From: Chiloscyllium plagiosum | Taxonomy: Eukaryota | Assembly (NCBI RefSeq): GCF_004010195.1 | Contig: NC_057718.1 | Coordinates: 43,461,970-43,525,969, forward strand | Direction of reading: 5' to 3' | Length of the DNA: 64,000 nt | Program-made: the position numbers and the translations under genes | The notes under the pieces: generated by a model | What the model was told of the DNA's origin: nothing | Seen by the model: the letters and a program-made list of their open reading frames with translations, nothing else | Databases searched by the model: none | Shown here: positions 1-64,000 of the stretch, in pieces | How positions within the stretch are numbered: the first letter of the stretch is position 1 | How the letters are laid out: every line of letters begins with the position of its first letter

Positions 1-879
1 CATCAGGTAGGGGACATTTCCACCCTACAATAACGATGTTGATGCAGAGACTGAGAGAGTATGTTTCAGCTTGTTAGTGACTTATTTTTCATTTATATAG
101 CTGGCACAGCAGGGGTAATTTAATTTGAGGTTAATCATCCATTCAGTAGCTTCAGCTGATGCTGTGTGAATGGTTGTGCTGCCACCAGAAATGGGCCTGT
201 CAGGGCGTAAAAGTTTACCCTGTGGGTGAGGGTCTGATTTGGAAAGCCCCAGTCTAAAATTAAACAATATCTCAAGTTCCACATGTGGAAGCAGTGACCT
301 CATTCTCCCCAGCCTGTCCTCAAGTGAGTAAGGATTATCTAGGTTTATTGTGTAAAGTTGAGACCTGTGACCTCACCATTCTGTTGATTTACCAGGTTCC
401 AGTTGGTGATATTCTCATTCACACATTGAGTTTCTGTTGCCAGTCTGTGGAATGCATTCCTGCAGGGACTATGGGACTTTAGACAGTGCGCAGGGTTTTT
501 TTTGAGGTCCTGTGTCAATGGCAGTGATTTGTGAGCTGTAGGCTAATGGTATTCTTTGAGGAGGATGCTTAACCCATGAAAATGACATTCAATATGTGCT
601 AGCTTAGAGAGCCATTCATACTTTGTTGATCTCAACATGCCAGAATTAACTCTCCAGGATTTCCAGAGGTGAATATCCATCACATTTGAATGTCAGCCCC
701 TGGGACAGGTTAAGGAACATTCCAAAAATAGAAATTACTGGAGAAACTCAGCAGGTCTGGCAGCATCTGATATTTCGCTTGCTGGTTGGTACACCAGGTT
801 GAATGAAGTAATGTAATGGCTCTGGTGCCCCAAATGGTATTGACCAGCTTCTACATGAGATTCACTGTCATCATGACAT

Positions 880-1620
880 TTTTTTTATTATAGGAAGAAA
901 GGAACATTTGACCTGGGAGCAGGAGTAGGTCATGTAATCCTTCAAGCCTGCTCTACCATTCAATAAAATCATGGCAGATCTTGTGTTTCCTATTCTGTCT
1001 GTACCCCATCATCTTGACTCTCTTGTCTATTAAAAATCAACTTAACTCAAATTTGAATAAATTCAGTATCCCAATTTCACCTGTTTTCTGGAAAGGAAAA
1101 TTGTACAGACTAATGACTTGTTCTGGTGTGTTGCTGGAAGGTCAATGTATAGACCAGAGTGATACCAATCTATTTTGGCATTGGGTTGTAAGTGAATGGT
1201 TGACCAGAGAATTGGATATGAAGTTTTTCTCTGGCCTTTGGGGATGCTAAGAACAAAGCTTGGCGGGAATGAAAGCTGTGAAACAGACATATTGGGTCTG
1301 CAAAGAGATGCAACAACATGGGTGGTAGATGGAATGTAACTGGGAAAGTCAAAAGTTACCCAATTTGGGAATAAGAATACCAAAGCAAAATATTTTACAT
1401 GGTGTAAACCTTCTATATGTTAATGTTCAGAGAAACTCATAAAAAGAAAGCAGATAGTAAGCATGCAGGAATGGTTGGGGTGGAAATGGGATGTTGGCCA
1501 TATTGCAAGGGGATTGTGTTACATAACTCATGATATTTTGCTACAATTGTATCCTCATTTAATGAGAACACAACTAGAATACTGTGAACAGTTTTGATCA
1601 CCAAATCTATGGAATAACTA
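880..1620. mobile_element. Old degraded CR1-type LINE fragments (minus-strand 3' end, then plus-strand RT C-terminal remnant)
   Basis: Minus-strand tail-like ggagcaggagtaggtcatgtaatccttcaagcctgctct, then decayed RT text (tggtagatggaatgtaactgggaaagt; ctagaatactgtgaacagttttgatcacca ~ LEYCxQFWSP). Confidence 0.6.
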
Positions 1621-1636
1621 CTTATATTTACTTATA

Positions 1637-2980
1637 ATCCTGAGGGACAGGATGTACATATATTTGGAAAGGCAAGGACTGATTAGGGATAGTCAACATG
1701 GCTTTGTGCATGGGAAATCATGTCTCACAAACTTGATTGAGTTTTTTGAAGAAGTAACAAAGAGGATTGATGAGGGCAGAGCAGTAGATGTGATCTATAT
1801 GGACTTCAGAAAGGCATTCGACAAGGTTCCCCACGGGAGACTGATTAGCAAGGTTAGATCTCATGGAATACAGGGAGAACTAGCCATTTGGACACAGAAC
1901 TGGCTCAAAGGTAGAAGACAGAGGGTGGTGGTGGAGGGTTGTTTTTCAGACTGGAGCCTGTGACCAGTGGGGTGCCACAAGGATCGGTGCTGGGTCCTCT
2001 ACTTTTTGTCCTTTATGTAAATGATTTGGATGCGAGCAGAAGAGGTACAGTTAGTAAGTTTGCAGATGACACCAAAATTGGAGGTGTAGTGGACAACAAA
2101 GAGGGTAACCTCAGATTACAACAGGATCTTGACCAGATGGGCCAATGGTCTGAGAAGTGGCAGATGGAGTTTAATTCAGATAAATGCAAGGTGCTGCATT
2201 TTGGGAAAACAAATCTTAGCCGGACTTATACACTTAATGGTAAGGTCCTAGGGAGTGTCGCTGAACAAAGAGACCTCGGAGTGCACGTTCATAGCTCCTT
2301 GAAAGTGGAGTAGCAGGTAGATAGGATAGTGAAGAAGGTGTTTGGTATGCTTTCCTTTATTAGTCAGAGTATTGAGTACAGGAGTTGGGGTCATGTTGTG
2401 GCTGTACAGGACATTGGTTAGGCCACTGTTGGAATATTGCGTGCAATTCTGGTCTCCTTCCTATCGGAAAGATGTTGTGAAACCTGAAAGGGTTCAGAAA
2501 AGATTTACAAGGATGTTGCCAGGGTTGGAGGATTTGAACTATCGAGAGGCTGAACAGGCTGTGGCTGTTTTCCCTGGAGTGTAGGAGGCTGAGGGGTGAT
2601 CTTATAGATGTTTACAAAATTATGAGGGGCATGGATAGGGTAAATAGGCAAAGTCTTTTCCCTGAGGTCGGGGAGTCCAGAACTAGAGGGAATAGGTTTA
2701 GGGTGAGAGGGGAAAGATATAAAAGAGACCAAAGGGGCAACTTTTTCACACGGAGGGTGGTACGGGTATGGAATGAGCTGCCAGAGGATGTGGTGGAGGC
2801 TGGTACAATTGCAATATTTAAGAGGCATTTGGATGGGTATTTGAATAGGAAGGGTTTGGAGGGATATGGGCTGGGTGCTGGCAGGTGGGACTAGATTGGG
2901 TTGGGATATCTGGTCGGCATGGACGGGTTGGAACGAAGGGTCTGTTTCCATGCTGTACATCTCTAAGACTCTATGACTCT
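1637..2980 (+). mobile_element. 5'-truncated CR1 LINE, ORF2 reverse transcriptase plus 3' UTR/tail
   Basis: Frameshifted ORFs give SQHGF..KSCLTNLIEFF, YMDFRKAFDKVPH, SGVPQGSVLGPLLF, KFADDTK, LEYCVQFWSP, RNFFT.RVVRVWNELP; ends in ctctaagactctatgactcta tail. Confidence 0.95.
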
Positions 2981-3279
2981 ATATCATATCTGTTTATACT
3001 GGAAGTTGCAGTAATCAAGAGGGCAGGACGCCGGAGAATCTCCTTCAAAATAGTGCCAAGTGTGTCATGTGACTCTGTATCAGACCTGACGTGAATCAAC
3101 ATTAAAAGGAAACTCCTCATTGAAAATTGTAGTGTGTATCATTTTAAAATCAGCTGCATAAAATTAGTTGGTGAGTAAGAATGGGACTATTTTTGTCACT
3201 AAATTGCCTACTGATGTAATGCACACCAGCAATAAAGTGTCAACAATCTACCAAGAAGACTTTTAACTCTGAGTGCTGG

Positions 3280-4245
3280 AAAGGTCATTTCCACATGACA
3301 AAACTTCCCAAAAACATGGCAGTGAAGAAACATGGCAGTGAAGCAAAAGGTCTGGAGCCCAGTTAAGCCTGGCCAGTAGTTGTTGAATCAAAATCTGCAC
3401 ACAGAATCTGATTTAGTTTTGTTTGCCTGCTACAAGCCTGGACACCCATGCTGTACCTATTGTCATAAAACTGCAAAGCAGTCACATATGCATTGGTTAG
3501 CATTTGAAAGAACTGTGTCTTTTTATTTTGGTGACTTTAAACTCTGTGGAGCGCAAGGAGTAAGTTCTGTCTTTTTCCTAAAACTAAAAGGCACTGGGAT
3601 TTACCAGGATGGTTGCGTGAATTTGTTTTTGCACCTCTGAGTTTCTCCAGTATGCAGATGATCAGGAGCCAAGGAGAAGTTTACAAGTAAAGCCGATTGA
3701 CTCTCAGCTAACTTGAAGTTTGGAAATGGGAATCAGTAACAGAAACAGACAAAGAGAGAGAGAGGGTGGGCTGTTCTGTTCTCTCCAGCAGAAGCTGCCT
3801 GTTCTCTGCAATGAAAATCTCAATTTAAACTTGAAGAAAACTCATTATCTTTCCTGAAGCAATTGCTGTGAGCTGTAATTTTTAAATTGATAAATTAGAG
3901 GCACTTTTCAAGTGAATCAGTTTCTCTGCAGCAATTACACACCAGTGGAATACTCCAGAGAAAGACAATGAACACCAAGGGCTTGGCAGACCAAACACAG
4001 AATGCCTGAACATCAGAATCAGGAAGCAAAAATCACTGAGCTGCTTTTCTAGGTTTCTATCTCTACAAAAATCTATTTTTCCTATTTGTTTGTTTGTCTG
4101 TACAAGTAAGGGTTGTACATAATGGGTTTGTCTGTACATAATGGGATTAGAGTTTCAGTTAGTATTGTTTTATGCCAATGGTACAATTCCAGGAATAGCA
4201 GGACTTGATGTATGGTGCTATACTCCATTATGTTGTAATAAATTG
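3280..4245 (+). mobile_element. Possible long solo-LTR-like repeat
   Basis: Non-coding, LTR-like composition, AATAAA near 4237, internal tandem aaacatggcagtgaag x2 (~3312-3343). Termini not resolved. Confidence 0.25.
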
Positions 4246-5740
4246 CATCTTCAACTCTCCCCCCCCCCACACCCCTGAATCTTTTTGCATTTTTTTAATG
4301 CTAATATCTTCTCCAATGTTTTCATGGGATAGTTTTGTACATTCTTGGGCTGTGGTCTCTACCTCTTCTGTTCTCAATAAGGTGAAACAACTGGCCTCGG
4401 TCTCATCTCTTTACAATCCAAAAAACAGCAGTTATGTCACTTCTTAGCTTTCTGCCTTTCAGTGAGGCCAGTCCCATCTTACATAAGTGCGGTTCATTAT
4501 CCAGTCCCTCTATTGCATCAGTCATTGTGGTCGCTTTCCCTTATCATTTCAATAGCATATCTCTTCTGTACTATGGGTATCAGAACAGTACAGTGTAATC
4601 TAAGTGTGTTCACATTACTGATTTATAAAGTCATCGGATTACATTACATTATTTTGGCTTAATGTTGATCTTATAATTCGTCTCAACAGCTGAAGTATTT
4701 TTCTCACTGAGAGCATTGTTGCGTTAGTTTCAAATTATTTTCAATTTAAATGCCCAGATCTCTTTCAATTTATTTGCACGTTATTTCCATTTTAGTGATA
4801 ATTCTTTCCTAGGTACTCTATCCCTTCTGAAAATTTTGCGTTTTTCTACAACATTAAATTGTCTCTGCTCCTTCCTAAGTTTATTGAAATCTCCTGTACA
4901 TTATGGTGCTCTGCTTTGACATGGAGTGCCACCATGAGTTTTGTATCAAGTGCAATAGTAGCAGTTGTGCCTGTGACTCTTTACGTCATGAAGATAGAAA
5001 ACAAAATAGGTTACAAAATACGCTATCCAGATGGTGCCAATCTGTGTTCTATCAGACTCTTGGTTCTTTAAATTCACCTATTGCATATCCATTGTAGAAT
5101 AGTTCCAGTAATTCTCATTAGCTGTATTTTCAGATCTGGCCTTTCATGACATACTATCTCAAATTCAAAACCCCCAGCTTCATGACCTCATTCTGATCAA
5201 GCTCCTTCTTTACCCCTTTAAATAAAATCATAAAGTTTAATTGATCATGTGCCCCCTCATTAAGCCATATTTATTATGTTTTATTATTTCAACTCTATCC
5301 AAATTCACCATGATCTTATCTTGAATAAGTTTTTTTTTAATGTACACATAATGGCTACAATTTCCTCAGGAACTATAGATACCTTTGTTTTAGGTATATT
5401 AGCTGCCTGCCTTCAGTCCCAGGTACCACATTAATATTCAGTGCCTTCAGGAAGATTTGAGCTAGAATTCTTACAATTTTCTCTCTTGCTACTACTTTAA
5501 GGATCCTTGGCTGTGTCTTATGTGGCTCCTGAGATTTATTTACCTTGAGTTAGGATAGTTGTTCTGCACCTATGCTGGTAATAATATAAATCATGTCTAA
5601 CATTACATCAGTGAAACACTCATTTCCTCTTGAGATGAAATATCTTAGCTGACTGCTTGTTGTTAAAAATGGAGGCAAAAAATCTTAATTAACATATTTG
5701 CAGCCCCATGTTTCATAGGTTCACACTCAGTTATGCTTTT
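4245..5740 (-). mobile_element. Highly decayed CR1/L2-type LINE RT remnant
   Basis: Plus strand shows reverse-complement LINE signatures: aatgcccagatctctttc, gagttttgtatcaagtgcaa (rc ~FADD region), atcagaacagtacagtgtaatctaagtgtg (rc ~LxYCxxFW). Confidence 0.5.
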
Positions 5741-5990
5741 AGTGGCTGATACATGGTGAGTTCCAGTGACCTATACTGATGACCCCCCAGAGGTGGATAT
5801 AGCTGAGCTGTTGGGGAATATGCATGAATCCTGTGACAGTGCATCCTCAGAGGGAGTGACTCCTTTTGAGGTGTCTTTGCCCTTCTCTGACATAATCTCT
5901 TGAAGAATGCCAGAAAGACCTAGACAATATGAATTACAACTGACAAGGTGAAAAGATTCGAAGACATTCTTGTGCAGATCATATTTCAAT

Positions 5991-6310
5991 TCATAGAGTC
6001 TATGGAATAAAACCCTTTGGTCCAATTTGTCTGTGCCAACCAGACATTCCAATCTGACCTAGTCCCATTTGGTCCATATCCCAGAAACCCTCCTTATTCA
6101 TGTACCCATTCAGGTGCCTTTTAAATGTTCTAATAGCAGCCACTTCTTCTGACAGCTTGTTCTATATGTGCACCACTTGTTACCCCTCATGTCCTTTTTA
6201 AATCTATCTCCTCTCATCCAAACTAATGCCATCTAGTTTTGGACTCCCCCACCGCAGGAGAAAGACCTTGGCTATTCACCCTTTCTATACCCCCCATGAT
6301 TGTATAAACG
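5991..6310 (-). mobile_element. CR1 LINE 3' end fragment
   Basis: Reverse complement matches the 2640-2980 end of the plus-strand CR1 (tcatagagtc...gacctagtcccattt...ctagttttggactcccc). Confidence 0.85.
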
Positions 6311-7297
6311 TAAAGTGAACATGAATATTATAAATCACTGGCTATGTTATTTAATTCTGCCACTGGGTAACTGGGCACTCCCAATTCCCTATTTCCTGAG
6401 GTGTTACGTCCCAGCTTATCACCGTTGCCACCATCTCTGCAACTGCTGAGGTGGAGACGAATGCAGAGCCATCTCAAATTCACTCCTTTCTCCCTGGTGT
6501 TTTCCGCTGTCCTTTTCCTGCAAGGAAGGAAGACACCAATGTGTGTGAGCTGTGGATTGTTTTTAGGAGATTGAAGGATCACACTTGTGGAGGACCACCA
6601 AGGGATTGCTGTAGGATTGGTATGAGCAACAGCACTATTCTGTCAGATGCAGATATGGCAAGGTGCCTGAAAGGACAGGGCTAGGTTTACCCATAAAGCT
6701 TACTAATATGAGGAGTGATGTGTTGGAGAATGTTGGAGATGGCAGACCCTAGGAGGTTTGTACTCAAAAGAATTGTGCAACTTGGTTTTCCTGCCAGGTC
6801 AGGTCATTACACCCACTATGTGGCACTAAAAGAGCCACATTCATAGTTCTGGCCTGCTCTGTAACTTTCAGTCATATATGATAGTTTTCTAAGATTGCCA
6901 AGTACAAAGAAATCATGTCCACTCAACTCTGACAAATAATTTAAAAATTGCCAGTTGTCTGAAGAAGTTTCAAATAATATACACATGTCCATGTACACAG
7001 CAATAATAAAATTGGTCAGATATATTGAATTGTAAGGCATTCTGAAGTATGCACAAGTTAGATTCTTGTCGTGGATTTAATTTGATACTAATTAATTTGA
7101 ATTAGGTATTTAGGTTTCAAATATAAAGTTCTCTGATCTGTGGGCACACTTTCCCCACCTTGCTGTCTCTTAACTAACAGAGAAAACAGCCTTTTCTCTT
7201 GGCAGATCACAGCAGCCATTGTTCTGTCTATTTATCTGTCTATTTCATATTCTAATTCATACTTGTACAAAGTAACTAATTAACTAACTAAGCAGAG

Positions 7298-8256
7298 ATG
7301 GCTGGGCAGGTGATATGTTGTTGCTGTATGATGTGGGAGCTGGCTGATCCCATTGTGAACGGCAGTGACCACATCTGCAGCAAGTGTTGGTTGCTGGAAG
7401 AACTCCGGATCAGAGTTGATGATCTGGAATCTGAGCTTCAAACACTGCGGCACATCCGGGAGGGGGAGAGTTACCTGGATGCTTTGTTTCAGGAGGCAGT
7501 CACACCTGGGAGATTAAGTAATTCACATTCAGCTAGTGATCAGGCACAAAAGAGTGTGACTGTAAGTGAGGCAGGTAGGGGGAACCGGAGTTCAGGAGTG
7601 GAGGAGCCTCAGCCCTTGACCTTGTCCAACAGGTACGAGATTCTTGCTCCCTGTTCGGATGAGGAAAAGGGCTCTGGACAGGATGAGCCAACTGACCAAG
7701 GCACCATGGTCCAGAAGGCCAATCAAGAGGGGGGAGCTAATAGACAAGTAGTGGTTATAGGGGATTCTATAATTAGGGGGACAGATAGTATCCTTTGCAA
7801 GCCGGATCGGGAGTCTCGCATGGTGTGTTGCCTGCCCGGTGCCAGGGTACGAGACATCTCCGACCGTCTTGAAAGGATATTGGAGCGGGAGGGGGAGGAT
7901 CCAGTTGTTGTGGTCCACGTTGGTACCAACAACTTAGGCAAGACTAGGGTGGGGACCTGTTTGGGCATTACGAAACACTAGGCAGGAAATTGAAGCACAG
8001 GTCCTCAAGGGTCATGATCTCTGGATTACTGCCCGAGCCACGTGCCAATTGGCATAGGGACAAGAAAATTAGGCAAGTAAACACGTGGCTAAGGGATTGG
8101 TGTGGGAAAGAGGGATTCCACTTCATGGGGCATTGGCATCAGTTTTGGAACAGGGGGGATCTGTACCGTTGGGACGGTCTCCACCTGAACCGATCAGGTA
8201 CCAATGTTCTAGCGAAGAGGATAAATAGGGTGGTCAGTAGGACTTTAAACTTCTGA
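7298..8256 (+). mobile_element. CR1 LINE ORF1: zinc finger/leucine zipper plus SGNH/GDSL esterase, one frameshift near 7960-7990
   Basis: CxxC...CxxC followed by LEELRIRVDDLESELQTL; esterase blocks VVVIGDSIIRG, VVVHVGTNN and WDGLHLN, the known CR1 ORF1 architecture. Confidence 0.92.
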
Positions 8257-8424
8257 GTTGGGGGGAAGGGAAAGTGAAAGCGACAGGGAGTATGGAGGTA
8301 AATGGCAAGATAAGCAGCAGGATAACATGTTTCCAGGCGGATTTAAAATTGAGGCAGACTGAGAATACAGTAAAAAGCAAGGATAACTTAGGACATATGA
8401 CTTCCAACATCTCTAATGATAAGG

Positions 8425-8663
8425 AAGTTAGCATTAAGGCACTTTACCAGAATGCTCGTAGCATTCATAACAAAGCCGATGAACTAATGGCACAGATAAT
8501 AGTGAATGATTATGATGTAGTAGGCATCACAGAGACTTGGTTACAGGGGGGTCAGGACTGGCAGTTAAACCTCCATGGTCTTTCAACTTATCGAAAAGAC
8601 AGAGAGGTGGGCAGAGGGGGTGGGGTTGCCTTGTTAGTTAAGAACAAAATTAAATCTATGGTA
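8425..8663 (+). mobile_element. CR1 ORF2 N-terminal APE endonuclease fragment, truncated
   Basis: LYQNARSIHNK..EL...DYDVVGITETWL...YRKDREVGRGGGVALLVK, then an abrupt break into a CT-rich tract. Confidence 0.9.
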
Positions 8664-8666
8664 TTG

Positions 8667-8762
8667 CTCTCTCTCGCCCCCATCTCTCTCTCTCTCTCTC
8701 TCTTCCTGCCCACTGTTTCCCCTCTCTCTCTTGCCCCCAACTGCTTCTCTTTACCCCTTTCC
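8667..8762. repeat. CT-rich simple repeat
   Basis: (CT)n runs visible directly. Confidence 0.8.
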
Positions 8763-9209
8763 CTGCACACAAAAACAAACATGCCTAAATCATCAAAGAC
8801 TGCATAATTTCAGTGCTAATCTTGGGTGTTACTGAGCATAATGATCATTTCATCAGTTTCATCGTCCTTAGGCAAGCACCTGCAATCATGGTGGGTCTTG
8901 CACTTTTGTCAGTAGCCCACAACTGAAATAAAATTTGAGTGTTTGGTAATTAAAAATTTTGGTTAAAACTATCCTGAAGCAAGTGCTGATGTGATAATCC
9001 TATCAAACAGATTTATTTTCAGGGGAGCACAATTACTGCCTGGAACTTGCACTGGCTTTCCACTGAGCCTTTTAATAAGATTTGTATTTGAATTATTCAT
9101 AGTTTTAAACTGAGTACTAACAGCTCTTTCGAATTTGATTTAAGCTTCTCAGGTTCTTTTTGCAGAATTTTTGCAATTGGAGTAATTGTGATTTACCTAA
9201 CTCATCACC

Positions 9210-10150
9210 TACCTCGATACTGTCCGATCCCCCCAGCCCAGGAACATACATTTGGGACACCACCCACGCCCTCCATCACCTCCAAGACTTATGTTTCCCT
9301 GGCCCCCAACACCTCATCTTCACCATCCCTATATACCTCCATTTCCAAACTCTCAATTTCTTCCTCTTCTGACGTCCCCACCAGTACCCTTCCACTAACA
9401 CACTCATTCGTTTGGCTGAACTGATCCCCACCCTCAATAATTTCTCCTTTGAATTCTCCCACTTCCTCCAGACAAAAGGGGTAGCCATGGGCACCCACAT
9501 GGGCCCCAGCTATGCCTGTCCCTTTGTCGATTATGTGGAACAGTCTATCTTCAGTAGTTACACAGGCACCATTCCTCCTTTTCCTCTGCTACATCCATCA
9601 CTATATCGGCACCACCTCATGCTCCTACAAGGAGGTTGAACAGTTCATCAACTGCCTTAAAACACATTCCACCCCAACCTTAAATTCATCTGGACAATCT
9701 CAGACATCTCCCTCCCCTTCCTGGACCTCTCCATCTCCATCAACGGTGACCAACTCAACACTGACATCTACAAACCTATTTACTCTCACAGGTACCTGGA
9801 CTATACCTCCTCCAACCCTGCCTCCTGTAAAAATATCCCTTATTCCCAATTACTCCACCTCTGCCACATATGCTCCCGGGGGACCAGTTTCACCACAGAA
9901 CACACCAGATGACCTCCTCCTTTGAAGACCACAGTGTCCCCTCCCATGTGGTCGATGATGCCCTTCAGCGTATCTCATCCACTTCCCCCCACGAATTCCA
10001 CCCCAACAGCCGTAACAAGGACAGAACCCTTCTCTTCCCCGAAGAGCTTTTGCCCGAAGGTCGACTCTCCTGCTTCTCGGATGCTGCCTGACTTGCTGCG
10101 CTTTTCCAGCACCACACACTAATGTCCAACATCTGCAGTCCTCACTTTTG
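9210..10150 (+). mobile_element. Degraded Penelope-like element RT fragment plus terminal repeat remnant
   Basis: LAELIPTLNNFSF..SHFLQTKGVAMGTHMGPSYAC, LPFLDLSISI, YLDY motifs; 3' gaagagcttttgcccgaaggtcgac...gatgctgcctgacttgctgcgcttttccagca. Confidence 0.85.
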
Positions 10151-10979
10151 CGCAGTTGTGCTTTCGTCCATTACTGCATTGGATTCATATAGAGCCCCAG
10201 AAGCAGAAAGAGGGCATGGCATCCTTGTGTACCACACAGTTGTAGGGTAAGAATAATGTACTCTGCCATTAACTGGCATTTTTAGTGGGTGTTTTTATAT
10301 TGCTGTATTGGTAGTGGTAAGACTTGTACTTAATTTATAAGTTATAGATGATTAGTAATCAGGGTGATGAGCAATAATATATCACTACATGATACTGAAT
10401 GGATGGAACAGTGTCTTAAATCTGTGAGTTCCCAACTTCTAGGAAGTAGATGTCAGAGGCTTCTCTGTTTGAATGTATTTTAGGCCCATTTAGGTTCATT
10501 GAGAGAAGTACAGACAAAAACATTGGTGCATGTCAAGCACTTGTCCTCAACTTGCAGGAAGAGTAAGTATAAAGTGCAGTGAGGAACATAGAACAGAACA
10601 GCACAGTACTGGTCCTTCAGCCCTCAATGTTGTGCTGATCTGTAATCTTTCTCTAAGATCAAACTAACCAACGTTTTACTATCATCCAGAATCGGTGAAG
10701 TTGAGGGCTACGAGGTGGTATTATCAAAGATGAATTACCACCTGGGGCAGATCAGCCATGTTCATAAAGAATGGTGGGACAGGCTTGATCGGCTCAATGG
10801 CTGACTCCTCCTCTTTCTTTTGCTCTTATGTGCAATAATAACATACGTCTTGCTGCCAAATTCATTTTTTAAAGTTCCAAAGAGAATTCAATTCCAATCT
10901 CTATATCCTCACAGTAATTCACAGAATCATTGAATCACTACAGTGTGGAAACAGGCCACTCGGCCCAGCAAGTCCGCAT

Positions 10980-11643
10980 TGATTAAGAAAGCGAATGCAA
11001 TGTTGTCTCTTATCTCAAGAGGGTTGGAATATAAAAGCAGAGATGTACTACTAAGACTTTATAAAGCTCTGGTTAGGCCCCATTTGGAGTACTTTGTCCA
11101 GTTTTGGTCCCCACACCTCAGGAAGGACATACTGGCACTGGAACGTGTCCAGCGGCGATTCACACGGATGATCCCTGGAATGACAGGTCTAACATATGAG
11201 GTACGGCTGAGGATACTGGGATTGTATTCTTTGGAGTTTAGAAGATTAAGGGGAGATTGAATATAGACGTACAAAATAATACATGGCTTGGAAAAGGTGG
11301 ATGCTAGGAAATTGTTTCCGTTAGACGAGGAGACTAGGACCCGTGGACACAGCCTTAGAATTAGAGGGGGTCATTTCAGAACAGAAATGCGGAGACATTT
11401 CTTCAGCCAGAGAGTGGTGGGCCTGTGGAATTCATTGCCACGGAGTGCAGTGGAAGCCGGGACGCTAAATGTCTTCAAGGCCGAGATTGATAGATTCTTG
11501 TTGTCTAGAGGAATTAAGGGCTACGGGGAGAACGCTGGTAAGTGGAGCTGAAATGCGCATCAGCCATGATTGAATGGCGGAGTGGACTCGATGGGCCGAA
11601 TGGCCTTACTTCCACTCCTATGTCTTATGGTCTTATGGTCTTA
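10980..11643 (+). mobile_element. Young 5'-truncated CR1 3' end
   Basis: KKANAML..I.RGLEYKS, LYKALVRPHLEY.VQFWSP, RHFFSQRVVGLWNSLP; CpGs retained; tail tatgtcttatggtcttatggtctt. Confidence 0.95.
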
Positions 11644-12429
11644 TTTCTCTGTGATACTATTCAAACTCTCTGAGGCAAAATGTCTGCAATAACATGAACA
11701 TCTCTTCTGTCTTTTTCTGAGTGTTAAACCTATCATGTGCATTTCAATAACACATGACCTACCCCTCAGCACCCCCTCCCCAGTCTGCTTGGTAATCAGT
11801 CCATGTAGGCTTGCTGTTGTCAGCAGATCACACATTAACAATTCCAGTTTACCTTAAAGATCTAGTTGTAAAAATAATCATCCTATAAGACCTCATACGT
11901 ATGAATAAGGACATTCCTAAGTCTCTACCAAGCCCTTGAGCATCTCATGCTGAAGCTTATGCTACCTTACCAATGATTTCAGAGGCACATCATCAGCTGA
12001 GGGCTCAGCATGGCCAGGTTGTCTCACACTTTTCCAAGTGTATGTGCTTGACTCTCACATCTTCTGAAATCTGCTCAGGAGCATGTGTCATGTGCTTATC
12101 AGGCTGGGACCCCAAATCCAAATGCAAATACTGATCAATGTCAGTGTATCTGCATTGGTCAAGGGTACAAGGGAGTAATGGGATGGTGAACCCTCTGAGG
12201 CAATCTCCTCATGTCCAGATGTGGACAGACCTTTGTCCTGTTGTTGACCTGCAGACAATAGTCTGGTGCAGGAGGGGTGACCATGCCTCTGAAAGGATGT
12301 GCTGTTGTCTGACCCCCTCCTCCATACCTGTTTGCCTGGCTGGCTGGACCTTTCCTTCAACCTCACCAAGAAATTGCTACATGTAAGCTGATAAGGGAGG
12401 TGAGGTGTCAGATACATACTGTGGCTCAT

Positions 12430-12615
12430 AAACAAGGTCATGAACTTAAACATGGCTTCGCAACCAAGTGCCACAATTACCCATTACTGTTGATCTCTTC
12501 TGCAACACTATCCCAGTTTGTTTGATCTGCTGGTCTGGTCTTTTCATGGTGTTGCTGTTTTTCTGAAGCAGCTGGGAAGAGATTCAGTAGCAAGGTATCA
12601 TTTCCCTCTGCCATG
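12430..12615 (-). mobile_element. Harbinger-type Myb/SANT-like ORF remnant
   Basis: Minus-strand hand translation gives WDSVAEEINSNG, then after a shift GTWLRSHV*VHDL, resembling the W..IA..VN...RTW.QCRKKF.DL Myb/SANT motif. Confidence 0.45.
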
Positions 12616-13735
12616 TTTCAGACATCTTCTTCCTCAGTCTTTTAGTGGGATTGCTATTGATGAGAGCAGAGTATACAAGGCAGCAGGCCCATTGGAAAGC
12701 AGCAGGTGTACTTCAGGTACCAACAACACTAAAGCAACAGGTTTACTCCATATACCAGTGACAAAGAGGCATTAGCCACATTGAAAGAATGCTAGCTGTC
12801 CTTTAAAGATAGCATCACTATCTCTAGCAGGATCACTTAATGGTACATTCCCAACTGGTGTGATCTCCTCCACCCACCTGCTAAGTGTTAATTTCCATGC
12901 CGACTTAAGATTGTTCCTTCCTGAGTGCTCACTTTGTGTAAGTCACAGCAGTACCTAATTTTGATCTTGATGGCAAGATGTCAGGCTCATTAGCAATATG
13001 CAACCCCTTTTATTAAGTCATGAAGGCAGAAGACTATGAACCTTTGCAATGATTTGTATTGAATGACTGTGAAATTATGAATATTAGGAAGTGTAAATTG
13101 GAATGGGTGAGTTCAATTTCAAACCAGATACAGAAGCAGAAATAAAGGTAATAAGATTGGATTAAGGTAAGCTAAAAGAGAAAGGAAAAAAAAATTGAAA
13201 TACATTTGTAAAGTTAAAATGTTGCATTTTCTAACTCTCCGTAGACAATTAAAACCTGAAAGAATGCGACTCCACACCAGTAAAAAGTAACTTTCCATGC
13301 CAGTATCCAGGTAATGGTTATCACGTCTTTGACAGGGTACTCAAATGTGAAATGATTTAACTTTCAGTATAACATACATCACGTTGGTGAACTCTGGTAC
13401 AATGAGAAGCTGGCAGTGGATTGGGCATAACTTGGATTGCAAATTTTGAATTTTTGAGCTTAACCATGCATTTGTCACTCACTTGTATAATTTGTGTGTA
13501 AATACTGGCAAATGCCATTGGCCTCATCTTTACTGGAAATCATGGGCCAATACTGTATATTGTTATTCTATTTAATTTTATTCATTATGTTATGAACTCT
13601 GCAGTAATACTCATCCTTTAAAGAGGAGTGTTTACAAGAAATATCTCTTATTCGAACAAAGATTAGATCTATATCACTGTCTAATCTATTATGAGCTTGT
13701 GCTTATGTCTTTGTTCATTTAATTTTTTTTCCCAG

Positions 13736-13780
13736 AAGAAGCATAACATTTTTCTTATTCTAAACTCCTTTGGCAGGAAG
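13736..13780 (+). CDS. Candidate 45-nt coding exon (KKHNIFLILNSFGRK) of an unidentified host gene
   Basis: Strong acceptor ttcatttaattttttttcccag, donor AAG|gtaaca, open only in phase 0, unique AT-rich flanks. Confidence 0.35.
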
Positions 13781-16731
13781 GTAACATTATGTCATAATCT
13801 ATCCCAAAAGTTTTTCATTCAGAATGAAACATAATCATTCACTGTTAGTTTGTTATGAGCTTGTTGAATACCCTGTTTCTGCATAAAGCATTGGTAGAAT
13901 CAGTTAAGACTGGTCTTCTTGAAATAGGATTGTCTCTAAAGGGTACTGGAGGTCATTAGCTTTGACACAGTAGCTAATACTGCTACAGATCTGAAATGTT
14001 ACAAATTGTTTCAAATGAAGTCTGTTCTTTGTGGTTTAAATCAATCTAAAGAACTGAACTGGTACATTATTATCCAGTTGCAACTTGTCTGGTTGGTTAC
14101 AAGCCATTTAAGAATTGTCCTTTAATGGGCTATTATCCGTTGTCTCTAGGGATTAAACACAGACTCTGTAAACTAGCAAGTATCAGAGACTTCCACTTAC
14201 TACAGTATTAGTGCTTTGAGGTCATCAATAGTATCTCTGTGATTAAAATATAAATAAATGAGCATGCTACTTTCATTTATGCATAATTGTGTGTCCACCC
14301 AGAAATAATTGCACCCGGATAGATATGAAAGTGTGCACGTTGCTAATGATTCTAGATCATTTCAAATGGAGAGATGAGTGTGGAGATAGAAATACAAAAG
14401 GAACAGGTCATTTCATCTTTCAATCAATGTTGTGTATATAATGTGACACTGCCACTGTACTGGGTACATCACGGTTTGTAAGGTTTGGCTGGATACCTTC
14501 CTGTCTCCTCCATCAGCATTGGGTATGAAAGGAAGCAGACTAAATGTGGTCTGTTTGGCATAGCAGAAGTAGCCAGATACCTAGCAAACCAACAGGGCTA
14601 GTTACATGTGCTAAGAGTAACATACTATAGAGAAAGCTAAGCGATCTCACAGCAAAACTCTCTGCCCCCTACTTGATCCAGTTCAGCATGAAGGTGGACA
14701 ATATAACAGAAAGCATAAGTGCTAATGATATGCCCATCTCAACTTTGGAAGAAGCATGCATATAAATGCAAGAGACTAATCTGAAGTGTTTGCAAACATT
14801 TGCAGCCAAAATTAGATGATACCACTCAATATTCTCCTTTCATCATTATATGTGGTAGGATCCTGCTAGTTAACTCCTTCAGGAAACAGTGAAGGCTATG
14901 GGCCTATGTGCATTGAAACTAGCTCCCCTACTCATCAAGTTGTTGTATTATGATATTTGAACCTGCATAAATTTTGCGACATTAATTTTTTTTGATGAAA
15001 AGCATTTATTTGATACTTTCATCAAAAAGTTAAATGCATAGAATAAGTTGCAGCATTGATTTGGAAAGAGGATAATATAAATGACAAAGTGATTCATTTA
15101 CTATGCTGTAATTTTGTGATTTGCTGAAGAGCCCAGTTCTTAAAAGCCACTCCTTGTACAGGTACTGCAGATACAATTCACATGGTGAAATGGTGAAAGT
15201 CTGCTTGCATTGACATTGGAATCCAATGCACTTTCCTCTTTATCCTCTTTTTTTCTTTCTCTTCCTTTATCATCTTTCCAAGCTTTTTGGATGCTTGATT
15301 TAGCAGAGGCCCCCAATTTGGCTTGTTATTAAATACATTTTGTAAACATTTTTGAACCTGAAAATAGGTTGAAGCACTCGCAGGTTCTTCATACAGGAAA
15401 TCCATTGGTACATTGCACCTTTCGTCAATTGTAGAGTGCCAAGCCATTAGTCTCATCTATATTTGGAAAGCATTATAAGAATTAACAACTTAGTTTTGAA
15501 AAATCTTTGACTTTCTATTTTTATTCCAGCGGTAACAGTATTTGTGGAAAGACTTTCCGTTTTCTCTGTTGCCTGTTAGTTTCCTCTTATACATGCTGTA
15601 CATGGTCCAGATCTCACTGCAGTGTGCTCAAATACATGCTTTGTAGGCCCATATCCTGGTATTCAACATTAATTTCCTATTATCAGATATGCTTAATTAA
15701 CCAGGCAAATAGGGAAGCTGCTTTTCAAATGTGAGATTTTATCTTGTCATCTGGAGACCAGCTATCTATTTTTATGATCTTAAGTACCACTTCTAGTTAC
15801 TGTATAATGTGGATACTCCTTAAACACCATTTCTTGCTCCAAGCTTTCTTGTATTCAAATATTTTAAACTCATGACAAGTTGTTGTTGAAAGCCAAACAT
15901 ATGGTCTAGAAACCGATGAGCCAAAAATAGAGGTCCTTTTGTTCCGTCTTGAGCACCTTAGCATAACATACCATCTGGAAATGAAAACTTAGAACAAGTA
16001 ATCCAATTGGAATACATTGAAGCAGAATTGACAAGTGCTAATGATACCCCAGAGTATATTAGGATTCGATTAGTAATGCCAATTCATTTTTTCAGTGGAA
16101 TATTGAAAATGTAGAAAGTGGTAACCTTAGCCAGAAATGAAACTTTTTGAAGATTAGTTAGACTCTTGATACTTCAGATATTTAGTGAAAAAACCTTCAA
16201 GAATACAATTTTGTGAAATTCTTAGAATATTAAATACATGCATTGTAGCTATAACAAAATATTCTGCACTCAGTCTCATTTTCACAAATGCTTCCAACTC
16301 TTGGTTTTCTTTGAAGGCCGTACCTCCTAAGTGGCAGCTAATTCTACAGAAATACATCAAAAGAAACTATTGTGAACCAAGTGACAAAGATTACCGGGTG
16401 GTTTATACCTTGGTGATTTATGCCAATGCCTATCAATACTATAATAGGATTATTAGACTGACAACTATTGCAAGAATCAATAACTGTAGGTGATGATTTC
16501 TTCTGTGTTGCATGAAACAGCAAAATCACGAATGACCTGATGAGCATGCTCCTTGTAAAAGTAGGTAGACAAGGTAGGCTTGAGCAGTTGAATTTGGTTA
16601 TTGCTGTGCATTTTATACAGTACATATCAATAGCACACCATTGTGAAGTGTTAACCTTAATTGTTTTGAACTTTTGGGGTATCAATAATTTAAAGATTTT
16701 AAAAGGAAAAATTTTGTAATTGAAATTATAG

Positions 16732-17125
16732 GGGAAGTGATGATGTAGTCACAATATTACTGGACTACAATTTAGAATACCAAGCTAATGTCCTGGGGAC
16801 ATGCATTCAAGTCCCGGCATGTTAGATGATGAAACTTGGATTTAAGTTAGGAAAGAAAAAGCTGGAGTTAAAAAAGCCATCCCCATGGTGACTATGCAAC
16901 AATTGTCATTCATTCTAAAAGCCTACTTGGTTCACTAATGCACTCTAGGGAAGGAAACCTGACATCCTTACCTGGTTTGGCCTACATGTGAATCCAGATG
17001 CACAGCATTGTGTTTGACTTAACTGCTCTCTGAAATGGATTAGCAAGCCATACAGTTCAAGAGCAATTTAGCGACGAATAACAAGTGATGGTCTTGCCAG
17101 TGATATGCCATGAAAGTATCAAAAA
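16732..17125 (+). mobile_element. tRNA-derived SINE (same family as 34190, 48482, 53962)
   Basis: tRNA-like head and shared core ggttcactaatg...tagggaaggaaa..cttacctggt.tggcctacatgtga.tccaga. Confidence 0.75.
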
Positions 17126-18319
17126 ACATAAATCATTAGTGTGCTAAGTTAATATTTTTGCAGGTGTGGTTTGATCTGGAGCATGTTTAGTAGCAACAAA
17201 GTCTCTGAAATATATTGAAACAAAGAAAAATAATAACTTATAAAAGCTCTGAAGAATGAAAGAAGAAAGGTGAAGAGAAAAGAATGGTTTAATAAGTAGA
17301 ATTCATGATTAATTTCTTAAAAATCACCTTTATATTCTGCATGTGTATGCATGTGTTTTATTTTAAAAGAAAATTCAAGTTGGAACTTATCATCAGATCA
17401 CTAGACATGAGAAGAATTAGCAATGAACACACATATATAGAGTTGGAAATAAGGGAGGAGTCCAAACAGATAAACGTTTAAAAAAATACATGTGGATCAG
17501 TTTCTGAATTGTGTTCACCTACCAATGTCAACAATACCAGTAACCTCCACTGCAACAGTTGCAGCTGTTTTAGTCGAGGCTACTGGTAGCATTGCTGTTG
17601 GTAATTGAATAGTCATTTTTTTGGAAATTCTTAGTTTGGTAGGCTGATTGAAGTTCTTTTCTTCCGATTCTTTATTAAAATCGGGTTTATAGCACTCAAA
17701 GTGAGGTAGTGTCTATGTCTACCTGCAACATAGGTGTAACCAAGGGATAGTTCTTTCACTGTCACCTACATAGCTTGCTAATTTTCAAACCTGGGTTGAT
17801 ATGTATATATAAAAGAGTATTCAGTCTCATTAGTCCACTCAGAGTTGAAACTGGATTTTTATTTCCAGTACTTGTGTATTCTTCCAAGGGAAAAGCACAA
17901 AATGCTGCATTTTGGGGCATAATCTACAAGGTGATTATTTACTCTTGAACAGGATGTTGTCAACCCTTTTCTATCTTTATTGCTACAGGGAATCACCATC
18001 CAGTCTTTTTGAAGTTTCTTTGACACTTTAGGTGATACATTTAATCTGTCTCTCTCTCTCTCCCTCTCTCTTTCTTTTTCTCCATCTCTCTAGACAGCCA
18101 CTTAATTTACATCCACAGATATCTTTGGTTGTGCTATCCTGTTTTGAAAAGTGCCCTTTGGAATTGCAAGTTAAAAATATCCACAGCACTTTGGGGTTCT
18201 CATGAATGATAACGACACAAAGCATAGAAAGAAAAAAGCAAAAAAAATGCAATAACTGCCAAAAACCTGGTTAGCCCATAGCTAGACTACTGCCCACAAT
18301 TCTGAATGTTAATTTACAG

Positions 18320-18690
18320 GATGGTTGTGATTATAGTGGAGAGGGTGCAGAGGAGATTCATGAGAGTGTAGCTACCAAAGGAGAATTTGAGCTTTGAGGT
18401 AGGATTGGATAGGTTGAGTTGTTTGGGAGAATTGAAATGTACAAAATCACAAAGAGCCCAGTAGACTGCATGGAAAGGAACCATTTCCCCTGGCAGAGAA
18501 GTCAGTAACTAAGGGGCATAAATTTAAGTAATTGACAGAAGGATTAGAGATGAAGTGAGAATATTTTCACCCTGAGGGTTGTCGTGGTCTGGAACTTTTG
18601 CCTGAAGGATTGGTAGAAATAAAAACCCTCAAGATATTTAAGTACTGAAATTTTCACTTGAAGTTCTGCAACTTGAAAATGATGGGCTCA
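18320..18690 (+). mobile_element. Old CR1 3' fragment
   Basis: ggagagggtgcagaggagattca (ERVQRRF), taaggggcataaatttaag, ttttcaccctgagggttgtcgtggtctggaac. Confidence 0.7.
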
Positions 18691-20854
18691 GACTATTTCT
18701 GATTTCCTGAAAATGTTTAAACCTCGATGGTGCCTTGCATTATAAACCATCAGCCTTTACTTTGGTGGTTCAGTTAAAAAAAAAGACAAGTCTATTTAAA
18801 AGTGAACAAGGACTTTATTGCAAGTGTAATGAATATGGAACAGTCAACTACATTGAATAAACTATACAATTTTCTACTTGTGTGTTATAATTGCAAATGA
18901 TTAAAGTAAGCATGATTTCAGATATGTTACAAATGGTTATGACAATTGTAGTAATAAGTAAGTGTGCTCTTTATCCCCATTGCTTAATGATTTCCATCTG
19001 AATTTGTAACTGCTTCATAGACAAGTGAATTGTGGCCACTTCTACAGGTTTTTGTCATTAATCTTATATTCATCCTGCTAAATACTGCTATCATAATTCT
19101 CTGTGATAAATCTAAAGCATTACTGCAATTAAGAGGCTAGATCATAAATGTGTCTGACAAAATAGGCTCAGACGTTGTCCCACCCAAGCTCAAGTTATTA
19201 AGAGGGAAGGTTGACCACCCATGCTATAATTTTGAAAGTTTTCCTAGACTGACAACATGGTAGTTTATCTTGGTGTCCCACAGGACAGATTTCCACAGGG
19301 GTTCTCCCACTGTCATAATGTAGTGGAATTGATACTGAAACCTCAGAAACTAAGTGTAATTACCGATTTTCCTACTTCTCCTTGGTTTTTACGGTTCTTC
19401 CTTATGGCTACAGAGACAAACGGGAGAAACTCTGCAAAATTTTATTTCAGGTTCAATCATTAGGTGTTAAGGAAGGGCAGAATTCAAAATTAGAACCCAG
19501 CATTTCAACTAGACACCAATAGGATTGAAACTTGAAGTAACCCTTCTGGCTTGTTTCCAATTGTAAATTGATGAACAACTCAATGTTGTCCCTATTATCC
19601 CTCTCCTTGATTTCCAGGATAGTGTTAAAATTATGAATGCACTTATTATATGTATGTGTTGGATTTAGTGGGCTTGACAGGGGTTTGTGAACTGATGACG
19701 AATCTACCAGTTCTGTGGTAGGTGGGGGGGTGCTGACTGAATTAAAGCCACTGCCAAATCCAACACAGTTCATAGGACAGCACTTGGGAGTGCAAGGGAG
19801 TGAGTGGATTCTATTCAGTGCCTGAGCCAGCACTAAATTACATCGCAATTAGGGATAACCAAAATCAATTGGCTCATTTAAGCACCTAAATGATATCACA
19901 CTGCTAGTTAATGGTTCTTGCATCAAACTCTCCCATTCTGCAACCTTAATTGAGGAAGCTTTCCTGAGGTTGGAAGTATAACCTGGGTAGTTCTGCCAAA
20001 TTCTGCCACATTGCTATTATCATGCCCTCTCCAATGGGTTCAATTCAGTACAGCCTTTAGTCTGAAAGGAAATGCTATTATGAACTTGCAGTTCACATTC
20101 GATTGTTGAAACTGTCATGGCTAGAGGGCATGAAGAGAAATCCCAAAGAAAACTATTCTCTTCTATGGTTTCATGCTTAAATTATATTTCTTTTAGAAAT
20201 GGACAATCTTGCTGAACTCTTAAAATAGCTGAGGCTAATCATACGATCTTATTTCCAGATGTTTCTGAACCACCTGCATTGTATTGTTATTCCAGCTAAA
20301 GCTGATGCAGAGGGCTTTGAGATGGGCATCTGCCTCCAGGCAGCTGGGGGAAACAAAACATCTAAACCCATTGTATCAAAGTGGCCACTTACACTTTTGC
20401 AGTTTTGCCTTAAACTTATGATGGAATCTCTGATGGAACAGGTAAAGCTACATTATTAGCATAAAGACTCTCCAATGAACCCTCTGAAATGGGCCATCAG
20501 CACCACAAATGCTTGTCTTTGAACACAGGACTGAAATTCAAGCTTGATAATGTGCTAACTATACAATGATCCTAATTCAATTGATATCTAGACAAAAAGA
20601 AAGACCTGGGCTGAGTTGGCAGCCTTCCTCAGAATCTCCAGTTCTGTTTCCAAGCTGTTGGCAGGAAAAAGGCTTACACTTTGCCAACAAGAAGGAAAAC
20701 TACTGAATCCAGCTGAATGAAGAACCCGGTATTAGATACTGGTCACCAGGAAGCTATAATTCAAGTGAATTAACTTTTTAAGTACATTTGGATTCATCAA
20801 ATTTATGATTTATGATCTATCTACTCACATTCCGATCTTATTTTGTTTTCCTGA

Positions 20855-21130
20855 ATCATAGAATTCCCACAGCGCAAATAGAGGCCATTCAGCCCATCAT
20901 GTCTGCATCAACGTTTGAAAGGCATCCCACCCAGGCCCACCCTATCCTTGTAATCCCACGGTTAATCCACCTAGCCTTCACATCTTTGGACTGTAGGATG
21001 AAACTGGAGCAGATCCACACAAAACAAATGGAGAGAATGTGCAAATTCAGCACTGATAATTTTCCAGTGTTGGAATCAAACCCTAGTCCCTCGTGCTGTG
21101 AGGCAGCAGTGCTAACCACTGTGCCATTTT
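20855..21130 (-). mobile_element. HE1/V-SINE-like tRNA-derived SINE
   Basis: rc: tggcacagtggttagcactgctgcctcacagc...gggtttgattcca...gaatttgcacattctctcc...aaagatgtg; CR1-like tail; matches 49857-50152. Confidence 0.85.
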
Positions 21131-21139
21131 GTCACCCAT

Positions 21140-21268
21140 AAAGCTTGTGCACTTGGCATTTCCAATCAGTCTCCCGTGCAAGAACTAACCAGGCCCGTGT
21201 CTGCTTCGCTTCTGGAATCAGACAAGAACCAGGCTTGTTTTTTTGTCAGACTTAGTATGGCCATAGGC
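21140..21268 (-). pseudogene. 5S rRNA pseudogene, copy A
   Basis: rc: gcctatggccatact...ttgtctgattccagaagcgaagcagacacgggcctggttagttcttgcacgggagactgattggaaatgccaagtgcacaagcttt aligns end to end with vertebrate 5S; many substitutions and an A-run expansion. Confidence 0.85.
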
Positions 21269-22270
21269 TTGCATTGTGAATGAAGTAGCAAAACAATTAA
21301 CCCATGTAATGAATATTTAGGTAATAAATCCAATGTTTTATTTCATCTGAAGAATCTTTTGTTGTAGGTTTGTTTCAAAAATTGGAATCCGAAAACCAGG
21401 ATTTGATGGATACATTTTGTCTTACTTCAGTGAAGAATGGGAGTTAAAGTGGAAGTGAGTAAATCAAACAGTGTCTTGCTGCCTACGGCTTAAGAGGGGA
21501 AAAACATCCATTATTTAAATTAAGGAGCAAAATACTGCAGGTGCTGGAATCAGCACTGAAAACAAAAAAAAATGTGAAAAATCACAGCATATCAGGAAGC
21601 ATCCACAGAGAGAGAGCAAGGTCATTTTTTGAATATAGATGACTCTTCATCAGTGTTGACGTTAAGTGGTCTCCTCCAAAAAAAACCAAAGCGCACATCA
21701 TACCTTTGACAAAGTAAGATTTTGCTGAAATCCAAGTAAACTATATCAACTTCATGGCCCTCGTCTATACACCTGGGTTAGAATAGTGCAGTTTCCCATT
21801 CAGTAAAATAGTTCGTTGAAAAGCAGGTTAGTTAATAAAACATTATTGAAATAAATCAGAAAAAGACACGAAATATGACAGTACAATATTTTTTCACCAT
21901 AACATTATGGGTAGACGCCCAAATTCAAGCTTGTTAAATTGCTTAACTATACAATGATCTTAAATCGATTGATGTCCAGAGGAAGAGAAAGACTCTGGGC
22001 AGTCTTGCTCAGAATCTCCATTTCTGTTTCCAAGGTTTTGGCAGGAAAAATGCTTACACTTTGCCAACAAGAAGGAAAACTATTAAATCCAGCTGAATGA
22101 GGAACCCAGCAGTGGACGCTGGTTGCCAGGAAGCTATAATTCAAGTGGATTCACAGAAATGGGGAGAATGTGCAAATTCAACACAGACAGTTTCCCAAGG
22201 CTAGAATCTAACACCAGTCTCTAGTGCTTTGAGGCAGCAGTGCTAACCACTGTGCCATCTTGTCACCCAT

Positions 22271-22398
22271 AAAGCCTACTGCATCTGGTATTCCCAGGCA
22301 GACTCCCATCCAAGAAGTAACCAGGCCTGTGTCTGCTCTGCTTCTGAGATCAGACAAGAATCAGTCTTTTTTTTTGTCAGGTTAGTATGGCCACAGAC
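22271..22398 (-). pseudogene. 5S rRNA pseudogene, copy B
   Basis: rc: gtctgtggccatactaacctgac(a)9gactgattcttgtctgatctcagaagcagagcagacacaggcctggttacttcttggatgggagtctgcctgggaataccagatgcagtaggcttt; A and C boxes recognisable, CpG-decayed. Confidence 0.9.
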
Positions 22399-22749
22399 TT
22401 GCATTGTGAATGGAGCATCCCACCCTGACCCATTTTATCCATGCAACCCTGAATAGACCTGCACAAAGTGAGTAGGCCGGTTAAAGGTTACAAACCTTTA
22501 CAGTTGGAACAGGCTTTGCCATGGTGATTTATCTACATTCCTGCATTTTTATTTTCACAACCAGTCAGGAAAAGTGGGCAGAATGACACACTGAATCTAT
22601 CATTAAAAGAATTTCTCATTGAAGGGAGGGTGAAAAATACATTGATTTCTGAGGCTGCAGTAACCACTGGAAATGAAAGGAAATGAGGGAACTTAGTTCC
22701 CTGGGTTTTAGACCTTTTCGTCCTGCTGCAAGATCTATTAGATTGAAGT

Positions 22750-22880
22750 GAGGTGATGTTTACTAAGGAGGAGGAGGAGTAGATGGGAGCAGCTGAGGGA
22801 GTGAGCAGCAGGTGTGCAGTCCCTCAGATCTGGAGACAGTGAAGTCCAGAAATAGAACCTCAGTGGGTAGGCAAGGTGAA
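22750..22880 (+). mobile_element. Harbinger-type Myb/SANT-like ORF remnant
   Basis: AAEGVSSRCAVPQIWRQ* followed by aag|gtgaat, similar to the VAE.VS...V.RTW.QC motif. Confidence 0.35.
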
Positions 22881-23737
22881 TAATGTTATATGTTCAAGAG
22901 CCAAGCCTCCACATACTGACTTCCTCAGCAACCTCCTGTACAACATTCCTCACACTAATATACCTGCAGGTCCACTCATCCCTCTCTCTTCAGAGATGTC
23001 CTCACGTCCCCTTTTCAACAGTTGAAACTTGCACTCAACCATATTTTAGTATCAATTCATCTGTGCCTCAAGGCCCCTCCCCTTTATAAGTACTGTTTTC
23101 CTTTTTTCCACACAATCTATTTTACAATTCACCATTTTATCTCCTTACAGTTCAGAGTACAGATCTCCAAGAAGAAGCAAAGCATCTGTGGAGTTCAGGA
23201 ATGTCTCCAGTGATAGTCATCTTGAAGGGCACAGGCAGAGTGTGTCTTTCTGTTTGAATGGGAAGGAGCTCTTGTTACAGGAGACTACGAGTGTCAGCAG
23301 CAAACTGTAAGGAAAGCCTGAGCACCGGTGCTCAGAAATATTGGGAGAAATACCTCTCTGCTTTTAGATCCTGCGAGACGTATCCTCCTTTGATCAGATC
23401 TCTGTGTCCGTCCCCTCTGTCCTGTGGAGCAGTATGTGTTGGCAACAAGGCACATAGTGCTTCTGCTGGTGTTGTTTCTGTTGCTATTGATATTGCTAAG
23501 GATGCTTCTCTTGTTTCTCATCCAAAGTTAATATTCAATTTCCTCTGGTTTCTCCATGCTTTGCTGATAGTAGGAAAAGTCAGATCAAGGTGACCAAATT
23601 CTAAGTGGACTAACAACAAAGAAGTTGGAAATCATCTGTAAAGCAGTAAGGACACTGAAGTACTGTGCATGCCTCACTGCTAGGCATGAGTGCAGCTATT
23701 CAGTTTCACTAAAGACTTCTCTATAATTTTATTATAG

Positions 23738-23786
23738 TGAGCCTTGTTGTGTTCTTACTTGGTTTACCCTGGTGTGTTGCAGACAG
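23738..23786 (+). CDS. Candidate 49-nt exon (xSLVVFLLGLPWCVADx or xEPCCVLTWFTLVCCRQ)
   Basis: Acceptor ctctataattttattatag, consensus donor CAG|gtaaga; open in two frames; unique flanks. Confidence 0.3.
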
Positions 23787-25399
23787 GTAAGAAAACTTGA
23801 GTGCTGGCTGTCGGAATGCAGTGTTAAATTCAAAATTAATTGTTTGTTCTATATTAGAATAGGCTTTCCCTGCTCACCTGCAAACCTGCCCTGGTTAGAT
23901 ATGAATGTGGGTGGGATCATATTGCAGTCTCTCTCTCTCTCACTCTCTCACACACACCAATCTCACCTCCATGAAGCCATTTAAAGTTTTTTTCCAATCT
24001 GCACAGCATATATTAACTAGTATTTCATTTAACCATTAGAAAACGTATTTGTCTACATCTTTCTCAATGTTGGTTCTTTCATATTGATTAACTTGTAACA
24101 AATATTTTGTAGACATCTGTATTTAAAAAAAAAACTGTTGAAGCTTGCAGGCTTAATCAATCAGCAAAAAAATCCCAAAGCTTAGTCTTGTAAAAATTAA
24201 TTTTTGCGCAACATGTGCAATTGCAGGATACAAATCTGTCTTTTAATAATAATTAACACTTCTTGCATTCTGCTTTATGTGAAGTTATACATTTTCAGTT
24301 ACAATTCATGTAAATTATGAGAGTGAATAAATGTATGAATGAGGGCTGAAAACGCAGAATGCTATGATACATTGCATAACAGATTGCACAACAGATTGTG
24401 ACTTGTGTTTTGCACACTGGATAGAAGCAATCTGCCTAGAACAGCCAAAGAATATGAATTAGTGAGATATACAACTCAAGATGTTCCAATTTTATCTTGT
24501 AAGCTTACACTGTAAATATTATAAAGCTTACAACATTCATTAGGTGTCAGAAAAATAGGAGCATTAGTAGAGCAATAATTTGTAAGCTGAAATGGCTTTA
24601 TTCACACACCCTGGTGGAAAAGCAGGGTTTTTTTGTTAAAATGCCATGTGAAATAAAGTGGAACATTGTGGATGACCCATTAACAGCAGAATATACCCAC
24701 AGTGAGAAATCATCACTATTATTTTCTTCTGAGAAAAGCTCACTGAGTGAGCTGGACACTGAGCGGAATCTACAATATTCAGTGAGTACAGAAATGTTGA
24801 ATAGCCCAGATAATATCGTGCTGAAGACTATACAAAGGCAGGAAGTTAAAATTATTTGATTGCTATAGAGGTTATTAATATTGATACTTGCCTGCTCCTT
24901 AAAGTATATGAATAGCTTTTAAAACGTCAATGTATCCACAAATAGTGATGAGTCAAAACAGCAACATACATTGAAAACACATGTTAATAAAAGATTTGGA
25001 AACAGAAATAGCTGGAAAAGGTCAACAGGTTTGGCAGCAGGTGTGGAGAGAAATCAGAGTTTGGGTTTTGGGTCCAGTGGCCCTTCCTCAGGATTCCTCA
25101 GAACATAGTGTTAGAAAAGATTATTGCTTTAACATCATCGAATGAGTTTAAATATTCTAATCCTTTGGATTTGAGAATGTTTGAGTATTTTGGGATAAGA
25201 TTTTGCAATGCAGTTTGTGCTTGAAATTTCTTGAGGATTTTATAAGCCTTTCATCATAACTACAGCAGGAGATTGACCTAAGATTTGGAGAAATAATGAA
25301 AGTGTGGTTGCACCAAATGTATGGAATTTACTCCAGGATGGTCAGGGGTGGTGTTGTGGGGGTGGGGGTTGTGGTGTGTAATGTAGTTTATTTTAAGAA

Positions 25400-26340
25400 A
25401 CATAGGAACAAAAGAGTAGGAATTGGTCACCCAGACCCTCAAATCAGCCCTACCGTTTTAGATCATTGTGCAACATTTACCTTAATACTATATTCCGACA
25501 TGATACCCATATCCTCTGAGGTCATTAGTAATGAGAAATCTATCAGTATTTGTTTTGAACTTATCATGGGCTTCCACAGCTATTTGAGATAGAATTCTAA
25601 AGGTTCACCATCCTTAGACTTAAGAGGTTCTTCCCCATCTCAGTCCTAAATGGCTTGCCTTTTATCCTGAGATTGTGTCTCTTTGTTTGATACCCACATC
25701 CAAGGGAAACATCCTTTCTCCATGTATTCTGTGTATCCTTTAAGAATTTTGTATCTATGAAATCCCCTCTCATTCTTCTAAACTCCAGACTGTAGAGATC
25801 TAGCATCCTCAATCTCTCCTCAAAGAACAGTCCTACTATCCCAGGAATCAGTTTGGTGAATCTCCCTGCGCACCTGTACAATTGAAGCAAGACTTACTTG
25901 TTCCTGCGCACAAATTCGCTTTTTATTAAGATTAATATACTGTTTTCTATCCAAACGTTGCACCTGCATGCTAACTTTGAGCAACTTATGAAAAAGGATA
26001 CTTAGATATCCTTAGATATCCCAACACTTTCCAATCTCCCCTTATTTAAGAAATGGTTTGTAGTTTCATTCCTGCTACTAAACTGGAAACCTCACAGTTA
26101 TCTACAATATGTTTCATCTCTCATGTTTTTGCCCACACTCTCAGCTTGTCTAAATTCCCTTGAACTCAGTTTGCATTCTCCTCAAATCACATTCTCACAA
26201 AGTATTTATCATCTATAAACTTTGAAATATGATACTTTGTCCCGACATCAAAGTCATCGATCTAGCTTGTGCACAGCTGACTTAAACATTGATCTTTGTA
26301 TTTCTTATGGGTCACAGCATACCACCCTGAGATTAACTCA
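25400..26340 (-). mobile_element. CR1 LINE 3' fragment
   Basis: ORF 25597..25890: RFTKLIPG...LYSLEFRRMRGD...RIKGKPFRTEM...RMVNL; tail aagaaacataggaaca. Confidence 0.85.
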
Positions 26341-26347
26341 TCATTGT

Positions 26348-26403
26348 GGACCTTGCATATAATGGACCTAGCATATAAGGAAGGGACCTAGCATATAAGG
26401 AAA
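26348..26403. repeat. Short tandem repeat, three copies of ggacct(a/t)gcatataa
   Basis: Seen directly. Confidence 0.85.
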
Positions 26404-27701
26404 TACTGAGGCAAAATGAGGTGAATTTTTAACATGCCATAGAAATGAGGTTGGAGATGGAATAGTCAGGAAAGGGAAACACCATTGAAATGGGCTCCCC
26501 GATACTGTTCCAGCTCGAGCCAACTTTACCAAGACCATGCTGTCAGAGGAAACCTCTACTCTTGCAACCTCAGTGTCTTTGCTAAGAGCTTTCTTTGTGC
26601 CTTCCCTACTCCCAGTCTGACAGCTTGTGTTCCATAACTTCCAACTCCATAAGGCTTGGCAATTCACATTTTCCTGAGCAACCAGGGCGTGGTAGCTCAA
26701 CAACCAGCCCCTCCACTCCCACTCCAGCCCAGTGACTGAGTCTTCACCAGCCCCCACCCTATCCTGGCCACACAGGTCTCTCCTGCCTGGACATTGCCCC
26801 CTTGTTGGTGCCACTCACTTTCTTGCTTCTACTCCAATCAGAAACTACTTCTGTTCACATTTACTCCTGACAGGTTCACCAGTGGACCAAGGTTAACAGC
26901 GTCTTATTGAAGAAGCAGCTCCTCAGAGATTCCAACTTTTCCCTATGTGGGGATAACTTTCACCCATTATTCAACCAGTGATTTATTTTCCCTGATGGTT
27001 GCTGGGGTGAATTCACCTGCTGTCCCCATGCATTTTGAGTGCAGCATAGGTTGTCCCACAAGGTTGTGGGTTAAAGTGTAAGATTTGCTTATTTTACCTT
27101 CTTTCTCTGCCAGTACTCTGGGTTGCCATATTTGAACCATTGGTAGCATGCTCCTACCAGTCATTAAGGCCAACACTCCATTGCTTCTGTGAGAGTGTTA
27201 GAGAGTCCTTGAAGCATTTTGTTTGTCCTGGAATAGTGTTTCTGGAGCTGCACTGGAGTGCTTGGGGTACTGGCTTCAAAATAAATGCTAGCATTTGTCC
27301 AAATCTTCCTCGCTGATTTTTAATTAAACCAAATCTAGTGGTACAATGCAGAGCTTATTCAGATGTGGTCAATTAGCAATTCTATTGCTGAGTATTACCA
27401 GCTCAATTCCATTATCACAGAAAGTATTAGTTACATTCCTTTTATTTTGAAGTTTGACTTTTCCAATACCAAACTGGCCCCTTCCCAAATTATGCCCTTC
27501 AGCAATAATTTAGTCAAACATCAGTAAGTCCAGAATTTTAGCCTTAAGTTCCACTCCTCACAAAGCCTGAAAATTCATCATACCTGTTCTCATGAATCTC
27601 AGTGGGCTTCCTATCCTTCATGCCTCCTCACATCAAACGTGCTGCCATATAGTTGTCCTTGTATTCCAGTTGAAAACCCAAAAGATGGACATACAAACCC
27701 A

Positions 27702-27886
27702 AGTATGTTGGACTGTCACTTTAAGACTCTGATCACATGGCACAATAATATGATCATTAACCATTTTGGAGGGAATCAGCTTAGTCTCACTTGCTGCCCT
27801 ATAGAGAGAACACTTCATATAATCTATCTGCTACTATTGTTAAACACTGTTTCCTATCCTTCTTGAAATGTAATGCAAGAAAAAAA
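27702..27886 (+). mobile_element. 5' LTR of Gypsy element 1, followed by a decayed PBS at 27888-27898
   Basis: 27704-27817 aligns with 32000-32111 (about 78% by hand alignment; ctgtcactttaaga, ccattttggagg, cttgctgcc, gaacac). tagcaactagg resembles the Gypsy PBS tggcgacgagg after CpG decay. Confidence 0.8.
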
Positions 27887-28040
27887 CTAGCAACTAGGAT
27901 AAAACTGCTTCGAGATCCAGCAGATGAACCCACTGGTGCATCAACAAATAAACAGAATTGTGACCCTCACTTCAGAACCCAGAGGTACTTTGTTAAAAAC
28001 AACAGAAGAAATCATAGCCGTTACTGCTTCACCGAAACAG

Positions 28041-28505
28041 ATAGTCATGGAGTCACACATCATGGAAACAGACCCTTTGGTCCCACTCACTCAGGCCGAC
28101 CAGACATCCCAACCAGATCTAATCCCATTTGCCAGCTTTTGGCCCATATCCCTCTGAACTCCTCTTAATCATGTACCCATCCAGAAGCATTTTAACTGTT
28201 GCAATTGTACCTGCCTCCATAACTTCCTCTGCAGTTTATTCCATGCATGCACCAACCTCTGCATGAAAACGTTACCTCTCAGGTCATTTTTAAATCTTTC
28301 CTCTCTCACCTTATACCAACACCTTCAGTTTTGGACTCCTGCATGCTGGGAAAGAGACCATTTGTCCTAATATCCTATCCATATCCCTCATGATTTTATA
28401 AAGCTCTATAAGGTCACCCCTCAGCCTCTGAATCTCCAGGGAAAGAAAGCTCCAGCCTATTCAACCTCTCCTCACAACTCAAACTCTCTAGTCCCAGAAC
28501 ATTCT
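28041..28505 (-). mobile_element. CR1 3' end inserted in the Gypsy leader
   Basis: Reverse complement of the same CR1 3' end as 2540-2980 (catggaaacagaccctt...ataaggtcacccctcagcctct). Confidence 0.9.
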
Positions 28506-28764
28506 TGAAAATGGGTAAAAATAGTAAAGAATTTATATCAGGGAATGGTTGAACAATGCTGAAGAAGCTTTCCACATGCTTTATTCTGAAGGAACACTGC
28601 AACAAGTATCCTGCATAGAGGGAATTGTTTTGACCTATGGATGTAGACTCGAAAGAAAAGGTAGTCTCAAAAGTACCATGTCTTACAGGGAAGACATGAG
28701 GCAGTGTTCAAATTTTCATTTTGTATTATGCTATGCAAGCCTTTCCATTTAAAAAAGTAAGAAA

Positions 28765-30335
28765 ATACTGGTGTTGTACTACTGTATGATCAAAATACAG
28801 AGAGCTGAAACTCATACTATTCTATTCTATCCCATACTGAGATTCTATTATTTTGTTCAAGCTAACAAAATTGAAGCAGATAGGGTTGTCCTTGCATTTG
28901 TTAATATTATGGGGGGGGGGGAGCTTTTAAACTTCTGTAATGATTGGAACCATGTCAGGGTGAATCTCATTGACTATTAGATCCTTGATTGGGTGGTTAA
29001 CCCAGGTCAATCAGGGAGTCCTGGCTGACAGAAATTCACAAGGTCTTCTCAGTTGAGAGACTAGCTTTGAGCTGGCTAATCATTGCCCATTTTCAATGAA
29101 CATGTAAATAAAAGGTGACTTGGTGATAGGATATCAGCCTTTGTGCAGTTATTTCACCTTCTAAGGAGTCTGGCACAGCCAGAGAAACTAGATTTCAAAA
29201 CCAACAAAGAAATGGTAGGAACCCGACAGAACCATTTTCATCCAAACCATTGGTGATTAGTGAAAGGTTCAGGCTTCACTAACACAACCAACACAGTGCT
29301 TAATCTGTTTCCAAGCTTAGAAGAATTTTAAAGAAGTTAACAGAATATTATGAATTCAGAGACAACTAATCATGCTATCAGAGACAGACTGCCACGTGGT
29401 TTAAGATGTGAACTAATCCAGGAGAGATTACTGATGGAATGGAATCTGGACTTACAGAAAGCACTAGAAATAGTAGTCTTGATGGAACTAGTAGCTAAGG
29501 AGGCTTCTCAACTAATCTTGTGTATGAGTGTCAACAAAATGGTGGCTGAGAGAGTTCACGAAATGGCGGCAACGACGAGCACCAATGCAGATTAAAAACT
29601 GCCATCAGCATGCAAAAGCAGGCCGTGCAACAGCAAATTTATGTTGTAAAGAAGCTGCATGTAGAAACTATGAAACAAAGGGCACATTGACTGGGTTTGT
29701 TTGAGTATGAAACATCAATAGCATACAGCAAACGTACAGAAACCAAAGAGCGAAAACAAAATCAACACAGAACAAAAAGGACATTCGAAAACTAGACTAT
29801 AGTTCAAAGAGGAGTTGTTGTTAAACAAGCTGGCCATTGTTGGTGATACTAACTGATACTGGATTCCCTTACTGAAATGGCAAACCCATGAGCATGGAGG
29901 CAGACTCTGGTGTAGCAGTTTCACTGATACCTGTGGAACAGATGCAGCTGCGTCACATTGTGCTGCAACTCTCAAACGTTGCACTAAGAACATATAGAGA
30001 TGAAGTGGTGCCTTTAAAAGGTTGTAGGAATATGAATGTTCTAATATATGGTCAGTCTGAAGCTTGGCCTTACACATTACCAAAGGAAATCTTTAAGCTT
30101 TTTTAATAGGAACATGGTTGAAGAAAATAAAACTTAATTGGATGGAAGTAAATCACCTTTCAGATTCTGAGAGTGATCCGTCACAAATTCTAAAGAAACA
30201 TGCCATTTTTTCAATGGGGATCTGGGAAGCATGGAAATGATAGCTGTCAAGTTGAAAACAAAATATGAGAATCAAGCAAAATGGTTGAGTTGCAAGCCTA
30301 GATTAGTGCCTTATGCAATCGGACCAAAGGTTGAT
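28765..30335 (+). mobile_element. Gypsy element 1: gag, aspartic protease and start of RT, all decayed
   Basis: YFVQANKI...IMGG / LLRSLAQPEK...HFHP.PLVISERFR...IRDRL..GLRCELIQERLL..LDLQKALEI; double zinc-knuckle remnant ~29600-29700; MEADSGVAVSLI (D-S-G at 29903-29911); WLKKIKLNW; KPRLVPYAIGPKV. Confidence 0.92.
28936..29156 (+). mobile_element. Solo LTR (221 bp) nested in gag
   Basis: TG...CA termini, AATAAA at ~29107, flanked by acttc/ccttc; removing it rejoins gag as AFKLLRSL. Confidence 0.85.
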
Positions 30336-31842
30336 GGAGAAATCTAAGCATGTAAGAAGTGTGAATCAAACCAGGATAGCACTTTATTAAGCCATACAAT
30401 TAATCTGCTTGAGAAGATTCATAGTGATAACCACACCTGTGACCTTGGTAATTCAAGAGTTCATCTGATAATTGCAGCCTTGCTTATGACCTTCAAGCAA
30501 AAGCTTAATGATCAGGAAACACAGAATAATGATACAGCCATCTTGCATTGTGAAATTAGCAGATCAGATACAGCAGTGCAATGGATAGAAGGATCCACTC
30601 GATTTCAGCTTGCTGCCAAGTTTGAAGTGAACCATCATTGAGATGGTTATTCATGGGCCTAAACCAGAAGATAGTAGTAGATATACTTGAGGTGTTGGAG
30701 ACCAACAAACCTGTGCTGCCTTGAAAGTGAGTACTATTCTGGTACTTCAGAAGGGTTTCAGAGCAAGGGAGCTGACGAAGGCAACACCATCACTCTACAC
30801 TGTGAACTTGCTAAGCCTGATCCTCCTATAGAGTGGAAAAATGAGACTGCGGTATTTCATCTCAGTGTCAAGTACAAAGTAAACAAGTGGGTTCTGTTGC
30901 TGAATTGTCTGTCTGCAATCTGAAACAAGAAGATGCAAGAGAATATGCCTGTGATTCAGAAGATCAACACACCCCAGCTCCACTTAAAATAAAAGAAAAG
31001 CCAGTGGTGTTCATTAAATCTTTGGATACCATTGTTGGGCAAGGGAGAGGAATGATTACACTGGATTGTGAATCTGAATAAAGCATGATGTGGTTCTTGC
31101 TTCAAGTGACAAATCTGAATGACTACATGCTGGAAAAGCACTTTGTTTTATTGTACATGATCTGAATAAAAGTGATGAGTTAGTGACATAGGCACCAGTA
31201 GAGCAAGTGCCAAGGTTGTCATCCCACATCTGAACATCAGAGTTTCAAAAAGGCAAAAGAGCACAAAGATTAAAAAAAGCAAAAAGGCACCTTTTAAATG
31301 CACACTTTCTTATGAAAGTATTACTGGACAGGGCTGTTAGTAGAAGGCAATGAATGACTTGAGGTATTCAATGTTGGCCAAAAATACATTCTTAAATTAA
31401 AGAAATAGCTCTTTCAGTTATTGGAGAAGTAACCTCAGTTTGAAAGCCTCATTGATGGTGAAAGAAAAACTGGCAGAAATCACAAAGCAATGGAAAAAAG
31501 TGGTGGTGATAGTGGGTGAAGAGATTGTACTAAACTGTGTACCTCTAAGCCTGTTTCTTTAGTGCAGTTGCTTAAAGATGACAGAGGAATTAACAAACGT
31601 AACATGTGAAATATCTCAGCAAAGGACTATAAACAAATTTATAATTCATCAAGTCACACAAAGTACTTGAGAGAGTATGCATATGAAACAGAGACTTCTA
31701 AAATGTTTTTTTAATAGTGGTGGTAAACCAACACAAAAACTGAAGAGAAAGATACTGCTGTTTTTAAATGTGAAACAGAATAGCCAGCAAAAAGTTAGTC
31801 TGAAAATAAGGGAATGGCCAGAAAAGCAATGAGAAAAATAAA
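30333..31842 (+). pseudogene. OBSCN: Intronless obscurin-like tandem I-set Ig domain retrocopy fragment (about 7 domains, first and last partial)
   Basis: TFKQKLNDQETQNNDTAILHCEISRSDTAVQW; EMVIHGPKPEDSSRYT*GVGDQQT; EGNTITLHCELAKPDPPIEWK; GSVAELSVCNLKQEDAREYACDSEDQHT; EKPVVFIKSLD..MITLDCE; FKCTLSYES; GEEIVLNC..SKP; EEKDTAVFKCETE. Ig call is firm; OBSCN rather than OBSL1/titin is from recalled repeat style. Confidence 0.8.
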
Positions 31843-31981
31843 CAGATGCCTGAGGTCCTCTGACAGCCATACCAGAACATTGACATCTTCCAGAACACCT
31901 GACCTCTAGCTGTTATGTATATGATTGCAAATATTGTGAATTGTTCTCATTGCAGCAACCTCTGATATAAAGGGGGAGGGA
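31843..31981 (+). mobile_element. Gypsy element 1 integrase C-terminal tail and polypurine tract
   Basis: ccagaacattgacatcttccagaacacctgacctctag can be read as a CpG-decayed RYPER.R.PPERLDL* pol ending (inference); PPT aaagggggaggga at 31969-31981 directly precedes TG. Confidence 0.75.
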
Positions 31982-32115
31982 TGTTTTATATTATGTAAAT
32001 ATGTTGTGCTGTCACTTTAAGAATCTGACCATATGCAAGATGTTGATGTCATTGGCCATTTTGGAGGAAATCAGTTTAGCCTTGCTTGCTGCCTTGCAGC
32101 GTGAACACCTCCAAC
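31982..32115 (+). mobile_element. 3' LTR of Gypsy element 1 (3' part lost or interrupted)
   Basis: Begins TGTT right after the PPT; direct repeat of 27704-27817. Confidence 0.8.
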
Positions 32116-34189
32116 TATTTACCAGAATGAAATAAGCTTTGGAATTTGCAGCCAAATCTTGGATTGGAGGCTCTACAATGGAATGGCCAGCAATGAACTG
32201 TCCTGTCCAGAAAAGTAAGTGTTAAACTGCTGTGTCAGTACTTTAGGACCTTGGAGCAACCTTGTGATGATGTCACAGAGCTTTTCCCACATTTCTTACT
32301 ATTTTTCTCACTGGGAATAATTAGCACAGTGTGGGCGGAATTAGGAAAGAGAGAGAAAAAGAGGAAAACACACAGAGCTAGGCTGAACCTTGAAGTCTAG
32401 CCATTTGAAAACCAGCGTGTCGAGCATACTGTCTAAAGTTAGGCATGAAAGTTCATGGAATAGTGTTTTAATATTGTATCAAGTGAGATTAAGGCCTGAC
32501 ATAGACTTGAATACCATATATTGTAGCATTGAGTCTTATTAGATCTATGATATAGAGAAGCCCAAATCTGAAGACAGTCTCTGACCTTGCCTCCTTATTG
32601 ACTAGTCTATCTTGAACCCAAACTTGTGGATGTGAGATAAAATCAGATTATGTCAGACAATGGATAATATAGAAGCCCAGGTAACTGTAGGCCATCTACT
32701 ACTCACAGGAGATAGAAAGCTGTGAAGCTAGCAGGATTTAGCAATGCTATAGGCCATTCAGGCCTGCAACAATGGATAAGTGTTCTCAGGTAGGAGAATT
32801 CCAGAAGCAATCCTAAGCTAAAAGCCTAATTATTCAAATGATTCAAAATTAATTTATGTCCAGTTTTGCACCAGTTGGGTGCAATTAAACAACTTATTGC
32901 TGGCTCACGCAAGGGTGGGTAAAGGAAATTTCAACTCAGCTGGATATATTGACAATATTTTTCCATCTTCTATGCCTTGACACTAAGATTAACAAACATA
33001 ATGTAAAATATATGATTAATTTACGGATGGAAGTTTAAGGTAGAAAGCATCATCTGATTTCCACTATGGTAATACCATTTTACAGCAATATGGAAAACCA
33101 GAATAGACCATAACCATAAGAGTATTTTTTTTTGTTTCAAAATGCTGTTATATACCAAGTTGAAAATATTATGGTAATGATCTGTATAGAATGTAATGTG
33201 GAAAATTTATTTTTAGTGGAATAGAGCCAATGAAAATATGCTCCAACACTGACCTTAGTTATTTATACGATATATTTTGCCTGATTAAACCATGCTACAA
33301 ATATATATGCAATATTTATCTAAAATCCTCAGTTCATGAAAATTTAAATGCTATGTCACATTTTTAGGGAAAATAGTTTATCAAGAAATATTGCCTTATT
33401 AGAATAGTGATATTTGGCTTTGAAATTACATTTGAGTTTCTCTTCTTCGATAGAGACAATTTTCTCCCAGTAAATAAACTGTCATGCCACTTGTTATATA
33501 TTGTTGAATTCCTCATACTCCGAGGATTCCACTGATATGAAACATGTATATGTTAGATTGGTACTGGTATCTTTAGTGGGCTGAGTAGGACAAATGTGTT
33601 TCTTCATGGCTGCAATAATGTGATAAAAGGAAATTGGCTGTTCATCAGCTGTTGGTTGTGTTAAGACAGTAGAGATGGTAAGCATCTTTTGGTTACTCAT
33701 ACCAACTTTATACCAATTGACTTTCATTTTTCATTGTTTCCTGTGTAACTGATAACACATTAAATGCATAACAATATTTTGATAAGAAAGCTGTTGCATA
33801 GGTTATCCATTTCTCCAGACCTTTATTATATGTCATCAAGACTGTAATTAATTTGCATTTGTCTACAAATTCTCAATGATGCTTTTAAAATTTATAAATT
33901 TGTTTTCATTCAAAATGAATAAGTAAATGCACTTCTCATATTCATGAGAGTAAGTTTCTACGATGACCACCTGGCATCTGATAATCTTAAGTATCTTCAA
34001 AGCATTCCAGACAGAGGCTTGGGCTGACCATTCTTTGGCACCAGAATGTGATATGGATAAATCAGTTCTTCATATTTTGAGCTAACATTTATATGTTAAA
34101 TCTTTGCATTTAATTTAAACATTGCTTGGGTAATGCTCTTTTTCTCTGCTGCGTATTTTCTAAACAAAGGTGATGTTGAATTGAGATCA

Positions 34190-34680
34190 CAGAAAGTGAT
34201 GATTTAATGAGATTGTCATTGAACCAGCAATTGAGATGCCAAAAACAGTAAGTTTTAGAATATGGGTATGAATCTCACCGTGGCTGCTTGTGGAATTTGA
34301 ATTGATTTAATATACGAGAAATTCAAAACTACTCTCAGTAATAATGATTTGGAGATGCCGGTGTTGGACTGGGGTGTACAATGTTAAAAATCACACAACA
34401 CCAGGTTATAGTCCAACAAGTTTAATTGGAAGCACACAATCACCTGATGAAGGAGCGTCACTCCGAAAGCGAGTGTGCTTCCAATTATACCTGTTGGACT
34501 ATAACCTGGTGTTGTGTGATTTTTAACTCAGTAATAATGACTAGGAAGCCATTTATGATTATGATAAAAGACATCTGCTTCACTAGTGCTGTTTAGGGAA
34601 GGAAATCTGCCATCTTTAAATGGTCTGGCCAATTGATGACTAGACTGAAGTGTCTCACCAGCAAGACATGCCCATGAGAA
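34190..34680 (+). mobile_element. tRNA-derived SINE interrupted by a palindromic mini-element
   Basis: ggaatttgaatt..., cttcactagtgctgtttagggaaggaaatctgccatc, same family as 16732. Confidence 0.65.
34348..34526. mobile_element. Palindromic Penelope-terminal-repeat-like mini-element
   Basis: Inverted arms ~34384-34438 and ~34473-34527; ctcagtaataatga duplicated on both flanks; CTGATGA...GAAA core at 34444-34468. Confidence 0.8.
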
Positions 34681-34689
34681 GTGACAACA

Positions 34690-36950
34690 CTGTGGTATAC
34701 ACATAAGAGCAAGTTGCTCTCCAAGTCCTCAATATTGATTCCAGATCCCATGAGTGTTTCCTCTAATTCCCATTGATTTCAGTTTTACTAGGGCTCCTTG
34801 ATGTCACACTTGGTCAAATGCAGCCTTGAGGTCAAGGTGGTCACTCTTACCTCTAAGATTCAGCTGTTTGTTTCATGTTTGAATCAAGGCTATAATGAGG
34901 TCAGGAGCAGAGTAATCCTGGCAGATATCAGGCTGGGTTTCATGAGCAAGTTGTTGCTGAGCAGGTGCTGTTTGATAGCACTGTTGATGGCACCTTCTAC
35001 CACTTTATTGATGATTGAGTGTTGAGTGATGGTATGGTAACTGGCCAGGTTGGATTTGTCCTGCTTTTTGTGTGCAGTACATAGCTGGTCAATTTTCTGA
35101 ATTGTTGAGTAAATCCCAGTGTTGTAATTGCACTGGAATAGGTTGGCTCAAGTGCAGCAAGTTGTGGAGCGCAAGTCTTCAGTACTATTGCCAGAATGTT
35201 GTCAGGGTCCATAGCCTTTGCGGTAACCAGTGCCTTCAGCTGCTTCTTGGTATCATTTGGAGTGAATTGATTTGGGTGAAGACTGGCATCTGTGATGCTC
35301 GGGAACACTGGTGGAGGCTGCGATGGATCATCCACTCAGCACGACTGACTGAAGATTGTAGCAAATGCTTCAGGCTTATTTTTTGCACTGAGATGCTTGC
35401 CTCTTTCTTCCATTTTTGAAGGTGTGGATATTTGTGGAACATTCTTCTACAGTGAGTTACATCGATTGATGTAAAATGGTGGCAGAGTAACAGGGCTGTG
35501 TGCGGGTTCTTGCCCAGAGCCCATCTGCTCCTGTCTGCTTTCCTTCCTTATTTAACTTTGCCTTCTGCTCTTTTCTTTCACTTTATTTTCCTTTCATTTC
35601 AGTTTTTTTTCTTCTTTTCTGTGGCACATTGGTTGCGGAGTGGCGGATATCGCTTCTCCCAGCGATAGAAGGTGATGACAGTAGCACCGAGGTCATTCTC
35701 CTGGCATTTGGGACTATTGGCAGTTGTTGCAAAGTTCCTCCAGTGATTGGGCACGGCAGCACCGGCAGAAGAGAACTCTTCAAGGTGGCGGCACCGGCAA
35801 GGTGTAATCAGCCACTGGAGCAGAACTCGGAGCTCGGTGGCGGCCTGGCCTGGCAGCAGAGCCAGGTACTCTTGGTTGCGGGGCAAATGTGGGTTCAGCA
35901 ACATTGGCAAAGTGAGCCCAGTGGTGAAGAAATGGCACCGAAAGTGGGGCAACTTTTACACTGGTGGGCCTGGCGCAGGTCACCACCAGACAGTGAGATG
36001 GTGGAGGTCTTCTTTGAGCCTAGGTGTTGGCATTGACTGAATCAGAAACATTGATATTCTGAACTTCTCATTAATTTATTTTTTAAATTTATCCCTATGA
36101 CCTATAATGCTGGATTATTTATTTCTTTAATTTTCTAATTTTTTTTGTTTCCTAAGAATTTGCTAAGTATCTGTACCCAGCTACATTGGTAACTATGATA
36201 GTGCTGTAATGCAGTGATTGAAAACGTTTCATTTGAGTATACGTGACAATAAAGCTAATTCAGTTCAATTGACTACCACAATTCATGACTGGGTGTGACA
36301 GGATTGGAGGACTTAGCTCTGAACAATTAGTTGTGGGATCGCTTAGCTCTGTCTATCACTTACTTCTTATGCCTGGTGTGCAAGTAGTCTGGTTTGCTAG
36401 CTTCACCAGGTTGACATCTCATTTTTAGGTATGGTGATGTTAGTTTCATGTTCTCTTGCACTTTCCTTTGAAACAGGGTTTATCTCCAGCCAGGTTGGGA
36501 ATGGTTCAGAGGGGGATATATTAGACCATAACGTTGCAGGTTGTATTGGATTATCAATTTCCTACTGTTTATGGGACACAGTGCCTCCTGGATGCCCAGT
36601 CTTGAGTTATCACATCTGTTTGCATTCTATCCTATTTAGCATAATGATAGTGCCACACAACATGATGGGGTGTATTCTCAGTATGAAGATAGGACTTCAT
36701 CTCCACAAGGTCTGTGTGATGGTCAATCTTACTGATGCTGTCATGTACAGATGTATCTGCAGCTGAACGATTAGTGAATATGAGGTCAAATATTTGTTTT
36801 CCTCCTGTTAGTTCCCTCATCACCTGCCATTGACCCAGTCTAGCAGCAACACCCTTCAGGACCCGACCTGCTCAATCAGTAATGGAGCTGTTGAGCCATT
36901 CTTGGTGATGGACATTGACATCTCTACCCAGACTGCATTCTGAGCATGCG
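34690..36950 (-). mobile_element. Degraded CR1/L2-clade LINE ORF2 (endonuclease to RT), interrupted at ~35462-36268
   Basis: KKQLKAL...KAMDPDNILAIVLKTCAPQLAA; TGGKQIFDLIFTN...VHDSISKIDHH...VVWHYHYAK. Confidence 0.85.
35462..36268 (+). mobile_element. Unclassified ~800-bp CpG-rich insertion with a non-LTR-type 3' tail
   Basis: Splits the LINE; GC/CpG-rich centre; ends tacgtgacaataaagctaattcagttcaattg. Confidence 0.5.
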
Positions 36951-37089
36951 CAAGGAGCAGTGTGCCATCGGCAGTATCAGAATTATATTCAATTTCAATT
37001 AGCAACTTCATGACCTGTCATATTGTCTACTTAATTATTACCGTCATGCTGGAGAAATCAGCCCTTGTACAATAAAGAGCGCGTGAAAG

Positions 37090-37520
37090 CATGCCAAGAT
37101 CAGTTTCCGAGATACTTAAAATGCAGAGTCACCTGGCGAATTTATGACACAGGGCTATATAGCCTGAAATAATCACGGCAATATATTGAAGACCAATGCT
37201 TCAGAATAGTTGTGTCCGTTGCCTATTTAATCCCGTGCAATTACAAATCTGGCATTTACCCAGCAAAGTGGAAAATTACTCAACCGTGAACTGTTCACAA
37301 AAAGCAGGACAAATTCAATCCGACCAATATGCCCAGTCAGTCTACTCTAGATCGTCAGCAAATTGATGAAAAGTGCTGTCAGTAGGCTATCAAGTGGCAC
37401 TTACTCAGCAATAGTTTACTCTCTGACACTCATTTGAGTTGAGCAAGGGCCCCTCAGCTCCTTACATCATTACAGCTTTGGTCCAGGCATGGACAAAAGA
37501 GCTCAGCTCAAGAGGTGAGA
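37090..37520 (+). mobile_element. CR1/L2-clade RT fragment, opposite orientation to 34690-36950
   Basis: tggcatttacccagcaaagtggaaaa...cacaaaaagcaggacaaattcaatccgaccaat (GIYP..WK...HKKQDK.NP.N). Confidence 0.75.
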
Positions 37521-38734
37521 AAACAGCATTTGTAATGGGGTAGAAGGAAATTGTTTGTTTGGGCCATCATGTCTACACCAGCTTCATTAGCACTTTAACT
37601 TGGTGCCAGATTCCTTCCTCTTCCCCATAATCCTGCATCTTGGATAGTTATTTAAAAAAAAACAATGCCCTCTTAAATGCCTCAGTTGAACTTGCCTCCA
37701 CTACACTTCCATGCAGTGTGTTACAGACTTTAACTATTCACTGTGTGAAACTTTGTTTTTGTTGCCTTACATTTGCTTCTTATATAAAACATTTAAATTC
37801 TGTGCCTGGGTTGGATACTCTACTGAGGGTTGGTGTGGACTTGTTTGGCCTTAGGGCCTGTTTCCACACTGTAGCGATTCCACGAAAAAAAGTTATTGTT
37901 ATGCATAAAATACAGAAAAACATAAAAAATAAACATGAATGGAGTTTGAATATTGTTGAAAAGACAGACATAATACAGAAGCTTTTTATTGTGCATTCAT
38001 TCATCAGGACAGAGGGAAGAATGCTGAATTTCAAGCAAACACAACAATTTATTCCCAGGAAGGAAATGATGCTGATTGGTTGGCTCTGATTGACTGAGAC
38101 ATTGCTATGGAGCAAGGAAATATAGACTCCACAAGGTTATGCACAATGCCAAATAAGTTGCAAGGTGAAATCAACTGATTATCTTGAATTGTTTGTTACT
38201 GTGTCTTCTTGCACACTAAGGATTGATTCCCAAGTGGGCTGTCCAGTCACATGGAACAGAAAACATTTTGACATGTGTTTTGTGCGTGGCAGGCTGGTTG
38301 AGTACAAACTGTACTCTATTACGAACAGATCTTGGAATGTGTTCTTTGATTCAATCAACTAATCCTTGCATTGTATTGTATGGACTATGTACTTGTCATC
38401 ACACTGGCTTTGAAATTCATACACAACATTGCTCATTCCTGTGATAGGAAGAATGACTTTTGTCACCACTGATTAATAGTATTGTGAAGCAACTTGAATA
38501 ATCCTGTTATTCAAATTATGGGTATACTTTGAATTTCCAAGGTAACTTGAGGAAGACTGAGCATTTACTAGGCCTGAAATGGGCAGCCTTTGACCCATCT
38601 TTGAGTTTGTATGATATACGGTGAACAATAACTTGATCAGGATAGGTAGTATTCTGAAAACTACCTTTGATGTGCTATACATGTTCTGAGTGGATAAATG
38701 CATGGCAGATGGAGTCTCCAAGTGCAGATTAATT

Positions 38735-39300
38735 CTGTCCCTCAGAATTGCTTTTGATAGTTTCTCCATCACTGATTGACTGGCCTGTAGTTTCCTGGCT
38801 TATCTCTTGCTCCCTTCTTGAAGAACATTATCACATTGGCTACCTTCCAGTCCTCTGCCACTATTCTATGGTCAGAAAGGAATTGGAAATTATTGCAGCA
38901 CACCTGTTTTTTATCCTTTGCCTCATTCAACAGTCTCGGATACATTTCAGCCAGCCCTGAAGATTTATCTACTTTTACGCCTGCCGGACTATTCAGAATC
39001 TTCTCTCTGTCTATTATTACAGTTCTTCTCGCTGATTTCTATAACCACATTGTCCCTAGCCTTCGGAGCACCGCTCCTTCATCAGGTGGTTGTGGCGCTC
39101 CGAAAGCTAGTGCTTCCAATTAAACCTGTTGGACTCTCACCTGGTGTTGTGTGATTTTTAACTTTGTACACCCCAGTCCAACACCAGCATCTCCGAATCA
39201 CATTGTCCCTAGCCTGGTCAACACTGAAACAAAGTACGCATTTGGAACCCTACCGACATCATTTTACTCTATGCACATTTTATCACTGTAGTCCTTAATG
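38735..39300 (-). mobile_element. CR1 RT fragment
   Basis: Plus strand actgattgactggcctgtagtttcctgg is the reverse complement of PGNYRPV. Confidence 0.65.
39063..39198. mobile_element. Penelope-terminal-repeat-like mini-element with a 17-bp flanking duplication
   Basis: cacattgtccctagcct at 39046-39062 and 39199-39215; body matches 34348-34526. Confidence 0.85.
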
Positions 39301-40383
39301 GGCCCTACTCTTTCCTTAATTTTCTTAATGTACTTGTTAAATGATTAGGATTTTCCTTTATTTCATATTTTCTAAAACTTTAAACTCTAGTCAGTGCTCT
39401 TTCACTTCAGAATGTAACATGGCTCAAACAATATTACTCAGGGAGACTCAGTTGTCTGCAATAGAGTTTTGAAAGCTTCACTGTTAATGTTTTAATATAA
39501 TTTATTCGGAATACTTTGAATTATGCAGTCTGCCACAAGGTCCAACAATCAGAAAATTCTGCTATTTGTTGATGCCCCATTCCTGGCTGTAAGAAAGCAG
39601 GGCTTTCTGTTAAAATGGACTAGTACACATGCATTGGCTTGGAAAATATTTACAATATATTTACAATTATGTTAACAAGGTAGGCTTGTGCTTCTTCTAT
39701 TGATTGTGAAAAGCACATCTTTCATTTGAACCTAAATTAGAACTGCCTTCATATTTTCCTGTTTTGCTTGTCATTCATTGGGCTTTCATCCATAAAGATG
39801 CAATTTTGTGGCACTGCTTGATTTGATTAGAGTGGATATCAAGGAAAACTAAAGCTCGTCTCCTCTGCCATCTTTTCAGCTGTACATGTGTGCCAGACAA
39901 CAATTACTTGAGAAGTTAATCAGCACTGGATTTTGAAGAAAGGAAGCAGTTTTTTGTATGCAGCTTGCAGCGCATAAAACACTTCTTAAACCCTCCAATA
40001 GAGTAAAAGTCTACATGTCTACCATGTCTAGTCAAAGAAATGAATAGAGGCTAAATGGGATGATGTGCTTCAGAATTCATTTGCATTTATTTGCTCATCT
40101 ATATTTCAGCTCCTTGACAGAGAGTTTAAAAAAATCCAGCCTGCTTTTGCTAAATGTTGCTGTGAATACACACTACAAACTGAAGGAGGGGGGAGGTGGT
40201 ATCTTATTTTAAAAGAAGCTTAAAAGCTGACTATCTACAAGTATTAATATTTTTGTGCAAAAAACTTCATGCATTTCTTCAAAGACTTCTTTAAATAAAT
40301 CCATATGTGTTTCACAAACATATATTAAAATGATAAAAGTATTCTTTTGATTTGATTTCCTTTAAAGTATCAGTTTTTATTTA

Positions 40384-40556
40384 CAGAGGAACCTCGATTA
40401 TCCGAAGGACACGGGCGGGAATATTTCTTTCGGTTAATTGAATGCTGGATAATCGAATGCTGGATAACATAGTTTAGCCAAGCATCAGGACCTTGCGATC
40501 TTGCCAGACAATCCAAAATTTGGATAATTGAATGCTGAATAATCGAGGTTCCTCTG
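40384..40556. mobile_element. Tc1/mariner-pogo/Tigger-like MITE, 173 bp
   Basis: Perfect 18-bp TIR cagaggaacctcgattat; TA on both sides (40382-83, 40557-58); internal gaatgctg(g/a)ataa repeats. Confidence 0.92.
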
Positions 40557-40559
40557 TAC

Positions 40560-41300
40560 AGGCATAGCTGGCAAGGCCAACAGTAATTGCACTGAGCAAA
40601 TGGTGATGGACTTGCTTTTGAACCCTGCAGTTCACATGATGAAGGTAGTCCCACAATGATTTTGACAATGGATTTCCAGCATTTTAACTCCTTTGGCTAA
40701 GGAGAAATAGTGATATATGTACCATATTATGTTGGGATAGTGCCTTTACTTCAAGGGGAACTTGAAAGTGATAATATTTTCAGAAATCTCCTTCCCCATG
40801 GTGGAGGTCACATGTTTGGGAGGTACAGCTGAAGAAACCTTAGTGATGGGATACAATACCTCCTTCCTGCTTTGTACGCTACAGTCATGAGTTGCCAATG
40901 ATGGAGGAAGTAGATATTGAAGATAAGGCACTGTTAAAGATTGCTTTGTCCTGGACGATGTTTAGATTTTTGAAACATTATTATAGCTTTATCTGTGCAG
41001 ACAAGAAGTCAATGTCCTGTTATTTTCTTGTTTGAGTCTTCCAAGTGGTGGAAGAGTTTTTGAAGGTTTTCATAATATGAGTTAAGTGCTTCAGATTAAC
41101 CTGCTCTGGATCTTCCCTAACAACCATTTCATTAATGTGACATACGCAGTCAGTTTTCCAAGCAATGGCAATCTTCCAGGTTGTTGATGCTAGGAAATTT
41201 GATGATAATGCCATTGAGTGCTGAGGAGAGGTTGTTAGGTTTTTTTCCATAATGAAGAGAGTCATTGGCTGGAATCTGTAGGTATTTTTGTTATTTGCTA
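40560..41300 (-). mobile_element. Old LINE fragment
   Basis: gacttgcttttgaaccctgcagttcacatgatgaaggtagtcccacaatg and related reverse-strand LINE text; ORFs broken. Confidence 0.55.
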
Positions 41301-41342
41301 CATATAAAAAATTGCTTCGTTTTCTGAAGAATTGTGAACAGA

Positions 41343-41682
41343 GTAGAGTTATAGAGCTGTACAGCATGGAAACAAACCCTTCGGTCCAACTTGTCCATGC
41401 TGACCAGATACCCAAGATAAAACTAGTCCCATTTGACAGCATTTGGTCCATATCCCTCTAAACCCTTCCTATTCATATACCCATCCAGATGCCTTTTAAA
41501 TGTTATAATTGTACCAGCCTCTACCACTTCCTCTGGCAGCTCATTCGGTGCACACACCACCCTCTGCACAAAAAAGTTGCCCCTTAGGTCCTTTTTAAAT
41601 CTTTCCCCTCTCACTTTAAACTTATGCACGCTAGTTTGGGACAGCCCCACCCTGGGAAAAAGACCTTGTCTATTTACCTATC
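41343..41682 (-). mobile_element. CR1 3' end
   Basis: HKFKVRGERFKKDLRGNFFVQRVV..NELPEEVVEAGTIITFKRHLD (ORF 41423..41650). Confidence 0.92.
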
Positions 41683-41699
41683 TATCTCTCTCTGCAATC

Positions 41700-41880
41700 T
41701 ATCTCCACTTATTGTTTGCTGACTCTCCCCCCCTTACCCTCTCTACAACACCAACTTTTATGAGCTACAGACAGTTCTAAAGAAGGGTCACTGGACCTGA
41801 AATGTTAACTCTGCTTTGTCTTCACAGATGCTGCCAGACTTGCTGAGCTTCTCCAGCAATTTCAGTTTTTATTTCTTTTT
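41700..41880 (+). mobile_element. Penelope-type terminal repeat remnant (related pieces near 725, 21535, 25000, 57665)
   Basis: aagaagggtcactggacctgaaatgttaactctg...cacagatgctgccagacttgctgagcttctccagca. Confidence 0.65.
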
Positions 41881-42864
41881 TTCTATCACATGGAAGATGA
41901 ACTAAACAAACATAGAAATAAAATGGATTGACATGAATCAAAGGGATGGTAGATGCTTGGAATTCCCTTCCATAAATGGTACTGGATTTTGGATGAGTTA
42001 TTAATTTAAATCTAAGAGAGATAATATTTTGTTAAACAAAGATAATAAAGGATTTGGGTCAAAGGCAGGTCATAGAGTCATAGAGTCATAGAGCATGGAA
42101 ACTCTTTGAAGTTAGGCAACAGATCAACCATTTGACTTCATTGAATGGTGGAACAGGCTCGAGAAGTTGAATAGACCATTCCTGTTTCGATGTTGCTAAT
42201 AAATTGTTTTATTTTACGGAGGTGGCATACAGAGAAATAGTTATGACCAGTTCACTTAATTCAATCAGTACAACTTACCTTCAGGATACAAACTAAGAGA
42301 ACATTACAATCACATTACAATCATCAGTGGACAAGTATATTTCTTGTATTATGATGGGGGAGCGATCATTGCTAAATCAACTGAAGATGGTGAACTCATG
42401 ACATTGTCCTGACCAACTCCTGCAGCAATGTCCTAGTGCTGAGATGAAGGCCTGCAATAACCTCAGGCATTTTCATTATGTAAAGTATAACTCCAGCCAT
42501 TGGCAGCAATTCTCATTGTCCCGATGCACTTTGTCTTTCCATTTTATTGGAAGTCCTCGGTGTCACCCTTGATCAAATTTTGCCTCGATGAGTAGGACAT
42601 TGCTCAGGATAATGACAATTCATAACTTGTGCGTTCAAAAATGTAACAATAACCAAAAGGCATTATGTATCATGATTGAGCACAATTTTAAAAACGTCAG
42701 ATGTAGTTATGAAATGTAGTGTACATCAATCATGTTATGTCCAAAAGCACTTTTACATTTCCAGTGTTATGAGCAGATCCTTGGTTTGTTTCCCCAATTT
42801 GTTATGTTCCAAATGAGATATCCCAAACTGTGAAGCCCCGGAGTGAGGCAGGATAAACTATGAA

Positions 42865-44140
42865 TATGAACAAGGAACACAAGTCGGCCACTCAGCCCTT
42901 TGAGCTTGCTCTGCTAATCAATAAGTTCACAGCTGATCTGATTTTAACATCAAACCTATATACCTGCATCCCCTTCATAATCTTTCATCCCCTTGGTAAT
43001 TGAGAATATATCGACCTTCCTTTAAATTATTTAAATATTCTGTATCCATTGCCTTTGGATGAAAGGAATTCCAAAGAACACAATGCTCTGAGAGAGATTT
43101 TTTCCTCATCTCTGTCTTGAGTGGGTGATACTTTATTTTTAAATCATGAACCCCAGTTCTAAATTCTCCCACAAGAGGAAACATTCTTTCCACATTCACC
43201 TGGTCAAGCCCCCTCAGGATCTTACATTTTTCAATTGATTCACCTTTGACTCTTCTAAATTCCATAGGATGCAGGTCTAGCCTGTCTATGCTTTCCTCAC
43301 AAAGCAATCCATTCATTCCAGGTGTTGGTCTAGTCTGAACTGCTTATAATGTATTACCATCCTTTCATAAACATGGTGACCAGTACTTGCATAATTTTCT
43401 GAATGCGGTCTCACTAAGGGCTTGTTTATCTGAAGCTCTCAGTTTTTCATTCTTTATAAAACATTATTTCATAGTTTACCTGATTTCTAACTGTACCTGC
43501 ATATTGATTTTCTGTGATACATCCAGTAGAACACCCAGATCTCTCTGCATTTGAGAGCTCTGCAATCTCTCACCCTTTTAAATAAAAGACTTCTTTTTCA
43601 TTATTTCTGCCAAAATGGACAATTTCACACTTTCCGCATTATACTGCATTTGCCAGATCATTGCTGCTCACTTATCCACATTTATCTATATCCCTGCTGC
43701 TCACTTATCCACATTTATCTATATCCCTTTGTAGGTTCCTTATGTTTTTTTCACAACTGACTTTTCTACCTATCTTCTCATTATCTCTCACCTCTCACCT
43801 TAAAAATGTGTCTTGAAATCCCCCACCCCAGGGAAAAGATGACTACAATTAACCTTATCTATATTCCTCATTATTTTATAAACTTCTAAAAGGTCACCTT
43901 TCAACTTCCTACTTCCAGTGAAAAAGTCCCAGACTACCCGACCTTCCTTTATAACTCAAATCTTCCATACCTGGCAACATCCTGGTAAATCTCTCCAGTT
44001 TAATAACATCCTTCCTATAACTGGACAACAAGAACTGGACACAGTATTCCAGAAGACGCCTCATCAATGTCCTGTAAAACCTCAACATGACTTCTGAATT
44101 CCCATTCTCAAAGGACTAAACAATGAAGTCAAGCATGCTA
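42865..44140 (-). mobile_element. Two adjacent CR1 3' fragments
   Basis: MEFRRVKG..IE..KILRGLD.VNVERMFPLVGEFRT (ORF 42975..43316); second fragment ~43790-44140. Confidence 0.85.
43662..43727. repeat. Perfect 33-bp tandem duplication
   Basis: tgctgctcacttatccacatttatctatatccc x2. Confidence 0.95.
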
Positions 44141-44141
44141 T

Positions 44142-44167
44142 ATCAAATCAAATCAAATCAAATCAAA
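44142..44167. repeat. (ATCAA)n microsatellite
   Basis: Five copies seen directly. Confidence 0.9.
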
Positions 44168-45195
44168 CAAGGTGCTGTACAGGAGGTTGTTAAATTATAT
44201 AATGGACCACAGAGTTAGGGCATGATACTAGCTTGGATAGAGGATTGGCTGACTGGTAGAATGTAGAGTGTAGGGATAAGGGGTCTTTTTTCAAGATGGT
44301 AGCCAATGACAAGTAGAGTTCTGCAGCGGTCAATGTTAGGACCACAACTATTCATGTTCGCTATTAAAAATCTGGATGAAGGAATTATGGACATTGGTGC
44401 TAATTTTGCAAATGATACAAAGATACGTAGAGGGACAGGTAGCATCGAGAAAGCAGGAAGGCTGCAGAAGAACTTGGACAAGTGAGAAAAGAAGTGACAG
44501 TGGGAACACTATGTGGGAAAGTGTGAGATTATGCACTTTGGCTGTAAGATTGGTTCAGGAAAGGCATCAGAAACCTGAAGCACAAAGAGACTTAGGAGCT
44601 CTAGTTCAGGATTCTCTTAAGGTTAACATGCAGGCTCAGTTGGCAGTTAGGAAGGCAAATACAATGTTAATATTCATTTCTAGAATACAAGTACAGAGAT
44701 GTATTGCTGAGCTGTATAAGGCTCTGGTCAGATCTCATTTGGAAAATTGTGAGCACATATCTAAGGAAGGATGTGCTGGCCTTGGAGGGGTTCCAGACAA
44801 GGTTTACAAGAATGATTCTGTGGATGATGGGCTTTTCATATGAAGAGCTGTTGAGGACTCTGAGTCAGTACTCTTTGGAGTTTAGAAGGGTGAAGTAAGA
44901 TCTCATTGAAACTTATAGCATACTGAGAAGCCTGAATAGTGTGGATGTGGAGAAGATGTTGTCACTTGTAGGAGAGACTACGTAGTCTCAGAGTAAAGGG
45001 ATGACTTTTTAGAACTGAGATGAGGAGAATTTCTTCAGCCAGAGGGTGGTGAATCTTTGGGACTCATTGCCTCAGAAGGCTGTGGAGGCCAAGTCATTGA
45101 GTATATATAAGATAGAGATAGGTTCTAGATTAGTAAGGGGATCAAGGATTACAGGAGAAGGCAAGAAAAAGGGAACATTGAGAAACGTATCAGCT
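44168..45195 (+). mobile_element. CR1 RT and 3' fragment
   Basis: FANDTK, QRDLGALVQDSLKV, LYKALVRSHLE, YSLEFRR, RVVNLWDSLPQKAVEA. Confidence 0.9.
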
Positions 45196-45896
45196 TATCC
45201 CATTATTTATTCCTTGATACACTATTCTACATATGGTTACTCTTCAGGTACCAGAACACAACTCTCACAAGTGATGTCCTGCCTTGTCTCTCGCCCATCT
45301 ATATCTTTATTCACCCACAACTCAAAGGTTGCAACAAGGTTAATTTGAAAAGAACCCCTTCCCTAGTGGATAATCTTTCTCCTAAATCCAGTGAATTTAT
45401 GCATTAAAAATGAGCCAATTTAACTAGGCTTTGTTGAATTAACAAAAATAATAAGTTTATTAATTTCTACATGCTAGAACAAATACACAACACACACACA
45501 TACAGGTTAGAAATAAGAGGTGAATCTAAAAAAAAAACAAAAGTTACATGGACCACTCTGATTTGTTTGTGAAGAGTGAATAACTGAATGTTGTAGCCAT
45601 TGCCAGGGAGGGTTTTGGTAGTGTTAATGTCTGTAGTTGAATGGTCAGTTTCACAATTTTTAATTTTGTAGACTGAATTCTCTTTGTCCTGATCCCTTTA
45701 TTAACTGATCTGTAACATTTGGAATGAGGCAGGGTCTCTTGTTTGGCTGTTAGCTATCTGCCTTCCAGCACTTGGAGTGAGAGAACCTTAAATGATATAA
45801 TTATTGTATGGAGTTCACATGGGAAAGTTTTATCTTGCATCGGTTATAAACTATTTGTAGTTGTGAGAAATCATAGTCGAGTCTGATGTTTCCTTG

Positions 45897-46091
45897 ACAC
45901 TTTGTGTGTTACATTTCATTGCTCTTTCACTCTCTCTCTTCAGCCTGATACCCTGTGAAAAAGAATCCTGACACTCTATCCATTGAGTTCAAATTAACCT
46001 TCCTTTGCTCCAATAACGTTAACAGACTAAAGTGTCTCCCTGTCCACTTTGTGTGTTTCATTTCATTGCTCTCTCTTTCTCTTCAGCCTGA
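45897..46091. repeat. ~50-bp imperfect direct repeat pair
   Basis: cactttgtgtgtt(a/t)catttcattgctct...ctcttcagcctga at ~45898 and ~46045. Confidence 0.8.
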
Positions 46092-48481
46092 AATTTACTT
46101 TATACCAGTCATTTTTCTTCGCATTATGTCTCTTCTAAAGAAAGACACAGGGTTTTGACTCTGATCATGACAGCAGCCAATAATGCACTCAACTTGAATC
46201 ATCCAGATTGACTGGTAGGGTGCAACATGAAGGCATAGCCCCATGTTCACTGCTGACTACTTCTCCACATTATTAATCTCACCACATTTGTCTGGAGACT
46301 GAAAGAAGTTTTGAAAAAAATTACATTTGTGAAACATTTTATTTTCATTAATCAATGTTTTACGTAACAGAAAAAATGGTTGCATAAAGTACTCTCCTTT
46401 TTTAATTTTCTTCCTCATTTAAATGGTCATTTTGTTTTTCCTCGATAGTTTGTACTTATTACAATCTTTGCATTTTTGCAAAGTTTTTGCCTGCACATCT
46501 TTTAGAAGGAGTTGTAGTAGGTGTCAGAACATTCTGAAACACGGTCATTTTTCATTCTGTGGATTCTAACGTAATTGACACATTATAGATGAAGAACATG
46601 GTAATGAGGTAAATAAATAGACGGAAACCATTGCCAGCAGTGCCACATGTGACAAGATTTTTATGATATTCACATGGGATTGTTTTATCTTGCATCAGTT
46701 ATAAACTATTGGTATCTCTCTCTATAATATTAAACAAGTATTAGGATTGCACAAAATAGACTATTCTGCTCTTAATGAATTAAGTGATTATTTAAGAGTA
46801 ATATGTGGGAAAGTCCAGCATCTCTGTGAATGAGGTGTAAATGGTAAAATCTGAAAAGTATATGTCAGAGATAGTGAAGGAAGGAAGGGAGTGGAAGGAA
46901 GGAGGGACATTTTGTAATTGCAAGCATGAAAAGAAGGCAGCAGGAAATGGAGGAGGTAAATAAAGAGTAACCAAGTGTAAGCAGATCATGTCTCAGTGTC
47001 TGCTGCTGGGTGTGGGAAGAGTTCGGGTGTGGACTGGGAAGCACTTCAGCTGTCTGTTAATGTTGTTGGAGCAAGGGAGGGTTTAATTTGAGCTCAATGG
47101 ATACAAAGTCAGGATTCTTATTCACTGTGGGACTAGACACAGATGTAGACTCTGAGCTGGCTGAAGACATGAAGTTTTAAAAAGATCAAAGAAATTCTAA
47201 ATGGAGACCATCGTGACATGAATAGAAAATGATAGGACGGTTAGTGCAAGATGACCTTCGAGATGATTATGTCAGCCAGAAGGGGGAGCCTAGCAACAAC
47301 TCTCTTGCTACAGGGTGAATAATGTGGGATAGACGAATGGAAATGTATTGATAGGAAGGAATGGCTGACAGACTGGATCTGTCCTGAAAAGGTAGATCGT
47401 ACAAATCTGTATGTGGACTGGAGAGAGAGAGAAAACTAAGCTTTGAATTATGTGTTTACTTCTTTGAAGTGCTGTACCATTCTCTTTTTTGAAGCCATTT
47501 GATTAGGTCATCAACCCTCCATCACTTTTCAGGTTTAGACAGAACTACTGTCAATTGAGCTTTATAACAACGGGGAATGATGGCTTGTTGCAACCAGAAT
47601 GCAACCAGTGGTGTGAAAAGAATTTGAGGGCAACCACAACATCTTACTAGGCAAAAGTTGGGGTTATGCTATCACCTCTGAGTTAGAGGGATGGTGGCGG
47701 GGTGCAGTCAGCTCTAAAGCACTTGGTTTTGCAAGAACTTGCTCACGGTGGACTAGGGGACTATGGATGAGATGGGGTGAGGTAACAGAGAAGACAAAAC
47801 CTTTCCTGTCAGGGATTGGGGAGGCAAGTCAATAACTAGTTTAAGAGATGTAGAAAAGGGGGCAATAAATAGACTCTGTTGGAAAGTCAACCATGTACTG
47901 ATTTGGAATTCATTACTTCTCATTGGCCTGGGGTATACATTCTATGGTGAAGCAAGGGTGTTTGCTTCTAGTCTTGATGTAAGTTTCTTAAGTTCTTGCT
48001 AGTGAGAATTTCACTTCTGGCAGAGTGTAGTACTGCATTCATTGGAGGTTTTCTCTGCTGGAGAATTCCCAGTATGCTGTCCCAGTGATGCCCTCATGTA
48101 GCCAATCATGTCCAAGCAGCCAATCACATTAACAGATTTTAAAAAAGCAGTCAAAAAGAAAGCAAAATGCAACAAAACAAAATCACTTCCCCTCCATCCC
48201 CACCAGCTCTGAGCCCCTGTTATAGGCTGCACTGGTTTAAGAAGTGAGGGCAGCAACCTCTCAAGGATAGTTAGAGATGGACAAAAAGTGATGGCGTATT
48301 GAGTAATAGCTACACTTCATGAATGAGTAAAAAACACTTTGAAGTGTTTATGTAGGACAAATGAAGGTTAACGGCATAGCCATGGAGTGAAGATACAAGC
48401 TAAAATATTGTCAACTTTCTATTAAAAATAGCTTAAATTAGCTACGAATTATTAATTTAACATTATTCCACAGTTATGTTA

Positions 48482-48800
48482 GGGGAGGTGATAGCCTAGT
48501 GGCATTATCACTGGACTGTAAATCCAGAGACCCAAGTCATGTTCTGGGCACCCAAGTTTGAATCCTTGCATTGGCAGATGGTGGATTTGAATTAAATCAA
48601 AAAATTCTGAAACTAAGAGTCTAGTGACTCTGAATTGTTGATTGTCTAAAAATAAATCTGGTTTGCTAAAGTCCTTTAGGGAAGGAGACTGTATTCCTTA
48701 CCTGGTCTGGCCTACAGGTGACTCCAGACCCACAACAAACTATCCTCCAGGCAATAAATGCTAGGCTAGCCAGCGATGCCCTCATCCTGTGAGCAAATAA
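48482..48800 (+). mobile_element. tRNA-derived SINE
   Basis: ggaggtgatagcctagtggcattatcactggactg...gtttgaatcc...tagggaaggagactg..cttacctggtctggcctac. Confidence 0.85.
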
Positions 48801-48807
48801 AAAAAAA

Positions 48808-49755
48808 TTCCTAGACGTGATGGTAAAGAGAACACCGAACGGAGAATTCACCGCAAAGGTATATAGGAAAGCCACACACACAGACCAAGTCCTGAACTAC
48901 GAAAGCAACCACCCCAACACACACAAAAGAAGTTGCATCAAGACACTGTTCGAAAGGGCCACAGCACACTGCAGCACACCTGAACTGCAAAAAGAGGAAG
49001 AAGAACACCTATACAATGTATTCGCCAAAAACAGATATCCCCGCAATTTCATCAACAGATGCCTAAGGGAAAGACAATGGAATGAGGACATGCCACAACC
49101 CAAAGAACTAGCCATGTTACCATACATCAAGAACATTTCTGAACTGACAGCAGACTACTACGACCACTAGGACTCATAACAGCACACAAACCAGCTACCA
49201 CTCTCAGACAACAACTCACCAGGACAAAGGACCCGATACCCAGCATGAGCAAAACCAACGTAGTGTACAAACTCCCATGCAAGGACTGCACAAAACACTA
49301 AATAGGACAAACAGGAAGACAGCTAATGATCCGTATCCATGAACACCAACTAGCCACGAAACGACACGACCAGCTATCCTTAATAGTCACACATATAGAC
49401 AAGCAACATGAGTTCGACTGGGAAAACACTACTATTATAGGACAAGCCAAACAGAGAACAGCCAGGGAATTCCTAGAGGCATGGCACTCATCCACAGATT
49501 CTATCAACAAACACAACGACCTGGACCCAATATACTGGCCACTGCAGCAGACAGCTGGAACTGACAACCGGAAGCGGCAGAGACAAACCACTATAAATGC
49601 CAGAGGAAACAACACAGAAGCGCTTCACAGGAGGGTCCCAAGCACTGAGGATGTCACCTAGATAGGGGACGAAACGTCTGCAACACAAATTCCTAGCTCG
49701 GCGAACAGAACCACAACAACGAACACCCGAGCTATAAATCTTCTCACAAACTTTG
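48808..49755 (+). mobile_element. 5'-truncated Penelope-like element: RT C-terminus, GIY-YIG endonuclease, terminal repeat
   Basis: FLDV...VYRKATHTDQVLNYESNHPNTHKRSCIKTLF; NVVYKLPCKDC.KH*IGQTGRQL.IRIHEH; REFLEAWHS. Confidence 0.95.
49642..49681 (+). ncRNA. Minimal type I hammerhead ribozyme motif
   Basis: GCA-CUGAGGA-(stem II GUCaCCUA/UAGGgGAC)-GAAAC-GUC-UGC; intact core, stem I GCA/UGC, palindromic ACGU stem III. Confidence 0.8.
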
Positions 49756-49856
49756 AATAAAAAACTTTTTTTCAGAGTAAGTTGTACTGTTGATCAAATT
49801 CTGTGAATTGTGTGACCATTGTAAACCAATGTACAGCATTTCATGGGATATCTAAT

Positions 49857-50152
49857 ATGGTGGCACAGTGGCTAGCACTGCTGCCTCACAGCACCAAGGA
49901 TCCGGGTTCAATTCCAGCCTTGGGCAATTGTCTGTATGGAGTTTGCATGTTATCCCCATGTCTGCATGGGTTTCTTCTGAGTGCTTTGGTTTCTTCTCCA
50001 AGTAGAAAGGTGTGCAGGTCAGGTGGATTGGCCATGCTAAATTGTCCATAGTTTTAGATGCATTAGTCAGAGGGAGTTGGGTCTAGATGGGTTGCTCTTT
50101 GGAGGATTGATGTGGACTTGTTGGGCTGAAGGGCCACACTGTAGGAAATCTA
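49857..50152 (+). mobile_element. HE1/V-SINE-like SINE
   Basis: A box tggcacagtgg, B box ggttcaattcc, V-domain-like ggagtttgcatgttatccccatgtctgcatgggtttc, CR1-like tail. Confidence 0.9.
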
Positions 50153-51160
50153 ATCAGGATATGGGAGAAAGACCTTGGGAAGTTGTTGCTGATTTCATGA
50201 TTACTATCTTAATTAGTGATTGGACTGGTGTGAGGGGAAATGTAGAGCCATGCCCTGTGCTGATAGACTGTAATGTCAAGTTCTCCCTGCCAGCCTGTAC
50301 ATGTCCAATTTATGTAAAGGCACAGTCAGTTTTGGGGTGAACATGATAGTAACCACAAAATTTAACATATTGATTTCTCTATCTGCAGCCATCCTTAAGT
50401 TTTGTTCATGTAACTTCTCTAGAATGCTTATATTCACTTGCATTAAGATATTAAGAATTACGTTGCAGCTTTTTTTTTAAAACTTGTTTTCTGTCCTGTC
50501 AATATCACTATTTAGTTTGAGGATTCAGTCAAAGTACTGATCAGGCTGTCACATGATATTAAATTACCTTTGGAATTCCAAGACCATTTGCTGTTTTATT
50601 TATGCATATGTCTGCTGCTGTATCTCCATAATGGTATCAGTCTGTCAATCTGGCTTCGTTTTTTCGAACTCTTTTTGACGCTTCCTGAAAAGCCATGTTC
50701 AGAATCTTCCTTAATATCCAGGAACAACTAAATATCGTTGCTGTAATTTGTGATCAAATATGTTATTATAAATCATAATTTATGGGGGTACATAATAATT
50801 ACCTCTGCTACATTGTTATTCTTTCACTACTTATTAAATAGCTACTTTGATGTAGAATGCTCTCTAATAAGAATGAAAAAAAAAATTGCTTTCAATCTAA
50901 GATCACAAATGATATAATTATTATGGAAAATGTGGAATGAACATTATGACTTGAGAAAAGGAGTTAGCATTCATTGATGTCCATGTATTTTTAAAGTTCT
51001 ATTTGTACAGTATTGAAAGTAGATTTAACTTCAATAGCATTGACTAATTTTTTGAAATTTACATATATGCATATATAATTTGAGAGGGATTTGACATGTT
51101 TCCTGTGTCACCTGTATATGACTGCAGTAATGTGACAACAAATCAATGTTTCTACTCAAG

Positions 51161-51193
51161 TAAAAACATTATTTCCGGACTTGATTGATACAG
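51161..51193 (+). CDS. Candidate 33-nt exon (xKTLFPDLIDTx)
   Basis: tttctactcaag acceptor, CAG|gtatct donor; phase 1 end is compatible with 51317. Confidence 0.25.
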
Positions 51194-51316
51194 GTATCTA
51201 ATACAGAACGAAATCAGATAGAAGTACACATAAGTGAAGGTCAATTAGAAATAATGTTTCTTTTAAATATGAGTGGAAGATTGATTGATTCTGTCTATTG
51301 ATTTGTTTTATTTAAG

Positions 51317-51422
51317 ACACAGAACTCTCGAATCAGTTTCTTCATAAATGGCTTGGAGGAAGTTTCCATTTACCTCTTCTCATTGAACAAATTGCAGATG
51401 CAACCACCAATGTTGTTATCAG
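51317..51422 (+). CDS. Candidate 106-nt exon (xTELSNQFLHKWLGGSFHLPLLIEQIADATTNVVIx)
   Basis: T-rich acceptor gatttgttttatttaag, donor AG|gttggg, open protein-like frame in unique AT-rich DNA; gene not recognised. Confidence 0.4.
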
Positions 51423-52201
51423 GTTGGGCTGAGTCGAAATGGTAAAAGTATAACAAGCTTTAAAAACTGCAAGTTAATCATACAGTCCCAGTAGACAATA
51501 CTGCTATTAAATCTGTTTACATTAATTAGCAGCAGATTTACAAACATTGTGGTCTGATCCAGAGGCGCAGATAGAAATCGTGAGCCCCCTTACTACTCCT
51601 AGCCCAGAGCCCCGGCTGTACTCAGGCTCTTGGCCCCCAGCCAAAGTGCAGTGGCCCCACCACCTAGAACCCTGGTCATTGGGCGCTGTTGTTAGTCCCT
51701 GTACTAGGCCCTGGTTGGATCCATGCCTTGTGTTACTGTGTGAATTCTTCTTAGTTGTAGTCAAAAAGGAGCTAGCAGTAGAGTCACGTTCCTTGCACTA
51801 CTTAACCCTATTCAAACTACTTACAAATAGTTTATGTTTAAAATGCTTTTCATTGAGAATGTTTTGCTCTAATAATGCACTTTAGAAAGTAATGGAAGTT
51901 GTGAAAGAGGTTTGGTTGAATTGGGTGCTTGAGATGTGTAAAGCATATTGATTTTTTTTTCAACTCTGACAACTGGCTTTGAATTGATTTGTGGAGTTCA
52001 GTTATTTTCAGATATTTTCAAATAAATGGACATGAGTTAATTAGGATTTTGCAACAAAATTGTTATTTATAAACTTACTCTTTAACTGGTTACTTAAATA
52101 CAATGTTAATGGAAGAGTAAATATTATGCTCACAAGTGGTACCACAAACGATTCTAGTAGTCAGACTGGACCAACACTTATGGGACAAGCACTACGTGTC
52201 A

Positions 52202-52580
52202 TGTTAAAGGTAATAGTCTCAGAATGACCTGTTCTACGACCTGTGGTACGATCTTATACTCCACAACCACCGGATGAAGGAGCATCCGATTATCCGAAAG
52301 CTAGTGCATGCAAATAAAACTGTTAGACTGGTGTTGTGTGCTTTCTAACTCTGCCCATTAGGGATTGATTAACTCTGGGTTTGTTTATTTAAAATAGTAA
52401 TTTATTAAAACAGTAAAACAAGTTACGAAGCAAACATTATAGTCACCCAAATGATTTCTGTATATTTAGCTTGCAGGTTCAAATCAGACTTACTGCCAGG
52501 CAAACTTGCAACATTGTTTACACTCAGCACATGGAGTCCCTAAAGATGGACTCTTTTAAAGACAATGTACACATACAACA
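52202..52580 (-). mobile_element. 3' LTR of Gypsy element 2, with a mini-element inserted at ~52220-52350
   Basis: Follows the PPT (ttcccctcctctcc on +, 52581-52594) and starts TGTTG on minus; shares taatttatt..aaaaca.taaaaca, caagtta.gaagcaa, agcttgcag, gcacatg and terminal acaaca with 55066-55273. Confidence 0.75.
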
Positions 52581-52700
52581 TTCCCCTCCTCTCCGAAGAT
52601 AATTTAACTGTTCACAATAACAGTGAGCCTATGAGTCTCTGTAACATCTGGGTAATTGGCAGGTACATCCAGACCTTGCGATGGTGGTTTTGTCTGGAGG
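52581..52700 (-). mobile_element. Gypsy element 2 integrase tail and PPT
   Basis: Minus frame TTIARSGCTCQLPRCYRDS* resembles a CpG-decayed TRSGR...P.RY.D pol ending; PPT ggagaggaggggaa. Confidence 0.75.
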
Positions 52701-53395
52701 TGCCTATCATTTTCACAGTAATCAGTGATATTATCTCTCATTCCTGTTTGTGTGTTAAGTTTTCCTTTCATGGACTGAAGTTGCTGTTCCAGAATTTGCT
52801 TTATCTTGATGAACTGCAGCCAGGATGGTTCTTTCCTGATTATCTATTGATTGATTTCATTCCTCAAGCTGTTTGAAGTGGATCTTCTTGGCATTTATTG
52901 TTCTGTTTTTAAGAATTTCCAGCTCATTTTAATGCTTCTGGTTTTAGATCCTGGATTCTTCTGATTCTATTCTATCAACGTGTTAGCCTTCTGTTGGTCC
53001 AAAATATGTTTCTCGTTAATGACCTGCTCTCTTAACCTGAGTAATAATATTCTCAGAAGTCAAGTAACACCAGGTTATTGTCCAACAGGTTTATTTAAAA
53101 TCACAAGCTTTTTGAGCAGAGCAGCCCTTCGGATTTCTGACTTTGCTCATCCCAGTCCAACACTGGCATCTCCACTTCAATAATGTTCTCAAGTATGGAT
53201 TTATCGTAAGCTAGTTATTCAGCCTTTTCCTCTTGAACTTTAACTTTTCTCTCCGCAGCAGTAGGGCTGAGATTTTAGCTCCTCTAATTCAGAAGAAAGT
53301 GAAGAGTTCCGTTCTTCTTTATTCAATTCTTCAAATGTTTCTTGAATAGTGTGCTGCAGTTTGTGTTGTGTCTCTGATGTTTGGCTGATGCAATA
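52700..53395 (-). pseudogene. Decayed coiled-coil coding fragment of unknown origin inside Gypsy element 2
   Basis: SETQHKLQHTIQETFEELNKEERNSSLSSELEELKSQ / TAAERKVKVQEEKAE*LAYDKSILENII / RLREQVINEKHILDQQK / RIQDLK.KH*NELEILK / KQILEQQLQSMKGKL; no RT, RNase H or integrase motifs. Confidence 0.55.
53056..53178. mobile_element. Penelope-terminal-repeat-like mini-element with a 13-bp TSD
   Basis: aataat(a/g)ttctca at 53043-53055 and 53179-53191; aacaccaggttattgtccaacagg...cccagtccaacactggcatctcc. Confidence 0.85.
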
Positions 53396-53419
53396 GATTG
53401 TTATGAATGTTAGGTATTA

Positions 53420-54800
53420 ACATTACAAGGGTAAAAGTGGTAGTATTAGACATGCTGGTGTAATTGTATTTGCTGGTCCCAGCAGTATTAATAGTGCGGA
53501 CTATCAATGAAATTTACTTACTTGCACTTTGAACAGTATGTAGTTTTTCCACAATATTGACCTTGTGAAACATGTGTTCGCACTTTTTGTCCAACTAGGT
53601 GGATTCTTAGATTCTAGTTCGTCAGCCAGTTTATGTGTGCACCTCCGATGGAACACCAGATGTTCTTTATTATAGTCTGGAGATACTCCTTTGTGTGCTC
53701 TCTTTGGGTTAGCTCTTTGTAGCTGCATCAATCTTTTTCTCTGGTGCACTTCTCAGCTATGTGACTTGGAAAATTAATTGAAAGCTGGGTATTTTCTTGG
53801 TGCATGCAGAAGGCCGCAGCTTCCTCATGTCTTGCTATGTTTGGGCATTCTAATGATGGTGTCAATTTTTGAATATATACTTTAGAATCTGTAACTTTTG
53901 TTGACCTGTGAAGATCACTTTGTACATCCATTCTTCAGGAGCTCTTTGACACTATATCACATAGGAAGCAATGGCCTAATTGTATTATCACTGGATCCAT
54001 AGACCCAGGTAATGTGGTCCCGGGTTTGAATCCTGACCTGATAGATAGTAGAATTTGAATTCAATAAAAATCTGGAGTTAGGAGTCTAACAGTGACAACA
54101 AATCCATTGCTAATTGTTGGAAAAACCCATCTGGTTCACTAATGTCCTTTAGGGAAAGAAACTGCCATCTTTACCTGGTCCGGCCTACATGTGACGTCCG
54201 ATCCATAGCAATGTGGCTGAATCTTAATTGCCCTCTGGGCAATTAGAGATGGGCAATAAATGCTGATCTAGCCAGTGACACCATCCTCCTGTGAATGAAT
54301 TTTTAAAAATTTGATTTGTCTAGCAAATTCTTTTGGAAAGCTTCCATGTGAGTGGGTGTGATCATTGACTTAACAGTCCTGATTGGTAGCTCTACATTTT
54401 TTTCAAAGAACCATACAATGAACCCTTTTCTCTGCATCTGCTCATGAAGTGTTCTATGAATTCTGTAGGCTTCTGTTGAAATGACATGTATTCCAGACAA
54501 TGAAGATGAATATTTAATCTGACTCTGAAATGGTCTACTAATGTGTCACTTTTGATCCATACATTTTGGAGATATTTTAAACTGTTCAGCTGATAATCCA
54601 GACTTGTTAGGTCTGTCACCTGTCAATCCCAATTACTAGGTAAACCTTAATGGCTTGCTTTTCTGCACTGAACTCACCTGAGTCTGAATGCTGCTTAAAT
54701 ATTTTAAATTCTGTTAAGAAGTCTGTTATGTTCTAATTTAAATGAGGAAATTTTGTTGATATTCTGGCAATGTGATTTTGGCCTTCCCTTGCTTGCTATC
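53420..54800 (-). mobile_element. Gypsy element 2 gag with zinc-knuckle remnant, interrupted by a SINE
   Basis: EFKIFKQ...KQAIKV; DHFRVRLNIHLHCLEYMSFQQKPTEFIEHFMSRCREKG; MEAFQKNLLDK; YSVKELLKNG; T*GSCGLLHAPRKYPAF. Confidence 0.8.
53962..54302 (+). mobile_element. tRNA-derived SINE inserted in gag
   Basis: Same family as 48482 (ggttcactaatgtcctttagggaaagaaactgccatc). Confidence 0.88.
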
Positions 54801-55065
54801 AATCTGGAACACACACTGATATTTTGCTTTTCTCAAATGTATTGAACAGGCCTTGCAATGGGAATTTGTCTGTTTACCAGAAAGCTGTGTTTTCAACACA
54901 GTCCAACACTGTAATGAAGAAAGACATTGAGGCTTGTCTCATGCATTTTAGCATAACTGAAGACTGACAAGGATGTCTTTCTCCATTGGCTAACTTGCTT
55001 ATTCATGGTTCAAGCGCAATAGGCCTCAACAGCATGATATTTTTTATTGTTGTTTTTCATGACAA

Positions 55066-55273
55066 GTTAATGATAATAATCACTCATTAAGGATTGAATA
55101 GTCCAACGTTTTAATTTATTTAAAACAATAAAACACATGGCAAGTTATGAAGCAAGTCTTACACCAACTAAGCTTGCAGATCCAGAGCAAATTAAGTTCA
55201 CGGCAGGGTCATCACATTGTATCCACACTGCACATGTAATCCTTCAAAGGTGTCATTCTCTTAACAAACAACA
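55066..55273 (-). mobile_element. 5' LTR of Gypsy element 2
   Basis: Diverged direct repeat of 52202-52580. Confidence 0.7.
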
Positions 55274-55318
55274 CTTCAAGTACTTTGTAAATAGTGGTTT
55301 TTCAGACTCTATCATTCT

Positions 55319-55531
55319 TGTTTAGTGATTGGAACCAGGTAGACCTCATTGACTACAAAGTTCTTCATTGGGTTGTTAATCTGGGCCAATGAGGAAGCGT
55401 GCATCAACAAGATCCACTGAGTTCCAGATCACTGCACTGTTTTTCACATGGTCCATTTAAAAATATTTTGCTTTAATAAATTAACGGAATGGACTGGAAT
55501 GATAAGTTGGGTACTGGGTAATTTGGTAACA
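55319..55531 (+). mobile_element. LTR-like piece related to the solo LTR at 28936
   Basis: First ~80 bp share tgattggaacca, ctcattgacta, attgggt.gttaa; TG...CA possible; no TSD found. Confidence 0.45.
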
Positions 55532-55589
55532 GTTTCAAAAACCTCTTCTGAAATATTAGAGCCATCAATCATGTTATACTGTTTAAATA

Positions 55590-56267
55590 TAGTTAAGAAT
55601 CACATAACACCAGGTTACAGTCCAACAGTATTATCTGGAACCACTAGCTTTCGGAACGCTGCTCCTTCATCAGGTAGCTGTGGAGCAGGACCATAAGACA
55701 CAGAATTTATGGCAAAAGATTACAGTGTCACGCAACTGAAATGATATGTTGAACAAACCTAGATTGCTGTTAAGTCTTTCATCTTTAGAATGGGTTGCAG
55801 GTTTCAGTTCATTAAGATGTAAATCCCAGAACTTCTTTTAAGTCACATTCTTGAGATAAGTTAAGAGTTTTATATGTGACCTATGAGTATTTCTCTACCT
55901 ACATTGAATGTGCCTGAAGCAGACATTAAGCTGCTTGAACATGATAATGCTAGTGTTCATGTCTGTTTCAGGGCCATACTCCTAATGGCAACATAAACAG
56001 ACTAAACACGTAATGGGCAGACTGTACTCTTTCTACATTAGGTTATAGTCCAACTGGTTTATTTGGAAGCACTAGTTCTCCATGCACTGCTCCTTCATCA
56101 TGTGGTTGTGGAGTATAAATTCTGTGTCTTATGGTGCTATTCCACAACCACCTGATGAAGAAGCAGTGCTCCGAAACCTACTGCTTCCAAATAAACTGTT
56201 GGACTATAGCCTGATATTGTGTGATTTTTAACTTTGTACACCCCAGTCCAACACCGGCATCTCCAAA
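55590..56267. mobile_element. Two Penelope-terminal-repeat-like elements (~55590-55875 and palindromic 56040-56267)
   Basis: Second copy has ~70-bp inverted arms (56041-56112 vs 56141-56211) and tctttctacatt duplicated at 56028 and 56268. Confidence 0.85.
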
Positions 56268-56859
56268 TCTTTCTACATTGATGTAGTCAGCAGCCCTTAA
56301 AAGGAACTGCCAGCTAAAACATAAGTAACTTATTGTAACTTCCACCTCAACCGCACCTGAACCCTTAAAATCAGTCTATAGGGTGCTTTGGATTTGGGGC
56401 CACACAGTTTTGCTGAGGCCTCAATATTATGGTAAATGTTCAATTAGCATTGCATCTCATTGGCTTTATGTTGATGAAGTTAGTGACCCAATTTTTAATC
56501 AGTTTCAGGTTAATGTCTTTTGTAAGTGTTCCTAATTATGAGAGAGCGATTTCACATTGGTTCCTGCCACTAACTGAAATTCTTGGTCAGAAATAGAGAG
56601 GATGAGGAGAGAGTGAAGAGCTCTGAGTTCTGGTATTAACTTAGGGAGAGAGTTGTGTGTCAAACCATCCTGATCTGTGTGACCCAGAAGCTTTTAGCTC
56701 TCTGGTTTCATCTGAATGTTCATGTTTGAAACTGATGACAAGTGAAAATTTATTGTTGTGCAGAAGCTCAACTTTGGGAAGCAGGTTGTCATTCAGGGTC
56801 AAAGGAATTGTTCCTTGGCACTCGTGTCATTTGTAGCAAATAAACATTGAGGCCAGGAA

Positions 56860-56920
56860 AGCCTTAGTTTTAATAATGGTACCTGGAGAAGCACTCCTGT
56901 TCTCAGTGGCCCCCTGAGAA
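56860..56920 (-). repeat. Dispersed repeat end (probable LTR start on minus), also at ~60600-60660
   Basis: gccttagttttaata.tggtacctggagaagcact.ctg.tctcagtggccccctgaga occurs at both sites. Confidence 0.75.
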
Positions 56921-57984
56921 AACCCAGTAGATGCAGAAGTGAAAGTTTTACCTGTTAGAGCCTCTTCCAGTCACAATTCCTTCTCCAGCTTGGTGGATCT
57001 GTTGGGAAATACCCATAGTTTAAAAAAAAACAGCCAGTTTTTGATGATGACACCAGATCCAAATCCATGTATTGAAAGATGGACTGCACTGGTTTTTACT
57101 GTTCAGTCGTCACACCTAATGGTCTTATCATTTCTGCAGAGCTAAAACAATTGCTTTAATATTGTTGCCAGTTTGTCTTGAATAAAAAAGAATCAATTTT
57201 GAAGTCTATAAGTTTTCCGCTTGTGCTTACCCATAAAGGCACTTGCAATGATTTTTATACTGGTGGATAATTCCTACCACCACTGAGAAAAAGGAGACAG
57301 AACAGTGGGGGAAAAATATGAAAAGGCATGAACAGTCTTTGGCCCATTCTAATGTTTTCATTTTTAATTAAATTGATTTTTTAGAGCAAACTAAACCTCT
57401 TAAATAGAAACATATAGAAAGGGAGGATCTGGGTAAATGCTAAGTGGTTTGTGGCTTGTCTCTACCTGCTATCATCTGTCGTTTGGGGCATAAGTAAGTG
57501 GGAGTGAAGGAAATGAGTAAAATATTGAGATTAGCTGATCAACAATAAATCAAGGAGAGACATTCATACAATGGTTGAAAAGATGGTTCAGAACAGAAAG
57601 GGTAAGGATAGTGATCAGATAATAAGAAGAATAAAGAATATTCAAAGAGCCATTGTGTTTGAAACTATATCTGTTTCTCTCTTCACAGCTGTTGCCAGAT
57701 TTCCTGAATTTGTCCTGTATTTTCTTTTTTTTTTAATGTGATCAAGTCCCTTTGGTTCCCATGTTGTTTCTACTGCAATTGTCTCCCTATGGGATTATAT
57801 AACCTCCTGCTTTACAAATATTATGTGGTCTTATCCTCTTTTGTAATTCTTAGACAAATCCTAAATAAAGGTATGTTTGTCTTGCCTCTTCCCTCACTCT
57901 GATGCCTGCAAACAAATGTCATCCCTTCTATATAGTTAGTTATGACTTTTTACACCTATATTTTCTTTCAAAGTCAACTCAACT

Positions 57985-58300
57985 CCAGCACAGAAATCAG
58001 GGTTGACACTCCAGTGCAGACAGAGGTGTGCTAATTCATCAGTTGTGGTATTGTTTAGGTGAAATGGTAAGCTGAAACTCCTTAGTAAAAAAACAAAACA
58101 TTGTGCTATTTCAAATAGAAACAGAGAAATTATCCTGTGCCCTGCCCATTGTATAATCCCTCAATGAACAAATCACAAAAACGGATTCAATGGTTATCTT
58201 TCCATTGCTGTTATTATGAGCTTATTGGTACAAATTGTATGCTGCACTTTTTACACTACTAAAGTAAAAGTAGCTGCACTTCATTGGCTGTGAACTACTG
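57985..58300 (+). mobile_element. DeuSINE-like (SacSINE1/AmnSINE-related) old SINE
   Basis: tgacactccagtgcag...gctatttc...atccctca...cattgctgt...cttcattggctgtgaa resemble the Deu domain and tail as recalled. Confidence 0.6.
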
Positions 58301-58334
58301 TACCTACAGACATGATTAATCATGAATAAAAATA

Positions 58335-58532
58335 AAGGCAGCATCGCCAGAAAAGCTCAGCAGATCTGACTGTATCTTTGGAGAGAAATCAGAGGTAACA
58401 TTTTGGGTTGAGTGACCCTTCCTCAGGACCTTTCCTCTCAGGAAGGGTCACTTGACCTGTAACATTAATTCTGATTTCTCTCCTCAGATGCTGCCAGACC
58501 TCCTGAGCTTTTCAAGCAATTTCTGTTTTTGA
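58335..58532. mobile_element. Head-to-head inverted pair of Penelope-type terminal repeats
   Basis: gaaaagctcag...gagagaaatcaga...gtgacccttcct | aggaagggtcac...tctgatttctctc...ctgagcttttc. Confidence 0.8.
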
Positions 58533-58571
58533 TTACAGCATCTGAGGTTCCTATGATTTTTATAAGATCAA

Positions 58572-58762
58572 ATTGCCATTGTCTTACCAGAACATTGGTC
58601 TCATTAGAGAGAGACAACTGGTGGTGCTTTAACCTGAGGGTCACCATGCCTCAGCAAGGGGAGATGTTGAGAACTTGAGTAACTTCACCCAACGGAGGAA
58701 TTGAACCCACGCTGTTGGCATTGGTCTGCAGCGTAAACCAGCCATCCAGCCAACTAAGCGAA
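58572..58762 (-). mobile_element. tRNA-derived SINE
   Basis: rc: gcttagttggctgg...gtgggttcaattcc (A and B boxes). Confidence 0.65.
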
Positions 58763-58784
58763 AGTAAATGCAAGTTATTGCAGG

Positions 58785-60075
58785 ACTAGAACTTAGAGCA
58801 TTACAGTGCAGAACAGGCCCTTCAGCCCTCAATGTTGCGCCAACCTGTGAAACCAAACTGAAGCCCATCTTACCAACACTATTCCATTATCAACCATATG
58901 TTTATCCAATGATCATTTAAGTACCCTTAAAGTTGGCGAGTCTACTGCTGTTGCAGGCAGGGCATTCCTCGACCTTACGACTCTGTGTATAGAACAGACC
59001 TCTGAAATCTGTCCTATATCTATCACCCCTCAATTTAAAGCTATGACCCCTCGTGCTAGGAAAAAGGCTCTCACTATTCACCCTATCTCATCCTCTGATC
59101 ATCTTGTATGTCGCTATTAAGTCACCTTCTAACCTTTCTCTCTCTAACAAAAACAGCCTCAAGTCCCTCAGCCTTTCCTCCTAAGACCTTCCCTCTATAC
59201 CAGGCAAAATCCTGGTAAATCTCCTTTGCACCCCTTTCACAGCTTCCACATCCTTCCTATAATGCAGCGACCAGACTGTATGCAATACTCAAAGTGCGGT
59301 TGCACTAGAGTTTTGTGCAGCTGCAACATGACCTCGTGGCTCCTAAATTCAATCTTTATACAAATAAAAGCTAACACACCATTCGCCTTCTTAACAACCC
59401 TATCAATCTGGGTGACAACTTTCAGGGATCTACGCACATGGACACTGAGATTCTCTGCTCATCCATTATATCAAGAATTTTACCATTAGCCCAGAACTCT
59501 GCATTCATGTTACTCCTTCCAAAGTGAATCACCTCATACTTTTCTGCACTAAATTCCATTTGCCACCTCTCAACCCAGCACTGCAGCTTATCTGTGTCCC
59601 TCTGCAACCTGCAACATCCTTTCGGACTATCCAGAACTCCACCGATCTTAGTGTCATCCAAATTTACTAATCCATCATTCTACGTCTTCATCCAGGTCAT
59701 TTATAAAAATGACAAATAGCAGATACTTGACAGGTACATCGCTAGTAACTGAACTCCAGGATGAACATCTCCCATCAACCACCACCGTCAGTCTTCTTAC
59801 AACTAGCCAATTTCTGATCCAAACCACTGAATCATCCTCAATCCCATGCCTCTGTACTTTTTTCAATAACCTACCAAGGGGAAACTTATCAAATGCTTTA
59901 CTGAAATCCATAGATACCATATCAATAGCTTTACCCTCATCCACTTTGGGTCACTATCTCAGTTTGTGAGGCACAACTTACCCTTCACAAAACTGTGTTC
60001 TCTATCCCTAATCAAATTATTCCTTTCTAGATGATTATAAATCCAATCTCTTATAATCCTTTCCAACACTTAATC
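58785..60075 (-). mobile_element. CR1 RT to 3' end
   Basis: DEGKAIDMVSMDFSKAFDK, DDTKIGG, WQMEF, LHKTLVQPHFEYCIQ. Confidence 0.93.
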
Positions 60076-60269
60076 CACAACTGAAGGAAGGTTCACTCGA
60101 CTATAATTGCTATTAAGAGCATTTTGCATTTTTAAAGCAGTGCTGCTGGATCTTGATAAGTACATCAGAAGAGTTGGTTCGCCAGTCTGATTCAATAATG
60201 GGCCCACATTTAGACTTCTCTTAGGCTGCAACATGGCCTGGAAATGGAGCATAGGTAACATTGAGGGGA

Positions 60270-61800
60270 AATGCTGTGCAGAGACAGGAGGAGGAGGCTG
60301 GTCCTCATTAAAATATGCTACCCCTGCAAGGGAGTTTCTATGGAGCATATCTCCAGCTGCAGCTCAGTAAGGAACAGTGTGTCAGGAGCCTGTGCTTCAC
60401 TATGGAAATGGATACTTCACATTGCCACCTTTTGGAAACCAACCTACAACCATCTAGGAGGGCATGGAAGGAGCCGTCAGCACCTGCCAAAGTCACCTTC
60501 AGATTTTACAAAAGGAATCCTTGTTAGTTTCTTTTCCTTTGCTAAGCAATATGCTTAAATTCAGTGGATTGCCATGTCTGATCTGAGGTCATTATGAATG
60601 CCTTAGTTTTAATATTGGTACCTGGAGAAGCACTTCTGATCTCAGTGGCCCCCTGAGACAAGTCCAGGTAGGAGCAAGTAACATTAGGAACACCTTGCAG
60701 TTCACTATCTGGGGATATTGCATAGAAAGAGAGTGCACTTAACTTTTCACTCACCAAAAGGAAACAGGAGAGAGCATGTGAGTTTGTCGGAGGGTGAAAT
60801 TTTCAAGGATCCATCATGCAGGGTGCAATTGCTTGCAAACGTGGCTTTAAATGTTTCACATGTTAATTAGGGAATTGAGGGTATGTCCTACGACTGTTAA
60901 GTCAACCACAATCAAATGGTAGGTCACCATTTCCAGATGATCCTTGCTATGAGTACACACTATCCTAGTAGCAGCCACAATATATTCATCATGCAGCAGT
61001 CCAGCATACCTGCCATCTTAGGAACATCAACAGAGAACCAGACCCAGGCTGATCAGGGACAAGTGATGCCCATTCTACACCTGGCTAAGGATTTCCATTC
61101 ACAACTGACCATATATGGATAATACACTGATGTATACCACAGTTCGTACATCAAAAAGATATGTAATGTCATGAGATCAGCCCTACTCATCAGAATATAG
61201 AAGACCTAATCTTGGGAGGAGATAACCCGTGTCTTTGTGTGTTTGTTAAGCAATTGTTTTAGTGATAAGTTCATGTGGCTAAAACTAATGTGTATTTACT
61301 GTTGGTTTGAGTTTGATGTCTCACAGCAGACCATCTAATACAACCAGCTGCTAAGTACTACATAATAAACCTTTACAGTTTATCAATATTGAGCATATCT
61401 TTTACTAAAATTCACATGAGCATCTTTGCCCATTTGGTATCAGTAACTTGGACTAACACCAATAAGAAGGATTGTTGGCAGTAAATCTATTCTAGTCACC
61501 TCAGATGGTTCTGTGGAACATAGCCACTCTATTAAAACACATATCAATATGTAGACACCAAAAATATTTTGGACAAACTGCAATGTATTAGCATGCAGAT
61601 CTAACAGTTCCATTCCCTGCATCACTCAGGCAGAGATTTTCAGCATCCAGTACTCATGGAAGCATGTCTGTAATTTTATGTTGGTCTGCATGGTCTTCTG
61701 TAATCTTTCTATCATGATGGCACAGTCTTTGCCTCTAGGTACAGAGGCCACCTTGAGTTGAGGAAGAGTAGGAGGAAGGGAGAAGGCATCCAGAAACCTA
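60270..61800 (+). mobile_element. Fossil PIF/Harbinger (HARBI1-like) DDE transposase with nested insertions
   Basis: LQLSKEQCVRSLCFT...CHLLETNLQP...AKVT; MQGAIAC; QMILAMSTHYPSSSHNIFIMQQSSIP (~ARYPGSSHD.FIL); IQYSWKHVCNFMLVCMVFCNLSIMMAQSLP. Interrupted at ~60500-60660 and ~61166-61546 (atatgta on both flanks). Confidence 0.8.
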
Positions 61801-62499
61801 TGGTCCAGCCAAGGCTGCCCTTGAACAGATGCTCTAGTTCCCTGAGGTGCTTTTATGCCTGGGGATAATGATCACAGTAGTTGAGCATGCTACAAATAGC
61901 TTTGACTCTCCTAATGGCTCAGAAAGGTGTTCTAAATATTGAGCTGTAAACATTTGTATTGTCAAGTATGTGCTTACTTCTATGATGAAAGGGAGTTGAG
62001 ATCAAACAAAGTTGTTTTGTATTTCTGCTTAGACACAAAGCTGATGTGTTTCCTATTGCATTGGGCAAGAAAGTCAAGGGAACAATTTTTGTAATTAGGT
62101 TATAGACCTCCCCATAAACTCATATCACAGACATACAGCAGTTTATAGATTTGGCCTGCGTGGTCACCTGGGGGGCAGTTAGCAGGATATAGAAGCAGGC
62201 AGCCTGCAAATCAAATGGAGAAAATGCTGACTATATTTGTCATGATACAGAATGAGGATGGGGGCTTGTGTCTAGACAGAAGGCTAAGTTTGTGAGCACT
62301 TAATGGAGGCTGAAAGGTTTGCCTAGTTTGGAGCGAACATATATACTCTGTAATCCTCACAGGAAGGTGCAGTCCTGGCTGAGCAAGTTAAAATGAAACA
62401 GATTATCTGGAGCTGAGAATATTTCTAGATTGGTTCCTGCAGGATGAAGTGTTCACGTGAGGGATAGAGTAACGTATAACAAAAGTAAGATAAATGGGA

Positions 62500-62805
62500 A
62501 ATCTGTTTGTTGTTTAAAGCATGCATCCTGGCATTCTAACTGGAACTCCATCAATAAACACATCGATTTAGACCCTATCTACCTTACCTTGAAAGGAAAG
62601 AACCGGAAGTGACATAACCCACCTTAAGAAACCAAGACCTATAAATAGAGAGGCGGGACATACCACCAATGCTTCACTGGAGATTCTCACTGATGATGTT
62701 ACCTAGTCAGAGTAATGAAACATCTTGAAACTAGCCTCCCAGCTCAGCACGCTAACTTACATCCATATCATCAACCTGAGCTACAAATCTTCGCAAAAAT
62801 CGCTA
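62500..62805 (+). mobile_element. Penelope 3' end with a decayed hammerhead motif
   Basis: Homologous to 49480-49755 (tccatcaataaacacatcgatttagaccc; gagctacaaatcttc); CTGATGA at 62690-62696 and GAAACATC at 62717-62724. Confidence 0.8.
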
Positions 62806-64000
62806 GGAAAAAATACTGTTTAGTCAACAGTGTTTTGATTTAGGTATTTGTTAGAATAAAAGTTTTTAAAATAGTGAAATCTCAAGACGTCATTCTTTCT
62901 GACATCTACAACATTGAATTTCTCTTTAAAAATTGTCAGATTCAATGAAGGCCGAAGCACCCAGGAAGCTCAGAGCTTAAACACTACATACTGGTCACGG
63001 ATTGGTCACAGATGACATGATGAAGTTAGCCTCCATGTTTGCACTGGGAAGGATCAGCATGGACCTCTTTATGAAACCCTGGGACAAGTTGGTGTCTGGC
63101 TCTTTCATGCTCCTTCACAGTGACAAAAGTTCCTGTGGCTGGCATCTCAGTCTGTTTTGCCTATCATCATTCTCTACATCACTCCATTAATCCTCACCTG
63201 AGTCAGCTGCATGCAGAATGCATTTGTGACCTTCCCTTCCTGGGAAGCTGGTAACAATGCAATCCTTTTCTATTGGCGTGGGTATACTCTGCTCAGCCTT
63301 GCTGACTCAGCACATGCTGACCTGAATCTTTGAGTCTGTTACATTTCAGGATTGCCAATATCTGAGCTGGTAACAATAAGTGTCAGAGTAATTGATGGCG
63401 TTTTGTCATCAGCAGACCAGTGTAGGAGTTGTTGTGGTTGGCCTGGGGACAGTTCTTGGGTCTTTGAAAGCAGAGTGCAAAATGGGAGGGTAAAAATGAC
63501 AGCTGAAAATGCAGCCAAAAGGTCCGTGCTAATACTGTCTGCTGTATGGATTTCATACCAGATGGTCGGGTGAGACTCAAATGGAAGTTGAAAAAATGCA
63601 TAAGACAGGGATGTGTCTTTTTTTCTGGAATGTTCTTTGTGATAGTGAATGAAATAGCCTTAGTCATAAATGGCTTCATGATGTGAAACCTTTCCTCCTC
63701 CAGACTGCGCTGTTCTGCTGAAAACTGACCATAACTAATTTATCCCTACTTGTCACACTTCATGTGTTCCACTTTATGGATGCCAAATATGCCACAAGTG
63801 CAAATATGTATTTCACTCTTGAGATTGTTTGGCTGAAATTGAATTTTTGTATTCATTAAACAACAACAAAATACAACTGGACATGTATGGCATGAAACTC
63901 AGGAGCATGAGGGCAGAAATGATCAAAGAACTGCTAAATGTTTCTGAAAATTACACATGAGCAATGGTAGCAATGAACAAACAACTACCAATAATACAAC

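Follow-up and report, generated by a model that had tools for sequence, protein, structure and literature searches.

The 64,000-nt stretch of Chiloscyllium plagiosum DNA analysed here (the window, to which all position numbers refer) contains, at 27686-32111, a decayed long terminal repeat (LTR) retrotransposon of the Ty3/Gypsy type (Table 1). The element retains its LTRs, gag, protease, the first residues of the reverse transcriptase (RT), the pol tail and a polypurine tract. The window lacks the RT core, RNase H and integrase; in their place stands ~1.5 kb of intronless sequence encoding immunoglobulin (Ig) domains, hereafter the cargo.

Table 1. Features of the Ig-carrying element in the window.
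Feature	Position	Strand	Basis
5' LTR, starts TG, about 190 nt	27686..27878	+	family alignments
Leader after 5' LTR, presumed primer binding site (PBS) region	27879..28042	+	homologous to leader of copies L022 and L026
Unrelated dispersed repeat, later insertion, outside the element proper	28043..28512	+	matches elsewhere
Leader and decayed gag, two CCHC knuckle remnants at about 29590-29690	28513..29710	+	67-71% to many family copies
Decayed aspartic protease, D-S-G at 29903-29911	29800..30110	+	motif read in frame 29876-30106
RT N-terminal stub ending ...PKVDGEI	30111..30344	+	aligned with cargo-less copies
5' junction microhomology GGCAGAA (RT stub and exon D)	30334..30344	+	three-way comparison
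Cargo piece 1, exon D 3' part (exon positions about 126-267)	30345..30477	+	79.5% to C5:109250592-858
Cargo piece 2, exon Ig1	30478..30733	+	parent C5:109282810-109283076; 80.9% over 251 nt
Cargo piece 3, exon Ig2	30734..30995	+	parent C5:109317644-910; 79.5% over 259 nt
Ig2 donor joined to A acceptor, reverse-order (back-splice type) junction	30995..30996	+	gap 0
Cargo piece 4, exon A	30996..31227	+	parent C5:109245366-632; 82.5% over 229 nt
Cargo piece 5, exon B	31228..31464	+	parent C5:109247683-952; 79.9% over 234 nt
Cargo piece 6, exon C	31465..31727	+	parent C5:109248839-109249105; 80.3% over 239 nt
Cargo piece 7, exon D 5' part (to about position 123-126)	31728..31822	+	84% to C5:109250625-717
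Pol C-terminal tail / 3' untranslated backbone	31822..31969	+	common to cargo-less copies
Polypurine tract AAGGGGGAGGGA	31970..31981	+	read directly; adjoins LTR start at 31982
3' LTR, recognisable for 130 nt only	31982..32111	+	aligned to 5' LTR and L005 LTR

The direct repeats at the two ends of the element (27701-27816 and 31997-32111) are 77.8% identical over 117 columns, in agreement with the ~78% given in a preliminary description of the locus, and a separate comparison of the LTRs gave two blocks at 79% and 85%; the K2P distance of the pair is 0.243. The 5' LTR aligns with the LTRs of other copies over 27700-27873/27891 and, since other genomic copies carry this repeat on either side of a matching internal sequence, the two LTRs are of one family and belong to one element, not to unrelated ones. 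The 3' LTR matches both the 5' LTR and the LTR of copy L005 from its first base; homology ends at 32111, and the last ~65 nt appear to have been lost or to have diverged. Inspection of the window and of copy L005 established no tRNA-complementary PBS and revealed no convincing target-site duplication. The polypurine tract reported before the second LTR is indeed present, but the proposal that the element carries all cis signals is not sustained by a truncated 3' LTR and an unverified PBS. The dispersed repeat in the leader matches unrelated places in nine other loci (L006, L008, L010, L015, L028, L037, L040, L042 and L044), the match in L015 being to an obscurin intron, and it is absent at the corresponding position of copy L022.

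Within the gag remnant (29150-29710) lies a decayed CCHC stretch (29528-29704), whose counterpart in copy L029 is an open frame that matches Pfam zf-CCHC exactly at the cut-off (20.8 bits). The zinc knuckles and the D-S-G motif noted previously can be read directly in the window, and the protease region is conserved among family copies, but Pfam recognized only the L029 knuckle, and a search with the window's own gag and protease pieces returned nothing significant. The first RT residues and the pol-like tail, both also recognized in the preliminary description, align to cargo-less copies. The residues '...KPRLVPYAIGPKVDGEI' at 30290-30344 align to the RT N-terminus of these relatives, which can be followed up to 30311-30344 before they proceed into RT (L022 to 30366 via a 7-nt gap), and the tail is found in L040, L044, L046, L048, L049, L051 and L030. 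When the 3' junction was used as a query, 19 of the 39 non-self matches started at query base 23-24, corresponding to 31822-31823 in the window. The cargo-less relative L029 contains an RNase H match (RT_RNaseH, PF17917, 1e-14) along with weak RVT_1 matches, while an RT piece of L032 matched only Ty3 structures in the PDB (Ty3 Gag-Pol/RT; 7q5b, 9.6e-6; 4ol8, 1.7e-5), where the RNase H piece found no match. By these similarities the backbone is of Ty3/Gypsy type, with autonomous relatives in which RT is followed by RNase H.

Searching the genome with the cargo yielded 51 matches, comprising the window itself (1), parent exons on contig C5 (8) and 42 matches in 23 other loci. The element family thus numbers at least 24 loci with obscurin cargo, the window included. 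Every copy examined across a junction has the same junction: the 5' junction is unbroken in eight copies (L003, L005, L006, L007, L008, L014, L016 and L019), the junction between exons Ig2 and A in nine (L002, L003, L004, L007, L010, L014, L017, L018 and L019), and the 3' junction in eight (six aligned copies together with C2:50914675 and C18:62369628). Because the two outer junctions are common to the family, the window locus is not the capture site, as had been implied, but one of at least 24 places that the chimera occupies. A search with the gag-protease region produced 3631 first-look candidates, 40 of which were scored. Without RT, RNase H and integrase, present in multiple copies and with an autonomous partner in the same genome, the element has, as judged from sequence, the attributes of a non-autonomous LTR element with captured host cargo. 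In a comparison that bears on the direction and age of the capture, all 15 copies lie nearer to the parent exons (K2P 0.18-0.26) than nine of them do to one another (K2P 0.25-0.39; 36 pairs).

The cargo (30345-31822) consists of five whole Ig exons and two complementary parts of a sixth, and hence of six domain equivalents in place of the seven or so first counted. The parent gene is obscurin on contig C5, in which each Ig domain occupies one exon of 267-270 nt, in keeping with the organization that the preliminary description had assumed for this gene family. The six parent exons are open, in phase 1 and bordered by AG and GT, and the cargo is 79.5-82.5% identical to them. The protein encoded by parent exon B has as its best match human obscurin domain 2eny (E 4.6e-27) and is 59-70% identical to OBSCN proteins; the window's own decayed Ig pieces reach Pfam I-set with an E value of 0.004 at best, below the cut-off. 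Each of the six cargo junctions coincides with exon ends to the base and none contains intron letters (Ig1, for instance, adjoins the last base of exon D directly, and the gap between B and C is 0), and exons A, B, C, D, Ig1 and Ig2 are the only ones represented. The cargo is thus spliced, intron-free obscurin sequence in place of pol, as originally proposed, and it was drawn from separate exons, not from a single large multi-Ig exon.

It could be argued that the cargo is a processed pseudogene of obscurin, inserted by a LINE into a copy of the Gypsy element, as such pseudogenes are common and an A-rich sequence lies just 3' of the Ig array. Cargo-less copies, however, have this A-rich sequence too, as part of the backbone, and the cargo ends carry neither a poly(A) of their own nor a duplication. 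In addition, pol is replaced and not interrupted. Junctions that recur in at least 23 other loci, together with a pol that is missing to either side of the Ig array, contradict this origin and direct capture of genomic DNA alike. The six junctions also contain no introns, and either origin seems barely credible.

The order of the exons departs from that of the gene. In the genome the obscurin exons are arranged X-A-B-C-D-E-Ig1-Ig2, whereas the cargo reads D(3' part)-Ig1-Ig2-A-B-C-D(5' part). Collinearity with the parent locus, on which the preliminary description had relied, therefore fails, the cargo being a circular permutation of the gene order in which Ig2 is joined to an exon that lies 72 kb upstream of it. 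In transcript contigs X and A are joined in four of four runs, Ig1 and Ig2 are bridged in three of the four, and E is joined to Ig1 in one. The human and orangutan OBSCN genes have a matching exon order, and thus the X-A adjacency and the B-C-D...Ig1-Ig2 order predate the element family. It should be emphasized that exon E at least, although part of present-day linear transcripts, is passed over at the cargo junction between D and Ig1; a circle of these exons would therefore need a skipped-exon isoform.

The two breaks in exon D, one at either end of the cargo, lie in a common stretch of ~8 nt (GGCAGAAA, positions 119-126). A DNA search of the genome with exon D (18 of 18 candidates scored) found the whole exon only on C5; 11 matches in transposable elements start at query positions 91-122 and five end at 96-122. 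A protein search for a paralogue identified no other host exon above 43% identity. The exon is single-copy on these data, which refer to one assembly and to first-look searches that can miss matches and in which D was unlisted when the cargo was the query. Given the permuted order and a single-copy exon D broken at the same spot at both ends, the cargo corresponds to a single full turn of a circle of six exons in which Ig2 is back-spliced to A.

The preliminary description had instead envisaged capture of a linear spliced obscurin mRNA, which as it stands does not fit the circular permutation, the reverse-order Ig2-to-A junction and the presence of both ends in single-copy exon D. A linear mRNA of the order D'-Ig1-Ig2-A-B-C-D could have been transcribed from a tandem duplicate of the exon block, or from a gene with a second D-like exon upstream of Ig1, since lost, and been taken up by two independent template switches. 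Obscurin Ig exons do duplicate, as illustrated by a stray Ig2 exon with intron, 94% identical, at C5:108.80 Mb, and two template switches are the textbook route of capture by LTR elements in the available portion of a review of such events (PMC13317346). This proposal is nevertheless unlikely: a D paralogue is absent in the DNA and protein searches, the exon order common to human and orangutan OBSCN is older than the family, and two independent switches would have had to strike the same ~8 nt of a 267-nt exon, one block apart. Exon repetition by trans-splicing, in which Ig2 of one pre-mRNA is joined to A of a second, would give an identical and equally precise Ig2/A junction in a linear template. 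Trans-splicing of this kind is, however, rarer than back-splicing and does not explain why entry and exit coincide in exon D, and we view it as very unlikely.

On a circular template a reverse transcriptase can keep going, and retroelement replication makes direct repeats unstable. It is thus conceivable that rolling-circle copying of a circular RNA (circRNA) continued beyond one turn and that the product then collapsed to one unit through recombination between direct repeats. Such a collapse retains the offset between start and end, and the chance that this would be no larger than ~8 nt in 1605 is about 1%. Moreover, no copy of more than one turn was seen, and the whole of exon D exists only in the C5 parent. 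A longer run on the circle is accordingly a very unlikely variant of the circRNA template.

The reading that we favour, with a probability of roughly 0.65, is that RT switched onto a co-packaged obscurin circRNA, made one lap and switched back, and that the resulting chimera spread long ago as a non-autonomous element (K2P about 0.2). We infer that an autonomous Gypsy RT, during minus-strand DNA synthesis, would have left its own RNA in the pol tail and carried on along a circle of A-B-C-D-Ig1-Ig2 (1605 nt, exon E skipped and Ig2 back-spliced to A), before rejoining, after exactly one lap, the Gypsy RNA close to where RT begins. The entry point in the pol tail has 'CAGA/AAA' in common with exon D, and the return point has the 7-nt 'GGCAGAA' at the 5' junction, where the RT stub of L022 reads GAGGCAGAATTAAAG and exon D reads ATGGCAGAAATC. 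Both junctions thus lie at microhomologies, as copy-choice would give, which supports the template switching of the preliminary description. In this model exit at the entry point is expected, because RNase H would by then have degraded the stretch of template with which the lap began. The resulting element would have retained the LTRs, leader, gag, protease and polypurine tract and lost RT, RNase H and integrase, been mobilised in trans to no fewer than 24 loci, and decayed thereafter. More likely than not, the family preserves, with its junctions resolved, the capture of a circRNA by an LTR retrotransposon, with one lap, an exit set by RNase H and a mobile, in-frame gag-protease-Ig chimera as the product. 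Comparison of the X-A intron with the first 1.5 kb downstream of Ig2 detected no inverted repeats; these introns are far younger than the event. The assumed presence of a circRNA in the particle beside the element RNA is a step that would be supplied by the packaging of host circRNAs into HIV-1 virions (bioRxiv 10.64898/2026.01.21.700838), although that work concerns HIV-1 and not Gypsy-type elements, and the part of the preprint accessible to us reports no reverse transcription or genomic capture.

The closest precedent is provided by the circRNA-derived pseudogenes of mouse, described together with human examples by Dong et al. (2016, Cell Res, PMC4897178). Similar to these pseudogenes, and to the features by which they were recognized, the shark cargo consists of host exons copied back from RNA, two of them joined in reverse order precisely at their borders; it is restricted to exons resident in the circle and lacks a poly(A) of its own. 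Both are multi-copy, with 33 high-confidence copies of circRFWD2 in the earlier case, and the enrichment of LTR sequences in the flanks of the pseudogenes recalls the LTR context of the shark cargo. In contrast, no element architecture or junctions were given for the pseudogenes, whereas the shark sequence lies inside a defined Gypsy-type element in which it replaces pol, both of its junctions can be placed to within a few nucleotides of microhomology, and it covers one turn and no more. It also comes from a cartilaginous fish and from a far more ancient event. How an endless RNA devoid of poly(A) is reverse-transcribed and integrated was left open in that study, the mechanism being one that 'remains mysterious' (PMC4897178). 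The shark family offers a testable answer, namely copy-choice uptake in the particle of an LTR retrotransposon, for one turn, with the copy riding on the LTRs. If general, this would be the missing mechanism for circRNA-derived pseudogenes, with a diagnostic signature (one turn, coincident breakpoints and LTR-element context) that can be sought in any genome, the mouse circRFWD2 copies included.

Retroviral oncogene capture and maize Bs1 are cases in which host sequence was acquired, and to our knowledge the captured sequence in known events of this type is collinear with linear mRNA. In the shark family, by contrast, the exons follow a circularly permuted order and both breakpoints fall at one place in the host sequence. 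In other respects the shark element resembles such captures, which the available part of a review attributes to aberrant switches of template among RNAs packaged together: spliced host RNA stands in for internal coding sequence, the product is non-autonomous and mobilised in trans, and the junctions are at short homologies (PMC13317346). It is also similar to the gag-retaining, pol-less LTR retrotransposons (LARD/TRIM-like derivatives) in a sugar beet survey, in which LTRs and part of the coding sequence are kept, RT and integrase are missing and subfamilies amplify with an autonomous partner; as far as the accessible text of the survey goes, those elements are mostly deletion derivatives or contain anonymous filler, whereas the shark family carries an identifiable six-exon host cargo (PMC13570524). 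In the literature searched, neither a circRNA within a defined LTR element nor a retrotransposon carrying obscurin came to light. The family of copies, the obscurin parent on C5 and the non-collinear exon order are additions to what had been noted at this locus. This study extends gene capture by LTR retrotransposons, for which most documented cases come from plants and retroviruses, to the cartilaginous fishes, in which it yielded a mobile array of muscle-protein Ig domains.

The cargo of the element, an intronless stretch of Ig-coding sequence at about 30345-31822 of the window, derives from the spliced RNA of one gene. When its sequence (30333-31842) was searched against the 3.56-Gb genome, using first-look filters that may miss matches, 51 matches were returned, comprising one to itself, eight of exon size on contig C5 and 42 in 23 other loci, the last at 64-72% identity. 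The exon-sized matches all belong to one C5 gene, with over 30 plus-strand Ig exons at 109.17-109.50 Mb. The six parental exons (A, B, C, D, Ig1 and Ig2; see table) are open, phase 1 and 267-270 nt long, with AG/GT borders, the acceptor of exon D having been read separately from the five other acceptors and the six donors. Exon B is matched best by a specific domain of human obscurin (2eny, E 4.6e-27) and is 59-70% identical to OBSCN proteins, and homology identifies the parent gene as obscurin. The Ig2 exon is duplicated together with about 2 kb of flanking intron (L011, C5:108800860-108804099, versus L013, C5:109316171-109319410; 94%, 515 kb apart); the L011 copy, which lies upstream and outside the mapped range of Ig exons, has the appearance of a stray segmental duplication that is far more recent than the element family. 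Cargo segments are 79.5-82.5% identical to their own exons, and at all six cargo junctions exon ends adjoin with no intron letters, indicating that the cargo came from spliced RNA. Capture at the DNA level, an alternative named beforehand in the preliminary description, is thus ruled out.

That description had proposed a spliced obscurin-family mRNA captured by two template switches, with collinearity to the parent locus as a test. In the genome the exons follow the order X, A, B, C, D, E, Ig1, Ig2. Transcript contigs from four public runs join X to A in all four and bridge Ig1 and Ig2 in three, while E is joined to Ig1 in the single run showing that junction; human and orangutan OBSCN display X-A-B-C-D, and B-C-D, two domains, Ig1, Ig2, the same order as in the shark. 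The cargo, however, reads D (3' part), Ig1, Ig2, A, B, C, D (5' part), an order that is permuted rather than collinear, with Ig2|A reversed and D split across both ends. Two of the cargo junctions depart from the canonical pattern: at Ig2|A, a downstream donor is joined base to base to an acceptor 72 kb upstream (30995|30996), and at D|Ig1 at least exon E (C5:109262886-109263132) is skipped. As D runs straight into Ig1 in the cargo, whereas present-day contigs join E to Ig1 (L055, C5:109262700-109263300; L007:1940), the captured RNA was an exon-skipped isoform. The exon order is circular. No contig from the four runs, compared with L007:1200-2200 at 80% likeness, bridged Ig2|A (near L007 1477/1478), a result that is uninformative either way because contigs drop rare forms, and no inverted repeats were found between the X-A intron and the 1.5 kb downstream of Ig2, a small part of that downstream intron.

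The first and last pieces of the cargo are complementary parts of a single exon, D. When exon D was used as a DNA query, with all 18 of 18 candidates scored, the whole exon was found at C5 only; a 3' part was present in eleven element copies, where it began at query 91-122, and a 5' part in five, where it ended at query 96-122, and one short match spanned the break. With a protein query all other host exons were at most 43% identical, and exon D appears to be unique in the genome. Around positions 119-128 this exon reads ...GGAATGGCAGAAATCAAACC.... At the 5' junction GGCAGAA is common to exon D and the RT stub, the N-terminal reverse transcriptase remnant (GAGGCAGAATTAAAG in L022, a cargo-less relative), ATC being the first D-specific letters. 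At the 3' junction exon D extends up to GGCAGA(AA), followed by the backbone AAAGCCAATGAG, the corresponding site in cargo-less copies being ...CAGAGGTT|AAAGCC.... Both breaks are thus confined to a single stretch of ~8 nt, and the cargo represents one full turn, give or take microhomology, of a six-exon circle of 1605 nt (535 codons, the parent exons being without a stop), on which the chance of an exit 7 nt or less from the entry is about 1%. It could be argued that the exon order reflects a tandem duplicate of the exons, since lost, that was read as linear mRNA, or trans-spliced exon repetition. Both account for the order, but neither the lost duplicate nor the trans-spliced RNA explains why the two breaks occupy the same spot, and the coincidence is also left unexplained by a copy of several turns that later collapsed.

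To the permutation and the coincident breakpoints, which are observed, we would add by inference a circle, its packaging and an RNase H step. During minus-strand synthesis reverse transcriptase would leave the element RNA in the pol tail and anneal to a co-packaged obscurin circRNA (A-B-C-D-Ig1-Ig2, with E skipped and an Ig2-to-A back-splice), copying in turn the 5' part of D, C, B, A, Ig2, Ig1 and the 3' part of D. It would halt at its starting point, RNase H having presumably removed the already copied template there, and use GGCAGAA to re-anneal at the start of RT. By our own reading of the alignments the pol and Ig frames are in register at both junctions (30334-30344 and 31811-31835), for which the chance is 1 in 9, and gag, protease, Ig and tail may have been encoded by the founder as one continuous protein.

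The cargo-bearing element is a family and not a single event, as the genome-wide check of junctions and copy number placed cargo in at least 23 other loci, with both junctions common to several copies. In pairwise BLAST against fetched loci (3-4 kb around each copy) and in printed alignments, the RT-stub/cargo junction is continuous in eight copies and the cargo middle in nine; the cargo/tail junction is continuous in six fetched copies, and in eight with C2:50914675 and C18:62369628. The gag-protease and LTR queries yielded 3631 and 105 first-look candidates, respectively, 40 being scored for each. In cargo-less relatives homology to the window ends at 30311-30344 and is followed by RT, reaching 30366 via a 7-nt gap in L022. 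Among solved structures, the RT piece of one such relative matches only Ty3 Gag-Pol and Ty3 RT, and RNase H is recognized in one copy (PF17917, 1e-14); no match was obtained for a decayed RT piece in a word-based protein search, nor for the RNase H piece in the PDB. With 31800-32115 as the query, 19 of 39 non-self matches start at base 23-24 (window 31822-31823) and six, cargo-bearing copies among them, at base 1-10. The backbone therefore resumes at 31822. The RT core, RNase H and integrase appear to have been replaced by the cargo, not interrupted by it. A LINE retrocopy within an LTR element is ruled out by the lack of poly(A), by pol missing on both sides and by junctions common to many loci. 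In the cargo-less L030 (C19:30273153-30277287) the pol tail and LTR come no more than about 100 nt after a partial RT. The locus derives from the same backbone by internal deletion, and pol-deleted derivatives therefore arose more than once in the family.

K2P distances to the parent exons were 0.18-0.26 in all 15 copies compared, smaller than the 0.25-0.39 between copies (36 pairs from nine of them), a pattern expected if one chimera had spread in a burst, its copies decaying independently while the exons were conserved. The LTR pair in the window differs by a K2P of 0.243 over 113 nt which, with 0.5-1 x 10^-9 substitutions per site assumed for each year, would make this copy very roughly 120-240 million years old.

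Pseudogenes derived from circRNAs are defined via a reverse-order junction; mouse circRFWD2 has 33 copies, with LTRs enriched nearby, and the mechanism of origin was left open (Dong et al. 2016, PMC4897178). The obscurin cargo has this junction in common with those pseudogenes. In two further sources, capture by plant LTR elements is attributed to abnormal template switching between co-packaged RNAs (2026 review, PMC13317346) and circRNAs are described in HIV-1 particles (2026 preprint, bioRxiv 10.64898/2026.01.21.700838). In the literature we found neither a defined LTR element that contains a circRNA nor a retrotransposon carrying obscurin; one paper mentions Obscn solely for its alternative splicing and not as a source of circRNA.

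Within the window, the paired LTR-like repeats of the preliminary description are indeed present, at 27701-27816 and 31997-32111 (79-85% in two blocks, 77.8% over 117 columns). That they belong to unrelated elements is ruled out, as other genomic loci show this LTR next to this internal sequence. Similarity of the 3' LTR to the 5' LTR and to the LTR ends of other copies stops after 32111 (window 32112-32260), through either a deletion or a later replacement. The gag, D-S-G motif, RT start, Ig cargo, tail and purine run could all be read in the frames or sequence, but the window's own protein pieces gave only sub-threshold Pfam matches to Ig (I-set E 0.004) and none to gag, PR or RT, and the identification of the parts therefore rests on relatives. 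Rfam gave no match to the whole window, and neither a convincing PBS nor a convincing target-site duplication was found in the window or in L005, another fetched locus.

Features of the element (window coordinates) and parental exons (contig C5)
Feature	Position	Strand	Basis
Gag, decayed, two CCHC knuckle remnants	between LTRs	+	three forward frames read
Protease, D-S-G motif	29903-29911	+	three forward frames read
RT start, short, terminating '...VPYAIGPKVDGEI'	end at 30344	+	three forward frames read
Ig-like reading frames, ~1.5 kb, interrupted by stops and frameshifts	between RT start and tail	+	frames read
Short tail	between Ig-like frames and purine run	+	
Purine run AAGGGGGAGGGA	31970-81	+	sequence read
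Second repeat, first letters TG	start 31982	+	
Unrelated dispersed repeat, 470 nt, later insertion in element leader	28043-28512		BLAST against fetched loci
Exon A	C5 start 109245366	+	
Exon B	C5 start 109247683	+	
Exon C	C5 start 109248839	+	
Exon D	C5 start 109250592	+	
Exon Ig1	C5 start 109282810	+	
Exon Ig2	C5 start 109317644	+	

The dispersed repeat in the leader also occurs at unrelated sites in nine or more of the fetched loci, one of these sites being in an obscurin intron (L015:1986-2406). The window is repeat-rich, with no host gene recognized, and its open frames of 132-229 aa at 1915-2313 and 7292-8807 resemble fragments of LINE reverse transcriptase and of the LINE 5' ORF.

Follow-up and report, generated by a model that had tools for sequence, protein, structure and literature searches.

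The analysed window, a stretch of 64,000 nucleotides from Chiloscyllium plagiosum, contains two LTR elements, one on the forward strand (element 1) and one on the reverse strand (element 2), for both of which paired LTRs were confirmed. The LTRs of element 1 are identical at 91 of 114 aligned bases (score 121; maximum of 200 shuffles 45) and those of element 2 at 130 of 182 bases (score 91; shuffle maximum 45), and in both elements a PPT could be read from the sequence directly 5′ of the 3′ LTR. The gag of element 1 is homologous to the gag-pol of an intact Gypsy relative (L020), that of element 2 to those of L002-L004 and of 37 K02A2.6-like proteins. Both LTR elements are real, old members of Ty3/Gypsy and belong to different families. 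The original prediction that their LTRs and gags are dissimilar was borne out: the cross scores between the LTRs (25-26) lie within the range of shuffles, no significant protein match was found between the two elements (best E 0.34), and the gag of element 2 scored 191 on the family-B profile (null maximum 43.5) but only 46 (null maximum 54) when compared with the family-A reference, which suits element 1.

Element 1 begins with a 5′ LTR (27690..27886), the start of which is uncertain within 27690-27702 and of which 27701-27816 matches the 3′ LTR; at this edge the related organisms B and C both carry different letters over 27687-27700. It is followed by a decayed PBS (27888..27900), with 10 of 13 bases identical to the site preceding gag in L020. 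A high-copy interspersed repeat (28040..28500, no strand assigned), with other copies in the window and a read depth more than 10,000 times the background, was inserted later, as was a forward-strand solo LTR of a third family (28936..29156), located in gag, with TG...CA ends, flanking 5-mers agreeing at 4 of 5 positions and a read depth about 1,000-fold or more above background. The gag itself (29161..29784) is broken and convincing to about 29560 (score 162 against the gag-pol of L020; null maximum 48, n = 15), and a candidate N-terminal piece at 28849-28914 stayed within the null (score reached by 5/15). Protease and the start of RT follow at 29879..30344 (score 133, null maximum 39; on another profile 41.8 versus 32.1, 0/50 shuffles) and are in frame with the cargo: one reading frame with a single stop continues from RT into Ig sequence, the two codons at 30339-30344 are compatible with both readings, and the contig of a relative ceases to match at 30341. 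Downstream of the cargo, 31840..31981 comprises a probable pol tail, a 3′ untranslated stretch and the PPT (31969-31981, read directly). The tail, a tentative assignment accompanied by a rise in read depth, did not exceed the null, its score being reached by 6 of 50 shuffles and, in a second test, by 49 of 50. The 3′ LTR (31982..32111), identified by its match to the 5′ LTR, is cut short at about 32111, and a search of 32100-36000 did not recover its remainder (score 28, shuffle maximum 34); target-site duplication was therefore compared for element 2. All comparisons with reads and contigs of three species refer to element 1.

Element 2, on the reverse strand, extends from its 5′ LTR (55060..55273) to 52197, and its candidate target-site duplication agrees at 3 of 5 bases. 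No PBS was recognised. The gag (53630..54759) is broken, contains a zinc knuckle and is interrupted by a SINE-like insertion (53970-54290); it matches L002 (tblastn E 2.6e-12), and its pieces scored 191 and 74 on a profile of 37 proteins (null maxima 43.5 and 36.6). A candidate protease start near 53500-53459 was not above the null (13/50). The interior (52720..53440), with about 0.6 kb of extra sequence and a later insertion at 53046-53175, is helical or coiled-coil-like in the sense of the element. It is followed by a pol tail and PPT (52581..52694; tail 52694-52635, PPT 52594-52581 read directly), the tail scoring 28.2 versus a null maximum of 25.6 (0/30) when the search was confined to the final 150 positions of the profile, and by the 3′ LTR (52197..52580), which matches the 5′ LTR and carries an insertion at 52254-52353. 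Of the predicted common layout, namely LTRs, gag, pol C-terminus and PPT, the LTRs, gag and PPT are thus present in both elements and the tail in element 2; element 1 in addition keeps protease and the start of RT, and its own tail did not rise above the null.

The cargo of element 1 consists of 1.48 kb of tandem obscurin-like Ig domains in sense orientation, fused in frame to the start of RT. It matches Pfam I-set (E 2.6e-5), its period-3 signal was reached by none of 300 control stretches, and its translation contains about 5.6 Ig domains at domain-length spacing without introns; in human OBSCN, each Ig domain is described as generally occupying one exon (PMC12812942). Element 1 lacks about 800 codons of the reference L020, on which the cargo scored 42 (null maximum 47); together, these results imply that pol was replaced and not interrupted. 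The cargo is flanked by neither a poly(A) run nor a duplication, although age could have erased both. Capture of host RNA is well supported for this element, and it is very probably an LTR-mediated obscurin retrocopy. The predicted exchange of the enzymatic core for sense-oriented foreign coding sequence therefore holds for element 1, while for element 2 it stands in so far as the interior is not recognisable as pol, with a period-3 signal that only weakly suggests foreign coding sequence.

Along the cargo (all on the forward strand), the Ig domains are apparently arranged in an order rotated with respect to human obscurin, with the second half of one domain placed first and its first half placed last. 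The start (30339..30480) corresponds to the C-terminal half of a 2dku-type obscurin Ig domain (PDB 2dku residues 47-92, 17.7 bits), whereas a different C-terminal half within the cargo scored 2.1 bits on 2dku. The end (31716..31822, possibly reaching about 31845) corresponds to the N-terminal half of a 2dku-type domain (residues 15-46/47, 19.0 and 20.4 bits), whereas a different N-terminal half scored 3.4 bits. Between them, 30481..31000 holds two Ig domains most similar to later human obscurin domains, with matches to 2e7b/2yz8 at about 30562-30735 (E 0.0035) and to 2edr at about 30875-31003 (E 0.0067); over 30857-31081, titin Ig domains matched with a lower E-value than obscurin (4e-6). The remainder (31001..31715), beginning at a candidate back-splice junction near 31000, comprises three further Ig domains judged by the spacing in the translation, which we tentatively take to be those preceding the 2dku domain in human obscurin; a 36-residue piece of it had no match in PDB. 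With 2dku listed as Ig29 and 2e7b/2yz8 and 2edr as Ig32 and Ig34 (table in PMC3859903), the best human obscurin structures along the cargo, 2dku 47-92, 2e7b/2yz8, 2edr and 2dku 15-47, read Ig29, 32, 34 and 29, an order derived from comparison with human structures that share about 40-50% identity. The two cargo ends share no overlap at the DNA level (P 0.84). The 3′ end may extend by about eight codons, of which 13 of 21 bases resemble the 5′ start by eye; such an extension, differing from the 5′ start, would suit two paralogous domains.

The reading which we favor, at a probability of roughly 0.55, is that element 1 is a broken Gypsy element in which most of pol was replaced by obscurin Ig sequence copied once round a circular RNA; that the template was circular is put at the same slightly better than even odds. 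According to this proposal, RT would have copied the 3′ LTR, PPT and pol tail and then switched to a co-packaged, back-spliced obscurin circle of six exons, with its entry point midway along an Ig exon. RNase H would have degraded the template behind RT, so that on its return to the entry point no template would have been left, and RT would have switched back to the element RNA at the start of the RT domain. The product with both LTRs would then have been integrated, and further copying in trans may have been possible, with little amplification visible. A single round ended by RNase H would leave both cargo ends abutting within one domain, as is seen here. Mouse circRFWD2, with 33 pseudogenes flanked by MMERVK10C-int (PMC4897178), offers a precedent for retrocopied circles. 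Against this reading stand the required skipping of at least one exon between the 2dku and 2e7b domains, the lack of a PDB match for the piece from the three middle domains, the possible eight-codon 3′ extension, and the titin Ig domains, which scored better than obscurin in one stretch (see above) and in another search. Donor expression likewise speaks against it: the text of a study on mouse heart describes no circRNA from Rbm20-dependent Obscn exons (PMC5959250), and the single paper searched on this point showed no germline expression of obscurin. A single-cell RNA run, in which 0 of 8.3 million reads aligned, carries no weight for or against the circle.

The main rival to the circular template assumes that a linear obscurin mRNA was copied from a shark gene which natively contains a duplicated block of Ig domains, the cargo being colinear with its donor. 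The number of Ig domains in such arrays is described as differing between isoforms, at 31365 the cargo is matched by two to three further loci in each of the three species, and the possible eight-codon 3′ extension unlike the 5′ start would also fit; however, under this explanation it would be a coincidence, at about 3% by a rough estimate (about 15 of 530 codons), that both ends fall at residue 47 of one domain type, and we consider such a native duplication improbable. A further possibility, less probable still, is that RT entered a linear mRNA, skipped in register to an Ig repeat further downstream in that transcript and stopped at the RNase H cut made at its entry point. Cutting by RNase H would bring the loop to a close where it began, Ig ends provide microhomology, and several switches within one product are documented in Tan et al. 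(2016; PMC5131818), but the internal junction apparently lies within about 7 codons of a domain boundary (judged by eye), which a free jump would achieve about once in ten cases. An origin of the Ig sequence as a retrocopy made by a LINE, or as a piece of titin, that landed within a pre-existing LTR element is very unlikely: the lowest E-values in two structure searches belong to titin and retrocopy numbers in vertebrates are described as following non-LTR content (bioRxiv 10.64898/2026.06.26.734816), but pol is missing rather than split, neither a poly(A) run nor a duplication surrounds the cargo, and obscurin structures were matched by four separate stretches.

Element 2 is an older pol-replacement, independent of element 1 and in another Gypsy family. 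On the pol profile its interior scored 40.1 and 39.1, values reached by 1 of 20 and 3 of 20 shuffles, whereas real pol decayed to the level of the gag of element 2 yielded medians of 98-214 and a lowest score of 62 (80 trials). The interior thus failed to match pol at a power at which real pol was detectable, which makes host-RNA capture plausible here as well, and with decayed real pol scoring at least 62 the second cargo was not shown to be element-derived, the outcome that would have contradicted the original prediction. A second host-RNA capture is the somewhat more probable origin. Of 300 controls, 3.7% reached the period-3 signal of one half of the interior and 22% that of the other half. 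Protein searches with decayed window frames gave no match among 238 and none among 71 candidates, and a further search gave one match, to an inserted repeat; PDB searches of the decayed frames gave nothing useful and the Atlas no match at 0.9, and scans of viral contigs returned one unrelated RNA-virus contig and otherwise nothing. For a putative likeness of the interior to CLIP1, look-ups by sequence gave no match, and it is a lead only. A tetraspanin likeness (Pfam E 0.0012-0.0016, 19 bits versus a cutoff of 32; Atlas 0.88) gained nothing when flanking sequence was added and is not followed by a membrane helix, and this reading is a weak one, to be treated as a lead only. One candidate for a decayed RT, a motif at 53382-53227, scored 40.8 on a four-sequence profile (null maximum 35.2) and then fell to the null with 37 sequences, its score being reached by 1 of 20 shuffles and by 4 of 40 random stretches; sequence of element 1 read in the wrong frame even gave 44 on this motif.

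The alternative that the interior derives from decayed or rearranged pol, or from the protein of another mobile element, appears rather unlikely. It could draw on the initial score of this RT-like motif, on the A-rich strand bias of the interior, which equals that of the element's own gag, and on the fact that the searches named no host protein. Against it stand the loss of the motif with the larger profile, the higher score of the wrong-frame stretch and the power control with decayed real pol.

Similar structures are known from other lineages. In the LTR retrocopies described by Tan et al. (2016; PMC5131818), internal ORFs are likewise replaced by host RNA between parts of one element, and sense orientation and in-frame fusion are common, as in element 1; some are described as non-autonomous elements with several insertion sites. 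In line with such retrocopies, the ORF is replaced rather than interrupted in element 1 (judged by L020) and in element 2 (judged by pol profiles), and neither poly(A) nor a duplication surrounds the cargo of element 1. In contrast to the elements reported here, the cases in the text of that study are young and include no cartilaginous fishes, and its main text uses neither "circular" nor "circRNA". Mouse circRFWD2 (Dong et al., 2016; PMC4897178) shares with element 1 the lack of poly(A) and the LTR-element flanks, and its non-colinear exons resemble the apparently rotated order seen here, but that study is restricted to mouse and human, concerns an ERV and not Gypsy, and calls the mechanism mysterious. 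Its account of these copies reports none with ends abutting after one round; in element 1, the back-splice junction is a candidate one. Crocodilian ERVs that captured nectin3 or KIT-ligand (Chong et al., 2014; PMC4299795) are described as old, non-mammalian and present in 6-9 copies, their spliced host cargo including Ig domains; there, the cargo replaces env or is added and the ORFs are under purifying selection, whereas the elements described here have lost pol and carry a dead cargo. Maize Bs1 (PMC7264820, PMC5408686) is described as having transduced host gene sequences in its own sense, like element 1, but as a plant element with pieces from several genes. Plant TR-GAG elements (PMC4350172) are described as short LTR elements with gag and without enzymes, still active, with a gag ORF only and no host cargo; element 1 instead contains protease, the RT start and cargo, and element 2 an interior and a tail. 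The shared layout by itself would thus represent known LTR capture of host RNA in a new lineage, and the rotated cargo is the new point which matters more.

If correct, the circular-template reading would bear on circRNA retrotransposition, the mechanism of which was left open (Dong et al., 2016; PMC4897178). Abutting ends inside one Gypsy element would point to template switching with RNase H as a ruler, and a countable prediction follows, namely that LTR-borne cargoes with a back-splice junction should have abutting ends. Within the reach of the literature searches, it would also carry circRNA retrocopies outside the mammals, and it would show that LTR elements contribute to shark retrocopies, which are described as tied to non-LTR elements in a recent survey (bioRxiv 10.64898/2026.06.26.734816). 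The fuller version, a circRNA fossil copied once round, with RNase H fixing its end point, in a genome with hundreds to thousands of LTR captures of host RNA, falls somewhat short of even odds; if it holds, shark genomes would preserve a record of ancient germline circRNAs in which the retrotransposition of circRNAs could be tested directly.

Both elements are products of known LTR template switching and require no dedicated class. The idea that amplified elements with host-mRNA cargo form a genome-wide class under selection for the retention of gag would be compatible with this explanation and is unlikely. It could point to the two cases in this window and to a cargo depth of 1.3-7 times the depth of the locus's own contig in three species, but the pair was chosen after the fact, and the claimed amplification, assessed for element 1 only, was not shown: besides its own locus, about two to three show 80% or more similarity to the obscurin cargo, at one diagnostic place (31365) in three species, compared with 14-21 contigs for the gag of element 1. 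Among the matches listed (24 of 160,442), no non-orthologous piece spans a cargo junction. Retention of gag likewise lends no support to such a class, as any template-switch product is described as keeping LTRs, PBS, PPT and flanking internal sequence (PMC5131818), and it is not confined to gag, with protease and the RT start also kept in element 1. According to a rough Poisson sum over 241 windows and an assumed genome size, about 1,000 or more such elements per genome would be needed for the pair to be unsurprising, and it is plausible that host-RNA capture is not rare. The two to three additional cargo-like loci fit extra copies and a duplicated donor block equally well.

In element 1, the Gypsy LTR element on the forward strand at about 27690-32111, the LTR pair is identical at 91 of 114 bases, with the 3′ LTR truncated at 32111; a PBS-like site shares 10 of 13 bases with the intact relative L020, and a PPT lies directly 5′ of the 3′ LTR. 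The intact gag-pol of L020, which is of the same family type, served as reference; L020 is one of three loci out of 86 that matched a Gypsy profile. Frameshift-aware alignment with it located gag at 29161-29784 (score 162, null maximum 48 in 15 shuffles) and protease plus the start of RT at 29879-30320 (133, null maximum 39). At 30345-31830 the score was 42, equalled by two of six shuffles, and no pol was detected there. The original prediction of kept LTRs and gag with a replaced pol core therefore holds for this element, but not the loss of the whole enzymatic part, since protease and RT start are retained. The alignment gave no confirmation of the predicted pol C-terminus; the stretch that we take to be the pol tail adjoins the PPT, and read depth rises there. 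A high-copy repeat, inserted later in the 5′ part, breaks the element, and a third-family solo LTR (28936-29156) was later inserted in gag. Animal-type Gypsy gag-pol was seen on three contigs filed in prokaryote genome bins (L020 3663-7454, L034 and L039), one copy being intact with LTR, PBS and PPT; these contigs are probably host DNA.

The cargo of element 1 (30339-31822; 1,484 bases) consists of tandem Ig domains in the sense of the element (Pfam I-set, E 2.6e-5), with a period-3 signal equalled by none of 300 controls. Apart from a single stop at the junction it continues the RT frame, and many stops and frameshifts disrupt it. In one contig of the X16 species set RT was matched and, among the matches listed, the match ends at 30341, which supports the RT/cargo junction. 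Domains are spaced about 235-265 bases apart and introns are absent; human OBSCN generally has one domain per exon, according to the accessible part of PMC12812942. The PDB matches were to titin and obscurin, with titin giving the lowest E-values in two of the searches. Four separate stretches match human obscurin entries, all on the forward strand: 30339-30470 (2dku residues 47-92), about 30562-30735 (2e7b/2yz8), about 30875-31003 (2edr) and 31724-31822 (2dku residues 15-46/47). In the portion of PMC3859903 available, these are numbered Ig29 (2dku, an alternatively spliced clone), Ig32 (2e7b/2yz8) and Ig34 (2edr). From the matches and this numbering it follows that the cargo runs from the second half of 2dku through later domains to its first half and, judged by these alignments, is in rotated order relative to the human obscurin structures. 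Presumably, 2dku lies somewhat later in obscurin than Ig29, yet before the other two matched domains. With the human structures as reference, its two halves meet at residue 47. Both cargo ends are specifically 2dku-type (17.7 and 19-20 bits), as the other cargo halves scored far lower (2.1 and 3.4). We assume that three Ig domains in 31001-31715 resemble, in order, the three preceding the 2dku domain in human obscurin; a direct PDB search with 36 residues from this stretch gave no match. No overlap between cargo start and end was detectable (score 19, equalled by 84% of 2,000 shuffles), and the 3′ Ig may, judged by eye, be up to 8 codons longer.

The replaced pol, the in-frame 5′ join and an order rotated relative to the human structures are observed; the mechanism is proposed. 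With a probability of roughly 0.55, we favor a back-spliced circular obscurin RNA, copied once round, as template. A six-exon circle would have been packaged together with element RNA; RT would have switched onto it in mid-exon and copied one full circuit, with RNase H degrading the template behind it, so that a return switch became unavoidable on reaching the point of entry. Retrocopies derived from circRNA with LTR flanks, as around this cargo, are a precedent (Dong et al., 2016; PMC4897178). Counting against a circle are the exon skipping it needs, the lack of circles from Rbm20-dependent Obscn exons in mouse heart (accessible part of PMC5959250), the fact that no OBSCN circle is named in the available part of a further circRNA paper, and that gonads are not mentioned in PMC3916441. 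A linear donor from an obscurin with a natively duplicated Ig block is rather unlikely, as the meeting of the cargo ends would be left to a chance of about 3% by our estimate. Less probable still is an in-register jump on linear obscurin mRNA, which would likewise close the loop but needs an internal junction near a domain boundary by chance.

The locus of element 1 is present in contigs of two related organisms; one contig reaches across 29230-32281 and shows 119 differences over 3,053 bases. Corrected distances were 0.04-0.05 between organisms, 0.24 for the LTRs of element 1 and 0.36 for those of element 2; therefore, if rates were even, each insertion must predate the splits between these organisms several-fold. 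At the edge of the 5′ LTR (27687-27700), a block of about 14 bases differs in both related organisms, with flanks only a few percent different; this amounts to a local exchange of several bases in a single lineage. At 80% likeness, depth in cargo bins versus own-contig depth was 6-27 versus 3.8-6.8 (X1), 29-66 versus 12-17 (X13) and 44-182 versus 30-37 (X16) in the three species sets. At cargo place 31365, another letter was carried by 2, 3 and 3 contigs, compared with 21, 14 and 21 at place 29413 in gag; copies more than 20% apart are missed, and one of the three X16 contigs at 31365 is probably the orthologue. The few cargo-like loci may represent the donor, additional copies or a mixture of the two. 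Among the matches listed, the comparison covers 40 of the 573 difference rows, 15 of the 564 joints and 24 of the 160,442 pieces.

Element 2 (reverse strand, 55273-52197) has LTRs identical at 130 of 182 bases and flanking 5-mers agreeing at 3 of 5. A short motif led to four metagenome contigs, three with long gag-pol ORFs, and from these to 37 relatives for a profile. Named relatives are echinoderms and a priapulid; the named full-length ones include no vertebrate, a sample biased by a query that was itself a relative from outside the window. LTR and protein comparisons confirmed that the two elements belong to distinct Gypsy families. On the profile, gag of element 2 scored 191 and 74, and the final 20 residues of pol 28.2 (equalled by none of 30 shuffles in a restricted search), so that the predicted pol C-terminus was recovered here. 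The halves of the interior (52720-53440) scored 40.1 and 39.1, equalled by 1/20 and 3/20 shuffles and by 4/40 and at least 5/40 random stretches. Real pol decayed to bracket the gag score gave medians of 98-214, with no trial out of 80 below 62; these values are somewhat flattered, as both source sequences belong to the profile or lie close to it. As the interior is at null level and decayed pol above it, the interior is not pol of its own family; nor is it pol of the element 1 family. An early RT-like match, considered as decayed RT, was due to chance. The coding signal is weak, a tetraspanin Pfam match was below cutoff, and there may be a resemblance to CLIP1; the interior may be CLIP1, tetraspanin or other mobile DNA. 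A third-family LTR piece (55323-55424) lies 50 bases outside the 5′ LTR and is like the 28936-29156 copy at 76 of 101 bases; its occurrence at both elements is probably chance, the family being very abundant.

The shared layout was thus confirmed in part and its interpretation partly supported. With assumed, unchecked inputs (genome size, 241 windows), the probability that at least some of the 241 windows would contain such a pair was 0.02, 0.08 and 0.38 at about 720, 1,440 and 3,600 elements per genome; since it is appreciable only at high numbers, host-RNA capture is probably not rare, as predicted. A genome-wide class of its own is not indicated, the layout being a standard outcome of template switching and of a known kind. 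Replaced internal ORFs, sense bias, in-frame fusions and secondary copying are described from flies to mouse in the accessible part of Tan et al. (2016; PMC5131818), and multi-copy ERV captures in crocodilians in that of Chong et al. (2014; PMC4299795). Further known systems, as far as the available text of the sources goes, are maize Bs1 (cited in PMC7264820 and PMC5408686) and TR-GAG, a category covering gag-only elements (PMC4350172). Among the papers listed by searches of largely open-access literature, none was on shark LTR-cargo retrocopies or non-mammalian circRNA retrocopies, and the putatively rotated obscurin cargo is probably a novel form of LTR-borne cargo.

Across the window old repeats are abundant and long ORFs absent, the longest having 229 codons. 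LINE remnants were seen at 1915-2313 (reverse transcriptase, E 2e-14) and 8241-8807 (endonuclease, E 1.5e-7). A fairly well preserved ORF remnant (48793-49760), without Pfam match at E 0.05, presumably resembles a Penelope element at its endonuclease end. A candidate host exon (51320-51425) has AG...GT ends and open frames, and a Pfam search gave no match. Short repeats in head-to-head or nested inverted pairs (34343-34529, 55591-55710, 56035-56272, 58343-58530) could form hairpins, and their family is also present as two insertions in element 2. Finally, 20534-21285 and 21921-22415 form an old direct duplication, 83% identical over two blocks; both copies contain a SINE-like piece.

Follow-up and report, generated by a model that had tools for sequence, protein, structure and literature searches.

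The minus strand of the window, a stretch of 64,000 nucleotides from Chiloscyllium plagiosum contig NC_057718.1, carries a dead, decayed copy of a non-autonomous Gypsy family in which most of pol is replaced by coding sequence of the host gene CLIP1 (CLIP-170). The exons of this cargo stand in a permuted order, and the cargo ends on CLIP1 at the point where it starts; probably, it was copied from a back-spliced circular RNA (circRNA) during reverse transcription. Two further repeat families bear the same imprint, and the balance tips slightly towards the more general view that shark Gypsy elements copied circRNAs once around, within a limit set by RNase H, and amplified them into a fossil library about as old as the galeomorph radiation.

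The element and its Gypsy family

The element, oriented on the minus strand from 55273 to 52197, has the two direct LTRs of Ty3/Gypsy elements and a polypurine tract (PPT) before the 3′ LTR, and retains the following features (window coordinates):

55060..55273, minus strand: 5′ LTR, about 214 bp, with 110/156 identity to the 3′ LTR; it also matches the LTRs of other copies
53500..55059, minus strand: leader and decayed gag, from tblastn with the complete Gypsy polyproteins P0122, P0131 and P0132 and a gag profile search
53960..54311, unstranded: SINE-like repeat within gag, about 350 bp with approximate edges, matching 48491-48792, 16917-17032 and 34532-34630
53381..53499, minus strand: protease-end remnant, from the family alignment; the protease is largely deleted in the window copy
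53179..53380, minus strand: CLIP1 cargo, first part, by exon mapping: exon B from nt 19, exon C and the 5′ half of exon D, spliced
53043..53190, unstranded: later short-repeat insert in the cargo, with a 12-bp target duplication (53190-53179 and 53054-53043, 11/12 matching)
52868..53035, minus strand: CLIP1 cargo by exon mapping, exon G from nt 31 and exon H nt 1-61
52868..52874, minus strand: backward joint from exon H to exon A, inside the common heptamer AAACAGC and 68 nt short of an exact back-splice
52751..52874, minus strand: CLIP1 cargo, last part, by exon mapping: exon A nt 16-117 and exon B nt 1 to about 21
52629..52750, minus strand: last codons of pol, with the RSG..P..Y.D tail from 52676 and the stop, read directly in the sequence
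52581..52594, minus strand: PPT, read directly in the sequence
52197..52580, minus strand: 3′ LTR, broken by a short repeat of about 100 bp at about 52352-52250

Gag begins near 54755, with its zinc-knuckle remnant near 53824-53740, and is split by the SINE-like insert, which is missing from the same point in the other family copies; in those copies, the region equivalent to 53381..53499 aligns with the protease end of P0131 and P0122. Repeats resembling the cargo insert occur at 55586-55651, 56014-56079 and 56223-56265, and about 440 bp of the cargo (the rest of exon D, exons E and F and the start of G) are gone from the window copy just upstream of 53035, adjoining that insert. The 5-bp flanks of the element match at 3/5 positions, and the tRNA primer site is decayed in the window copy. 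These data bear out most of the preliminary description, which had read here a diverged LTR pair (alignment score 30, above all 200 shuffles, with a mean of 10.8 and a maximum of 20), a gag with a zinc-knuckle remnant (which aligns with the Gag of complete Gypsy polyproteins), an insert flanked by a target duplication, a pol tail and PPT (legible from 52676 and at 52594-52581, respectively), and no RT, RNase H or integrase (no match inside the element, either with Pfam or in the comparison with Gypsy polyproteins). The cargo of about 0.55 kb with coiled-coil-like frames is likewise present, but it is only the remnant of a longer one, which measures about 1 kb in most family copies.

Further copies, which had been proposed as a check, are numerous, with at least 198 candidate genome sites for the 3′ part of the cargo as query (40 scored, mostly about 70% identical) and at least 310 for a gag fragment; in 20 retrieved copies, the retained parts are always ordered LTR, gag, cargo, tail, LTR. 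A gag profile built from 10 fragments recovered 207 proteins at E 0.001 or better (the best down to 1e-35), and the long ones among them bear RT, RNase H and integrase in Gypsy order, with Pfam supporting the domain order PR-RT-RH-IN in P0132, P0149 and P0153; it is to elements of this organization that the gag and protease of the family are related. The Gag-Pol polyproteins P0131 and P0132 resemble the family in Gag, knuckle and protease end, and their termini have a comparable RSG..P tail; in contrast to the CLIP1 family, both keep RT and integrase (P0132 also RNase H) and lack a CLIP1-like stretch. Since the similarity of the Gypsy polyproteins, which extends over gag, knuckle and protease end, ceases at the cargo start, and a CLIP1-like stretch occurs in 0/151 of the Gypsy relatives from the gag profile at E 1e-3, the cargo replaces the region from the protease end to the last pol codons, and its being a normal part of an autonomous Gypsy pol is ruled out. 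Pfam detected nothing in the decayed copies, the only hits among 24 translated frames being Ig domains in the other element of the window, and no young or autonomous partner was identified in the C. plagiosum genome, where gag matches are short and mostly broken.

Some copies show additional rearrangements or neighbors: one copy is preceded, at a distance of a few kb, by a separate decayed Gypsy pol that retains pieces of RT, RNase H and integrase (L036:7054-9114), the H-A segment is inverted within another (L059:4882 and 5694-5829), and a third contains an additional H segment (L027:5462-5577). Elsewhere in the window, a direct repeat pair at 20534-22415 (20534-20774 plus 21026-21285 versus 21921-22415, 83% identical) was considered as the first Gypsy element and set aside; by eye it is not a Gypsy LTR pair, and its first copy is split by an insert.

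The CLIP1 cargo and its exon order

The donor of the cargo is the host CLIP1. A profile of 15 single-frame cargo fragments gave two protein matches, both to shark CLIP1 (E 2e-26 and 5e-24), and Pfam returned scattered weak matches only for these fragments; the cargo at 53179..53380 shares 74% and 68% amino-acid identity with shark CLIP1 (E 2e-17), and the exon A match has an E of 2.6e-9 genome-wide. The host gene is located on G000:C25, and its exons, to which the letters Z and A-H were assigned in the present analysis, were mapped with GT-AG edges (Z 945 nt, A 117, B 58, C 84, D 157, E 166, F 216, G 138 and H 107). The Z|A and A|B edges are also present in RNA contigs, and the host protein over Z-H is 97-98% identical to the CLIP1 of bamboo and epaulette sharks. 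The specific exon mapping rules out a LINE ORF1 or a generic coiled coil as the cargo. A second CAP-Gly linker gene, presumably CLIP2-like, lies at G000:C28 39828438-39868758, with 38-82% identity to CLIP1 depending on the segment, and is not the donor.

The preliminary description had proposed that RNA coding for a host coiled coil was captured and took the place of pol, and with CLIP1 as the donor this proposal is sustained; the loss of introns, suggested there as a check, is seen in the copies, where CLIP1 exons are joined without intron sequence. Its view of an independent capture of a host mRNA holds for the host coding RNA, but the capture is one founder event common to a large family. 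The exon order, moreover, is permuted, for which a linear mRNA as template would need extra jumps and a circular RNA would not.

Aligned to the CLIP1 protein, the cargo first covers residues ~813 to ~1100, then goes back to ~773 and ends at 813. At the DNA level, it consists of exon B from nt 19, exons C, D, E, F and G, exon H nt 1-61, exon A nt 16-117 and exon B nt 1-21, free of introns, with the non-colinear order of H before A; H adjoins A within 10 nt in 18/19 copies in which both could be scored (31 examined). The start at B19 and the end at B21 leave an overlap of 3 nt, present at both ends of a cargo of about 1 kb, and in the window copy the cargo also ends at its starting point in exon B; no parent element sequence was recovered for these two switch points. 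This identity of start and end on CLIP1 amounts to one turn of a circle.

The joint between H and A lies in a perfect 7-nt match inside a longer imperfect repeat. It lacks 46 nt from exon H and 22 nt from exon A, so that the exact back-splice joint at the true splice sites is missing from the CLIP1 A-H family by a total of 68 nt; of 39 non-host sites scored for exon H, none retains it beyond nt 61, and of 39 scored for exon A, none retains its start before nt 6. A further 51 nt are missing from exon F, also at a short repeat, and the 68-nt and 51-nt losses both preserve the frame. The position of the H-A joint alone is weak evidence, because approximately 6-19% of random backward jumps at 7-nt microhomologies would fall within 68 nt of the exon edges (an estimate in which one downstream exon edge of the host mapping is 2 nt off). 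The coincidence of start and end, in turn, is strong evidence for a circular template. The cargo contains exons from within the proposed circle only: exons Z, I and J have no match in the window copy or inside the 30 other family copies, the one chance-level match of 34 nt to Z, in L031, being outside the element.

The reading frame of the cargo is continuous with the last ~35 protease codons in 2/12 copies shown and with the last 10-15 in about three more, and it extends to the RSG tail in 4/17 copies. This continuity suggests that the founder likely had one long frame comprising Gag, protease, cargo and tail.

Two further permuted cargos

A second repeat family carries exon Z of CLIP1, and a third permuted cargo, from another gene, is present in the window itself:

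L051, L052 and L063-L078, for example L072:4066-5100: copies of the exon Z family, by exon mapping
about 27700-32110, plus strand: other Gypsy-like element, with cargo at about 30340-31835, by exon mapping and with copies L096-L102

In the exon Z family (138 candidates), nt ~601-945 of the exon are followed by nt 1 to ~605, that is, a single exon of 945 nt, a multiple of three, is joined end to start. Among the 18 copies examined, seven could be anchored at the exon start and 11/18 could not; in 5/7 of the anchored copies, the 30 nt in front of the exon start agree in exact register with the end of the same exon, at 17-22/30 positions, compared with 7-12 for the exon that truly precedes Z and 6-13 for the intron. 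The sixth matches with a shift of 1 nt, and one of the seven does not fit. The carrier has no similarity to that of the A-H family, and its upstream flank, on which Pfam is silent, is by eye presumably a knuckle and protease. Acidic or unassigned stretches lie beside the cargo at L072:3700-4066 and 5100-6300, and likewise in L066, L069 and L074; these flanking stretches, common to copies, may be further captured host sequence.

The cargo of the element at about 27700-32110 consists of six exons, spliced together, from a multi-Ig gene of the titin/obscurin type (G000:C5 109245366-109317910) in the order 4′-5-6-1-2-3-4′. Of the five copies that span the joint, two (the window copy and L096) have it at the true donor and acceptor, and the other three (L098, L099 and L101) are deleted across it; the start and the end of the cargo share 7 nt. 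Its carrier matches neither the A-H nor the exon Z carrier, and the element is likely a third circRNA capture. The same imprint in three unrelated carriers, in which pol is replaced and the cargo begins and ends at a single point of the circle, points to a testable mechanism, in which template switching is limited to one turn.

Copying route, precedents and age

RNase H degrades the RNA behind the polymerase. On a circular template, this removal would make the reverse transcriptase run off after one turn, so that it must switch again, and copying of a circle under this limit predicts one full unit plus a few bases, as in all three families; a circle nicked once prior to copying would leave an indistinguishable product. 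For the CLIP1 A-H family, a 1043-nt circle of exons A-H would have been packaged alongside the element RNA, and minus-strand synthesis would have departed from the element near the pol end and entered exon B. After circling once, the enzyme would have found the template gone at its own entry point, through RNase H cleavage behind it or one prior nick in the circle, and would have returned to the element at the protease end. Later slips at short repeats may have deleted the 68 nt over the back-splice joint and the 51 nt in exon F, and the chimera, with its LTRs, gag, protease and PPT, would have been multiplied in trans to hundreds of copies before decaying. Under this scenario, CLIP1 gave two circles to two carriers, with the cargo in the protease frame in several copies, which might mean that CLIP1 circles were plentiful in the germline or were packaged there by preference or, alternatively, that the CLIP-170 coiled coil fused to Gag-protease aided the spread of the element. 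In eight RNA runs, consisting of contigs, which lose rare forms, or of thin poly(A) single-cell reads (raw runs with 23 and 0 reads), only forward joints were seen at exons Z-A-B. In RNA set X3, exon Z stands on a contig of its own, the depth of which is roughly double that of the Z-A link, an observation not counted as evidence. For neither of the two CLIP1 circles did the bordering introns of the present-day gene show inverted repeats with respect to each other.

The permuted order could also be obtained from linear CLIP1 mRNA through three switches, from the element to exon B, from exon A to exon H of another mRNA molecule at the common heptamer, and from exon B back to the element. The perfect 7-nt match within the longer imperfect repeat at the joint and the lack of any copy with the exact back-splice agree with such a route, and multiple switches are documented for LTR retrocopies by Tan et al. 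2016 (PMC5131818). However, entry and exit would have to coincide by chance within 3 nt on about 1 kb, and the same coincidence would have to recur in two other families with exact splice-site joints, which makes this route unlikely. A capture in linear order, permuted later at the DNA level by excision of a circle at the heptamer and recombination, or by tandem duplication and deletion, would account for the microhomology joint and the single turn, and the other microhomology deletion of the family, in exon F, is in line with it. Nevertheless, no linear-order family exists among the 31 mapped copies or in the searches with exons H and A, insertion by crossover should leave contiguous parental flanks, which the protease end on one side and the pol tail on the other are not, and the exact joints of the two sister families would stay unexplained, so we regard a DNA permutation as quite improbable. 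A linear RNA with repeated exons (a product of trans-splicing or of a rolling circle, or the transcript of a CLIP1 with a former tandem exon duplication) could place a non-colinear joint close to splice sites and would need no circle in the particle, yet it is the least probable of these routes, with just one exon A over the 78.6 kb that were covered of the host gene, five shark CLIP1 proteins aligning across 100% of the region, and no reason to stop at exactly one unit in three families.

With a circular RNA as the preferred template, the closest precedent is the set of mouse circRFWD2 pseudogenes (Dong et al. 2016, PMC4897178), comprising 33 high-confidence circRNA-derived pseudogenes near LTR sequence, the mechanism of which was left open. 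They are likewise intron-free, with a non-colinear joint, many copies from one circle, no poly(A) tail and an association with LTRs (MMERVK10C-int is marked in a figure legend). In contrast to this young mammalian case, the shark case involves Gypsy carriers at hundreds of sites and is much older, its cargo replaces pol between defined switch points, with start equal to end in three families, and a one-turn rule is absent from the main text of PMC4897178. The exact joint that defines the high-confidence class in that paper is lacking in the CLIP1 A-H family and present in both sister families; with its non-colinear order, the A-H family appears to work like a circRNA-derived retrocopy with an eroded joint. 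The other related system is the LTR-mediated retrocopy. As modelled in PMC5131818, the reverse transcriptase leaves the element RNA for a host RNA packaged with it and later returns, both switches being guided by short matches, so that host sequence takes the place of internal ORFs; the resulting chimera may then propagate as a non-autonomous element. The shark family agrees with that model in the replacement of internal ORFs by host RNA, presumably through switches at microsimilarities, and has intron-free host sequence between its LTRs in their place; it differs in that its template appears circular and its cargo is permuted, the words circular and circRNA being absent from the main text of PMC5131818. 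No precedent in sharks or Gypsy elements for circRNA capture, or for a one-turn rule, was found in the open-access literature. The one-turn imprint addresses the question of how circRNAs are written back into genomes, which PMC4897178 left open, and cargo captured between LTRs allows back-splicing to be dated in deep time without RNA. Checking its exon order is a simple screen, as ordinary retrocopy annotation can overlook a permutation.

The age of the captures was approached through residues at which carpet sharks differ from both catshark and sawshark: the copies favor the older state at 9/11 such sites, and those of the exon Z family at 11/14. Changes private to catshark or to sawshark are not shared by the copies, which favor the shared state at 16/17 and 6/7 sites, respectively. 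This pattern points to a capture that preceded the carpet-shark stem or took place early in it, which, on divergence dates, would be of the order of 200 million years ago. No purifying selection on the cargo was seen in the copies, in which deviation is about equal over the codon positions with base identity controlled. The copies decayed neutrally: they are 69-79% identical to the host exons, about 3% of the in-frame cargo codons are stops, and the family-wide differences from the host, in which host and element lineages are not split, comprise 34 synonymous and 37 non-synonymous changes.
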